Below the pieces are notes generated by a model. That model saw only the letters and a list, made by a program, of their open reading frames with translations. It was not told where the DNA came from and did no database searches. This document shows, in pieces, positions 1 to 64,000 of a stretch of 64,000 bases of DNA; position 1 is the first letter of the stretch; every line of letters begins with the position of its first letter. Location of the stretch: positions 642,101-706,100 of the forward strand of contig NC_092677.1 of the NCBI RefSeq assembly GCF_964355755.1. The letters are read 5' to 3'. Origin of the DNA: Antedon mediterranea. Lineage: Eukaryota; Animalia; Echinodermata. The position numbers and the translations under genes were made by a program.

Positions 1-2416
1 TGGGCCATGAAACCTAGGACGGTAACTCTGTTGATATCTTGTATGTTAAGTATATTTAATTGCTTAAACAGTGGCTCAGAATGTTGCCATGGCTTTTTAA
101 ATAAAATTATTCTAGCAGCCTTTTTCTGGAGTTTAAGAAGGGATTCTAGTGTACTATCATATGTACTGCCCCAAATAATGTTTCCATACTGAAGGTGCGG
201 TAGAATTAATGTATTATACAAATTTGTTAAAATATAATTAGGAAAAAAATGTCTAGTTTTTATCAATATTCCAATAGACCTAGCGGTTTTTTTGCTAATA
301 AGCCTTATATGATTTTTCCAGCAAAGGTTCTCATTTATTACAACCCCAAGAAATGTTAAATTTTTTTGTTGTTCTAAAGTAATGTTATTCATTTTCAATT
401 CAATGTTGGTTGTAATAATACGCCTTTGGGCAGTTTTAAAGATTACGTAATTTGTTTTGCTGGTGTTTAATAAAAGTTTATTAGCTTTGAACCACATATT
501 AATTCTATCTAGTTCCACATTCATAGTGTTTGCCAATGCGTTCAGGTTTTTTCCACACTTGAATCCTGTTGTATCATCGGCAAAGCTAATTAATTCAATT
601 TGTGTACTTGAGTTACATATATCGTTTACATATACAAGAAACAACAAAGGTCCCAAAACGGACCCTTGTGGAACACCAATACTAGTCTCCGTAATATTAG
701 ACGAAGTACCATTTATAAAAACATATTGCTTTCGTGATTTTAAGTAGTTACTGAACCATTTTAGTGTAACACCTCTTATACCATAGTGGAATAGCTTGTT
801 CAGTAATATACTGTGGTCAATAATATCAAATGTCTTTGACAGATCCATAAATGTGGCAATTACGAACTCTTTGTTTTCAAATGCCTTTAGTATTTTGTGG
901 ATCAGATCAATTATAGCGTGGGAGGTTGAATGATTGTTTCGGAAGCCGTATTGCCAATCATTTAGTATATTGTAAGTTTTAAAGTAATTATACAATCTGG
1001 AATGGACTATCTTTTCAAAGATTTTAGAGAAAATTGGTAGTAGTGATATCGGGCGATAATTCGAGGCTAAATGACGGTCCCCTTTTTTGTATATGGGAAT
1101 TACTTTTGCAATTTTTATCTGTTCCGGTATTGAGCCGGAGTGAAGAGATACGTTAAATATATAAGTCAAGGGCTTTACAATAGCATCACCAACTGCCTTG
1201 ACTAACTTTGGTGAAATATCATCAAAACCAGGTGTTTTGTTTGCATCAAGTGATTGAATCACTTTTAACACTTCCTCCTCATTTACATGGTAGAAAAACA
1301 TAGAGTTACTTTGCCTGTTTAGCAGGTAATCAGAGTATTGTGCCGTTGATGGCTCAATACTGTCCCGTACCTTGAGACCAACATTAATAAAATAATCGTT
1401 AATGTGGTTTGCAATAGGCTCACAACCCTCTATGAGTTTGTCACCAGATGTAAAAGTGGATGGAACATTATTTTTGCCTCCACCTGGATTTATAATATCA
1501 TTTATAATATTCCATGTTTTTTTTTTTATTTCCTTTAGTATTGTTAAAAACATTTTCATAATATGATTTCTTTGCCTTTTTGCATGTACGCATAAATGAC
1601 TTATTAAACTCTTTATAAATATCCTTATTTTTAGACGAGGGATGTTTTATAAATTTGTTGTACAACACATGTTTTCTTTTGCTAGACTTTAAGAGTCTTG
1701 AGCTCATCCATGGTTGTTTGAACTTTTTATACTTTTTGTGATTTTCTTGAACTTTTTTTTTTTCAAGTTTTTATTATATAATTTTTTGAAAGTGTTGATA
1801 AAAGCATTGTAAGCATCATCAGCGTTTGTCCTTACATATACATCAGCCCAATCAACAGGTAATAAGTCATTATATAGTTTATTTATATTTCTTTCGTTTA
1901 TTGCATATTTATGAGGTTCTATATTACCGGTTTTTACTTTAATATGTTTGTCGGGCACGGAGTGGATAATTTGGTATACCGGTAAATGATCAGATATGTC
2001 TGAGATTAGTATACCAGATAACATTTGTTCAGAAAGTGTATTGGAGAAAATGTTATCAATTAATGAAGATGTGTTGTTTTGTATTCTAGTGGGTCTTGAA
2101 ATCGATGGGTAGTAGGAATGCGACATCATTACTTCTAGAAAATTATTTACAAAATCAGTCGATGCATGCTTAAGTAAATTAATGTTAAACACGAACTTGT
2201 GTTATCAATAGACGTAAATTGTTTCCTTCCACTAATATAGTTTCTAAACCATTTAAGAGCCGTGCCTGTTATGCCATAGTGTTCCAATTTTTTAAGAAGT
2301 ATATCATGGTTGATGGTGTCAAACGCTTTTGACAAATCAATAAATATTCCGATGGTATTTTTTTTCTTATCAAGCGCATCGGTTATTCGTTCAACCAGAT
2401 CTATAACGGCCATAAA
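1..2416 (-). repeat. Tandem duplicate of 2828-5243 (2827-bp unit = 5'-truncated LINE-A plus ~230 bp of LINE-B); runs off the window start
   Basis: 1-2416 matches 2828-5243 at a constant offset of 2827 (ORFs 457/3284, 1498/4325, 1704/4531). I spotted only two substitutions by eye. Confidence 0.95.
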
Positions 2417-5016
2417 TCAGTTTATTACTTCCAGTATACATGTGGATTCTTTCTATATATATTATAGCAAAAGTATGAATACATATAATATAAAACAGGC
2501 TATGTGTGTACACTTGCACACACCAACACAAATGCATAATATATGCATCTATATTTTATGAGTGAAGCATTTTAAGTTCTGTAATTCGATAAAATGTCTC
2601 TTTTTACATATTTTTTTAGTATTTTATAATTTTTGTTAACAATATCTAAGTGATTTCTACAGAGCTCGTTCCATAGTTTCGGTCCGTGAATACTGATAAA
2701 ATGTTGACCAGACGTTAACCTAGAGTATGGTAGTTTTACGCTACAAATATTTCGAAGATTATGGGTAGTATTTTCGTTTCTTTTGAATATCATTTGGATT
2801 CGTTTGGGTAAAACATTGCTTTTAATCTGGGCCATGAAACCTAGGACGGTAACTCTGTTGATATCTTGTATGTTAAGTATATTTAATTGCTTAAACAGTG
2901 GCTCAGAATGTTGCCATGGCTTTTTAAATAAAATTATTCTAGCAGCCTTTTTCTGGAGTTTAAGAAGGGATTCTAGTGTACTATCATATGTACTGCCCCA
3001 AATAATGTTTCCATACTGAAGGTGCGGTAGAATTAATGTATTATACAAATTTGTTAAAATATAATTAGGAAAAAAATGTCTAGTTTTTATCAATATTCCA
3101 ATAGACCTAGCGGTTTTTTTGCTAATAAGCCTTATATGATTTTTCCAGCAAAGGTTCTCATTTATTACAACCCCAAGAAATGTTAAATTTTTTTGTTGTT
3201 CTAAAGTAATGTTATTCATTTTCAATTCAATGTTGGTTGTAATAATACGCCTTTGGGCAGTTTTAAAGATTACGTAATTTGTTTTGCTGGTGTTTAATAA
3301 AAGTTTATTAGCTTTGAACCACATATTAATTCTATCTAGTTCCACATTCATAGTGTTTGCCAATGCGTTCAGGTTTTTTCCACACTTGAATCCTGTTGTA
3401 TCATCGGCAAAGCTAATTAATTCAATTTGTGTACTTGAGTTACATATATCGTTTACATATACAAGAAACAACAAAGGTCCCAAAACGGACCCTTGTGGAA
3501 CACCAATACTAGTCTCCGTAATATTAGACGAAGTACCATTTATAAAAACATATTGCTTTCGTGATTTTAAGTAGTTACTGAACCATTTTAGTGTAACACC
3601 TCTTATACCATAGTGGAATAGCTTGTTCAGTAATATACTGTGGTCAATAATATCAAATGTCTTTGACAGATCCATAAATGTGGCAATTACGAACTCTTTG
3701 TTTTCAAATGCCTTTAGTATTTTGTGGATCAGATCAATTATAGCGTGGGAGGTTGAATGATTGTTTCGGAAGCCGTATTGCCAATCATTTAGTATATTGT
3801 AAGTTTTAAAGTAATTATACAATCTGGAATGGACTATCTTTTCAAAGATTTTAGAGAAAATTGGTAGTAGTGATATCGGGCGATAATTCGAGGCTAAATG
3901 ACGGTCCCCTTTTTTGTATATGGGAATTACTTTTGCAATTTTTATCTGTTCCGGTATTGAGCCGGAGTGAAGAGATACGTTAAATATATAAGTCAAGGGC
4001 TTTACAATAGCATCACCAACTGCCTTGACTAACTTTGGTGAAATATCATCAAAACCAGGTGTTTTGTTTGCATCAAGTGATTGAATCACTTTTAACACTT
4101 CCTCCTCATTTACATGGTAGAAAAACATAGAGTTACTTTGCCTGTTTAGCAGGTAATCAGAGTATTGTGCCGTTGATGGCTCAATACTGTCCCGTACCTT
4201 GAGACCAACATTAATAAAATAATCGTTAATGTGGTTTGCAATAGGCTCACAACCCTCTATGAGTTTGTCACCAGATGTAAAAGTGGATGGAACATTATTT
4301 TTGCCTCCACCTGGATTTATAATATCATTTATAATATTCCATGTTTTTTTTTTTATTTCCTTTAGTATTGTTAAAAACATTTTCATAATATGATTTCTTT
4401 GCCTTTTTGCATGTACGCATAAATGACTTATTAAACTCTTTATAAATATCCTTATTTTTAGACGAGGGATGTTTTATAAATTTGTTGTACAACACATGTT
4501 TTCTTTTGCTAGACTTTAAGAGTCTTGAGCTCATCCATGGTTGTTTGAACTTTTTATACTTTTTGTGATTTTCTTGAACTTTTTTTTTTTCAAGTTTTTA
4601 TTATATAATTTTTTGAAAGTGTTGATAAAAGCATTGTAAGCATCATCAGCGTTTGTCCTTACATATACATCAGCCCAATCAACAGGTAATAAGTCATTAT
4701 ATAGTTTATTTATATTTCTTTCGTTTATTGCATATTTATGAGGTTCTATATTACCGGTTTTTACTTTAATATGTTTGTCGGGCACGGAGTGGATAATTTG
4801 GTATACCGGTAAATGATCAGATATGTCTAAGATTAGTATACCAGATAACATTTGTTCAGAAAGTGTATTGGAGAAAATGTTATCAATTAATGAAGATGTG
4901 TTGTTTTGTATTCTAGTGGGTCTTGAAATCGATGGGTAGTAGGAATGCGACATCATTACTTCTAGAAAATTATTTACAAAATCAGTCGATGCATGCTTAA
5001 GTAAATTAATGTTAAA
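2417..5016 (-). mobile_element. LINE-A, CR1/L2-clade non-LTR retrotransposon, 5'-truncated, with 3' UTR
   Basis: Contains the C-terminal APE endonuclease (PTRI..SSLIDNIF..SDHLP) and RT motifs (YRPISLL, QYGFR, DLSKTFD, GVPQGSVLGPLLF, FADDT). The 3' end reads AATAAACTGA at ~2417. The 5' junction to LINE-B has an AAA microhomology at 5014-5016. Confidence 0.9.
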
Positions 5017-5019
5017 CAC
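2572..5019 (-). pseudogene. LINE-A ORF2 (partial endonuclease plus reverse transcriptase), frameshifted
   Basis: ORFs 4531-5019, 4325-4534 and 2572-4386 join into one ORF2 through frameshifts in homopolymer tracts. Confidence 0.9.
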
Positions 5020-7098
5020 GAACTTGTGTTATCAATAGACGTAAATTGTTTCCTTCCACTAATATAGTTTCTAAACCATTTAAGGGCCGTGCCTGTTATG
5101 CCATAGTGTTCCAATTTTTTAAGAAGTATATCATGGTTGATGGTGTCAAACGCTTTTGACAAATCAATAAATATTCCGATGGTATTTTTTTTCTTATCAA
5201 GCGCATCGGTTATTCGTTCAACCAGATCTATAACGGCCATAAAAGTAGAACTGTTTTTTCTGAAACCATATTGTGCATTATTAAGGATGTTAAACTTTGT
5301 GATATAATTATTTACTCTAATTTGAACAATTTTTTCAAGAATTTTTGAAGCGGTAGGCAGAATAGAGATCGGCCTATAATTACTGACGTCACTTTTATTG
5401 CCAGATTTAAAAATTGGAACTACTCTAGCTACTTTCATACTATCAGGGACCATGCCTGTCTCAAGAGAGAGGTTAAAGATATGTACAAGAGGAGATGCCA
5501 CAGCAGCAATAATATGTTTTAGAATGCGATTACTTAAGTTATCAACACCTTCTGAATTTGAATTTTTGATTTGACTAACTATTTCAATGACCTCTTCTTC
5601 ATTCGTAGGATTGAAAAATATGGATTGGGATTGACTCTCTTTCATATATTGTTTAAAGTCAGAATTGTTTACATTTGGTATTTTGTTTGCTAATTCATTT
5701 CCAATGTTGGAGAAGAAGTTATTAAAAGCGTCAGACATACCTTTTGGATCACATACCAAAGTTTTATTACTATGGTTAATTACCTCATTTGGCTTAACAC
5801 TCGATTTTTTTCTATTTAGAACTTCATTTAAAACTGTCCATGTTTGCTTTGAATCGTGTCGAGCTGCATCCAGTTTTTTGGAATGATATTGTTTTTTTCC
5901 GAATTCTAATTAAATGAGTTAATTTATTTTTTTACTTTTTATATATATTTTTTAATAATTGTGTTGGGTTTTTAAGGTATTTTTTATAAAGTTTATTTTT
6001 CCTTTTTATTGAAATCAAAATTCCTGTTGTGATCCATGGTTTTTTCTTTGTATTACCATTTGGCTTATTACTTTTTGTAGGTATGTTATGATCTTTGAGA
6101 TTGGATAGTTTTTTAATAAATAGGTTATATGTTGTATTGGTATCTGTGCATAAATATAGTTCACCCCAATCCTCATTAGAAATAGCAATAAGCAAGTTAT
6201 TTAATGTTGTATCATTAATTATTTTTTGTTTTGTAATTGGAGCTTGTGTGTTAGTATTTAATGACAAGTGTGTTGTCATGAAAATGGGTAAATGATCGGT
6301 AATGTCAGTGACTATTACTCCACAATGCGAAATTTTATCATCATTTGTAATAATATTATCTAAAACTGTAGCAGAAGACGATGTTATTCTGGTGGGTAAG
6401 TTGATTAATGGATTAAAAGATGTTGAGTAAATAATGTTTGTGAATTCCTGTGTTGTTTTTTGAATGTCATATTTTAATAAGTCTTGATTAAAATCTTCTA
6501 AGATATAGCAGTTTTTGTTTTCGCGATTAAGTTTATGTAAGATTTCTTCCAGATCAGAGTTAAATGAGTTTACGTTTGAATTTGGTGGTCGATACAACAT
6601 ACCTACAATAGTATTTTTGCCGTTTGTGTTTATTATTTCTAGAAAAAGTGAATCAATAGAGTTATCATTAAATACAAAATCATCACGTGTTACGGTGTTG
6701 ATTTGTTCTTTTAAATATAGACAAACTCCACCACCGACTCTACCTTCTCTATTACAAGTGTACATATTGTATCCATTGATATTTAATAAGTCAATTGGCG
6801 TGTTCTTATTTATCCAGGTTTCCGAGAAACCAAGTACATCAAACGCACGACCTATGGTATCTAACATAATGCTAATTTCGTCGAAGTGTTTTGGAAGACT
6901 ACGTGCATTCATGTGTAACGTTGTAAAGATACCATCGTTATCAATTTGCGCCTGTAGCTCATTTAGTTGTGTTGGAGTGAAATATTTGCATAAACCAGCC
7001 TCGTCACTTTCAAAGCAATCTAAGGAATGTGTAGGACTCGATTTATTTTCATATTGAGTCGTGCTCATAAAGTAGTATTGGAAAAGAACAAAATACAA
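5014..7098 (-). pseudogene. LINE-B ORF2: APE endonuclease plus RT N-terminal half, frameshifted near 5930
   Basis: APE motifs HMNARSL, SETW, GGGVCLY, YRPPN, EDFN (normally GDFN), PTRIT, LDNI and TDHLP. RT motifs YRPISIL, QYGFR and DLSKAFD. Confidence 0.88.
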
Positions 7099-7330
7099 TC
7101 AATTCACCAAAGCTGTTAAGCAAAATGGCGTTCAAATAAATGACTAAAAACCGGCAGGTTAGCAATACAATAATAAAAAAAAAACAATTTACAATAAAAA
7201 GAATCACAATAAAGCACACACACCAAACAGTTAATGCAGTCTATAATGTATACAATAGTTAAAATTCTGGTTTCAGGGCAAAAACAAGAAATCTCACAAT
7301 TTCACATTTAATGTACTACCACACGGTAAA

Positions 7331-8155
7331 TTAGGTGGAATGCAGTTTGTTGAGATCGGAAAATTTTGTTACGACAATCTTCTTATTATTCTTAGTTAGT
7401 ACATGTATGCGTCCATCTTGGGTCCAGACTGCGGTCAAGGCGGAATTATGCTGGGTTTTGATGGTTCTTAACAATTTCATCCTTTTCATTGTTAGGTTCT
7501 CGTGTATAAAGGTATCGGTACCTTTCAGTTTTCTTTTTGCTTTATAAACTTCATTTCTTTTATTGTATTGAGCGAACTTCACAATAACTCCCCGGGGCTT
7601 GCCGTTACTTGGTTTCTTGGGGCCTAGTCTGTGACTCCTATCAATGTCATTATGATTCACCGTAAGGTTCATCTTAGAACTAAATAATTGTGTAACAATA
7701 TTATCGGTATTCTCACCTACTTTCTCCTCCAGTCCGTGTATCACCAAACAGTTCCTCCTGGAATATTGTTCACTTTCATCCAGTGATTCCCTAATGTCCT
7801 CGATTTCCTGTTCCATTTTCTTCATGCGATCATTCGACTCGTCAAGTTCAAATCTAAGAGCATCCATAGTGGCTTTACTAACAATTTGCATAATATGCTC
7901 AGCCAGTTGGTCCTTGATCATCGATGTTATTTGTTTCGCTAAGTTATCCAATATGTCCGATTTGCCATCAAATAAGAGTTTCAATTCAGATTGGATAATG
8001 CCAGCGATTTCCTTAGAGTCTATGTCGCAATTGGACTTATCTAACTTATTTTCAAGGCAAGGGATGCCTTTTCCTTCAGCCTCTTTTTGGTTACGACGTG
8101 GCCTGGCTGCAGGCTAATCGTCCCTCTGTCCTCCCTTTGGCTTACCACCGCCCAT
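7331..8155 (-). pseudogene. LINE-B ORF1 (coiled coil plus L1-ORF1-like RNA-binding domain) with one premature TAG
   Basis: ATG at 8155 (MGGGKPK..) is in frame with the 217-aa ORF 7331-7984 except for TAG at 8114-8116. Motifs EQYSRRNCLVIHG, DIDRSHRLG, PRGVIVKF, FIHENLT and WTQDGRI are typical of CR1 ORF1. Confidence 0.85.
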
Positions 8156-8340
8156 GTTGCGGGCAAATAAAACACTGAAATCGAGTAAACAAAATTGAAC
8201 AATGAACAATAGTAAACGTAGGTTGCGACTATGTGTAACAATGCATTCAGCTTGTGTGACACGTGAAATGTTTGATTTCCAGGAGCGAGTATTCGACACG
8301 TCTTACTCGCATCGCTTCTCGATTATTTCTCGAAATAACT

Positions 8341-9571
8341 CATCTAAATAACTTGGAAATGTGCTACACCATATTATGTTGCAATAATTTAATACTGGTT
8401 CAATGAGTGATTTGTATATTGTCCAGAGAGCATAGGTTGGTAAAAAATGTCTTACTTTATATAGTATGCCTACATATCGAGATATTTTCCTAGCTGTAAC
8501 ATTGATGTGGTTCTTATATGTGAGAAATTCATCAATATGTACTCCAAGGAATTTAGTCGATTTAACTCTTTCTATTCTTTTATTGTTGACATAAATATTT
8601 ACATTCTCTAAATTACTTGGATTTTGCTGATTGCGGAAAATTATGTAATTAGTTTTTTTAACGTTGATTGATAGTTTATTGCACATGAACCAATCCGAAA
8701 CATTTTTTAGTTCACCATTAACTAGTTCTATGAGCGTATCCAAGTTTTCGTGAGATGCAGATATGTTTGTGTCGTCAGCAAATAAAACAAAAAATAACGA
8801 GTTTGAGCAATTAAATACATCGTTAATGTACAAAATAAAAAGTAGAGGCCCCAGAATTGAACCCTGTGGTACACCGCAATTTATATCCATCAAACACGAA
8901 CTTGTGTTATCAATAGACGTAAATTGTTTCCTTCCACTAATATAGTTTCTAAACCATTTAAGGGCCGTCCTCTTATGCCATAGTGTTCCAATTTTTTAAG
9001 AAGTATATCATGGTTGATGGTGTCAAACGCTTTTGACAAGTCAATGAATATTCCGATGGTATTTTTTTTTTTACAAGCGCATCGGTTATTCGTTCAACCA
9101 GATCTATAACGGCCATAAAAGTAGAACTGTTTTTTCTGAAACCATATTGTGCATTATTAAGGATGATAAACTTTGTGATATAATTATTTACTCTAATTTG
9201 AACAATTTTTTCAAGAATTTTTGAAGCGGTAGGCAGAATAGAGATCGGCCTATAATTACTGACGTCACTTTTATTGCCAGATTTAAAAATTGGAACTACT
9301 CTAGCTACTTTCATACTATCAGGGACCATGCCTGTCTCAAGAGAGAGGTTAAAGATATGTACAAGAGGAGATGCCACAGCAGCAATAATATGTTTTAGAA
9401 TGCGATTACTTAAGTTATCAACACCTTCTGAATTTGAATTTTTGATTTGACTAACTATTTCAATGACCTCTTCTTCATTCGTAGGATTGAAAAATATGGA
9501 TTGGGATTGACTCTCTTTCATATATTGTTTAAAGTCAGAATTGTTTACATTTGGTAATTTGTTTGCTAATT
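8341..9571 (-). mobile_element. LINE-B copy 2, 5'-truncated RT fragment, host of copy 1
   Basis: 8892-9571 is nearly identical to 5014-5695. ORF 8303-8893 has GVPQGSILGPLLF and FADDT. It ends at 9571, where the receptor 3'-UTR paralog of 14602 begins. Confidence 0.88.
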
Positions 9572-9572
9572 T

Positions 9573-12112
9573 ACAAATTCAATAATGTTACAGTAATTTT
9601 AAATTGTATGATAACTTGAAATGTTATTGTAACTTTACATTTTTTTAATAATTGTCTTTTTATGAAATGTATTTTTGTAACTGTAATTGTATTATCGAGG
9701 ACCCCAATGATCATCTTTTGGTGAACGGGCTACCCTCATTAAAAATGAATAAAAAACGTACGATTCATTACTTAACCTCTCAAGGTGTAGTTATTTGTTC
9801 GTGTCTATATTTATAAGGCATTTGAATTAGCATGAGATACTTGAGTTATTGTTGCTGTTGCATTTGCCTACTGATAGGTGACAGTATTTGGATTACAATA
9901 TATAAAATACTTCCTTGATAGGGATGGACTTAATATTTTGTGTAAATGACGACTAAATGGGTGCAAACTTTGTGTACGGTGCAAGAGTATTTGTAATAAA
10001 CGTTCGGTAAACAATTCTGTGCAGTCGTAAAGAGCGGTTCATTTGTCACTTCCGGCATCGATAGGTCTAAATTAAATTTGTTATTTTATGGCAATGAAAC
10101 AATTATGAGTTGGGAGAGGAGTTAAGTTTTGTCAACGAAATATACTAGACGGCCGCCGGATCATCAAACATAAGGTATGTCATTACTATAGAACTTCGCC
10201 CGAGAGCTGGTATCCCAAACTCTCATTTTGATATTCCATTACTGATAAAACCTCTATACCATACTCTCTCGATCCCGGTGGAAATGTAGTTTATAAACTT
10301 TCCAGTACAATTCTAGCAATGTTGATACCGGCCTTCCCCAATGGATACATTTTCCCTCCTCTCTCTGCTGATATACATTAGCTGTTTCCTTTATAGGGAT
10401 GGACTTATTTTGTGCAAATGACGACCAAATTAGTGCGAACTTTGTGTACGGTCTAAAGTATTTTGTTTTTAAACTTACGTTTTAAAATTCTTTATAGTAC
10501 TAAAGAACGGTTTATTGCCGCTTCCGGCATCGACAAACATACATGTAAATTTATGAAAGAATTATGAATTGGACCCGGGACTTTCCCCACTAAATTCTTA
10601 ATTGTGTCTAGTCACGTGTAGTGGCATGATAATACAATCCTGTACTACCTATTGAAATGGGGTTGTAATGTGGTTAAAACACTGTATTTGTTGGACAATG
10701 AAATGTATTAGGTAAATTATCTAAACATCGTTAAACATTCTTTCCATTTACGATAGGTAGCCTACACGAGTAATTGAATTGTGGATAATGTTATCAAAGA
10801 AGGATATTTATTTGCATCTTTTTCTTTTATGCTGTAAGTAATCTAATATGGTTCTATTTGTGCTTTGTTTTTTTTTTTATTTTGTAAAATTACAAAGTTA
10901 TTATAATACTGGAATACTTCTTCATTTTCTACATTGTTTTCTGCCTTTGATATTTTATTCGGACCCCAATGGAAACTAATTCTTTTTCTTAGGATTAATT
11001 GGGTTGTCCTGAATTCATCATCAAATGTTTCTCCTTTGTTTTCTCTCTTATGTTTTTTCATTTGACTGTTTTTATGTATGATATTTTTGATGTTTGGATT
11101 AAAAAAAAAACAAACAATATCATTCTGTACAGTAGTATAAAACACTTAAAAGTAAAAACAATCCCATTATTGTTTGATCATGTTCTATTACTTTTTTGTT
11201 TAACAAATTCAGTCTTACGAAAATATGTTGCTGTAACAGTGACTGTTGATGACATAGATGTAGCTGAAGGATCTGAAGCAAGAATAACATGTAACATTGT
11301 ACCAGCTAGCAGTGGAGCTGTTCCTGTTGTAACATGGTATAATGTTACCAATGGGGCAAATGATTTAATAGCAGCTTATCAAGGTGGATTTGGAACAATA
11401 GAACCAGGTTACATTGACAGATTTAGTGTTGAAAATGACATTACTCTTGTAATTACCAACACTCTCAGAATTGACAGTGGAACATATCAATGTAGTGTCA
11501 ATTTAGTTGGAGATAGTCCATCAGTTGATGATGATATATGCACACTGACTGTAAATTGTGAGTACAGTAACTCCTTAATTAGGTGTGGTACATAACTTGA
11601 GTCTTATAATTCTCATAAATTGAAATGCTGTTTGTCAATAGGATAGGACGGTCAAAGGTTTAAAGAGGAATCCTAGTTTAAAATTTCTCTTATCGTTCCA
11701 GTCCTTAACAGTGTATTAAGTGAAGACAAAAAAGGATAGGCCTATGTTGATAGAAGATTAAACAATATTGCTTTTACTCAATAACTTACTGTTTTCTTTA
11801 AATTTTACCAAATATAGCCTAATAATATGAATTATCCTTAAATTTTATAGATTTAGATAAACCCGAAATGAACTTTTTGACACTTGTAACTGAAGGAGAT
11901 GAAGTTGTCATGACCTGTGTTGTGGATTCGAGTCCAGAAGCTATGTGCAACTTTATAAAAGATGGTGACGTACTACCACATGATGGTTCATGTACGTTTA
12001 CAATTCCATCAGCCAGTCGTGCTGATGATGGAAGTTATGAGTGCGAGGCGGATAATGGTGTTGGTAACAAACAAAAAAGTGACAATAGAAACCTAGAGGT
12101 ACAATGTAAGTA
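9573..12112 (+). repeat. Segmental duplicate of 14602-17130 (tandem gene-duplication unit of ~5.03 kb)
   Basis: Near-identical sequence at an offset of ~5020-5029, covering 3' UTR, promoter, signal, V and Ig2 exons. Similarity stops just after the Ig2 splice donor. Confidence 0.92.
10577..10586 (+). promoter_or_regulatory. Canonical NF-kB site GGGACTTTCC upstream of the receptor-1 signal exon
   Basis: Exact kB consensus about 200 bp before the ATG. Its function is not shown. Confidence 0.5.
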
Positions 12113-14447
12113 GTTTGTGATGATTTGATGTTAAGGTAAAATGATGATCAGATCTAAGTTTATAATTCTAAAATACACTAAAATGGGCCGCCATGTGTGC
12201 TAATTAATGTAGGATTGCAAATGCCAATAAATAGATATCTACAATGTAGGCCTACACGTTTAAAAGAATGGTGACATGACATAATTGTCACGTGGTGATT
12301 AAAATACATCAACAATCCGTTAATCGCAGTAGCGAGTGGGACGCGGAAAAATGTTTATTTACCAAGACCAAATCTTATATAGGCGACATGGGTTACGTTA
12401 CGGTTTAAACAAGGTTTAAACAAATTATTAATGTTATAGGTTTAAAACTGAACAATTAAACACACGACTTTTGGTTTTCAGATAAACCTGATAAGGATAT
12501 TGCAAATGATCAGACTGTTCCTCCTGGTGAGACTTTTACAATAACATCTACTGTAACAGCTAATCCTTCTGACGTCACTTATTTGTGGACTACTGATCTT
12601 CCTGGGAATGAAGATTCTGTCAACTATCGACCAACATTTACACTGAAAGTATCGGAAACAGAGGTTGATGGCACTATTTATTTAGTAAATATAACAGTTA
12701 CAAACATCATTGGATCAACAACGGATTCAGCTAATATCACAATATCTGGTAAGATTTTAAATGAAATGATATCCATGAGAAATATTTTAGCTTTATCTAC
12801 TGGATACAACTGTGAATACCAGTGATTCTGAGATTGATCTAAATGTTATCTGCTAGCTTCATTTTTGGTATTAGGTGTTAACTTCATCAATTCATTTTTG
12901 TAAAATATTAAAGCAAACGATGGATGGACTGGAATTGCATTTAACATGAGCAAGATTTATACAATAGTAGTTTAACTATAGATTGTTCATTAAAATACAA
13001 TTAAGTAGTTGATGTATCGATTTGTTAACTATAAGTAATAATTATTTTAATTGCATAGCAAGTATTACTAATAATTGAGGTAATTTATACTGTACAAACG
13101 ACTTAAACATAAAAACAGTCGTTTAGGAGTATGGAAATGTATACTACTGTATTATGCTATGGATGTATTAGTTCCTTCAACTTAGTTCATTTAAATTTTT
13201 CCTAAAACTATTTCAGTAATTATGACTGTTGTTATGAGTTCTTTATTTAATTATAAATGTCATTTCATATTAATGTTTGTGTTAAGGTACAGAGTAACAA
13301 TTTATATTTTCCATGATCAACTGCAATGCAATTAAAAAAAAACACCCAGTTTTTAATTAGAATATAAAAATCACCATATTAAGCACAAGTAAGATAACCA
13401 TTATGAGATCATGCCACTGATGCGCTGAGCTAGCAGGCCTATTACAAACTTGTTTCATTTAGTTGATGAGCGTTTGCGTGTTTTCGGTTAAAAAGAGCAT
13501 TAAGTCAACAGTTTCAGTCAAAACCACGTCTATACCAATTACAAGTAAGCGTCGTTTAAATAATGAATTTGTGTTTTAGATATTCAGTACTGGAGTTTCA
13601 TACAAACGACATTGGCTCATATTCTAAAATATCAGATTTTACTACAATTTAATTTCAATATCAATATACACCCGTTATGTTTACATATTGAAATAAACAA
13701 ATCATATAAAATACATTGATAGATTAGGACTGTAATATGCTAACAAAAAACATTTTCCTTCAGAGACAACAGCCGAGTCATGTAATGATACTACGGGTCT
13801 GACCATCGGGATGTTCTTTGTTGGCATCATACTTGGTGTCTTAGGATTTTACATTGCAGAAATTACTCACAACAAGATAAAGAAGGTTGGTAAAATGCAG
13901 TATGAATATTATACTTATATAACCATTATAATTTTCGAACTATTCATGCTGACAGTGGCAAAAATAATTCAATTGATGGACTACATTCTACTAAAATAAA
14001 TTTCCAACATTATTGCACAAAATATAATTGAAAAACATACAGTAGTGTATACAGAGTAATAATAACTTTATATTAATCTAATAGAAGGCACTGTCAAAGG
14101 AACAAGACGCAGACAAAAGGAAACAAGATGTAAGTATCGATACAATCTATAAAGAGGACAAACCAACGACTGGTAATCCGATTGAAAATATTATGATTGT
14201 GCATACTATATTTTAGTTACTTTTAGTACGATTACCACAAGTTATTGTATTGTGACTTTATTGCTTATTTACTACATTGTATAATAGTTTCTTATGTTAG
14301 CAATCCTTTGCTTTTTAACAGACTTACATGGATTATGGAGGAGACACTGGCGAGCAAAACCAAACCTATCAAGATTTACAACATAAAGTAGAAGAGTCAG
14401 CTTATGTTAATGTTAAGGCTGGGAATAAGCAAAAGGGAAAAGTATGA
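10788..14447 (+). CDS. Ig-superfamily type I membrane receptor 1 (SP, IgV, IgI/C2, PKD-like, TM, tyrosine-motif tail), 401 aa
   Basis: Seven coding exons with GT-AG sites and consistent phases: 10788-10833, 11213-11557, 11851-12105, 12482-12748, 13764-13885, 14085-14129, 14322-14447 (1206 nt, open). N-terminus MLSKKDIYLHLFLLCFLRKYVA. V-set ITC..W..RFS..TLVI..DSGTYQC. TM GLTIGMFFVGIILGVLGFYIA. Tail TYMDY..TYQDLQHKVEESAYVNV. Confidence 0.9.
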
Positions 14448-15599
14448 ACTATTAAGAAATGAACTAAAAGCATAAATCAATAGATATAAGCTTTTAAGGA
14501 CTGTGTTTAATAAAGTAAATGTAAATGTATGTATAGCGCATTCCACAAACTATGCCGTCTTTTGTTTATATTGTTATCTTTATTTGCTACATTTTATATT
14601 CACAAATTCAATAATGTTACAGTAATTTTAAATTGTATGATAACTTGAAATGTTATTGTAACTTTACATTTTTTTAATAATTGTCTTTTTATGAAATGTA
14701 TTTTTGTAACTGTAATTGTATTATCGAGGACCCCAATGATCATCTTTTGGTGAACGGGCTACCCTCATTAAAAATGAATAAAAAACGTACGATTCATTAC
14801 TTAACCTCTCAATGTGTAGTTATTTGTTCGTGTCTATATTTATAAGGCATTTGAATTAGCATGAGATACTTGAGTTATTGTTGCTGTTGCATTTGCCTAC
14901 TGATAGGTGACAGTATTTGGATTACAATAAAATACTTCCTTGATAGGGATGGGCTTAATATTTGGTGTAAATGACGACTAAATGGGTGCGAACTTTGTGT
15001 ACGGTGCAAGAGTATTTGTAATAAACGTTCGGTAAACAATTCTGTGCAGTCGTAAAGAGCGGTTCATTGTCACTTCCGGCATCGATAGGTCTAAATTAAA
15101 TTTGTTATTTTATGGCAATGAAACAATTGTGAGTTGGGAGAGGAGTTTTGTCAACGAAATATACTAGACGGCCGCCGGATCATCAAACATAAGGTATGTC
15201 ATTACTATAGAACTTCGCCCGAGAGCTGGTATCCCAAACTCTCATTTTGATATTCCATTACTGATAAAACCTCTATACCCTAACTCTCTCGATCCCGGTG
15301 GAAATGTAGTTTATAAACTTTCCAGTACAATTCTAGCAATGTTGATACCGGCCTTCCCCAATGGATACATTCTCCCTCCTCTCTCTCTGCTGATATACAT
15401 TAGCGGTTTCCTTTATAGGGATGGACTTATTTTGTGCAAATGACGACCAAATTAGTGCGAACTTTGTGTACGGTCTAAAAGTATTTTGTTTTTAAACTTA
15501 CGTTTTAAAATTCTTTGTAGTACTAAAGAACGGTTTATTGCCGCTTCCGGCATCGACAAACATACATGTAAATTTATGAAAGAATTATGAGTTGGACCC

Positions 15600-15609
15600 G
15601 GGACTTTCC
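15600..15609 (+). promoter_or_regulatory. Canonical NF-kB site upstream of the receptor-2 signal exon
   Basis: GGGACTTTCC, paralogous to 10577. Confidence 0.5.
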
Positions 15610-15810
15610 CCACTAAATTCTTAATTGTGTCTAGTCACGTGCAGTGGCACGATAATACAATCCTGTACTACCTATTGAAATGGGGTTGTAATGTGGTTAA
15701 AAAACTGTATTTGTTAGACAATGAAATGTATTAGGTAAATTATCTAAACATCGTTAAACATTCTTTCCATTTACGATAGGTAGCCTACACGAGTAATTGA
15801 ATTGTGGATA

Positions 15811-18800
15811 ATGTTATCAAAGCAGGATATTTATTTGCATCTCTTTCTTTTATGCTGTAAGTAATCGAATATGGTTCTATTTGTGCTTTGTTTTTTTGTT
15901 ATTTTGTAACATTACAAAGTTATTATAATACTGGAATACTTCTTCATTTTCTACGTTGTTTTCTTCCTTTGTTATTTTATTCGGACCCCAATGGAAACTA
16001 ATTCTTTTTCTTAGGATTAATTTGGTTGTCCTGAATTCATCATCAAATGTTTCTCCTTTGTTTTCTCTTTGATGTTTTTTCATTTGACTGTTTTTATGTA
16101 TGATATTTTTGATGTTTGGATTCTAAATAAAAACAAACAATATCATTCTGTACAGTAGTATAAAACACTTAAAAGTAAAAACAATCCCATTATTGTTTGA
16201 TCATGTTCTATTACATTTTTGTTTAACACAATTCAGTCTTACGAAAATATGTTGCTGTAACAGTGACTGTTGATGACGTAGATGTAGCTGAAGGATCTGA
16301 AGCAAGAATAACATGTAACATTGTACCAGCTAGCAGTGGAGCTGTTCCTGTTGTAACATGGTATAATGTTACCAATGCGGCAAATGATTTAATAGCCAAT
16401 TATCAGGGTGGATTTGGATTAGTAGAACCTGGATACAGTGAGAGATTTAGTGTTGAAAATGACATTACTCTTGTAATTACCAACACTCACAGAAGTGACA
16501 GTGGAACATATCAATGTAGTGCAAATTTAGTTGGAGATAGTCCATCAGTTGATGATGATATATGCACTCTGACTGTAAATTGTGAGTACAGTAACTCCTT
16601 AATTAGGTGTGGTACATAACTTGAGTCTCATAATTCTCATAAATTGAAATGCTGTTTGTCAATAGGATAGGACGGTCAAAGGTTTAAAGAGGAATCCTAG
16701 TTTAAAATGTCTCTTATCGTTCCAGTCCTTAACAGTGTATTAAGTGAAGACAAAAAAGGATATGTTGATAGAAGATTAAACAATATTGTTTTTACTCATT
16801 AACTTACTGTATTCTTTAAATTTTACCAAATATTGCCTAATAATATAAAATATTCTTAAAATTTATAGATTTAGATAAACCCGAAATTAAGTTTTTGACA
16901 CTTGTAACTGAAGGAGATGAAGTTGTCATAACCTGTGTTGTGGATTCTAGCCCAGAAGCTATGTGCAACTTTATAAATGATGGTGACGTACTACCACATG
17001 ATGGTTCATGTACGTTTACAATTCCATCAGTGAGTCGTACTGATGGAGGCAGTTATGAGTGCGAGGCAGATAATGGTGTTGGTAACAAACAGAAAAGTGA
17101 CAATAGAAACCTAGAAGTACAATGTAAGTAAACTTTTGGTTTATTTCAAGTAGATCACAGATATCTGATCTTTCAAAAAACGATTATATTACTTTAAAAA
17201 CATTATACCAGGTCATTCCGTGTCTTAAATGTACGTTTTATGGTAAATGAGAGAAACAATGCATTACTGTACCTAAAGTAGTTCACTGTGAAAGTCCTCT
17301 CGTGGACGGTCTTAGGCTTAGTTTTATAGGTCTAGCTGGTAAACAGCATTAACATTGTACGCTAGCTATGCCTAGCCTGACGTCTACAGTAGTTGCTGCA
17401 TTAATTGTCTTTCTGTTTTTGCCAGAATCCATTATTACAAATTAAGGAAAACCTGATATTTTCGCTAAAAAGTTACGATTTTTTCTTTTGTTTTGGCAAA
17501 AAAAAAAAAAAATTAAAAAAATATCAATCAGCGCGCAGTGCATGTTGGGATTTATAGCGGACCAACATATTTTTTACCATTTAAAGAGAAAAAAAGTTAT
17601 CGCAATAGGAACATGTAGTATTTATTTTTACATTAAATGTAGTTGGTGACCTTAAATTAGATCTAAAAATGTAAGGAATGGGACTTTAACATGAATTATT
17701 CCATGGTAACTCGCTTTTTATGGGTAGTTAAATTAGTGTATGTGTTGTTACCTTGAGGATAAATAAAATGTTGAAAAGTGTATGAACTATAGTCAAGAAA
17801 AACAAGGCCAACAGCCATTAAGTCGCGTGCTACAATGCATAGTGATACCGGACAGACAGACCGACAGACAGACCGACAGACAGACAGACAGACCGACCGA
17901 CCGACCGACATAGTGAACTATACTGACCAAAATTACTGAGCATGTTTAAAAATGTTGAAATGTTTAAAAACATTTATATTTTTTTAATTTACACGTGCGT
18001 AGCCTGTCACTTTCGACGTGCTCGTATAACGTAATTTCGAGTTGAAAAGTAAGTCAAGAAAACAGAAATCGGGCAAAAAGAATGCGCAATAACATTTAAC
18101 GCGCAGTGCGCGCGCAAAAATATGCGCACTCATGGCAATTTTGTAAACGCTTAAAATTGCCTGAAATGTACTCTTATTTCATCGAAAATAAATTTTGAAA
18201 ATTTTAAGCGCGCGTACGCATGCGTTACATGCGCTACGCACGTAATTGTATTGCCATATGATGATTTATGCCCTGAAATTTATTAGTACCAAATTTTATT
18301 TAATTGTGATTCATGGTTGTTAAGATATGATTACAAACGTGATTTCGTTAAATCGTGCGTAGACCGCGTAATTTTTTATTGCGCACCGTGAAAACATAAC
18401 CACATCGATTCCTGACCATAAGGAATATTCTGTGAAAAATTGACTTAGTTAGATTAAACTGATATCAAGATAAGGTCAGAAAGCGATAAAACGCATAGTG
18501 ATACCGGACCGACAGACAGACCGACAGACAGACAGACAGACAGACCGACCAACCGACCGACATAGTGAACTATAGAGTCGCTTCCACGCGACTAAAAACC
18601 AAAAATAATCATTTGTGTAGGACATGACCAAAAAAAAAAACGAAATTGAAATTCTCCTCATACCAGTAAGCTATTGTTGAAAAGTTATTAACCTACAAAA
18701 TGGTATGTAACGTCAAGAATACTTTGAAATAATGTTATAAATGTCCATTATTAAATTTTAAATGGTATAAATTTTGGTAACTTACATGTCCAGGATATAT

Positions 18801-19684
18801 GAATGTCTATAGAAACAATTTGTTCACAAGATTAATTACTGTAAACTTTCTTAAATATCAACTAAAAATGCAGTATTGTACTTTAGAAAACTAAAGTCTT
18901 TCACTTGTAGCCCAACAAATAAATTTATGAAAACTTTAGGCCTATGCTTAAGTAACTCGCCTTACATAAATTAGTGCTGTTGAAATCACGTTGCTATTTT
19001 TTTCATATTTTCAGAAAAAGAAATTACAATAATTATTTTTGTTCATAGAAGTATAACTTATATGTTATGCAGGAAAGGTATAGAATTTATAATTACTGAG
19101 AATGAGATTTTCAGGTCATGTCCATTTCTCATGGAAATGCCCATTAGAATAACTGTGTCTAAAGTTGTAGGTATTTGAGCTGTACTGAAAAAAAAACATA
19201 TTTACAAGATAAGATAATGTCATGAAGAATCAACTGAAGTCTTGTAATATTTCTGAAAACAATTATGTTCGTTTCATTGGTTGAAATCCATATTTACATA
19301 CCGACCACCCCATTAAGCTAGTTAATATGGTATGATAAGCTATGTCATTGTTCTGATATTTGTGGTACATTTTTTATAAATAATAAATTGTATTTCACTG
19401 TTTTTCAGTTAAACCTGTTGCTAATGATGATAATGATATAAATGATCAGATTGTTTTCCCTGGTGAAACTGTTACAATGACATTCAGTGGAATAGCGAAT
19501 CCCCCAGACATCACTTATCTGTGGACTACTGATGTTCCTGGAAACGAAGATGCTGTCAACAATGGATCATCATTTACAGTAAAAGTGTCGGAATCAGAAG
19601 TTGATGGTGCTTTTTATTTTGTTAATTTGACAGTTACAAACAGCATTGGATCAACAACTTATTCAGCCAAAATCACAATATCTG
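15811..19684 (+). CDS. Ig receptor 2, 5' half (SP, IgV, Ig2, PKD-like); its own TM and tail exons are missing
   Basis: Exons 15811-15856, 16237-16581, 16869-17123 and 19409-19684, all open with phase-1 junctions. Downstream intron similarity to gene 1 ends at ~32493, before the expected TM exon. Confidence 0.82.
17801..18598. mobile_element. Non-autonomous Helentron/DINE-1-like element (GACA family), copy 1
   Basis: Starts AACAAGGCC..AGTCGCGTG, carries (GACA/GACC)n tracts, ends in the hairpin AGTCGCTTCCACGCGACT followed by an A-run. Near-identical copies at 41152 and 43936. Confidence 0.75.
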
Positions 19685-20842
19685 GTAAGATTTTTGTTAA
19701 ATTTTTATATTTCATTTATAAACAAATACATATAAATACAGTAAAACTTTATACCAGAACTGAGAAATTTATTTTTTAAAATAGTATGTGTGCTCTAATT
19801 TTTATCTTCTATTCATTGATTACTTTTTGTCATTTTGGTATTACAATAATTAGGCTACCTTATTTTATAAAACACTTCTTATATTCGTGAATAGTTGATT
19901 ACTCATCGTGTGCCGATTGCATTGAACAAAACAATGAACGAATGAGCTTTTGTAAAAATGGTGATATTTTTTGCCATGCACATGTAGTGCACGCTGTCAA
20001 TAACTGTTCTACTCTGTGTCCTGTATTGGAGTGCTTCCTTTTTTAATGGCCTAGCTTCCCATCCAGCCTAGCCTTGGACGATGATCCAAGATGGAACAAT
20101 TGTTTACAATTTAGTTTAAAATAGTAGGTGTTCAAATAATGAATGTTCTGTTTTCGTCAACAAATGAGTAACTATATTTGGGCACACTTTTTCGTCAAAC
20201 TAATTTGATGTGTAGACAGAGCTTAATACATGTTTCGTTATGTATTTTAATTCATTTTAATTATATTGTAACAGTTATTACTATTTAAATCTAGTATATT
20301 TTTTCCGAGCAGGGGAAGAGATGGGTATTCTTGCTTGTTTTATATAATATATAGGCCTAAGTTTAACAATAATTATAGTGCAGTAGGTAAAATATTGCAG
20401 AATTTGTTTGTTTATTAGGGCAGTACTTTGTCAATCAGTAAATTTTACCACAATTTATATTAATATCATGGTTATTTATTATTTTTCCGAATTTTACAAC
20501 ATTATAACACGATTACGATACTTTACCTGAGTTCTAATAAATTATATTACTTTTTGCACAATTCTTAAAAAACAAATGAGTAATAATATTTCATTCATTG
20601 AAAGTTGACTGCTCAGTTCTGCTATGCTATGCATTAGTTCCTTCAACAAGAAGCTACTTCGAAATTTATACTATATAGATATTATTTAGTTAATTTTACT
20701 CTGCTCTTAAATGATGAAATCACATTACATGTTTATGTCAATTTATGTATCAAAATACAACAAAATAATATATTTTTTCTATGGTCTACTGCAATGAAAA
20801 CAAGATCTATTAAATATATACTTGTTAGAATATCAAAATTAC

Positions 20843-23800
20843 AACTAGATTTAATTCGTCACTATGACGAATTATAGGTTATATGCATTGATTTAAATAA
20901 AGATAATTGATTTTTAAAAGATATATTGATTGATTGATTTTCTCAGAATCTTTAATTATTTATAATATATGATAGGACCTTGCTAACGCGAATACCATAG
21001 CCGGTATCACAATCCGATCAAAGATCCATATGGATGCGTATAATGTCATAAACCACATTTGTTGTTACATAATAATAAAGACATAAGTTAATTTTTATCT
21101 AGATTTAATTATAAATCATGTGTATAATCTATACACTAAGAAATAAATTTAAACAAACAATACGGATAATAAAAAAGAAATCTTTTTCGTTTCCCAAGGT
21201 GAGACTCGATCTCGGTACCTTGAATGCCATAGACACGAGCACAGACCACCGAGCCGTACACAACTGACTAAAAGTTGTAGAAAAATTCCTCCGTGTATTT
21301 ACTATGCAGTAACCACTTTGATGCAAATAGATTATTACATACCGAAATGAATTATAATTTTTTACTATGATGACATCTTTAAAATGTATACAAATGATGC
21401 ACTGTCAAACTACATACTTTTAACCTTAATATATGAATTTTTGAAGGAAGAAAGTTAATGTTAAGTTTGTTATTTTGGCCTAAGAAAATGTCATAATTTG
21501 TTTGATTGTCGAAATTATTTTTTTAAAAATTTAATATGCAATTAATGATGACTTAATCAACTTTTGTTCTCTTTATTTGATAATAAATCATACATATGAT
21601 ACATACACTTCAAGAAAATGAAATAAAAAATAGGTGTTCTCCTGCATTCTGACGATATATATTAATTTTAAAATTTAGCATATTTTCATCATTTTGTTAA
21701 CTTATACGTGCGTAGCCAGTCACTTTTGACGTGCTCGTATAACGCAATTTCGAGTTGAAACCTGAATCAAATATGATGATATTATTAAAGAAAGATTGTA
21801 AAACAGAAATCGGGCAAAAAGAGTGCGCAGTAACATTTAACGCGCAGTGCGCGTGCAAAAATCTGCGCACTCATGGCAATTTTTTAAACGCTTAAAATTG
21901 CCTGAAACGTACTCTAATTTCATCGAAAATAAATTTTGACAATTTTGAACATTTTAAGCGCGCGTACGCAAGCGTTATATGCGCTACGCACGTAATTTTA
22001 TTGCCATATGATGAAATATGACCTGAAATTTATGATTACCAAATTTTGTTTAATTGTGATTCATGCTTGTGAAGAATGATTACAAACGTGATTTCGTAAA
22101 ATCGCGCGTAGACCGCGTAATTTTTGATTACGCATCGTGAAAATATAACCACATCGAATCCTGGCCATGAGGAATATACTCTGAAAACTTGACTTAGCTA
22201 GATTAAACTGATGCCAAGATAATGCACGGACAAAATAGTGCTAAGGAAAGAATAAATAAACTAGACATGAAACTCGTCACTTTGACGAGTTAGTTATCCG
22301 CACGACAAACGCCACGTGCACGTCATACGTTGGAATATTGCGCACAGAAAAAGATTATGGCATTATGACCTGAACTGAAGAATATCATATCTTGTTAGTG
22401 CTGAATTCTGTCTATTTTGTGTCATATAGTATATACAGTATAATCTGTATACATATTACATACAGTGTAGAATAGGTGAAATTACGGGACCCACCGTTTA
22501 TTCCAATTTTTAACATGGTGACGGTATTAAAATTAAACACTAAGATAGCAATTTCGGAAGGACATTATCTCACCAACAACATATTAACGTGTAGAAGAAA
22601 TTTGAATACGTAGAATATGGATGCGTGCTCGTTTAAATGTGATGAACTATGACGCATAATATCAAAATACGACTTTTTTTATTCAACTGGCCATATGATA
22701 ACTTCACAACATCCGATTGGCAAAATGTTCACATTAATTCGTATCTACAGTCCAATAGCTTCCAGAAAATGTTTTAATCATAATTATAGCTTTTTATTCT
22801 TACAAGCTATAACAGATTAAAATTTACTGTAAAGATGAAATTAATGACCCTGTTAATTATAATTTTTAGGCATGATGACGTCATAAAAATTAAAATATTT
22901 TTAACTCATGCGTAAGATAGTTGATTGACCTAGAAAATATTAAAGTCTTGGAAAAAAAGGAATACAGATAGGCGTGATGCGCTCCATTGAATATGATGAG
23001 CAATAACGAAAGAGACAAAAATCCTATATTTTACATTCGTGTGGCCATACGATGACGTCACAATGTCCGGTTAGCCATATCGATTCATGATCCGATATCT
23101 ACAACTCTTCAACTTCCAGAATATGTAATTAAAAAAAAGTTCACCTCGTTGTTTAGAATCTATGACTGTTTAAAAAAAGGCATAATTTTGACCAATTTTT
23201 AAACTTTTTCATAAAAAACGCACGTAAATTATCCAATTCAACGTGCCCGTATGACGTAGTTTTAAGTCGAAATTGTTTAAAAGTTGGTAAAATTACTAGA
23301 AAAGGCTGAAAAAACTGAAATCACACAAAAAAAATTGTTTTCAACGCTACGTTTGCACCATGCGCGTAAAACAATGCGCGCGCGTGGGAATTTTTTACAT
23401 GCTTAAAATTACATGAAACGCGTAGAAAGTTGATTAGAAATTGATTTTTCGCATTTTGAAATTTTAAACGCGCGTGCACGCGTAACTTCGTGTAAAACAT
23501 GCCATTTTTCCCCTATAGTCAGTTAGCGCAAGATATAACTTAAACTTTTTGTCAAGTTTCATATTAAATTGTTATATGGTTTTCGATCTATGTTAAATAC
23601 GCGAAATTCGTAAAAACGCGCGTAAGTCTTGTTGCGCAACTCTGACGTCATTCAAAATAGGAGGTGCACAATTTCACATAAATGCCCACATGTTGACAAA
23701 GTTATGAAATGTTATGTTTACACGTTTTTGAGTTGCGCGTGACACAAAAATGACAGAAAGAAAGAAGAATACAGAAAAAAAAGATGATGAAACAGGACAG

Positions 23801-25528
23801 TTACAAGGAGTTATCCGCTGAATGCGGATAACTAACTAGAACTTAAACTCGTCACTTGAGGACGAGTTTGGTTATCCGCCCGCAACAAAACGTATCTTGC
23901 GTATTAAAGTACTTCTCAGTTATGACTTTTCCAAAAAAAGTAGCCTATTCAAAAGTAAAACCGCCCTTTCAGTGTAATAACCATTTAAATCCTGTTATTT
24001 AATTACTTTCCCGTGATGGGATTCGAACCCGGTACCTCTGATACCAAAGTCGGTGGCACTACACATCGAGCAATATGAGCACCTGCTGAAGAGAATCCGA
24101 AGAAAGTTAACTCGTCCATTCGGTATGTCGTGAACCACTCGATGCAAATAGATTATTACTTACCAAACTATATCATAATTTTCACTATGATGGAATCTTC
24201 ACAAATTTTAACCAATGACATATTATGAAAGTGCATACTTTTTAGTTTTATATATTAACATGTGAAGAAAAAAGATAAACGTTATGTTTATTGTTTTGCT
24301 CTTTGAAAAAGTTTATGTTTGTTTGATGATAAAAATTTCAAAAATTATATTTAATATGCAAATAATGTAGCCATCAAACACTTTTTAACATTCAAGACTA
24401 TAATAAATCAGAGCTATGATTCATACACTGCAAGAAATTAAAATAAAAAATGAGGGTAACCTTGCATTCTGATGAACTGTTTCATTTTTAAAAGTAGACA
24501 TATTTTGCAACATTTTCACAATTTGTTGACGTTTTTGTGCGCAACCTGTCATGTTTAACGTGCTCGTAGAACGCCATTTCAAGTTGAAAAGTGAATAAAA
24601 TAACGTAAAATTGTTAACCGAAGATTTAAAAACACAACTCGTGTAAAAGAAATGCTCATACGTGTTCCCTGCGCCGTGCGCGCGTAAAAATGTGCGCACC
24701 AGTGGCAATTTTTTAAACGCTTAAAATGACCTGAATCGTGCTCTAATTTAATCAGAAATTGATTTGAAGCATTTTAAAATTTCAAACGCCGTTTACGCGC
24801 GCACTTTCTAATGTTACAAATTGCGGTAGCGTTAAAAAAGTTAACTATTGATGTGAAGCAAACGTGGCTGAAAATGACGTTAACAAATATTCATTTGTTT
24901 CGAAGTTATAACCAATTTAAGATTTTCAGAAAATCACGCGTAACTTACGCTACGCGGCTATGACATCGTCAAAAAGCTTGGCTGGACAACTTCAGTAAAA
25001 TGTCTAAATGCTGAACAAGTTACAACATATTATGTTTACACGTTGAAGAGAAACAGCATGCACAAAATAAGAAGAGTTAAATATTTCAAACGCAATTTAC
25101 GCGAAAACTTTCTAATCTCCAAAAATTTGTTAAACATTCCAAAAGTTAGCCATTGATGTGAAGAAAACGTGGCTGAAAATTTTGTTAAAAAATATTTATC
25201 GGTTTCGAAGTTATGACCAATTTAAGATTTTCAGAAAATCGCGCGTGACTTACGCTACGCGAATCTGACAGCGTCCAAAAGCTTGGCTGAACATCTTCAG
25301 TTAAATGTCTAAATGTTGACCAAGTTACAACATGTTATGTTAACACGTTGAAAAGAAAACGCGTGCACAAAATTCGAGAAAGAAAGAAGAATAATAATAA
25401 AAAAAAAAAAGTAACACTACAATAACAAATGCTTATCCGCTTGAGGCGGATAACCAATAAATAAATAAATAAATAAAGATTTTGACAGAATCAAGAGGTT
25501 ATATGCATATCATGCATATAACCTAATA
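20843..25528. mobile_element. Nest of three Helentron-like (HINE) elements: one outer element containing two in tandem (22259-23835, 23836-25460)
   Basis: Each begins (A)CTAGA with a short TCGTCA..TGACGA palindrome and ends in a hairpin repeating its subterminal motif (AGGTTATATGCA..TGCATATAACCT; GTTATCCGC..GCGGATAAC). Core 21705-22225 resembles the GACA family. Confidence 0.65.
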
Positions 25529-27582
25529 AAATTTCAATCAATGATTAGGAATATACCAACTTAGTTCATTTAGATTTCTCCTAAAATTATTTCAGTAATT
25601 AATTTCCCACTGCTGTTATGAGTTCTTTATTTAATTATAAACTTTATTTCATATTAAATATTCGTGTTAAGATACAGAGTAACAATTTATATTTTCCATG
25701 ATCAACTGCAATGCAATGCAAACAAAATAATTGTTTTTAATTAGAATATAAAAATCCCCATATTAAGCACCAGTAACATACCATTATGAAATCATGCCAC
25801 TGATGCGCTGAGCTAGCAGGCCTATTACAAACTTGTTTCATTTATATGGGCAATTTCACAGTAACCTAGGCCGTCAGTAATAATTGAGAAATAAGCAAGT
25901 AGTATTTGTCTGATTTAGTTTGTAATTTTTGATAAAGCACCTGATGGGCAAACTACAAAAAAAAATTTATTGAGCTACGATGAAAACTTTTGTTACAGCG
26001 GCCAAAAATGTCATATTTTTAGACAAAATTGAGTGTCTCATTGCAAAAAATCATTTTTATGAAATGCATTGTTGTTGTTTGTATGTATATATATATATTT
26101 ATATGAATTATGTACATTTAAATTGGTTGATCTACCCCCAAACGTATAAGGTATAAACAATGAGTGTGAAATGTATACATGTTTAACTTTTTTGTTGTTT
26201 TCATTATTGTAATTCTGTCCGTCCAAAATATCCACTCCGACACGTTGGCTTATATCCAGAGCAAATAAGTAAGCAAGTCTACTGTTTTTCATCTATATAA
26301 AACACTAATAAGATTAACCATACATTAAAACTTAAATAATATATTTAACTGACAATTTGGCTGAATGCCGGGGAATCGAAATATGTCCGTCCAAAAAAAT
26401 TTCCACTCCGACACCTCATAAAATACCATTAATTTTTATGTTAATAATATAAAAAGTTGAATATTCATAGCAAAAATTATAAGCTGACATACTACAATTA
26501 ATATAATGTACATATAATGTTTCTAAACCCAAGTAATTCACTGTAATGCACTCTAATATGGTGTTCACATAATGTCCACTCCGACACACATATTTGATCA
26601 AAGTAAAATGGCTGATTTTTTAACAACTATGAGACAATGTTATTGTTATTTTATTTATATCTGTTTGTGTCATTGATATTTAAGTGAAAATAATCTTGTT
26701 TAACTGTGTTTTTAGTATTACTAACGAGTCACCGGCACCTGCTTCGAGGCGGTATTTTAGTCTCTCAGAAAATAATTTCAAACTAGTTGAAGCCACCATG
26801 GCAAAAGTTATGAATTCCTAATAATACTGGCTGTTTAGGTGATCAATTTAAAATGGATATGAAAGGGTTCTTAGCAATATCATTTTATTGGCTCAACGTG
26901 GAGATAAATCAGTTTTAAGCTTGCCATAGTCATACTTAATGTTTTGGAGGACGACAACGCCCTCAAAACGCCCCTGAGAAACCTGTGAAAAACTTTTTGT
27001 GACGTCACTAAAAGTTATTTTTGTATTACAGAGATAGGAATTTAGCAGTAAATCATTGATTGATGCAAAAGCATGGTAGTAATTACTTATCGCTTTGATA
27101 GTTTTATTCTTGGATAAGTATGTTAGCCTAATCGAATAAAATTAATTCATATTATCAACCATTTTTTTTTTTAAACGGATTTTAATTTCGATTTTCAAGG
27201 CCACCTTTTACGAAATTCATAGCCAAATGCCTATCTTGCTGGGTACACGGAGTTATTTTGCGCATGCGTGAGAATCACAGAGTCGACCACCTTGGCCTCT
27301 CTCTCGACCCTCCTCCTCTCGCGAGCGATGTTTATTTTGCTATTTATTATACACGTATTATTGAAACATTCATTTTATTATTACTTCGTTGTAATTAACT
27401 GAAATTAATAGAAATTCGTCCACATCGTCTTGTTAACACGGATGTTAACATCGTTTTGAAGAAACGGTTGGACGAGTAAATGGTGTTTGACAATGCCATG
27501 GCCTGGAGCTAGCTAGGCCTAGCTAGGCTAGGCCTAGGCCTTTTTAGTAGTGATGACTGCTGGATACGGTGTTTAGTCGGCC

Positions 27583-28554
27583 CGCGATTTTTTTTTTCGT
27601 ACATAAGTTGGGGACCCCCTCATGAAACGTCACAAAATAAACATAAATAATTCATCAGTTAAATTTTCTTGTTCCGTGTGCACCCAAGCGTATAGCAAAA
27701 AGAAGTGAGCACACAAGTGCGGTACGATTCTAGGCCTATCTCCGCTGTTGTTGCGGCGTGCGATTTCATAGAAGATAGCGGCGTTTTGTGTGGATTGTCA
27801 AAATAATCAGCCTTTAGTTTATGGTGTTTTTAATATAATTTATTACTAAAGAATTACGTGTTAAAATTATAGTTTCTATTAATACTATTAGGCCTAATTA
27901 TTAGTCTCTAAACCCATGTGTGTCTATTCTAGTAGTAGCTGTGTGGGTGTGTGTGTGACGTGTGTGTGTTAGGTATGACCAAAGATAGTTATCTTTGGTA
28001 TGACACAATCCGAGTAATAAGTCAGCAAAATTAAACAATAAACATTACACAAAAATACATTTTTTATTCTCGTGGGTCCAATCTTCCCATCTCATGTGTT
28101 CATATACGGGCATTTTTAAAGTTCCTTTGAGTACATGCATATTGTTTGATAATAAAATAGCAGAATTAAAAAAATACAGTACACAAATTATATACACATT
28201 CTTTATTCTTGTGGCTCTAAGCTTTCTTTGGGCTATGTCCAATGAATTACTACTTATAGTTTAATCATGGAGGTATAAAAATATACCTCCATGGTTTAAT
28301 GTCTTGCCTAGCTGTCGATTAGCCTCGACTCGACACATTTTGTGTGAAGAAGAGTGCGCGAAGGCAATCACGTGAATTGACTTATAATCCTAGGCCTACT
28401 GCAGAAAGTATCGTATCGCAGTTGTGTAATCACTTCTTGTTGCTATACGCTTGGGTGCACACGGAACAACAAATTTAACTGAAGAATTATTCATGTTTAT
28501 TTTGTGACGTTTCATGAGGGGGTCCCCAACTTATGTACGAAAAAAAAAATCGCG
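27583..28554. repeat. ~125-bp inverted repeat pair (MITE-like) nested in the 6.4-kb transposon
   Basis: 27583-27708 is the reverse complement of ~28430-28554. Confidence 0.7.
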
Positions 28555-31066
28555 CCCGGCCAGAGGTGAGCTGAGAGCGTATGCTCCTTGTTGATGTATC
28601 GTTGAGGGTGTTAATGGTAGTAGGCACAATTGTGTAACTGTATTATGTATATACACATTAATTATTTATAAGTATGTTTATTAATATTGTTGTGTGCTGT
28701 AGTGTCTTGACTAACGCATTGTTAAAATATTTTTTTGTTATTACATGCCGCCCTTGGCTAGGCAACACTGAATACTAAATATTAGGATTCCCAATAAAAT
28801 TAATAGAGGTGGATTTTCTCTATGTAATAATAAAGGTTATAACCGGCCGGGCCTAGTTAGGGGTATTTGAGCTTGTATCATATATTATTAATACAGTAAA
28901 TAAACAATTCATTTGTATTTTTACCTACCAACAGGTCTATAATTGGAGTGCAACTATGATAATTGATGGACGGGATAAGCAAATGTATTTATTGATTGGA
29001 ATGGAAGCGCAAATGTTAGAGTCAAATTATAATATTAAGGTAACAGATACTGAGCATTGCTATTTTAAACTGTTGATCAAACCTACATAATACATTATAC
29101 TAAATTATTATTTTGTTTTGAGGGCAGATAAACATGTGCTTATTCATTTTCCTTTTTTCAGGTGAATAGAAAGATGCCCAGCGTACTTTATAATAGATGC
29201 TACTTGGATCATGCTTGCACGATACATTTATGCAGTATACTAAGACACCAAGTATAGAATGAGCGCAGACAATTAAAATTACAGAACTAAATATTTATGA
29301 AGAATAGTAAAATATGCATAATAGAATTCTTTAGACGTGAGTGCTAGGGTTACAGTCATACTGTAACTATGTATGTAGGTAATGTACTACCAGACAGTAC
29401 ACTAGTAGCAGTGCATCATATAGTGTTTTTTTTAACCATCTAAATGGGTCTGGGTATATAAACAAATAAACCACTACTGTACTTCTTTTTTTATTTATTT
29501 AGCCAAATACTATGTACAATAGACATTTATGAAAGAATCCATCTCTTGAATATGATGGAGCTGCCTGGTGTTGATAGAATTAAAATGTATCACTCAGGTC
29601 TCAAAAGTAATTTATGTCCCGTTTGAAAAATCCTGCTTGTTCCAAACTCATTATGATACATTTGTTCAATAAAATTCATTCCACACACTATATCTGTTAT
29701 ATAATTTGTTGATGTTTACAATGTTATTACTAGTACTATTACAGTTCTTCAAAGTCATCTCATGTACTGTTGATTCCATAAATCTGCAAAGATAAGACCA
29801 ATAAATGGATGGAAGTGTACTATTATTTTTATTCAATCCTACCTAGGCCTAGGCCCTATAGTATTATATTTTATGACTTGGTAACAAACAGAAAGAGGTT
29901 ATTATTTAATTACAGTTACTAACTAAACTATAATAATCCTCTCTGCCTCACCTCTGCTCTACTTTAATTATTAGTATTATTATATTACTATATTATTATT
30001 AGTCAATAACAAAAGTCAGAGCCAAAAACAAGTTCAACACAAGCTTACCTTTTTTTATTTACGTCGCCTTTTACATACGTCTACGCCCGCGCCTTGTCCA
30101 CTTCCTGGAGGTTCGTCGGTGGACCGACTCTCTTGTTTGTACTGTACTACAGTCTGTAGGCCATGGAGTAACTCCATGTGTAGGCCTGGCCTAGCCTAGT
30201 AGTATAGTACTAGCGAATTTAGAAGAAACTATAGTCTACTAGACCTAGCCTAATTTGTAGTTTGCGTGAGTGGTTTAGTGTGAGATGTACAAATACACCC
30301 TTTCTTCTTTTCACGTACAATCTTTGCAGACATAACTTTTTATTGATTTGTGAAATATCGATGTTTTCTACGACTGCAGCAACAGGGAGCTTGCAACACG
30401 CGAGTCTCGTGTAGGATGGGTTTGTTTATTTTGTTTACACCACACAGTCCGCGAACGAGACAAGGTGGTGATTGGACTGTATTAAAATTCATTAACCAAT
30501 CACAAAACGACTGCTGCCGTGGCTACAACCCCGGGTGTTTCAAACTCTAAATTTGACGATCTCGTACGTGCGTATAGAACGTTCATAAAAATTAAGATGG
30601 CGTGCCAGTTGGTCGGCCATTTTGCGGACGTTTTATACCAAAATTTAATTTGTTTATTTCTCAAGTTCTACTAGGTATTTGAATCTAATTTTGTGTGTGC
30701 TGTTTATTAACATTAAAAGGATTCATACAAAGTCATTTTTGTGAAATTTTAAAATCCTTTCATATCCATTTTAAGTATTTAATCCAAAAAAAAAAAACAC
30801 ACAAAAAATGTAACATCTTTAATATTGAAGTTTTTCATGTCCTGTTTAATATGTCCAAAAATTGTCCACTCCGACACATATTAACAATCTTTGTTTTAAC
30901 GACATCTTTTTATTTAAAGTAGGTACTGGTACCAAATATGACCACAGTAAACTTTATAATTGCCAACTGATGGTTTTATGGTGTTTGGCTATGTTAATAC
31001 CATTATTTTTTATATATTGGATAAAACATTTGTTAAAATTCTCTAACAATTTTGTTTTACTCAGAT

Positions 31067-31200
31067 GATGTTTTGGACATGGTCATGAGTGTGATGTTTT
31101 GGACATGGTCATGAGTGTGATGTTTTGGACATGGTCATGAGTGTGATGTTTTGGACATGGTCATGAGTGTGATGTTTTGGACATGGTCATGAGTGTTATG
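31067..31200 (+). repeat. 26-bp minisatellite x5 (GATGTTTTGGACATGGTCATGAGTGT)
   Basis: Perfect tandem copies with no spacers. Confidence 0.9.
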
Positions 31201-32493
31201 GTTGTACATTTTTTGTGACATGTACTAATGCATAAAATAGCAAATTGAATTCATTGAACATGCTTAATATTAACAAGTTTTTAATTATTTATACTGTTTA
31301 TTCATGTCCAAAAAATGTCCACTCCGACACAAATTAACAATCCTTGTTAAAAGACAGTTTTTATCATACTAAAGCTTAAAAAGTACAAAATGTTAACACT
31401 GTACACTTTAGAAGTGCCAACTGGTTGGTTTTAATGTGTTTATGGAATAGTAAAACCATTATTTTTTTTCATTTGGATAAAATGTTTGTTAAATTCTCTG
31501 ACAAATTTAATTTTGTCTTACTCAGATGATGTTTTAGGCGTGTCATGAGTGTTATAGTTGTACATTTTTGTTTTGTGTCAATTGGTATCATGTACTTATG
31601 GATAAAATAGCAAATTTAATTCATGCTTAATATAATAACAAGTTTTTAATTTATTTATACTGTTATTCATGTCCTAAAATGTCCACTCCGACACAAATGA
31701 ACAATCCTTGTTAAACGACAGTTTTTATCATGGTAAAGCTTAAAAAGTACAAATTTTAACACAGTAAGCTGTAGAAGTGGCAATTAGTTGGTTTTATTGT
31801 ATTTGTAGCTATATAATAAAACACATTTTTTATTTGAGTGTAAATGTTTGCTAATTGTTCAACATTTATTGTTAAAATTCTCAGAAAAATTCAATTTTTC
31901 CAATCATATGATGTTTATATAAAGCGCAAGTATATTTTTTATATTGATACTCTGTACTAGTAATTAAATATTAGCCAAATAAGCAGTGGATTTTGTGTTA
32001 TAATAAAAAATATTGAGATGTTGATTTCCAAATTTTTCAATAAAATTCTTCCAGTTACTAAATTCCTACTATTACTGTGAAAATGTCCGGATAGTTGTAG
32101 CTTTATAATATTATTTTTTATTAAATATAAACCTGTATGTTTCAAAATTAATTGAAAAATATGTAAAAAAAGGACTTTGAATTTTTGACCCTGTGAGACA
32201 CTTGCGGCCTAGGTTACTGTGAAATTGCCCATATTATGAGCGTTTTCGGTGTCTTTCAGCTAAAAATAGCATTATGTCAACAGTTTCAGTCAAACCCACG
32301 TATATACCAATTACAAGTAATCGTCGTTTAATTAATCAATTTTTGTTTTAGTTATATTCAGTACTATGAGTTTTATACAAACTACATTGGCTCATATTCT
32401 ACAATACCAGATGTCACTACAAATATTTAAATTAATTTCACTATCAATATACACCCGTTATGTGTACTTATTGAAATAAACAAATTATATAAA

Positions 32494-33190
32494 ACTAGAT
32501 GGTAGCTCGCGTACCATCTAGGTCGTGCCCACAGATGGTTCTCGAATACACAGTAATTTCAGCGTAACAAAACTGGCGATTTCAAATGTACGTTCCGCAG
32601 GACTATAATACTATAATTGTCGTTTACAGAAACGAATAAATAGACACGATGATTTATGTAGTCAACTAGAATTAGCACCCTGGGAATTACTTCCGAAGGA
32701 GAAACTTATCACAAAATGAGTCCAAATTTTTGATTTGGACTCATTTAAAGAAACCCAATTTGTGTTTTGTATGTAACATTAGGGTTGAGGGATGGGAAAG
32801 CGGATAGGTACAAAGAGGAACAATTTTTAAATATATTCTTTATCCACTCAGTAACGAAATATTTTTTTTCATGTTTTATACGCCTATAAATAATATACCT
32901 CTAAATACAGTAAAACATTTGCGATTTAATACTTTGTTAAAACTGTCACTGTTATAATCGATTGATCGATCGATCGAAATATTGAAGTACATGTCACGAT
33001 ACACCACTACGACGTTTATATTGTTGGTAATTATTAATTAATACAAACGTTGAGAAGGAACTGTCAGTATAAAGTTTATGTGTATATAATAATGTGTTTA
33101 TATATCTAACAGTAGAGCCACAATCTCAGTAACGTTTATTTGTATATATTTTTATATTACATCCAACAGTACGAACATTCACAGTAAGAA
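32494..33190 (-). mobile_element. Non-autonomous Helitron-like element, copy 1
   Basis: Similar to 37555-38897. The minus-strand end is a hairpin followed by CTAG|T. Confidence 0.6.
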
Positions 33191-33324
33191 ATCTTTTATC
33201 CATGGATACTGTTTACTAAAAAGATTTTAGATGAGTTTCAGATTTTAAAGATACAACTAAGAATTAACTAAATAATACCATGGAGAAATAAGTTAGGATT
33301 TCTCCATGATAACACATAACTCAA

Positions 33325-33397
33325 TATCAATGTAATGCAAATTTAGTTGGAGATAGTCCATCAATTGATGATGATATATGCACCCTGACTGTAAATT
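33325..33397 (+). pseudogene. 3' remnant of an IgV exon (YQCNANLVGDSPSIDDDICTLTVN) with an intact donor
   Basis: Matches the ends of the V exons of genes 1 and 2. The 5' three-quarters of the exon and its acceptor are absent. Confidence 0.85.
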
Positions 33398-34120
33398 GTA
33401 AGTACAAAATAATACAGAATAATTAAGAATATTGGATGTATAGGACTCGCACATTATTACTTAACAAAACCATGTGCTTGTGTGAGAATAGAGTACATTG
33501 TTTTATTGTATACTTTCCATGTTAATAAAAAGTGTTAATCGGAAATCTGAAGCATGACACATGATTTTTCAATAATATTTTTACAAAATAAATTGCAATT
33601 AATAACATTTAAAGTTTACCATCAATTAACCATTATTTGTACAGTAAGCTTGGCATATGGTACAGTTAAAATGTCATAATCCGTGAACCAAACCAACGGA
33701 AACATTGACATTTTCATACAATATTTCTTGATAACTTTTCTTATTCATTATAATTCTTTGTCTGTTTTTTTCACAGTACAGCTAGTAAATGCTATTGAAT
33801 GATTTTTGTTAAAATATTAAAGAAATTAAAACAGACAGGAAAAAAGTAAATGTACAGTTTTTGCAGCAAATAAAGATATTTTTATTTAAATGCTGCTACT
33901 GTACTGTAAAGTGTATCAAACAAAGTCATAAGAGATAAATTCCATCATTTCAGATTTTATTCTTTAAAAAGTGAATGTTCTTTTAATGTTGTAGAGTTTT
34001 AATTTAATTATTAGTTGCACATGGTTAATTTGATATTGTTTCCTGAAGTTATACATATTTTGGTAAACATTGTAAATTTGTAAAATAAGAAATAATAAAT
34101 ATTTTGTCTATCTCTTACAG

Positions 34121-37100
34121 ATTTTTCAAGTGGTAATGTGATTACTATCAATGTTAATTCTAATACCACTGCTTATAATGTTATTATCACATGCTTTCCT
34201 GGTACAGTAGATGGCAATCCAGTTCCTGATATAAACCTCTATAAAGATACCACCATTATTAACACACAGAAAACATTACCTCTAACATACACAATAGCTA
34301 CTGTGTCAGATGATGACAGTGGAGACTACAGATGTGAAGCAAGTAACAGTGTTGGAAGTGTAACAAGCAATACAATAACACTCGATTACTGTAAGTACTG
34401 TAACAAATTTTGAAATCAATGTTAAATTTCTTTTCTCATTATTTTTAATGAGTTCTAGTATTGACAATATTAGGCAACATTGGTATATTAGATATTTGCC
34501 TTTACAGTATGTACTGTTGTTAAATGTGCATGGTTATGCCTATAAACAGAAAACAATATTTGTATCGGTAGAATCTAGTGTTAGTAACTAATGATAATTA
34601 GACTACCATTCAAGTTTATCGCTTTTATGTGCAAGAATGGCCTATGATAATGCTTGTTTATAGAATCACTATAATTAAACTAACAATTAAATGTAATTAT
34701 GCTTGTCTTCAATATGCAATATCAATTTTCCCCAGATTTAACTGATACTGTCACCATTAGTTCCACCTCAAATGATACCACTATAGTACTAACATGCTCT
34801 GGTTCAGTTGATGGTAACCCATCTCCTGACATAGTCCTTAACAAAGATTGTAATATCATTCTGCAACAATCTACATTACCTATAATATACACAATAGACA
34901 GACCAACAGAGAATGATGGAGGTTATTACACGTGTGAAGCTGATAACACTGCTTTCTCTACAAGAAGCAACGTAGAAAAACTACGCAAGTATTACAAAAT
35001 GTGTATGGTTTGGTAAAATAAAAATAGTAATGTTGAATATCAGATTTCTACTGATTTGTAAGAAGTATTGATAATGCTGATCAATTTATAGTTTAAATGT
35101 TTTTCATGCAAATTTGAATAAATAACTTGTCATCATGTACAAATTGTTTAAAATGAAATGTTTGTATATAAAAAGCTGAATGGTGAAATGAAATGCTATG
35201 CTTAAAAGTCTTATCTATTACTGACTTTTAAAGTAAATGTTTAAAGTAAATTATATTTTTAGATAAACCAAGATACGAGACAACAGAACCAGATACTCTG
35301 AAACCTGGGAAAATCGGTATGATTGCAGTTGAAAATGTTGAAGTGAACCCTGAACGTGTAACTTATATTTGGAGCATTGATGGTGTTGTGGATCCAAATG
35401 CAAATTCTGCATCATTCACATTCACTGGATCAATGGTAGTTGGTACAGTTCATACCATATCAGTGAATGTTACAAATCTCATTGGGTCAACTTCAAAGAC
35501 AATACGGATCGCAGTCTCAGGTTGTTATTCAGTATTCTGTTGTTATATTGGAAGATCCATAATACAAATAAACTCCTGACCATTATACATACAAAAGAAA
35601 GCAATTTCAAAATGAATAGCAGTAGGCCTATTACAGTGCAGTATTAGTAAAAGATTGCTTGTTAATGTTTTTCATTTAGCTACTATAAGATTGAATCAAC
35701 AACAAATTCAGCCAAAATCAAAATACCAACAACAACAATTGTTTAGGCTTATCTATTTTATTATTTAATTGTGCATGTGTTTTTATTCATCATAGAAACA
35801 AGCTTTGGGGTTAAAATATATGCGGCTTATTTCACTTTCGCTTATATCATGTTCTATTCGATAAGTAAACCTATAATAACCTATTCGTATTTATCAATGA
35901 TCTATTTCTACATACTTTAGTTGAAGTTGAATAAAGACTAATAAGCTTAATTCAGTATAGATAATAATCTCTGTTGATACAGTAATAATTATTGGTAACC
36001 TTTACATGTAAATAAAACGTACTTTACTTTTCAGAGCGATCTAATAGCAACACAGGGCTGATCATTGGAATGCTCTTCGTTGGCATCTTCATTGGTGCCG
36101 TAGGATTGTATATTGGACAAATTATTCACAATAAGATAAGGAAGGTATGTTAGGTTGATGATGACTTTAATATTATTCATTTATAATTACAAAACATGCA
36201 GACTTGATACAATCGAAGACTCTGAGCCACTATGCCATACAAAGTACTATAAATTATAATGGTACTTCATGTATTCTAGCAAAGATGCTTTGAATTCGAC
36301 TACAAGCTTTACAACACGTCACAATGTCGGTTATTTGTTTCTATTTAGAAAAAATTACATTCGAGTAGAAGAGATAATTAGGTTATGAACACTTACATCA
36401 TTATCCTTTAAAATGTATTGAAATAAATGGAATTGAAAGACACATTAATGACATGCAAGTAATGACATAATGTTGTTATTTTTTATTTAGAAGTCACTGT
36501 CAGAAAAACAAAACACAGACAAAAGAAAACAAGATGTAAGTATTGATCTATAAATACGATAAAAATGACCAATAAAACGATTAATATAATCAATTAAATA
36601 CAAAATCTTTATTATCCCAAACTGGGAGATTCATTTGGTCGTGGGGGACAAACATCAACAGCCTGTTAAAATACACAAACAGGAAATGAAAGATTGCACA
36701 ACATAATTATGATATAATAATAGCACCGTTATAATAAGAATATAATTGAGAATAATTACCATTCTAAAAATTTAATTCAGCAGAAATGATAAAAGGTAAA
36801 CTAACAAACTAAAGTCAAATAATTTGATTCTAGACTTCTTCCAGTTAGTGTAGTTTGTTGTGCGACAGCACAATTTAAAATTCAAATCATTTAATTAAGT
36901 ATTAATATTAATTAGATCCTTATTTTGAGTTTAGTTTCGTTTTCTTTGTTTACTCACATAGTTTCTAAAAGGCTCTTATAATTGGTCATATGTTTTTCCC
37001 TACTCTGATGTAATTTGTAATTTATACCCACGACCTCCAGATCAAAGCCTGGCGTTCATACCTCTAGACCACCGAGCTTGCGCTGATGGCTAGTGGTTAG

Positions 37101-37387
37101 ATTCGAGCCCAAAAGTAAGCAGCGGGTACTGCACCAACAGGGTTGTAATTGTATTTAACTACTGCGGAGTAGCTTTGCCCTGGCGCAAAGCTACTCCACA
37201 GTAATTAAATACAATTACAGGCCCTTATAAGTTTGCAATTACTGTATTTACTTGACAGACATACATGGATTATGTAGGAGAAAGTAGAGGGCAAAACCAA
37301 ACCTATCAAGATTTACAACATAGAGTAGAAGAGTCAGCTTATGTTAATGTTAAGGCTGGGAATAAGAACAAGAAGGGAAAAATGTGA
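34121..37387 (+). CDS. Ig receptor 3, 3' part (two divergent Ig domains, PKD-like, TM, tyrosine-motif tail); may be spliced to gene 2
   Basis: Exons 34121-34390, 34736-34984 (GC donor), 35263-35520, 36035-36144, 36491-36535 and 37259-37387, all open. TM GLIIGMLFVGIFIGAVGLYIG. Tail TYMDY..TYQDLQHRVEESAYVNV. Confidence 0.82.
37033..37220. repeat. Short interspersed repeat ending in a ~75-bp palindrome; related copy at ~55817-55910
   Basis: Shared CCTCTAGACCACCGAGCTTGCGCTGATGGCT..TTCGAGCCCAA. Hairpin at 37143-37219. Confidence 0.55.
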
Positions 37388-37554
37388 ACAATTAATCATT
37401 GAAATGAAAGAATAGATAAATATGCTTTGTTAATGCACAAAATAAGTGATCGATTCCAAAAGGATCGATCAATATTTTAAAGAAATGTGTAGCCTGTTGT
37501 ATGTCATCTGCAAGGTGATCGAGTGGCATCATTGAATTTCGTTAAATTACGAAG

Positions 37555-38897
37555 ACTAGATGGTACGCTCGCTTCGCTCGCGTACCATCTAGGTCGTGCA
37601 CACAGATGGCTCTCGAAAACACAGTAATTTCAGCGTAAAAAAATGTACGTACCGCAGGACTATTGTCGTTTACAGAAACGAATAGACATAATGATTTATG
37701 TAGTCAACCAAAATTAGCACCTTTGGAATTACTTCCAAAAGATAAATTTGTCACAAAATGAATTTTTGATTTGGACTTTTAACTTTTAAACAAACCCAAT
37801 TTGTGTTTTAATTATGTAACATTAGGGTTGAGGGAAGGGGGATAGGTACAAAGAGGAACAATTTTTAAAATAATTCTTTATCCACTCAGTAACGAAAAAG
37901 TGTTTTCATGTTGTATAGGCCTATAAATAATAGCCTATACAACTAAATACAGTAAAACATTTGCGATTTAATATTAGTAATAGTAATACTACTACTGTTA
38001 AAAATATCACTGTCATAGTCGATTGAATAAATAGTACATGTAACGATACACTACGACGTTTATATTTGTTTTGTAATTATTAATTAATACAAGCGTTCTT
38101 AAGCAACTGTCAGTAATAAAGTTTAGTTGTATATTATGTGTTTATAATCTAACAGTAGCGGCTACCCACACTCACAGTAATAAAATTTATTTGTATTTTT
38201 TTTTTATATCTATGACCCCATTTACACTTACGATTTAGGCCGGCCCTGGGTCGGCCCTGGGTCGGCAATTGATAAGTGTAAATACTCCAAAAAGTTAGGC
38301 CGGCCCTGGGCCGGACGCAGATCTGGGCCACCTCTCCAGGTAGGTTCAGGAGCGGCTTTTACGTTTGGGCCGGTTTACGCAGTGAACCGTGAACAACGTT
38401 TGACCTTTTTATGAGGTTGTTGTTATGACGATCCGACATTTTCAGTACATACCTTCCTCCTTTTCGGGCGACAATTTGTTTTCTTCATCATTTATATAGT
38501 TAAATTTATTTTCAGACATCTTCTTTCAATAAAGTATTCCTCCGCTTGTTTCGCATATACATAAAATACAGCCATATTATATATAAAACAGTGGGGTTCA
38601 TTTTGTTTTTAATGGGACAAAAAAACAACAATAGGCTAAATATAAAACGGTCGGTTCGCGCGGAGAGTAATTGAATTGACGATCGAGAGAGAAAAAATGT
38701 AAACAAACTGTACTTCGTATCCCAGCATGCAATGGTACTTCCGATAAAATTATTTACGACCAGTAATCTGCGTCGCTAGTGTAAACGCTCTGGGGCCGGC
38801 CTAAAAGATTAATATTTGCAACCGGCCCAGGACCGGCCCTGGACCCAAACGTAAGTGTAAATGGGGTCTAACAGTACCAACACTCACAATAAGAAAT
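37555..38897 (-). mobile_element. Helitron-like element, copy 2, interrupted by a MITE
   Basis: Terminus ACTAGATGGTACGCTCGCTTCGCTCGCGTACCATCTAG; similar to 32494-33190. Confidence 0.6.
38214..38868. mobile_element. PIF/Harbinger-type MITE
   Basis: TIR GACCCCATTTACACTTACG / CGTAAGTGTAAATGGGGTC, flanked by TAT and TAA, with GGCCGGCCC subterminal repeats. It is absent from the paralogous Helitron copy. Confidence 0.7.
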
Positions 38898-41151
38898 TTG
38901 CGATTCAAATGGCGATCAAAAGTGGTTAAATACCTATTTACAGCATTGTATAGCATTACAATACTATTTATGTTTATTCTCCAAGGGGCCATAAATTTAC
39001 CTACCTGTGTTAAACCATGGAGGTATATAGGTCCATGGTTAAACCAAATAATTTGGAATGTTCCATTCACCACAAATCAATACATTTGTATAAACGTATA
39101 TTAAATCTATCAAAATAGTATTTTTTTTAAAGAAAAGGGAAGAAGAGACTAACAGTGACGTGTCTTTAGAAGATAAGAGGAAGGTTTATCATTCTATGAT
39201 ACGACACGAAGGTATTACTGTACATTTAATTACTGACGACAGCATCAATAATGCAAATACATTCTCTGCATTATCGACATTATAGCATAAGAGTCTGAAC
39301 AATATTATAAAATCTTACCTCAAACTACCAGTGAGTACCGCACGACAACGCACTTCTCTTGAACATCATTTCTAGCCATAGCCATTCTACAATACATAAC
39401 GACGAAACAAGATTAGCTTAGAAATTTTCATTTAGAAATAGTGTCCAATAAGTAATATACTTGCACTCAAGCTAACAATGTATAATGTAAAAGTGTAATT
39501 TTAATAAACACACTGTAAAAAAGCTACTTGAAACGCTTACCTGTGCTTCAGAACCCATATACCACATCCTTCGCTAAACAAACCGTAAGCAAACGACGAG
39601 ACAAATAAAACACAAGGGTCTATTGTCACCTGTATGCAAATGATGTACATACCGTAATACGAACTGACACGAATAAAAGAAACAATACACCAATTATGAA
39701 TAAATGAAACTAAATAGTTCATAATAATTTATCATTTATGTATATTATTTAATTATCTGGTATGCCAACATACTTTCTCATAATCAAACTGTATTAACTT
39801 TTCCCATAGATATTTTTAAAGAGGGTACTATACAACAAGATATATATGCTATACCATACACCGGATAATAGAAGAAAATGATAAAAGTTGAGAATCTTTG
39901 AGACTTTTAATGTGTTTTTGATACACAGAGAAGGAAATTAGTTGAAATAGTTCAACAGAAGGGCAACGAAAAACTATGACTATAAATTGTTTTTAAAAGA
40001 AGAAAAATAACAGTGTGTAAAGGGGAAAGAAAAAATACAAACTTTATGTCGTGAAATTAAAAACACAGTACTTCTATTTAGTAATTTGCTATTGTATTAT
40101 TTGTGTTTAACAACTTGAGCTTCACACATAATAGACAAAAGAGCACCAGGGTTTCCTGATTGTAGCTACAAAATACAATCAGTTCCTTGTTGGTTTTATG
40201 ATTATATATAGTTTGATATTGTTGTGTTTACAGTACAGTGAGTGTTACACAATACACTGCAAACAATGTTATACTTCCTTGTAGGGATGAACTAAACATT
40301 TCGGAGGACCAGATAAATTGATCGAACAATATTCATTTTATTTCCCCCTTGGTATAAGCATGGACCTATACATTTATTTTAGATGTACTGTACATGGTAT
40401 AAGGAAGTTTTATTTGTTATCGCATGATTAATTCAGCATATAGATGCAGGCCTATGATAAATTCAGTTCGAAAATACACAATCATATACAAACAACGAAT
40501 AATACTGCAAAACAACACAATGATATACAATATAATCCGTTTATTATAAAAAATAACTGTATTTTAACCCAATAACCGCGTACACAATATCGCACATTTA
40601 CGTGAATTTTGAATTAGTAAAAAATTAATACTCCAATAACTATGTGTGTAGACGAGGTAATGTTTACTGCAGTATATCTCACTGTTGTATGAATAATGTG
40701 ATACTGTAACTTTGAATGTGTTTTTAACTTTCAATATTTATTTAATTATGTACACAGTAACGTGATGTTCTTGACAATGGTATTCAGTCAGTCATTCTAC
40801 ACAGTTGACACTGAATGCAATTTGTATACCTTTTTAAAGAATCTACTGATTAGTAAAAACTATATATTATATTTACTCTGTTAGACCATCTATGAACTGA
40901 TGCATATCCTTCTATTCATTAATCGATGATTGTACCATGGAAATAGCCGCGTTTCAGTATTACAGTAGACCTACTATTATTACATGATGGTAAAATTTCA
41001 CTTGTTATCAATGATAGTTATGCAAAATAAGTAGTATTTATTAAAATATTCCCATATACTTGGCTGAAAGCAGTTTGCAGAAGAAATCGTTATATTATCA
41101 TTACTTATTCAAATATAATAGTTTATTTCAATACTTATAAAACCATAAGTT

Positions 41152-41942
41152 AAACAAGGCCAACAGCCATTAAGTCGCGTGCTACAATGCATAGTGATAT
41201 CGGACCGACATTCAGACCGACAGACAGACCGACAGACAGACAGACCGACAGACCGACAGACAGACCGACCGACCGACATAGTGAACTATACTGACCGAAA
41301 TTACTGAACATGTTTAAAAATGTTGAAATGTTTAAAAACATTTATATTTTTTTAATTTACACGTGCGTAGCCTGTCACTTTTGACGTGCTCGTATAACGT
41401 AATTTCGAGTTGAAAAGTAAGTCAAGAAAACAGAAATCGGGCAAAAAGAGTGCGCAATAACATTTAACGCGCAGTGCGCGCGCAAAAATATGCGCACTCA
41501 TGGCAATTTTGTAAACGCTTAAAATTGCCTGAAACGTACTCTTATTTCATCGAAAATAAATTTTGAAAATTTTAAGCACGCGTACGCATGCGTTACATGC
41601 GCTACGCACGTAATTGTATTGCCATATGATGATTTATGCCCTGAAATTTATGAGTACTAAATTTTATTTAATTGTGATTCATGGTTGTGAAGATATGATT
41701 ACAAACGTGATTTCGTTAAATCGTGCGTAGACCGCGTAATTTTTTATTGCGCACCGTGAAAACATAACCACATTGATTCCTGGCCATAAGGAATATACTG
41801 TGAAAAATTGACCTAGCTAGATAAAACTGATATTAAGATAAGGTCAGAAAGCGATAAAACGCATAGTGATACCGGACCGACAGACCGACAGACCAACCGA
41901 CCGACAAAGTGAACTATAGAGTCGCGTCCACGCGACTAAAAA
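41152..41942. mobile_element. Helentron/DINE-1-like GACA-family element, copy 2
   Basis: Near-identical to 17801-18598. Confidence 0.75.
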
Positions 41943-42479
41943 TATAAGGAGTACTATTTTTAATTTTTTTTTCAGTTTATAAGCTCTGATTGGTATTACT
42001 AGTTAAGATTAATTTATTTAACAGAATATAAAAATAATTGATCCAACTTATACATAGATTATTTTTATCTTTATTTTGTTTAAACAATCTGATGGTTGTC
42101 CGGTTTTTCTTCTTGATATGTTAAAGTTTCTATTTTCTCTATGTCGTTTGTATGTGTTTTTATATTGTAAGATGTTGCCCAATTGCTTTTTATTTATTTT
42201 TTATTGGTATCTTTTCTTTGTCTCATAACCAGCAACAAATTGTTTATTTTATACCAGTTGTTGAAAACATAATAAAGATTACTTGAATTTGGACTTGAAC
42301 TTGTACCCGAACTTGGTAAGGTAGACCAACAGTATCGTTTCACTAAAAACAATCAAAATGAAATGATTGAAATATATGATGTAGGAGTACGTTTCCGTAT
42401 ATAGATTAAAATCAGTGTTCATTGGAAGCAATACATACACTGTAGTATAACAGAATTTTGAAATCCAAAATTACTGAAC

Positions 42480-42990
42480 AAATGACAATGCTGTGGGTAT
42501 CAGTGACAGGGTCTCAATGGAGTAGTAATCATTTGAGAGTTTTGTCGCTCCATTAGACATCGTGGTCTATTGCAATAACTCTAAAATTTGCAATCGAGTG
42601 ACCAGCTGAATTAAAATGTTCGGCTACAGGTTGATCAAGGTTTAATGTTTGATAGCTGATCTGTGTTGTGTCATTCTTATACAGAGACTGTTTTTTGTTT
42701 CCTCGACGTACTGTTTACCACAAATATTAAAAATGCGGCCAGTTTGGTTACTCTTAAAATATCCAGTAGACTCGACAAATAAACAAGTTTGCAAGATTTG
42801 CCGCAAAGGTGACTGCCCAAATGCTGTCCTTTGTGAGAGTCAATTTGTTTAACTCTTAAATTTAGATCTACCTATAATATCAAAAACGTTGAGAGGTCTA
42901 CGGAATGTAATAATGGGTGGTTCCGGAAAAACAGTCCCGAGACGTTCTGTGGACTAGTAGAATGGGGCATATGTTTCTAAAAAATAGCCC
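42480..42990 (-). mobile_element. Degenerate Penelope-like retroelement (GIY-YIG endonuclease remnant)
   Basis: Minus-strand translation gives PPIITFRRP.., ICGKQYVEETKNSLCIRMTQHRSAIK..DQPVAEHFNSAGHS, with stop codons. Confidence 0.7.
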
Positions 42991-43935
42991 GTAATGGAGG
43001 CAACCTAGTGTTATACATAATGTATATGTTGTCCGAAATCTTTGCTAATTTTTCTGGATGTTTTACTTTATCGTTTTGATTTACCTTTTTGCTTATTTTA
43101 TTTTGTTTCTCAATTGAGATCCAGCAACTGATACCCACAGCATTTTTACTATTTTTAGTTATTTGCCTTAGGAATTATATATACATATAAATAATATAAA
43201 CACTGTCTAATTATTGAAACAGTGCTCATATTTGGAACATGATCTCATAACCACGTCGAGCATAGCTCCTCGGCAAAAGTTCCGTATTTTGTAAGTTGTA
43301 TGAAAAAATGTCTCTGGCGGGATTAGAATCATATATACATTCTTTTTCACTTACATACACAAATGCTGATGAGAAAAACCAAAACTACAACAATCACTAC
43401 ACTAATTGTCCATATTGGTGTAGTCTCTGTAATAAAAAAATAATTATCACTGATTATCAACGAATCCACTTAGCCCAACCCCTGTCCGGTCTACGCTGTC
43501 CAAAATCCTAAGTATGGGTGTAAAATACATTCAAGAGGTCCAGATAGTTTGAAGCATATTGGCGATATTATCTCTATGATTATTTATTAGGAAACATGCA
43601 ATTAGAAAAAAAGTTATTTCAAGAACAATTTAGTGTTTGGAGGTTGTGGGTATAGCTCCCTGATGCAAGTTACTTCGTTTATTATAATCATCATTGTAAT
43701 AATTGTGATAAGTTATAATGAATTTTGGAATCAGATGCACTGATGCATGTTTGGTTGAAAATTAAAAGCTGCAATGATTGTTGTTCTTGTTTTAACTTCT
43801 GTTGGAGTGTTGGTACTACTACTGTGACTTCACCCTGGCCAGTACGGCTATCAAGTATGTAAGAATGTAGATGTTGGCAACAACTTGGCAACAAGCTTGC
43901 AAATGCAAAGTTTGAAAATGTAGTGATACAATATA

Positions 43936-44738
43936 AAACAAGGCCAACAGCCATTAAGTCGCGTGCTACAATGCATAGTGATACCGGACCGACAGAATAA
44001 CCGACAGACCGACAGACAGACGGACCGACCGACATAGTGAACTATACTGACCGAAATTACTGAACATGTTTAAAAATGTTGAAATGTTTAAAAACATTTA
44101 TTTTTTTAAAATTTACACGTGCGTAGCCTGTCACTTTCGACGTGCTCGTATAACATAATTTCGAGTTGAAAAGTAAGTCAAGAAAACAGAAATCGGGCAA
44201 AAAGAGTGCGCAATAACATTTAACGCGCAGTGCGCGCGCAAAAATATGCGCACTCATGGCAATTTTGTAAACGCTTAAAATTGCCTGAAATGTACTCTTA
44301 TTTCATCGAAAATAAATTTTGAAAATGTTAAGCGCGCGTACGCATGCGCTACATGCGCTATGCACGTAATTGTATTGCCATATGATGATTTATGCCCTGA
44401 AATTTATGAGTACCAAATTTTATTTAATTGTGATTCATGGTTGTGAAGATATGATTACAAACGTGATTTCGTTAAATCGTGCGTAGACCGCGTAATTTTT
44501 TATTGCGCACCGTGAAAACATAACCACATCGATTCCTGGCCATAAGGAATATTCTGTGAAAAATTGACTTAGCTAGATTAAACTGATATCAAGATAAGGT
44601 CATAAAGCGATAAAACGCATAGTGATACCGGACCGACAGACAGACAGACAGACAGACCGACAGACAGACCGACAGACAGACAGACAGACCGACCGACCGA
44701 CATAGTGAACTATAGAGTCGCTTCCACGCGATTAAAAA
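43936..44738. mobile_element. Helentron/DINE-1-like GACA-family element, copy 3
   Basis: Near-identical to 17801-18598. Confidence 0.75.
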
Positions 44739-44779
44739 TAAATAAATAAAAATAAATAAATGTTGAATTGAAATTATCT

Positions 44780-46720
44780 ACCTTCTGGGCACAACGTTTT
44801 TGAGAAAGTTACAAAAACTGGATGATTTTATAACTAACTTCCAAGAAATTCCCTATTATATTTATCTACATAAGCAGTTCTTAAGTTCAAAGCTAAAGTC
44901 ATGTCTAGGTACTTGCATGTTTGAACCATCAGGGCCATGGTCACCAGTAGACCTATGGTTGGTATGTTTTCAATCTGATGACCACTTTTTTGTCAGAAGC
45001 TTGAAGGAAATAAAGATACAGCTCATTCACAAGCTCCATGAGCAGCATTAACTCCCACATCTCATCTTCTATAGTCTGTACAAATTTCATTTGAGGTACC
45101 CCCTAAGATGGAACATTATACACTGGTTTGATGAGTGCACAGGGTCGTGGTATAACAACTCAGAGAAAGGCAAAATAATTCCCAGTGATGACTCTTGACC
45201 AAGATGAGTAGGAGGTGGACAGAGATGATTTATTTCGACCCGGTGAGCTGTATGTCTTTTGGACATGCATTATTGGGAATATAGTGTTGAGGCCAGTGGA
45301 ATTAAGATTTGGTTGAAGCTGAACTTGTATTTCCTACAAAAGCGACACAAATATCTTAAATGGAAAAAATCTCTACAGGACGTCACAGAAGCCCATATAC
45401 TAACTCTGCTTTCTATCTCTGGCATCCTTTCTAGAAAAAAAATGATTGAAATGATGAGAAAGAGATTACAAGTGACGTATCGTTTTGTTGGAAAGACACT
45501 TATCATTATGAACTTGAATAAAGAGCTGAGTCAACGAAATTAAAATGCTGTCAATAAAAGTTAAACTATATCCCTTTTATGTCTGAGCCACAGGGACAAC
45601 GAAATCTGTTGTGGCACATACAAAGTACACAGGCTTTTATGACCACCTGAACTACGCCCGGTTACTTCTGATTTATCTTTCAACAATGCAGACCACAGCA
45701 CATTCCAGATATTGGACAGAGTTTATAAGAGGAAATTATGTGTGACAAAGGGACTTGCTGGATCTGTCACGGAATTGAACAAGAAGATCGTAAAGGTCAT
45801 TGGGTGTGGTGTCATTGGAGTAACACAATTACACAAATTAATGATTTCATCAGAGCTGACAAATCTAGTTGATGTGTTTGAAAGTCAACAATTAAAGAGA
45901 GATGACACAAGGAAAGGCATCCCGAATAATAAGGAATGGAATGTTGCATTTGTAGGTGTTACTTGACTATGAGATCCATTCAATTCAGTAATGATTGTAA
46001 TGAACTTTATATTCTTGCAAAGAAATAATGAATGAAAAGGTAATAAAGGATATAATAAAGCATGATGACATTGTACAGAAAATGTTTGAGGCATTGAAGA
46101 ATTGGCTAACTGTTTATATGGGATCCAATGAAAAGGAAGACATTCAAATACATGACGGTGAAAACAGGTGACAAACTTATAAAAGTGAAAGAGGACTCCT
46201 ATTTTAGCGATTCTTTGTCACATACGTAGTCCGACCGGACATATGTGTAAGAGTTTAGCGTTATTCATGTGCACTTTTTACTTTTAACTTTTTACTTCTT
46301 CTGGTATATGACAAAGATATCATCAGAAGCATACTGTAATTCCTAAAGAGCAATACATTTCAATAGATGAAACAATACAACTAGGACTTAACATCAGATC
46401 AGTACACAATTAATATTATTATAAATGGTTAGATGGTAGTAAACTCAATATATAAAACATATGAAATGAGGTATTGCAGTGCTTTTGCTTTGTTTCTAAA
46501 CAAGTTGTTGAGATCGCAGATCGGTTCTGTTGTAGTACGATGGATACAATTAGTTCTGGAAGTCAGTTGTCATTCAACTGAAGAAGTTTATGAAATGTTT
46601 TGATATGAAGAAATATACTGTACTGTAGGCTTCCTGATAGTCACACTATGTCACATACTTTTTAAAAATAAATTTAATCCATTAAAAAAAATGGCAGCCA
46701 TTTTGAAATTCAAATTTGCT
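44780..46720 (+). mobile_element. Heavily decayed DNA-transposon coding remnant (possibly Academ-type)
   Basis: Broken reading frames with fragments such as KVIGCGVIGVTQ, MTVKTGDKLIKVKEDS, SRPD and CHSTEE. The family call is tentative recall only. Confidence 0.3.
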
Positions 46721-48385
46721 GTTGTTGTTGTCATAGGCCTCATTTTATGTGATTTCAATCAATGTTATTTAAGGTACACACGTTTTAATAAGAAATGTAA
46801 CATTTCTTTTTTAAATTGGTCCATTTTGAAGTTTAAAATGGCAGATTACTACTTTTGAATGTTTATATAGCAGAAAACCCATAAGCCTTAATTTTAACTT
46901 AAAATATTATTCATAATGGGGTGTTAATTTGTCCTATATGTTACATTTATTGGACATTTTGCATATTGACGGCCAAATCTTGGATTTTACACCCTTATGC
47001 TTTTTTTAGAAAAATGGTAACATATTTTACACTCTAAAGGGTTAGGGCCTACATTAATATACTAAATATAAATTTACTTTCTAATGGTTAAATCACAGTA
47101 GGAGCAAGACGGCCTTAATTTCATATACATGTATTTTTCTGCGTTTTACCGGGAGTTTTCCATAAATGTAAGACCAAATCATAATTTTGTTTAGTTTTTT
47201 ATTTCCATATAGTAGGCCTACCCTATCCCTATTTACAGATATTCCGAACTTTTTTTGCTTTTTTCTGCAAATTAACGTTTTGCTCAATATTTATAGAAGA
47301 CGTTTCATTTTTTTTCTAACTTTTGTTATTAATTTGCATTCGATCGTATTGCTGTTTGCTAGCGGACTAGAGTACTATTTTCGGTGTCATTCAGCAAAAT
47401 TCGCTTAACAAAACATACTATCAACGACCCTTGATTACTGGGCAACCCTATTAAAATAGTCCTGCGACTGCCCCTGATACAGACAATTCAAAATATATAG
47501 TGATTATTAAGCATACAATTTTTTTTCACTACCGGTATTAAAAGAAAGTTTTTGTCAATCGGTATACTGTTAGCTTAAAACAAATGATAAAATTATCAAA
47601 ATAAAACTTATTTTATGCCTATACTATTACTATAAATATTATATTTTCAAATGACAAAACTGAGTTATATATATTTTGTCCATATGCAATTAAATCATTA
47701 AAATAAATTGCTACTATGCACAAAATGTAGGCCATAATCAGTTTTGACCTCACACTAGTCTGGTCTCTTATGGTGTGGACATTCCTTAACAATGGAGAGA
47801 ATCATGCTGGTGTAGAATTTTCCATGTAAAAATATTGCCTGGAAACTAGTGTGTGGAGACACACTAATTGTTAGATCTAACATAAATGGTTAAATTCCAT
47901 TAAGCATGGGGGTTTAAAACGTGCCTCAATCACGTCTTAATTGGTCACAATACAATAATTAACAATCAGGTATTCTGTAATCACGTGACTGATTCACTGC
48001 ACTATTTAGAGTCCATAGTTATGGAGGTGTCCACTATTTAAAATTAACACTCAAATAGCGTACATTTCTACGGTAAACTCATGAATATCAGCGCTTTACA
48101 TAATTGTCATAACATTGGATGAAATAAAAATGATATAAAAACTATATTATAGGTCCTTTTGCCATCCTGCGTAAGCAAAATACATTCCAATTTGGCAAAA
48201 GGATATTTGTGTCAACAAATTGGATCCCTAATCGTTAGCGACTCGCTGGCATGAACCTACAATGTAAATCATCATTAGTAGATACCATTTAGATCATGCT
48301 AACAATGAAATGATTCACAGTTCAACCCAGCAGATGATTAATCTAAAATATTTCCTATGGATGTTGTGGCAAATCAAAATCTTAC

Positions 48386-49969
48386 CATGTATTTTAATTT
48401 TAGCTGAATACGTTGTTGATCCAATGATGTTAGTAACTGTCACATTAACAGTGCCAGATTCCGATACTTTCAGTGTAAATGTTGATCCATTGTTGACAGC
48501 ATCTTCATTTCCAGGAAGATCAGTAGACCACAGATAATTGACGTCAGGAGGATTAGTTGATACAGTTACAGATGTTATTGTATAAGTCTCACCAGGAGAA
48601 ACAATAAGATCATTTAATTTAAATTCAGGCGTATCTAAAATAGAAAATAAAAGTTGTTGATTATTTATATATAATTAATTTGTACCTAAATGTAGGTAAA
48701 TTATTGTTGGAAAAGTATAAAACCTTATTATTTTGTCCGGCCATGATTACATCCCGGAACGTTACTTAAACTATTTTTGTGTAAAACCCAAATGCAAACA
48801 TTAATGAATCCAATTACATGAATATTATTCCAAAAACATAAAATTATCATTGTATACTTACATTGTACCTCTAGGTTTCTAGAATCACTTTTCTGTTTGT
48901 TACCAGCACCATTATCCGCCTCGCACTCATAACTTCCATCATCAGTACGACTTACTGATGGAATTGTAAACAAACACGAACCATTGTGTGGTACGTCATC
49001 ATCTTTTATAAAGTTGAACATAGCTTCTGTACTAGAATCCACAACACATGTCATGAAAACTCCATCTCCTTCAGTTACAGGTGTCGTAAAGTTAATTACA
49101 GGTTTATCTAAATCTATAACATTTAAGAATAATCTATATTATTGTTGTCGTCGTTGTCGTCGTAACAATTTTAGAAATTAGTAGCACAAGCAATGTTGTT
49201 TAATATTTTATCAACATAATAAAATAACTTCATACAATTTTGAATAAATCCAGATGATTTTGAGTGCATTCACTTTGTAAAACCAGGCACTCACACCAGT
49301 TAATTTAGTTAATTCTTAATCTTAGTTTTATCTTTAAAAATCTCTCTCTTTTTATAATATTTTTAGTGGTAATGTTACAGTATACTCATACACATGACGT
49401 AAAAACAAAATGATTTACTTACAGTGAACAGTTAGTGTGCATATATCATCATCAGCTGATGGAATGTCTCCAACTAAAGTGACATCACATTGGTATGTGC
49501 CACTGTCACTTCTGAGAGTGTTGGTAATTACAAGAGTGATGTCATTTTCAACACTAAATTTGTCACTGTATCCAGGTTCTATTACACCAAATCCATTCTG
49601 ATAAATTGCTATTGTATCCGTTACACCATTGGTAACATTACTCCATCTAACAGTAGGAACAGCTCCACTGCTAGCTGGTACAATGTTACATGTTATTCTT
49701 GCTTCAGATCCTTCAGCTGCATCTACGTCATCAACTGTCACTGTTACTGCAACACATATTATGTCTAACCAAACTATATTAAAAACCATGAATAACGTCA
49801 TACTTTGCATCATATTTAAGACAGAAAAATTATATTTCAATTATTATATCTACTCTCAAATTGTTAGGTACTGTATTGCCAAAACTAACTTGAATTAAAG
49901 ACTAATATAGGTACAGTAAACCTTACCTGTGATACCAATGATGATATAGAAAATATCTTTTAATGTCAT
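48386..49969 (-). CDS. Ig receptor 4 (SP, IgV, Ig2, PKD-like), inverted; no family-type TM or tail exon found
   Basis: Exons 49927-49969 (MTLKDIFYIIIGIT), 49423-49764, 48862-49113 and 48386-48634, all open, with GT-AG sites and phase-1 junctions. Confidence 0.8.
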
Positions 49970-51649
49970 ATTTGACTTTAATGTTGTCGACCCTGTAACA
50001 GATAAATTTAAGTCAATTGGCATCTATTACAATAAATGATTATTTATAATAAACTGAAGGGGACCAGGTTTATATTTCTGTTTTGTCGAGCACTTTTTCA
50101 GAGTGTATAAAGCACTTTTTGAAGATTGATCTTTGTTATGATTCTTTCTGAATGGTTGATTCGTCCATATCAATGCATCAATTATATTCAATTAATATTG
50201 ATTAAAGGGCCCACAGTAGAAATAAGTTGTTATTCTGTGTTTTTATCCTTGAATACGTTGATCTTCAGAAAATAAATAAAATAAAAATACATTAGCCTAT
50301 ACAAATCAGGGATTTCTAAACTCCCTGCTGATATAATTATACCAATATAGGAAGTTTCGTATCCGCCCCTAAAATAATAAAAATTGTTTCAACAACAATA
50401 CTTCATCCAACATATACTCACGGTTTGTTTACAACATCCTGCAAACATAGACCTTAAATATTGTTAAGTTTTTATTTATAACTATTTTGAATCATTAATA
50501 ATTGAGCACCCTCTCAGAAATCTATCGCCAGCTTGCTTGTGCTTACGGGGCGCCGTTCAGGACATTGCTAATTTTGGATCCCTGAATATAAATAATGACC
50601 TCGGATACCATATAATATGAAATACTTGCTATTCGTAAAAATAAAAATAATATGTTTGTCAGTATTTTTTTAAAGACTAAATAAGATAAGGAATATAACA
50701 TTTTAAAGTAGCATGTTTATTGTTCGTGGCGGGGTATAAAACAGAACAAACAGACTGCGCATATACTTTCTACATGGTACGTTTTGTTTTCAGTTGATTC
50801 GCAGCGTTCTATAGAGGGCCGTGGTTATTAAAGACATGGAGTTCATCTACGTTTCCATCCATTTATCAATCCATAATTGTATTATGTCAACAAAATTAGT
50901 AATGTCCCGAACGGCGCCCCGTATAGACGATAAAGTGCGGACGAACTTCTGTTGTCAAATATTGACACATAAAATAGAGGGCACTGTTACTTTTTTTAAG
51001 CATGCACAAAATAAAATGTGCATGTATTTCCTAAAGTCCGACATGAACTGAACTGAACCTGATTGTATCTCTTTTATATCAGAGGCATAGTCTCAATGAG
51101 ATGTGCAACAAACATACAGTAAATAAAAATGTAAAATTAGACATAAAAACAAATAATAAAATATTTTCAAAGCATGCTTGGTCATAACAAACAACTGAAA
51201 AGTTGAGATCTTCAAATATAAGACTTTGTAAAAAACAAAATATTAAAGAAAACTGGAGAGAAAAACTAGGAAATATACAAAATTAAGTTAGAGAAGGAAT
51301 TCTATTAAAATATATCATTTCATGTGTTCAATGCCATGGTTAGAAATATTTTTACAATGTTTGGCGAAAATATGACTTGCTAATTCATATTATCATGGGT
51401 TATAGAATTGGCGTAATTTTTAATTCATTATGGATTTCAAGATCATCGAGGAATAAGTGGTATTTAACATATAGAGAGCCAGTAGCAAACAATTCACAAA
51501 ATATGGATAGATTATTGTTGTTCAGTTCTTCTTGATTTTCATGAGTGTTGGTGGTCTTACGTACTTAAGTCGTTTGCGTTCAAATACGAAATAATAATAA
51601 CAGTTTCTTGTTCATTACAATTACACAATAAACATATACCTGCATTTTT

Positions 51650-52170
51650 AGGTGACCATGCTTATTTTTGAAGTTGTGCAGGTAACATTTCACGACGTTT
51701 ACAATTGCGCAACGTGACTTACGCGCGATGTTATGAATTTCGCTTATTTAACATAGGTCGAAAACGAAATAACATTTTAAATCGAAACTTAGCAAAAGTG
51801 TGATTTATATCATGCTCTAACTTTCTGATGAAAAAATCTGTTCCAAAGAAAGTTTTCAGAATAAATAAATTTTATTAACAATGTGAATTATGTTTTCCAG
51901 CCCTTTCTAGTTATTTTACCAAATTTTAAACCATTTCGACTTAAAATCACGTAAAATTCGCTTTTGATGACGAATTTCAAAAATTCGGATCATGCATCAA
52001 TATGACTAAGCATTTCACGTCTTCGTATGGCCACTCAAATATGAAATATAGGATATTTGTCCCTTTCGTCATAGCTCATCACATTTAAATAGAGCGCATC
52101 TCCACTATTCCATTTAAACTCCCCTCCACCCACCGATGATGATATTTTCTACGTCAATCAATTACCTTTC
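51650..52170 (-). mobile_element. Decayed inverted fragment of the Helentron-like element at 22259-23835
   Basis: Reverse-complement similarity to ~22900-23670. Confidence 0.55.
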
Positions 52171-53293
52171 GCATTAATTTAGCGGAAACTAAACAATAAC
52201 TAAAAATCATTTCACAACACATTCACAAATATAATTACAGCGTCCTCTCTATTCGATGTCACTTTAGACAAAAATTCTACATTCTGCAAACCTTTCAATG
52301 CAATTCCGACAAATTATATGTATGGAATTTTCTTTATCTATTTTCTTCTCTTCTTCTAGTGTTGTAAGCTATTATTATTTATAAAGTATTGAACGTATTA
52401 AACGTATTAAAACAAATACTTGAGCAATTGGTATTTGCCTCTGATATAACAGTAGCATGCATTTTAGATTAAAATAAGGTATTTCCTTGATAGGGATGGA
52501 CTCATAATCGATAAGAACGTATTTTTATAATAAACGAACGAAAACAATTCTGTGTGGTCGAAAAGTATGGTTCATCGCCATATATCGATAGGGCCTAATT
52601 TAGATTTGTATTACGGCAATGAAAAAGCTATGAGTTGGGACAGGAGTTGAGCCTGGTTTACGACATATACTAATTACTAGACGGATCACAAAAAAATAAG
52701 GTATGTTAGATACATTACTAGTGAATATCTTCCAGAGCGAGTACACCAAACTCGTCCCACGTCAATATACTTGTCAATTTAATACTCCATTAATCACCTG
52801 AACATAACCCTAAACCTCGGTTCATACTTATAACCTTTCCAGTACAGTTTTGGAAATGTATAATAATATCTCAAACTCCAGTATCCCCATTTTCAAAATA
52901 TTTAGTTTGAAATCTTACACTATTATGGTCATGTTGACAAGCTCCTTAGAATAATATGGATGCGTGAAATAGCAAAATTAACAAACAGTCAGTGGTGAAA
53001 CGTGGGCCATTTACACCCCATTTTGGCCTCTATATTTTACAAAAGGGTAATAGTTACAAGGTAAAAGGAATTGTGTAGCTTTTCGTGTGATTAAATCTTG
53101 TAGGACCCGACGGGAATTTTTGGGCTACTGTCTCTGGGGCCACTTACAGGATAAATACAACCTGTATTATTATTGTTGAAATATGGTTAGAAATATGTAT
53201 TTTAATTCAAAATGATTTGTATTAAGTTATCTAAACATCATAAACTTTACATTTTTCCATTTAACAAAGGTACATGAGTAATATAATTTTGTG

Positions 53294-56200
53294 ATGATGC
53301 TATCAAGGCAGGATATTTATTTGCATATCTTTCTTTTAAGCTGTAAGTATAATTGAATAGGTTCCATTTTATTTCGTACTACTAGCCTACTCAATGTATT
53401 ATCTGGTAGTTTAAAACATAATTCTAATCAACAATGCTATAAGAACGACACAAAGATTCCATCACCATTTCATGCTTTATGCTTTTATAACCAAACTGAG
53501 TCAATTAATTCAGCTAAATGTTTAATTATCACCTAAAACTACGTAGATCTTTATAATTCTGTACATAGTAAATTTTATTGGAATTTTATATCGTCTTTAT
53601 TTATCAGTAAATTAAAAACCAAACCCACACATCATATTCCTTTTGGGAGGGTGAATATGTATATTAATTAAGTAAATTCTCTTTTATTTGATTTTATCTT
53701 GATATTTTTCATATTAATTAAATAAGTTTTCAGTTTATTATAATAGTCAAATACTACCTTACTTAATGTTTATTATAGGCCTATAAAAAATTGTATTTTG
53801 TATCCGTTCTGTATTTGCATGTTATCCCTCCTAATATTATTGTTATTATATTGGTAAATTAATGTTGCTGTTGGTTTAGGTTTTGAAATAAAACAAATAC
53901 ATAAATAAAAACATTTTCTTGTGGACCATATCACATTCTTAAAGTAAAAAAAACATTAATAGTTGAACCATTACATTTTTGTTTAACACAATTCAGCCTT
54001 ACGAAAATGTTCCGCAGTAACAGTGACTGTTGATGACGTAGATGTAGCTGAAGGATCTGAAGCAAGAATAACATGTAACATTGTACCAGCTAGCAGTGGA
54101 GCTGATCCTACTGTTAGATGGAGTAATGTTACCAATGGTGTAACGGATACAATAGCAACTTATCAGGGTGGATTTGGTGTAATAGAACCTGGATACAGTG
54201 ACAGATTTAGTGTTGAAAATGACATCACTCTTGTAATTGATAACACTCTCAGAAGTGACAGTGGCACATATGAATGTAGTGTCACTTTAGTTGGAGATAT
54301 TCCTGCAGATGATAATGATATATGCACCCTGACTGTTCACTGTAAGTAAATCGTTTTATTAGTACATGTGTATGCATACTGTAACATAACTAAATTACAA
54401 ACTGGGGTGGTTTGAAAAGTAAAAGGATACTCTCTTAATGTAAACGAGTGATATTTCCACTCCAAATTTAGAGTGAAATGATGTTCACTCTTGAATGAGT
54501 GTTAATCCACTCCAATTTGAGCGACTGCCATAATTATTAAGCATAAAACGTACCACTCCTTCAACGAGTGTGCATGTATTCCCGCTCGAACTGTAAACAC
54601 CCACCACTTGACTCCGGGAGTGAAAACTTTTGATCGAGTCAGCCAATCAAATGCAAGCATTTCATAACTTTTCATCGTCTTCGCCCGCGCCCAGGCCGGC
54701 CGATTGACTGTTTCTCTCTCTTTCTCCCGCCGCCGCATTCCAACGAGATGGAGGAATTTTTACACCAGATATTTGGTGAACAAGATCAACATTTAATCAG
54801 GATATTTAATGGTAAATTTACATTTAAAATGTAGCTTTTGTTACCGTGTATTGTAGAAATGATTATATTGTTTTGTAATATGTTTTATTTGCGTGTGAAT
54901 CCTGGTGTGCTAACGCCTAGCCTACTACTACTAGCTAGCCTAGCTAGGCCTAGTAGGAAGGGTGCTGGCAACGCGTACCCAAACCAACTCGTCCCCACCA
55001 TATGCTAACTCGTATCTAGCCTATAGGCGGACCCATACCCAAATTGTTTTGGCATGGGTACGGTACGACGAGTTGACCTGTCTTTATTGTTTTCACTTTA
55101 TTCAACCACTCTTTATTAATTATTATAGACCCGGCTAGGCTACACACATGATATTTACAAATTTCACTTATTATTAAAATAAAACGGTTTTTTTTGTGGC
55201 CGTAACGAACAATGCGCATAGGCCTAGGCCGGATGGCCCTCTGCTGCGGCCTTATTATTTACTAGGCCCAGGCCCTCCTAGGAGCCTGTTGTAGACCTAG
55301 CCTATTCTAGTAGGCCTAGGCCTAGGCCTATGCCTAGCTAGGCCTAGGCTAGGTAGCTAGGATACTAGGCCTATATTCTGAGAAATTTATGAGTAAAATT
55401 GTACTAATTTACTCATTCAACTTTACTTTGATTCTGTGAATCATTTCTCATAGGATATAAAATAAATATTTAACAAAATAAATTTCAGAAAATTTTAGGT
55501 TGATTAGCCTAGGCCCCTACAGTAGTAATATTTTCAATGTTTCAGATTAACTTGGAATTTGAACTGATGTATTCAGGATGCGGATTCAAAATGTTAATCA
55601 AATGGAAGCCATATTACCATCCCAAGTTTGTGCAGATGCATAAATCAAAACTCAGTAAGTTTATAAAGAGTGTTAATTCTTACCTGTTTTATTTAATAAC
55701 TTATTTACACTAATAGGAAGATGTTTTTCCCAACTCTGACGTAATGTGTACCGAATATTCAATACATTTGAAAACAATTGCGAAAAAATATGCAAGTTCT
55801 TGGGTGGAAATCCACAGCCTCCAGATCATCAGGCCTCTAGACCACCGAGCTTGCGCTGATGGCTGGGGTTGAATTCGAGCCCAAGTAAGCAGCAGGAACT
55901 GTACCAACGATGATAATTGTTGTTAATTGCGTAACAACAAAGTTTTTGCGTCAGGGAATACACTCTTCCCTGTTTATACATCGATATAAAACATTACATT
56001 GTAAAGTGTATTGATTGATTAAAACAAGCACGAATGTGCAATACTCGGGGTACAGCGAAAGAAGCTGTATACAGACGTATACAGTTAGAAAGTTAAAGAA
56101 AAATAGGTTTCGCCAGGGCTCGAACCGGGACCTTCTGCGTGTTAAGCAGACTTGACAACCACTACACTACGAAACCTCTTACATTGAAATTGTGGGTTAC

Positions 56201-59200
56201 AGAAAGTTTTTTAATCCATTTAAATTACAAATAAATGGTAATAAGCACAAAGCAAAATAAACATGTGTAAAAGTGATAATTACCGATTACACAAAATAAG
56301 TATTTTAAAAAATAATAATAAGATATACTGTGTATAATTATCATATTGCGTATACAGTACTTTTCACCATAAAGTTTAAAAAAAAAGGTTTAGCCCGGGC
56401 TCGAACCAGGTACCTTCTGCGTATTGAGCAAACGTGATAACCACTACGCCAAGAAGCCGCATATAACCATATAACTACATAACTCTGTGGTGTGTGTCAC
56501 ACATTGTGGATTCTTAATTAAACAAATTAATTAACAAAAAATTAAAAATCCGGCTCTATAGCTTTGAGGACATGTCCCTGTAGTATGTTCATGCCAAATC
56601 CCAGCTCAATACTACAACTAATAAGGGAGGAGTAGTACTTTAAAAATCGCACTTTTTACTCAATAGTGTCCAGATGGTGGAGGAGAAAATGAGTAAGTAC
56701 TAGACTCGGGTACCCCGAGTAAAAATATACAATAACCTTAGTAAATTTTAAATAAAAAGATGGTTTACAAAATGCTAAAAACAGAAACAAGCAATTACTG
56801 TAACTTTAAGTGCATTTACTGTTTTTGCAGATGATCTGGATGTGTTCAGAACAATTACCATCAATATCAAGAGGTGGGAAAAGCAAAGTCTACGATGCTT
56901 TTCATTACATTTTACAACACAAGCCAGTGAGTACTTGTTAAACGTTTTTATAATTCCATCATTAAATTGCAATAGATCTATACAAAATTTGTGTTTCATT
57001 CTTTGTAAAATACTCTTAGTATATGCAAATATTATATCTCAAAATTGAAACACAGTATGTGATTATACATTAAATGAGCCCCAATAAAATTTCATCTTCT
57101 CCTTTACTTCTCACAAGATTACTGTTGTATAAAATACCCTTTTCACAGCAGCATAATTTTGTATCTGGAGATCAAACCTGGTTAAAAACGATTTATTTTC
57201 TGCATACGTGGAAATGTGGAAGTTAAATAAGAAAAGAAGGAAGGCAACTGGGAAATGCCTTTAGCTCACACATTTTGTAAACTTGTAATGTGCAGTATAC
57301 CAAATTGAAATTTAAACCATCTGATCAAAAACAAGCGTGCATTGTTGATCAGTATATTGACAAGGTGATTAAAGATACAAAATTGTAGTGTTTATTATGT
57401 GATAAATAATAGACTAAAGTACGGAGGATTTGTGATAAATTTATATTTTTCAGCTTTTTATACTGTATTTTTATATTTTTCAGGCTGGGACAGATGTTGA
57501 CAGCTTTGCATCAGGAAAAGACCAGACTTATGCACAGCCATTTATCCTTGCATTGGGTGATGTTAAAGAACCTACAGAGTTTTTTTTATTATTGTTGATG
57601 CATTCCTGGTAGTAGCGCAATTTTTAAAATTCATTATAATTATATTTAATGTCCATTTGCCAGTCCGCTTGTGACCTTTTTCAATTTCTTTGAAGGTCTC
57701 TTATACGAAATTACAACAAACATCAAACCAACTGTTAGGGAGTTATATTCCCATCTTATTCGCGATGATGAGTAACTGTGATGAAATGTTTTTGATGAAT
57801 TAAATTACCTCTTAATTATGCATTATGTATAGAGAAGAGATTTGCTTTTCAAAATAAACAAATTAATATAGCTCAATGTCGGTTTCATTTATTTGGTTGT
57901 GCACAATTGTGTTTTAAATGCATGTTTTTAAGGCTACTACCAAGTTTGGGATCTCAGAAGCAGCCTTGCAGACAGAAGATACAAGTAGAACAAGAATATG
58001 CTAAAAATACCACTCCTAAAAAAGAGTGGTTTCCTTTCACTCTTTTATGAGTTGATTATTTTCACTCTTTTTGAAAGAGTGGGTCACTTTCACTCTTTTA
58101 TGAGTGTATTATTTCCACTCTTGTTTAAAGAGTGATGAAAATGTTCACTCTTTTTAGAGTTGGTTTCACTCACTTTAGAGTGATTTGGTGACCACTCTTT
58201 TTTTCACTCCAAAACGAGTTGTCCCTCAGTTAACTCTTTGAAAGAGTGGAAGTTCACTCTAGTTTGAGTGGTTTCTCACTCTTTTACATTAAGAGAGACA
58301 ACACGTTTATACTCCACTGAAATTCATCTGGATTCTTTCCTACCCCTGGAAAACGAAGAAGACGAAGAAGAAAAAGCAGACGACGACGACAACAACAATA
58401 ATATAGATTATTTCTTAAATGTTATAGATTTAGATAAACCTGTAATTATCTTTACGACACTTGTAACTGAAGGAGATAAAGTCGTCATGACCTGTGTTGT
58501 GGATTCTAGTCCAGAAGCTATGTGCAACTTTATAAAAGATGATGACGTACTACCACACATTGGTTCGTGTACATTTACAATTCCATCAGTAAGTCGTACT
58601 GATGATGGACGTTATGAGTGCGAGGCGGATAATGGTGTTGGTAACAAACAGAAAAGTGACAATAGAAACCTAGATGTACTATGTACGTATACAATGATAA
58701 TTTCATGTTTTTGGAATAATATTCATTTAGTTGGAGATTCATTAATGTTTGCATTTGGGATGTTCCGGGATGTAATCATGGCCGGACAAAATATAGGTTT
58801 TATACTTTTCCAACAATAATTTACCTACATTTAGGTATAAAAAATTAAGTATATAAAATCAACAACTTTTTTTTTTTTTCTATTTTAGATAAGCCTGAGG
58901 TTAATTTAAATGATCAGATTGTTTCTCCTGGTGAGACTTTTACAATAACATCTACTGTAACAGCTAATCCTTCTGATGTCACTTATCTATGGACTACTGA
59001 TCTTCCTGGAAATGAAGATGTAGTCAAGAATGGACCAACATTTACATTGAAAGTATCGGAATTAGAAGTTGATGGCACTGTTTATTTGGTTAATGTGACA
59101 ATTATGAACATCATTGGAACAACAACGGATTCAGCTAAACTTACAATATCTGGTAAGAATTTAAGTGAAATTAAAACTTTGAGGAATATGTTCGATTTAT

Positions 59201-61511
59201 TATCTACTGGATATAACTCTGAACTGTAATTATGATTTTGTACTATAACTCTCTAAGTTGTGATACCATACTATTTTATAGAATACATATCTATAATATA
59301 ATCTTAATTAATTTCCTGAAACGTAATTTTTTTACAATAGTAATAAAGCATGATATGAGTAATGAAATCTGATTGATGGACTTGTTATTGCAGGTACATA
59401 ATAGTGATTAACTTGTGATTTTTCTAAAACATAATTATAAATAAATTGTTAAGCATGTGATTGTCACGATTTGTTGCCCACATTTGGGTTGAAAACATAA
59501 TAGTACTATTATAGAATCATTATCCGTCGATCTAATGATTGTGCTAATTTATACCGTACTGTAATAACTATACAAAAGCAGTTATTCAGGAATCTGAAAA
59601 GTTTTAATTAATTAATTAATGATTAATGACATTGATCAAGATTATCTTTTAATTATCTAATATTTAATTATTTATTTTTCACTACTTTTATAATGAGTTC
59701 ATTATTTAATATTGAATAATACATTATGTCCATATTAATTCATGTCTTAAAATACAGAATAACAATTTATTTTTCTATGATTTATTGCCATGAAAAAAAA
59801 CCCCCAAAACTATTAAAAAGAATAATTAGGTTTTTAAGGAATACAAAAATCACAATACCGGTAAGCATTGTTAAATCAATTGCCACTGATTCTCTGAGTA
59901 TGTCTTCTTCACTTATCCGTTTAGATAATGTACATTTGCTTGTTTTGGCTGTATTTTTCAGTTACAAGCAGCATTAGATCAACGGTTTCAACAAATACCA
60001 CAATACTAATTACAGGTAAGCTTCGTTAATTATTTCAATTGAATTCATGTATGATACCAACCTTTCTTGTTAAAATCAAAACCCGAAGGAATTTATTTCC
60101 TTATTATTAAATTAGTATTCAAATCATTTAAAATGTCAAACTTTTTTAGTCTGAAGGACCCTGTTCCCGATATGTTCTAGTACTCTAGGCGTTGATTACA
60201 GTTCTGATGATGAGAAATGTATTCTCGAAACATGTCACGATTACGAGTTTTATTTTAATTAGGCCTATATAACATACTTACATGAGTTTTATCATACAAA
60301 TGGCAATGTGCTTACAACGACCAATTTCACAATATTGTACCAGATTTCGATAAACTGTAGGCCTACTTTGAAATTAATTTAAATATAACAAATGTTCTAT
60401 ACTATTTTTTTTTGTATTTTACTACTACATTTGATATTGAATTAACAAATGACCGAATTGATATATGCTAAAATAAATTAGTGAGATGTATGTATCACTT
60501 TTAGAGTCATGCAACAGTATTGGTCTGACCATTGGAATACTCTTTTTTGGCATCTTTATTGGTATCGTAGGATTGTATATTGGACAAATTATTCACAAAA
60601 AGATAAGGAAGGTTTGTTAATTGTTATGAAAACTTTACTTTAGTATTTTTATAATGCTACAAAACATGCAAACTTGTGACAATAATCGAAGACTCTCATG
60701 TGATACAAAGTAATATAATGGTAATGATTTCTAGTCAAATCTTTTGAAATAATTTACATGATGACATGATGGTTATTGTTGGTTTTCGATGAACACAATT
60801 TCTTTTCGAGGGAAAACGTATTCTATGATTTGCATCATTTTCCTTTAAAATATATTGAAATAAATAGAAAAATGAAAGGCATAGAGGATGACTACAGTAA
60901 TAACATAGTCCCCTAATTATTTCCATTTAGAAGTCGATGTCAAAGAAACAAAACGCAGACAAAAGGAAAGAAGATGTAAGTATTGATCTGTGAAATACAA
61001 TCTAAAGATGACAGACAAAACGATTCAAATAACATGATATATCACACTCATTGTTTAAAGAATAAACTAAATTAAAATGAGTGATTTAGTCTAATTTGAC
61101 TCCCGACTAAACGTACTGTTAAACTCTCTGGACCAAATAATTGTATTATTAAAAGATTTAATTGGTAGAACCATTGGAAAGAAAATTATTTTTTCTCATT
61201 AACGGCAAAATGGAAAATTCAAACTTAAATAGACCGGGTCTAATTTGATTCCGATTAAATGTAAGTCTACGTTTACAATTCCAATTTATTGTATTAAGAG
61301 TTTAGTACAATTCCTTTATTTGCCACAAGAAAAAATGGTTTCTGATTTAAGTTAACAATTATTTTCTTATTTACAGACTTACATGGATTATGTAGTAGAC
61401 CCTAGCCAGCAAAATCAAACCTATCAAGATTTACAATGCAGGCCTAACGAACAAGAATCGGCTTATGTTAATGTTAAGGCTGGAAATAAGAAAAAGAAAG
61501 CGAAAATATGA
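53294..61511 (+). CDS. Ig-superfamily receptor 5 (SP, IgV, Ig2, PKD-like, TM, tyrosine-motif tail), 399 aa
   Basis: Exons 53294-53342, 53997-54341, 58428-58682, 58889-59152, 60505-60611, 60931-60975 and 61377-61511 (1200 nt, open). Tail TYMDY..TYQDLQCRPNEQESAYVNV. Confidence 0.88.
56106..56176 (-). tRNA. tRNA-Val(AAC)-like sequence, probably a pseudogene carried in a repeat
   Basis: Reverse complement GGTTTCGTAGTGTAGTGGTTGTCAAGTCTGCTTAACACGCAGAAGGTCCCGGTTCGAGCCCTGGCGAAACC. Acceptor and anticodon stems pair; D and T stems have mismatches. Confidence 0.6.
56387..56458 (-). pseudogene. Second, more degenerate tRNA-Val-like copy
   Basis: Similar to 56106-56176, with broken stems. Confidence 0.55.
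60204..60236 (+). ncRNA. Minimal hammerhead-ribozyme-like motif (Penelope pLTR type), probably degenerate
   Basis: CTGATGA-T-GAGAA/ATGTA/TTCTC-GAAA-CATG-TC. Stem I pairing is poor. Confidence 0.4.
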
Positions 61512-61800
61512 ACAATCGAATACATAAAATGTAAGCTTTATTAACGCTTAAACAAGAATATTTATTGTACATCTATATAAGCATTGTTATGTTTTCTTTG
61601 ATGTGATCGAGTGGAATCATTGCATTCCGCCAAAATACATACAAGCAATTTATTATGGACACACACACACACGTTAATGCAATAGATTCTAATAATTAAT
61701 AATCTTATTAATAGAAATTACATTATTTAATTAATAGTAGTTAACTACAATTGGTGTTTAATTAATTTGTTTGTAATTATTATAGCACACTAATGGTCCT

Positions 61801-62220
61801 AACGGTCATTGTGTTTATCATCATCTTTTATTGTAACATTACTTAAAGTGTACCGTACGAATTGTGTCATATTACGTCATGGTTATAATTACTGCTTTGC
61901 CAATTAACGGTCATTGTGTTTATCATCATCTTTTACTGTAACATTACTTAAAGTGTACCGTACGAATTGTGTCATATTACGTCATGGTTATAATTACTGC
62001 TTTGCCAATTAACGGTCATTGTGTTTATCATCATCTTTTATTGTAACATTACTTAAAGTGTACCGTACGAATTGTGTCATATTACGTCATGGTTATAATT
62101 ACTGCTTTGCCAATTAACGGTCATTGTGTTTATCATCATCTTTTATTGTAACATTACTTAAAGTGTACCGTACGAATTGTGTCATATTACGTCATGGTTA
62201 TAATTACTGCTTTGCCAATT
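61801..62220 (+). repeat. 105-bp tandem repeat x4
   Basis: Units start at 61801, 61906, 62011 and 62116 and are nearly identical. Confidence 0.95.
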
Positions 62221-63114
62221 AGTTTAGGTTTAGTTAGGGTATACATTTTGATTTACTTAAAGTTAAGTGAAATTTTAATTTAGTTCAATCTAATGCTGCT
62301 TGTGTAAATTCATACACATATGTATACAACATTTGGTTGTTATTATTACAGTAATGATTAATTGTAATTATTTAAATGGTACTAAAGCTGTGATGACGTT
62401 ATTTGCAACTTGTTCTAAAAATGATAGGATTCTTTTATATCGAAATAGCCTTATTAGTTAATGATATACTTTAAACTCTTAATTGAGTTATATTCTGAAT
62501 TAAAATATCGGTAATATTAATTGTCTTGTTTCGTACTTTTACAATTCACTTTCTTCTTTTTTTTCTTTGTGTAAATTCTACAAAGGATCATTCATGCAGT
62601 AGGTTAAATATATTTATCTTAAGTAAGATAAATATATTTTGGTAAGCTAAAAGCCTCTATTATACCAATATTGTTATTTACATAGAAAAGTGCACGAACA
62701 TAGACATATAAGCGGAAACATTGTACGGTGTATTATTGCACCATAGCGGAAATAACAACATTTGACTAAGTATCGACTTAGGTATTACTAGACGGTATAC
62801 TAAGGACGATAATGAGACTTTTACTTCCTTGTAATCTAAATATTCTGTTTATGTGAAATGAACCATTGCTTCATTTAAATGCTCATACTTAGTTTTTAGT
62901 TAACATAAACCAGTATACTAGAAGTATTATGTGTAGGCCTATTTGTAATGGACCCTGACGTCACGCGGGAACTCATGTATATATTGCAATATGCCATAAA
63001 AAGCAGACGAGTGGGTTATGGGTCGAGGAAACAGTTAATAATAATATAAATAATATTTATAATAAATAAATAATTATATATAAATCCAAAGGCAAGTTAC
63101 TGAAAATAATGACA

Positions 63115-63250
63115 ATGCTGTTGGTATCAGTGGTTGGATCTCAATGAGATACAAAATAAAAAAAAGCTAAAAGCTAAATAAAAACGATAAAGTAAAACAG
63201 GCAGACAAATTAGAAGAGCTTTCGGGAAACACTAGCCCTTCATCAGTGCA
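63115..63250 (-). mobile_element. Penelope pLTR-like remnant with a CTGATGA..GAAA core
   Basis: Reverse complement CTGATGAAGGGCTAGTGTTTCCCGAAAGCTC. 63115-63148 resembles 42486-42520. Confidence 0.45.
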
Positions 63251-63314
63251 AATATATATATATATATATATATATAAATCAAACTTATTTAAATTTAACT
63301 TATTTGATCTTGAT

Positions 63315-63320
<6 letters not shown>

Positions 63321-63388
<68 letters not shown>
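63321..63388. repeat. (AT)n microsatellite
   Basis: Pure AT run; a shorter run lies at 63252-63275. Confidence 0.95.
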
Positions 63389-63396
<8 letters not shown>

Positions 63397-64000
63397 GTAA
63401 TCTGGTATTACATATAAGCCTAGCATAACAAAAGATCAGGCCTACTGTATTTGTTTACGTACCTAGGACTCTGACTCGAGTTTGACTCATTAACTGGGAC
63501 GAGACTAATTGTCACGCATTACCAAGATTAACGATTGGTTTGCCGTTTAAATTGACAACGATGTGACGGGTAGTAACACCTTCTGTGCTCATAAACTGTT
63601 CTAAAAAGCCACAAAATAGAAGGATAGAAAGTTAAAAAGGCCATATACATGGTTGCAGTCGCGTGCTCAAGTTAGTGTTTACCAACCGACCGACATAGTG
63701 GGGTGTAGAGACTAAAACAGAAATGGAAAATATGCGAACAGTAGAAGCGGTTTAATAACCTTATGATCAAACAATGAAGATCTACGTTCAACCATTAAAA
63801 AAAATGATATCATTAATTAAAATGACCATATCCTGTATTATACATTAATATAATAAATGATTATTTACCTCTACCATCAATGTTAGTACTGCATGTCACT
63901 TTTCTATTGAGTAAAGGACTATACGTGTGCCTTAAGTAAACGCTTGCATGTAATTCAGAACTACAGATAACAACAAGACAAATAGTACAATACCACCAAT

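Follow-up and report, generated by a model that had tools for sequence, protein, structure and literature searches.

The receptor cluster

The earlier note on this DNA proposed a 401-aa receptor model, and this model is identical to the RefSeq protein XP_071958605.1 of Antedon mediterranea (P0003), which identifies the stretch as crinoid DNA. The whole stretch of 64 kb (hereafter, the window) has five gene segments of tandem Ig receptors, named A to E (Table 1), with exon borders at GT/AG and compatible phases. Five paralogs sharing one exon plan had been described: the five segments stand, but the whole plan is found only in A and E (2 of 5). Segments A, C, and E each have the 15-aa exon and the tyrosine exon. 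The tail of D is unrelated to the others and lacks an ITAM/ITIM pattern.

Table 1. Elements of the receptor cluster, in positions of the window
Element	Positions	Strand	Exons and remarks
LINE fragments	1-9571	-	RT and endonuclease ORFs, partly tandem-duplicated
Duplicated block	9569-10787	+	A-type 3' flank/UTR, then E-like upstream flank
Gene A (401 aa, XP_071958605.1)	10788-14447	+	leader 10788-10833; V 11213-11557; Ig2 11851-12105; Cys-less PKD-like 12482-12748; TM 13764-13885; 15-aa exon 14085-14129; tyrosine exon 14322-14447 (YMDY, YQDL-x8-YVNV)
Degenerate Ser/Thr stalk exon of A	13488-13544	+	acceptor AG reads GG
Gene B, 5' part	15811-19684	+	leader 15811-15856; V 16237-16581; Ig2 16869-17123; PKD-like 19409-19684
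Intact stalk exon of B	32260-32316	+	
Repeat element at B/C junction	32505-33157		
Segment C	33324-37387	+	V remnant 33324-33397; Ig exons 34121-34390 and 34736-35002; PKD-like 35263-35520 (divergent); TM 36035-36144; 15-aa exon 36491-36535; tyrosine exon 37259-37387 (YQDL-x8-YVNV)
Gene D, inverted (XP_071958212.1)	42194-49969	-	leader 49969-49927; V 49773-49423; Ig2 49113-48862; PKD-like 48634-48386; unrelated TM exon 43426-43355; tail 42342-42194
Gene E (417 aa, XP_071958104.1)	53294-61511	+	leader 53294-53342; V 53997-54341; Ig2 58428-58682; PKD-like 58889-59152; stalk 59962-60015; TM 60505-60611; 15-aa exon 60931-60975; tyrosine exon 61377-61511 (YQDL-x10-YVNV)

Segment B encodes the leader, V, Ig2, and PKD-like exons and a stalk exon, and has no TM exon. 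The stalk exon sits in sequence resembling intron 4 of A (25557-25844 and 32236-32494), which ends just short of the position of the TM exon. Segment C lacks the leader and most of the V exon, which is down to its 3' 74 nt, and its Ig exons are of another subtype, with 27-39% identity to the Ig2 of A, B, D, and E. The repeat at the B/C junction has a second direct copy immediately past C (37576-38209). In RefSeq, the protein XP_071958023.1 (P0002) joins the leader and V of B to exons of C in a form of 400 aa, where a complete fusion would have 685 aa, and to judge from these sequences B and C are likely one fused gene with C as its 3' half. Given this join, the missing TM exon of B, the missing leader of C, and the separate TM exon and tail of D, the window likely holds four transcription units.

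The exon chains have counterparts in public spliced contigs of family members, which are alleles or paralogs (with a likeness to the window of about 88-93% in the cases that have a stated value) and whose RNA label is a guess. They contain GT..AG joints between PKD-like and TM, TM and 15-aa, Ig2 and PKD-like, and leader and V exons (contig X8), and between leader and V exons (contig X9). The stalk exon of A is likely skipped, and a joint of X8 (12747-13763) passes over its position. A 392-aa model of A with a downstream acceptor was ruled out: both the contigs and RefSeq place the acceptor at 11213/16237.

The LINE fragments set the left edge of the duplicated flank at around 9569. The block that follows is a copy of 14598-15810 with 98.8% identity: its first 270 nt or so copy the region 150-420 nt past the stop codon of A, and from around 9836 onward it is the upstream flank in common with E. 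The 3' flank after A is covered by X8 (14388-14706). A sixth gene upstream, suggested in the earlier note, is plausible in view of P0026, a headless A-like protein (96% identity) encoded on the same chromosome. Depth in one DNA run (X1) is 3.9 at 9754-10107, 1.3 at 10462-10815, and 88-95 at 14710-15771, where missing cover proves nothing. The ORFs at 44767-45966 have no Pfam match, and a tail of the P0006 type is absent from the window by tblastn.

Domains, fold, and taxonomic range

Pfam assigns domain 1 to V-set (E = 2.5e-11 and 3.6e-11) and domain 2 to Ig_2 (E = 2e-11), as first proposed, but the PKD-like nature of the Cys-less domain 3 is only reached below the cut-off (E = 2e-4 to 4e-3), with a weak PKD/Ig_3 score and no match to Fn3. 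The AF2 model of the gene A receptor (pLDDT 81.5) has three Ig-fold domains, a type common among adhesion molecules. Its top fold matches are the ectodomains of CEACAM6, nectin, DIP, and IgLON and the V domain of amphioxus VCBP3 (Z 16.2, rmsd 1.9, 104 aligned), and its nearest look-alikes in the Atlas are the HEPACAM2, CEACAM, and ALCAM clusters. Sequence searches of the PDB gave generic Ig matches only. CEACAM is a vertebrate family whose N-terminal V-like domain lacks the intra-domain disulfide. Membership in it was ruled out because P0003 keeps C42 and C109; the Foldseek match to CEACAM6, at 22-24% identity, is common to many three-Ig proteins.

Every homolog of named source is from a crinoid, in line with the lineage-specific family proposed in the earlier note: this was the case in 29 of 29 rows of two homolog searches (17/17 and 12/12) and in the 20 of 20 profile matches that were looked up. 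The profile gave 218 matches, from which long PKD-repeat proteins matching domain 3 only (e.g., P0032) were set aside, and the look-up of sources left out 8 short ones (P0041, P0050, P0051, P0061, P0064, P0084, P0150, and P0151). Our word-based searches, which can miss distant orthologs, found no conserved adhesion gene to which the family is one-to-one orthologous. In contrast to the conserved adhesion members of the Ig superfamily (nectin/CADM, JAM, IgLON, DIP), the family is multi-copy and its matches of named source are all crinoid. We found no paper describing it in the open-access literature; supplements of genome papers may list its genes.

Exon exchange and variation of the V domain

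The V domains of the window genes and of P0020 (XP_071959155, a relative treated below) are 79-92% identical. Leader and V exons are mosaic across the window genes: the leaders separate A, B, and E from D and P0020, while the V exons separate A, B, and P0020 from D and E. Together with at least 17 RefSeq loci of the family on the same chromosome (28,587,047 nt), these mosaics support the birth-and-death evolution claimed earlier.

The dN/dS of the V exon is 0.50-0.59 in all 6 pairs, and no positive selection was found in this exon by dN/dS or pN/pS. Among the four window genes, variable V residues occupy 16 of 42 positions in the front strands and 0 of 19 in the back strands (Fisher p 0.001); adding P0020 gives 1 of 19 variable back-strand positions (p 0.012). 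The pN/pS of the front face is 0.43-0.69 and its pS is raised. Since dN/dS is below 1 and synonymous variation is raised, the variation of the front face is as compatible with patchy conversion as with selection.

The low dN/dS, the folds nearest to adhesion ectodomains, and the Atlas look-alikes would suit a family confined to this lineage that serves adhesion or cell contact (in neural wiring, regeneration, or contacts of gametes or tissues). Its tyrosine tails would then modulate adhesion signals, and it would play no part in immunity. We regard this as unlikely, since a non-crinoid ortholog was not found in these searches and the rapid, species-specific exchange of ectodomains between opposite-looking tails, described in the next section, is unexpected for conserved adhesion genes.

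Tails and ectodomain partners

The tails of A, C, and E (YMDY, YQDL-x8/10-YVNV) had been called ITAM/ITIM-like. This is fair as a likeness, because the SAYVNV motif of A, C, and E satisfies the loose ITIM pattern, but a strict ITAM occurs in 0 of these 3 window tails and in 3 of 41 family proteins (P0026, P0035, P0117). For both reasons, the activating sign of the YQDL..YVNV tails is uncertain. The 41 proteins, which have a TM or a tail and among which are an additional isoform and a model that is likely mis-joined, comprise 26 with YxxL/I-x6..13-YxN tails, 3 with ITIM+ITSM tails, and 12 with neither. Within the 26, the N at +2 is retained (a partly circular count, since that motif served to select the set), the +3 residue is I/L in 2 and V in most, and the spacing of the motifs ranges from 6 to 13. 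The -2 position of the ITIM is I/L/V/S in 12 of the 26, and we judged the case for SAYVNV as a conserved ITIM to be weak. None of the 17 TM-bearing proteins scanned has a charged TM residue for an adaptor.

The three proteins with ITIM+ITSM tails (P0020, P0030, and P0049) are crinoid relatives from two genera, known from RefSeq models and all encoded outside the window. P0020 carries the motifs LQYADL and TTYASI. These tails are homologous across genera (P0020 against P0049, z 10.9, 0 of 500 shuffles) and show no relationship to the YQDL tail (z -1.1 and 0.9), and both tail types are conserved between Antedon and Anneissia. Both Antedon members, P0020 and P0030, have an Ig domain C-terminal to the TM; its cytoplasmic placement rests on Pfam and an Atlas model, single-sequence AlphaFold of P0020 having a pLDDT of 31.7.

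The ectodomains sort by species and not by tail type in the PKD and V trees. The nearest ectodomain to P0020 is that of B (V 92.4, Ig2 95.2, and PKD 92.3% identity), a segment that has a tail only if it is fused with C. P0030 groups with C. P0049 is 83.6% identical over 213 aa to the ITAM-bearing P0035, its partner in Anneissia, and 37% identical to P0020. In the PKD tree (27 rows), the sister of every inhibitory-type domain is a partner from the same species (99/97, 98/93, 98/92) and a single inhibitory clade is rejected (p-AU 1.9e-5), as it is in the V tree (21 rows, 2 inhibitory; p-AU 3.4e-8). The candidate pairs are B or A with XP_071959155, and XP_033099033 with XP_033122504. At the level of sequence, same-species ectodomain partners with different tails are the pattern of paired receptors, and the near-identity of the ectodomains strengthens the analogy with immune receptors.

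The family could also be immune-type but unpaired, with YQDL/YVNV tails that are adaptor-like or inhibitory and an ectodomain likeness to the ITIM+ITSM genes that is a by-product of conversion between neighbours. The ITIM fit of SAYVNV, the final V, the loose spacing, and synonymous sites that vary alongside nonsynonymous ones all point this way. We give it little credence: the -2 position fits in fewer than half of the tails while the +2 N is kept (on the partly circular count), three members have a strict ITAM, and pairing turns up three times across two genera.

A predicted system of paired receptors

We favour, with somewhat better than even confidence, the reading that these type I V-Ig-PKD-like receptors form a family specific to crinoids, that duplication and exon exchange have reshuffled it, and that its members are likely paired immunoreceptors; A, B-C, and E are predicted to be activating or co-stimulatory, and the relatives on the same chromosome with near-identical ectodomains are predicted to be inhibitory. 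Their immune function is a prediction. The V domain would bind a microbial or self surface ligand via its GFCC'C'' face, and Src-family kinases would phosphorylate the tails. YxN is the consensus of Grb2 sites, and YQDL-x8-YVNV may recruit a Syk/Shark-type kinase and Grb2; the tail with LxYADL and TxYxxI may attract phosphatases of the SHP type. Within each pair, the ectodomains are probably kept alike by gene conversion or exon swapping, so that the activating copy could respond to ligands of its inhibitory counterpart, for instance pathogen mimics. Homologs of Syk, HTK16, and Grb2 are expressed in sea star eggs, according to the available part of one study (PMC11593052).

A more ambitious version, which we hold tentatively and at slightly less than an even chance, is that a full system of paired immunoreceptors arose independently in crinoids. 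It would comprise, across two genomes, about 25 members with YxxL..YxN tails and no fewer than 3 with ITIM+ITSM tails. The two tail cassettes would be older than the Antedon-Anneissia split and would have been repeatedly re-fitted with new ectodomains of the V-Ig-PKD, V-Ig-Ig, EGF, or Fn3 kind; in Antedon, a cytoplasmic Ig would be an addition of the inhibitory forms, and gene content would vary between individuals.

Comparison with known receptor families

SIRP and CEACAM1/CEACAM3 are paired Ig receptors of vertebrates. Such receptors, as portrayed in the accessible parts of work on CD300A/CD300C and on the FcR/KIR-like XFL of Xenopus (PMC12447643, PMC2413239), resemble the crinoid family in having paralogs in clusters, inhibitory forms with ITIM/ITSM alongside putatively activating ones, ectodomains homogenised within species, and birth and death of activating copies. 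The crinoid family differs in lacking sequence orthology and a charged residue in its TM segments for an ITAM adaptor, in its non-canonical activating-type motif borne on the receptor's own tail, in its Cys-less PKD-like third domain, and in the cytoplasmic Ig of two Antedon inhibitory-type members. The oyster CgIgIT2 is likewise an invertebrate Ig receptor with an ITAM, which is reported to bind microbes and to act as a signalling receptor in haemocytes, but it has five Ig domains, the accessible part of its report describes no paired inhibitory partner (PMC11999971), and homology to the crinoid family was not found.

Hydractinia Alr is likewise a cluster of type I receptors with V-set domains, shaped by duplication and exon shuffling and bearing ITAM/ITIM tails, and Botryllus FcoR is a multigene IgV family of a deuterostome invertebrate with ITIM or hemITAM/core tyrosine tails and variable gene content, as far as the sections at hand describe them (10.1101/2022.03.04.482883, PMC12065747). 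This pattern, and one DNA sample with a single sequence type over the upstream block of B, a weak hint of haplotype variation, would suit an allorecognition locus with allele-specific homophilic binding. However, Alr has I-set domains, an Fn3-like region, extreme allelic polymorphism, and allele-specific homophilic binding, while crinoid domain 3 looks PKD-like by its weak Pfam scores, domain 2 retains its Cys pair, and the V paralogs are 79-92% alike with dN/dS below 1. In FcoR, the IgV domain is accompanied by a sushi and two C2 domains, and the receptor pairs with fester-family genes; the crinoid family shows neither feature. Membership in FcoR was ruled out, as no sushi domain was found in Pfam scans of 7 full proteins or in the structure model. 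To our knowledge, feather stars are solitary and lack colony fusion, and allorecognition seems a poor prospect.

Echinoderm immunity is known chiefly through expanded families of pattern-recognition receptors. Crinoids are described as largely understudied (PMC13673367). Paired ITIM/ITAM Ig receptors are established in vertebrates, and their description in Botryllus and Hydractinia is recent. If the full paired system is real, echinoderms would have in it their first known balance of activating and inhibitory receptors, based on a missing-self or decoy logic. Its presence in a solitary animal would show that the design arises repeatedly, also without colonial allorecognition. The family offers concrete receptor pairs for asking whether pathogens drive pairing, and its cytoplasmic-side Ig domain beside ITIM/ITSM motifs would be an unusual and directly testable arrangement.

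Gene segments and their exon structure

The window, AT-rich DNA of a feather star (crinoid), holds five segments, A to E, whose exon models all have GT/AG borders and compatible phases. The claim of the earlier note that they are five paralogs with one exon plan proved too broad, as the full plan (leader, V, Ig2, Cys-less PKD-like, TM, 15-aa, and tyrosine exons) is found only in A and E. Segment B has leader, V, Ig2, and PKD exons, and its intact stalk exon (32260-32316) comes 12.6 kb later, in A-like intron sequence ending just before the TM exon position. This region is followed by a repeat element and then by segment C. In C, 74 nt of a V exon remain; two Ig exons, which belong to another subtype, a divergent PKD exon, the TM, and the tail come next. 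The exons of B and C can all be joined without a frameshift (685 aa, no internal stop), and the RefSeq protein P0002 (XP_071958023.1) has the V of B spliced into C. The simplest reading would be that a deletion fused the 5' half of B to the 3' half of C. Direct copies (79%) of one element on both sides of C (32505-33157 and 37576-38209) are possible traces of the event, a deletion or an insertion, by which B and C were joined. Segment D is inverted and has a different leader; its TM exon is unrelated, and its tail is devoid of the tyrosine motif. A sixth gene had also been proposed upstream. A further copy does exist on the chromosome of the window (P0026, headless and with 96% identity to A), and it may lie just upstream. 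The block from 9569 consists of ~270 nt of A-type 3' flank, then the upstream flank common to E, cut by a LINE.

We compared contigs of four public runs over positions 9400-20000. One run labelled as another organism (X8) has contig joints at GT..AG for 12747-13763, 13883-14083, 15856-16237, and 17123-19409. A run labelled as the same species and guessed to be RNA (X9) has the joint 15856-16237 and one contig that contains pieces of V and of Ig2. Since the pieces listed are ~88-93% alike to the window, splicing on this exon plan holds for family members, and expression of each window gene does not follow.

Repeats and recent duplications

Several repeats accompany the genes (see table), including a high-copy element with extreme depth in all runs compared. 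LINE fragments at 1-2416 and 2828-5243 lie in tandem and are 99.9% identical, reflecting either duplication in the very recent past or a repeat in the assembly. Open frames in the D intron (44767-46200, 98-110 aa) look coding, have no Pfam match, and are possibly a transposon or a nested gene fragment. The window's two copies of the block upstream of B differ at ~20 places. In the DNA run X1 (sample S1), the copy at 14602-16004 is covered by one unbroken contig of 1,401 nt (depth 85, 6 substitutions, 2 gaps), and the word share is 0.69-0.72. This hints weakly, for this one sample, at a single sequence type, which may reflect haplotype variation or an assembly in which a haplotype is duplicated.

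Repeated elements of the window
Element	Positions
~800-nt high-copy interspersed element, GACA/GACC tetranucleotide ends	17799-18608, 41152-41942, 43935-44749, 21691-22222
149-nt inverted repeat (93%) round ~680 nt	27583-27731 / 28407-28554
26-nt tandem array	31040-31229
105-nt tandem array, directly past gene E	61695-62324

Architecture and distribution of the family

Pfam identifies domain 1 as V-set (E 2.5e-11) and domain 2 as Ig_2 (E 2e-11), and the Cys-less domain 3 matches PKD below threshold. The RefSeq protein of gene A, P0003 (XP_071958605.1, 401 aa), covers all A exons and is 100% identical to its V exon. An AlphaFold model of gene A (35-row alignment, pLDDT 81.5) shows three beta-sandwich domains and a single TM helix, with the tail disordered. 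It resembles the three-Ig ectodomains of CEACAM6, nectins, DIP, and IgLON, as well as V domains such as amphioxus VCBP3, with identity of at most 26%. RefSeq names in the family (CEACAM6-like, MAG-like, ROBO2-like, uncharacterized) are best-match labels, not orthology, and membership in CEACAM fails, as does membership in FcoR. An adhesion or cell-contact family, a reading that such look-alikes bring to mind, is rather unlikely.

A profile of the four V exons matches 17 proteins, each of which belongs to Antedon mediterranea or Anneissia japonica. Searches with full-length sequences and with tails brought in P0026, P0027, P0028, and P0030. A PKD-TM-tail profile gave 218 matches at E <=0.001 among 1.84 billion representatives, of which the best 150 were examined. 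The 20 matches with TM, tail, or family ectodomain whose source was looked up come from Antedon (9) and Anneissia (11), and from no other taxon. The 28,587,047-nt chromosome has at least 17 RefSeq loci, 4 of them in the window. Among 41 proteins scanned, a set biased by the profile to the YxxL..YxN type and including an extra isoform and a likely mis-joined model (P0001), 26 have a YxxL/I-x6..13-YxN tail, 3 have ITIM+ITSM, and 12 have neither. The first tail is found on V-Ig-PKD, V-Ig-Ig, EGF-containing, and Fn3 ectodomains. The receptor family is real, of the expressed type, and, judging from the homologs whose source was looked up, crinoid-specific.

On another chromosome, Antedon P0098 has a tyrosine tail on an Fn3 ectodomain, and two V-Ig-PKD relatives (P0007/P0021 and P0017) have no TM in their RefSeq models; they could be secreted, or the models could be truncated. 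The tyrosine cassette is in tandem in P0033 (four copies) and P0041 (two), and is likewise repeated in P0117 and P0112, a set partly from Anneissia. The Anneissia protein P0013 has a mosaic tail, in which a stretch with homology to the tail of P0020 (z 7.3) precedes the YQDL..YVNA exon; this shows tail-exon shuffling.

Putative inhibitory-type partners

P0020 (XP_071959155.1, three isoforms) carries the motifs LQYADL and TTYASI. It is 92.4% (V), 95.2% (Ig2), and 92.3% (PKD) identical to B, and 81% identical to A over the ectodomain. In P0030, a C-type ectodomain is joined to the same ITIM+ITSM tail. The Anneissia protein P0049 (six isoforms; LTYADL and TEYSSI) shares 83.6% identity over 213 aa with P0035, a protein with a strict ITAM, and no more than 37% with P0020. 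The tails of P0020 and P0049 are homologous (z 10.9, 0/500 shuffles as high) and, by shuffle test, unrelated to the YQDL tail. In the PKD tree, which has 27 rows, every inhibitory-type domain has a same-species partner as its sister, with starred support. A single inhibitory-type clade is rejected by the PKD tree (p-AU 1.9e-5) and by the V tree (p-AU 3.4e-8; 21 rows, one partial row omitted). Such a combination of old tails and newly matched ectodomains is known from CD300A/C (PMC12447643) and FcR/KIR-like families (PMC2413239).

P0020 (residues ~378-478) and P0030 (192-287, I-set E 3e-7, TM at 122-140) have an Ig domain with a Cys/Trp core before the ITIM/ITSM motifs; both are encoded on the chromosome of the window, beyond its limits. 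This domain is predicted to be cytoplasmic because it comes after the only TM segment. P0049 lacks it. One Atlas structure match, below the bar for naming, was to an echinoderm NACHT+V-set cluster. A search of open-access literature on intracellular Ig with ITIM and on sea urchin V-type ITIM found no paper.

Diversification of leader and V exons

Leaders group as (A,B,E) and (D,P0020), whereas V domains group as (A,B,P0020) and (D,E). D and E are 93% alike in V, against 63% for the leader with its neighbouring intron. Between A and B, divergence is 1.2% in the upstream sequence, ~3% in introns, and 5-6% in the exons for V and Ig2; 11 of the 18 V differences fall within 46 nt (p 1e-4). Variable V residues map to strands C, C', C'', F, and G, as assigned by DSSP of the gene A model (16/42 vs 0/19 back-strand positions, p 0.001). 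We found no positive selection in V (dN/dS 0.50-0.59), and on the front face pN/pS is 0.43-0.69 with pS raised too. Patchy conversion can account for this variation without positive selection. Polymorphism is the defining feature of Alr, to which the crinoid family may be likened in its way of working; we regard allorecognition as improbable.

Proposed signalling and comparison with known systems

The window tails are YMDY and YQDL-x8(10)-YVNV. Under the definitions of 10.1101/2022.03.04.482883, their final residue (V) breaks the ITAM pattern used for Alr, and SAYVNV qualifies as an ITIM. Of the 26 tails, 12 conserve position -2 of the ITIM and 2 have I/L at +3; N at +2 occurs in all 26, a partly circular count. 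YxN is the consensus of Grb2-type sites. We read the window tail as ITAM-like or hemITAM with a putative Grb2-type YxN site. On this reading, a co-stimulatory or activating role is predicted for the YQDL/YVNV tail, and the ITIM+ITSM forms would counter it. An immune-type but unpaired family seems a poor candidate. Transcripts of Syk, HTK16, and Grb2 are reported in a sea star (PMC11593052).

At the level of titles and abstracts, we found no description of the family in open-access literature on crinoid immunoglobulin immunity, invertebrate paired receptors, echinoderm ITAM/ITIM and Syk, the Antedon genome, and Anneissia immune expansions. A sea cucumber immunity review does not mention ITAM/ITIM (PMC13673367), and PMC11999971 treats oyster CgIgIT2. 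In its way of working, the family would resemble the paired receptors of vertebrates as well as Alr and FcoR (PMC12065747). Judging from its sequences, the crinoid family probably consists of paired immunoreceptors.

Follow-up and report, generated by a model that had tools for sequence, protein, structure and literature searches.

By analyzing a 64-kb stretch (64,000 nucleotides, hereafter the window) of Antedon mediterranea, which is AT-rich animal DNA holding a cluster of V–I–I(Cys-less)–TM receptor genes, we found that the variation between the V-set immunoglobulin (Ig) domains of these receptors is biased toward one face. The bias is real and, on the predicted fold, is correctly placed on the GFCC'C'' sheet. 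The explanation that we favor, at roughly even chances, is that this variable sheet of the tip V domain in duplicated single-pass Ig receptors binds a variable ligand and is kept different by selection amid recombination. The front face would likely bind a variable ligand, most likely a microbial one, selection would probably keep this face different between copies, and recombination would shuffle and partly homogenize the remaining receptor sequence. Since CEACAM and similar families are well known for such a face pattern, the front-face finding is ordinary in kind, and the family context, i.e. candidate activating and inhibitory V-domain receptors in crinoids, is the more interesting result.

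Genes and exons of the receptor cluster

Four full V exons (genes 1 to 4, G1 to G4) and a truncated fifth were identified in the window. Gene 1 (10788-14447, plus strand) has the order leader, V, I/C2-type Ig, Cys-less Ig, TM and a 66-residue tail, and the translation of its V exon is identical to a stretch of a database Antedon mediterranea protein. The 345-nt V-set exon at 11213-11557, proposed in the first-pass annotation, is supported by its AG/GT ends and by its joining to the leader in the RNA-like run X9 (RNA by guess only), whose family contigs are spliced from leader to V, from V to I and from I to the third domain. The following features were placed:

10788..10833, plus strand: gene 1 leader exon (tblastn of P0001; joint 10833>11213 GT..AG in run X9)
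11213..11557, plus strand: gene 1 V-set Ig exon, 345 nt, AG/GT ends (Pfam V-set E 3e-11; AlphaFold2, AF2, pLDDT 93)
11851..12105, plus strand: gene 1 second Ig exon, I/C2-type (Pfam Ig_2 E 2e-11; splice joints)
12482..12748, plus strand: gene 1 third domain, predicted Cys-less Ig (I-set-like) fold (AF2 pLDDT 88; Foldseek)
13762..13890, plus strand: gene 1 transmembrane exon, ends approximate
14085..14130, plus strand: gene 1 first cytoplasmic exon, ends approximate
14322..14447, plus strand: gene 1 last exon, with tyrosine motifs YMDY and YQDL-x8-YVNV
15811..15856, plus strand: gene 2 leader exon
16237..16581, plus strand: gene 2 V exon
16869..17123, plus strand: gene 2 second Ig exon
19409..19684, plus strand: gene 2 third-domain exon, 92% like P0003
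33325..33397, plus strand: truncated fifth V exon, F-G strands only, without an AG acceptor at its start
34120..37387, plus strand: downstream unit of two other-class Ig exons, third domain, TM and tyrosine tail, ends approximate
49423..49773, minus strand: gene 3 V exon, start approximate
53997..54341, plus strand: gene 4 V exon

The V-set assignment of the gene 1 V exon is backed by a Pfam score of 43.9 bits against a cut-off of 26, by ten modelled strands and by the hallmarks C22, W37 and D83-G85-Y87-C89 (codon 1 begins at 11227), and the B-F disulfide cysteines C22 and C89 are kept in all four V domains of the window. For the third domain, the best Foldseek matches of the model were the Ig domains of Axl, titin and Tyro3, and also neurotrimin, i.e. 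I-set-type domains. None of the top Foldseek rows listed for it is Fn3 by description, and an Fn3 identity was rejected, as the model resembles I-set-type Ig domains instead. A PKD identity was likewise rejected, the Pfam score being below cut-off and a single PKD chain appearing only in 26th place in Foldseek.

No TM exon of the P0003 type was found for gene 2 within the window. The public model P0002 skips the second Ig and third-domain exons of gene 2 and joins its V exon (V2) to exons 17 kb downstream, thereby linking it to the unit at 34120..37387. On the minus strand, gene 3 starts with the leader at 49969 and reaches a TM exon at 43350-43433; model P0004 of this gene lacks a tyrosine-motif tail. 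It is inverted and head-to-head with gene 4, and the TM of P0004 differs and comes without an ITIM/ITAM-type motif (42197-49969, minus strand); gene 3 is possibly a decoy receptor. Gene 4, on the plus strand, has its leader at 53294 and closes with a tyrosine tail whose end lies near 61511. The truncated V remnant at 33325-33397, with 3 differences from V2 in 73 nt, is a possible gene-conversion donor. Its upstream junction (33258-33397) is also found in organism-B contigs (loose ends), which are without the small palindromic insert present in the window at about 33278-33310.

Other elements were also noted in the window. LINE-type retrotransposon pieces with endonuclease and reverse transcriptase ORFs were recognized by eye at 1-9600 (minus strand), and the segment 1-2416 is repeated at 2828-5243 with 99.9% identity, which may reflect either a tandem duplication of recent date or a duplication introduced in assembly. 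Just past gene 4 (61800-62221), units of 105 nt, about four in number and 99% alike, form a tandem array, and two tRNA-like stretches were seen by eye in the long intron of gene 4 (56100-56170 and 56385-56450, minus strand).

Variation of the V domain and its possible causes

The AF2 model of the V domain was built on a 20-sequence alignment and has strands at residues 4-7, 10-12, 18-25, 34-41, 44-52, 55-58, 66-69, 73-76, 85-92 and 100-109, which were named A to G by their order and by V topology; both fold and strand limits are thus predicted. The top Foldseek rows for this model were V domains (aggrecan G1, CAR D1, CRIg/VSIG4, MPZL1 and TIGIT), with P0 and nectin-1 as other near folds, and the identity to these fold neighbors is 17-26%. 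A PDB sequence search with the V domain returned Robo matches only (4 sequences).

The first-pass annotation described the N-terminal strands as invariant across the four full V exons, and this agrees with the peptide EGSEARITCNIVPASSGA being part of a 59-nt identical run (permutation p=0.0002). Positions 10 and 12 of A' do vary among the four V exons. The position within IA[A/N/I/T]YQ, said to be different in all four full V exons, is indeed so, while two of the other quoted states, N in C[S/D/N] and I in [V/A/D/I], stem from the truncated remnant at 33325-33397 and not from the four full exons. The relevant parts of the gene 1 V exon are:

11262..11320, plus strand: 59-nt run identical across all four V exons (A', B strand, BC loop)
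11326..11400, plus strand: C, C' and C'' strands, with variable outward codons 34, 36, 38, 45, 47, 50 and 57
11488..11532, plus strand: F strand, FG loop and start of G, with variable outward codons 88, 90, 92, 100 and 102

An N-glycosylation sequon, NVT, is found at 11341-11349 (codons 39-41) in the C-C' hairpin of all four V domains and of most close relatives. This conserved sequon adjoins the variable face.

When the DSSP strand limits alone were applied, the number of variable residues was 15 out of 39 on C, C', C'', F and G and zero out of 20 on A, B, D and E (p=0.001), in line with the earlier claim that change is concentrated on the predicted GFCC'C'' face. Inward and outward residues were assigned from the hydrophobic alternation in the family alignment and from antibody numbering, so that side-chain orientation was set without atomic coordinates, after the variation had been seen and hence not blind. 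With this putative orientation, 12 of the 19 outward front residues are variable, compared to 1 of 12 outward back residues (p=0.003), 3 of 31 core residues and 14 of 48 loop residues. The inward residues of the same front strands vary at 2 of 16 positions (p=0.005 against the outward ones). Codons with at least two changed bases are also more frequent on the front (6/19) than among the others (7/91, p=0.01). The same front-face bias was found in six Antedon V proteins (p=0.005) and in seven Anneissia paralogs, with 2.58 front versus 1.83 back residue states (p=0.027); among 12 more distant family members the front-versus-back difference in entropy was not significant (p=0.078). Between the V classes (G1,G2) and (G3,G4), 10-11 of the 19-23 differences are front residues, and between G3 and G4 5 of 12, and it is from this split and from the G3-G4 pair that the face signal arises. 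Taken as a whole, the V domain does not vary more than the I domain (30/110 and 21/83 variable residues, respectively).

Contigs from organism B, of 68 and 72 nt (runs X5 and X7), match the A'-B-BC part of V2 with zero differences. In the 40 of 49 variant rows that were listed, 36 of them with organism-B support, changes occur at 8 of the 19 front codons and 1 of the 12 back codons. Read by hand from the same 40 rows, new organism-B residues are found at codons 45, 55, 57, 59 and 63, the front additions being 45, 55 and 57 and the only back-face addition codon 77. Many of these variants repeat paralog differences of the window and are non-independent, and contigs less than 85% alike were left out.

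Codon tests were performed on the four V exons of the window, leaving out the paralogs outside it (P0003, P0006 and others), and the site models M1a/M2a, M7/M8 and M8a/M8 were run in a purpose-written script. Pairwise V dN/dS values were 0.51-0.63, and the M0 estimates for the V and I domains were 0.40 and 0.39, respectively. With four sequences, the V site models were null (M1a/M2a p=0.93, M8a/M8 p=0.74), including the M7/M8 comparison that had been suggested as a check for positive selection (p=0.86), and the same three comparisons were also null for the I domain. Fixed residue classes (F3x4) gave dN/dS values of about 1.29 for the front, about 0.18 for the back, 0.11 for the core and 0.34 for the loops (heterogeneity p=1.5e-6), i.e. 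near 1 on the front and 0.1-0.3 elsewhere, and under F61 the front value was 1.48. Neither front estimate differs from 1 (p=0.44 under F3x4, p=0.22 under F61); the profile interval is about 0.7-2.4, and at the low power of four sequences values up to about 2.4 are compatible. With a shared synonymous rate, the front (1.28) exceeds both the back (0.17, p=0.0003) and the loops (0.34, p=0.0001). A better fit was obtained with separate synonymous rates for front-strand and other segments (LRT p=0.016-0.028), the rate of the back segments being 0.35-0.42 times that of the front segments, and with such local rates the front dN/dS is 0.75-0.98 and the front-versus-back contrast loses its significance (p=0.08-0.21). 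Counts of synonymous changes are weaker in this respect (codons 11/50 versus 6/60, Fisher p=0.11; run test p=0.07). A post-hoc subset of 14 distal codons, one of three alternative class definitions, had a dN/dS of 1.96 (p=0.039), which became 1.17 with local synonymous rates (p=0.71); under the same local rates another subset gave 1.22. Given the class values and the local-rate results, the front face appears to change at about the neutral rate, with the rest constrained or homogenized. Diversifying selection, as proposed in the first-pass annotation, is compatible with the face bias, but dN/dS does not significantly exceed 1 for the full 19 front codons and the site models give it no support. 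The data fit both selection for difference and relaxation of the front face, and positive selection on this face is unproven.

Between genes 1 and 2, the V exon shows 18 nucleotide differences in 345 nt and 10 residue differences, the very counts given earlier, and 11 of the 18 are bunched within 46 nt (p=0.0001). That the flanks of the two genes are almost identical holds upstream (15 differences in 1211 nt) and for about 200 nt after the V exon, but not elsewhere, with 12/376 differences in intron 1, 10/286 in intron 2 and 15/257 in the next Ig exon. The V divergence (5.2%), taken to stand out from its surroundings, is not significantly above that of the adjacent introns (3.3%, p=0.17) or different from that of the I exon (5.8%, p=0.86), while the comparison with upstream region plus introns gives p=0.001. 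A V-specific acceleration in this pair was rejected. Nor does the pair serve as evidence for front-face change, as no more than 2 of its 10 residue changes fall on outward front-face positions. The similarity of the two genes ends near 12112, and their divergence rises along the duplicated block.

The copies are mosaic. Leaders fall into the classes G1, G2, G4 versus G3, P0003, and V exons into G1, G2, P0003 versus G3, G4. Gene 2 has an upstream region, leader and V flanks of the gene 1 type, and I and third-domain exons nearer to P0003 (94% and 92%, respectively). Furthermore, the third-domain distance is smaller between G1 and G4 (12.9%) than between G1 and G2 (19.1%), whereas the V domain gives 5.5% for G1-G2. 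Recombination within the V exon was not detected among the four V exons, where informative sites are distributed 21:0:0 (one tree), the third-domain topology test was indecisive (AU p 0.21-0.61), and 13 of the 26 inner branches of the V-domain family tree are open. Because no exchange within V is detectable and the third-domain topology is undecided, we infer exchange between copies at the scale of exons only; at this scale the sequence comparisons suggest that the receptor genes are recombination mosaics.

A rival to selection for difference, possible although in our judgment rather unlikely, is relaxed constraint combined with patchy gene conversion, in which the front would drift at a dN/dS of about 1 and the back would be conserved or recently homogenized. 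It is consistent with a front dN/dS of 0.75-1.5 that for the full set never differs from 1, with the null site models, with a synonymous rate in the back segments of about 0.35 times that of the front, and with a gene 1-gene 2 divergence that climbs along the duplicated block and is equally high in the I exon. The presence in the cluster of a broken V and of a gene without its own TM exon also agrees with relaxation. Drift alone, however, leaves unexplained why the front (1.28) exceeds the equally exposed loops (0.34, p=0.0001), as well as the excess of multi-hit codons and the same bias in the paralogs of a second species, and all four V exons are intact with a core dN/dS of 0.11. That chance or artefact produced the pattern, given that the four sequences are related, that one branch dominates and that the face classes were drawn after the variation had been seen, we hold to be very improbable: most front-face changes do lie on one internal branch, and the orientation was assigned without coordinates and not blind, but this reading is largely refuted by the strand-only test on DSSP limits (15/39 versus 0/20) and by the Anneissia paralogs, which are separate data, and paralog variants recur in other runs.

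The front face could alternatively serve a cell-recognition code, where paralogs bind themselves or sister proteins in the manner of nectins, CAR/JAM and Hydractinia Alr, so that the differences would reflect binding specificity and not escape from microbes. We consider this improbable. The near folds CAR D1, MPZL1, P0, TIGIT and nectin-1 point in its direction, as does the concerted change of V classes across one face (10-11 front residues among 19-23 differences), but these fold neighbors are generic V domains at 17-26% identity. To our knowledge, no fusion allorecognition has been described for the solitary crinoids, and broken copies and copy turnover would better fit an arms race. A further point in favor of the code is that Alr combines V domains with ITAM or ITIM tails, as stated in PMC9546547.

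Tyrosine tails and family relatives

Three tyrosine tails in the window have the form YMDY...YQDL-x8-10-YVNV, a pattern found in 0.7-1.9% of shuffles. YxxL/I-x8-10-YVN[V/A] tails were found in P0001, P0002, P0011, P0007 and P0019, of which the Anneissia proteins P0007 and P0019 keep YQD[L/I] and YVN; what is conserved between the species is YVN, which by the definition of PMC5112662 is a motif of the Grb2 type. Compared to the canonical ITAM, Yxx[L/I]x6-9Yxx[L/I], the second half is YVNV or YVNA, making these tails ITAM-like only, and SAYVNV also fits the ITIM consensus. ITIM+ITSM tails occur in P0003, P0039 and P0137, the Antedon and Anneissia tails being homologous (E 2e-11), while no ITIM-type TM or tail exons were found within the window. 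The family thereby contains both the ITIM/ITSM and the activating-type tails of a paired family, and because of these ITAM-like and ITIM+ITSM tails in relatives it looks like a set of convergent CEACAM-style activating and inhibitory receptors. In this scheme YQDL-x8-YVNV would be phosphorylated and recruit Syk/Shark- or Grb2-type proteins, leading to activation, and the ITIM/ITSM relatives would inhibit, as in vertebrate paired receptors.

The V domain of P0003 (XP_071959156, outside the window) is 89-92% identical to V1 and V2. Following the TM, P0003 carries an Ig domain similar to the N-terminal domain of the Anneissia ITIM receptor P0136 (E 2e-11), and may for this reason be a fused model: two neighboring genes could have been joined, unless the domain is a cytoplasmic Ig of a rare kind. 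In the clean ITIM receptors P0039 and P0137, the V domain is only 35-46% identical to those of the ITAM-like ones found. The case for a near-identical inhibitory partner depends on one doubtful gene model, P0003. In the Anneissia proteins P0007/P0008 the stalk contains EGF repeats, and the tail combines a P0003-like segment (LYTQV) with an ITAM-like one, on account of which tail modules seem to be shuffled as well.

Separate searches for relatives of the V family gave 8 proteins, 2 more, and 119 representatives. Of the 20 of these 119 whose names were looked up, 3 are from Antedon, 15 from Anneissia japonica and 1 from Saccoglossus, while 1 carries no name; within this sample the close family is crinoid. 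Several Anneissia relatives carry automatic names such as 'A33 antigen-like' or 'JAM-like'. Immune expansions in echinoderms are usually described for TLR, NLR and SRCR genes, and in the literature covered, which mostly excludes subscription papers, no echinoderm or crinoid ITIM/ITAM paired Ig receptor family was found described.

A more far-reaching proposal, to be taken as speculative, is a crinoid CEACAM/SIRP-style paired system that arose independently of vertebrates, in which a microbial arms race would act on GFCC'C'' and recombination would swap near-identical V domains among ITAM-like activating, ITIM/ITSM inhibitory (P0003) and tail-less decoy (gene 3) receptors. If true, it would be the first such paired system described in an echinoderm. 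A V-domain family that combines opposing tyrosine tails with a variable front face would in any case bring the logic of paired receptors, known from vertebrates, Botryllus and Hydractinia, to the basal class of the echinoderms. About a dozen front residues are named here for the testing of ligand specificity.

Comparison with known receptor systems

The closest match in behavior is provided by the CEACAM paired receptors (human CEACAM1/CEACAM3; Xenopus ceacam, PMC5112662). In that paper nonsynonymous changes of the N-terminal V domain fall on the CC'C''FG face, opposite a sheet that is conserved, and gene conversion, ITIM/ITSM versus ITAM-like tails with YxN, and a V identity within pairs of 80-93% are described as well. 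The likeness consists of a variable front sheet with a conserved back, two tail kinds and oppositely oriented genes in the cluster, and the top language-model look-alikes of the crinoid receptors were clusters named CEACAM and HEPACAM. CEACAM N domains are without the B-F disulfide, whereas the crinoid V domain keeps it (C22, C89); also unlike CEACAM are the Cys-less Ig as third domain and a dN/dS not demonstrably above 1. The likeness is one of behavior.

Hydractinia Alr, described in PMC9546547 as V-domain proteins with ITAM or ITIM tails, shares with the crinoid family the clustering of invertebrate V-I-type receptors with two tail kinds. Unlike in Alr, where the membrane-proximal domain is Fn3-like, the crinoid third domain folds like an I-set Ig, and the V domain is canonical. 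Another difference is that domain 1 of Alr2 is more variable than domains 2-3, according to bioRxiv 10.1101/2022.03.25.485889, while V and I vary equally in the crinoid. Botryllus FF/FcoR is likewise an invertebrate deuterostome system of clustered Ig receptors, whose tails are of the ITIM and hemITAM types (PMC12582321). As portrayed there, it has Sushi domains, receptor-coreceptor pairs and a role in allorecognition; no match to a Sushi domain was found in the crinoid receptors.

Lastly, a V domain followed by a C2/I domain is shared with CTX/JAM/CAR/A33, the nectins and the CD2 family, and CAR D1, CRIg/VSIG4, MPZL1 and TIGIT are at the top of the Foldseek rows. In the CTX family the V domain is split over two exons. 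Unlike CTX/JAM/A33, the crinoid V domain is contained in a single 345-nt exon, and the receptors have an extra third Ig domain and tails ending in tyrosine motifs, at an identity of 17-26%. As it departs from defining features of CEACAM, Alr and CTX, the crinoid family appears to work like them while standing outside all three.
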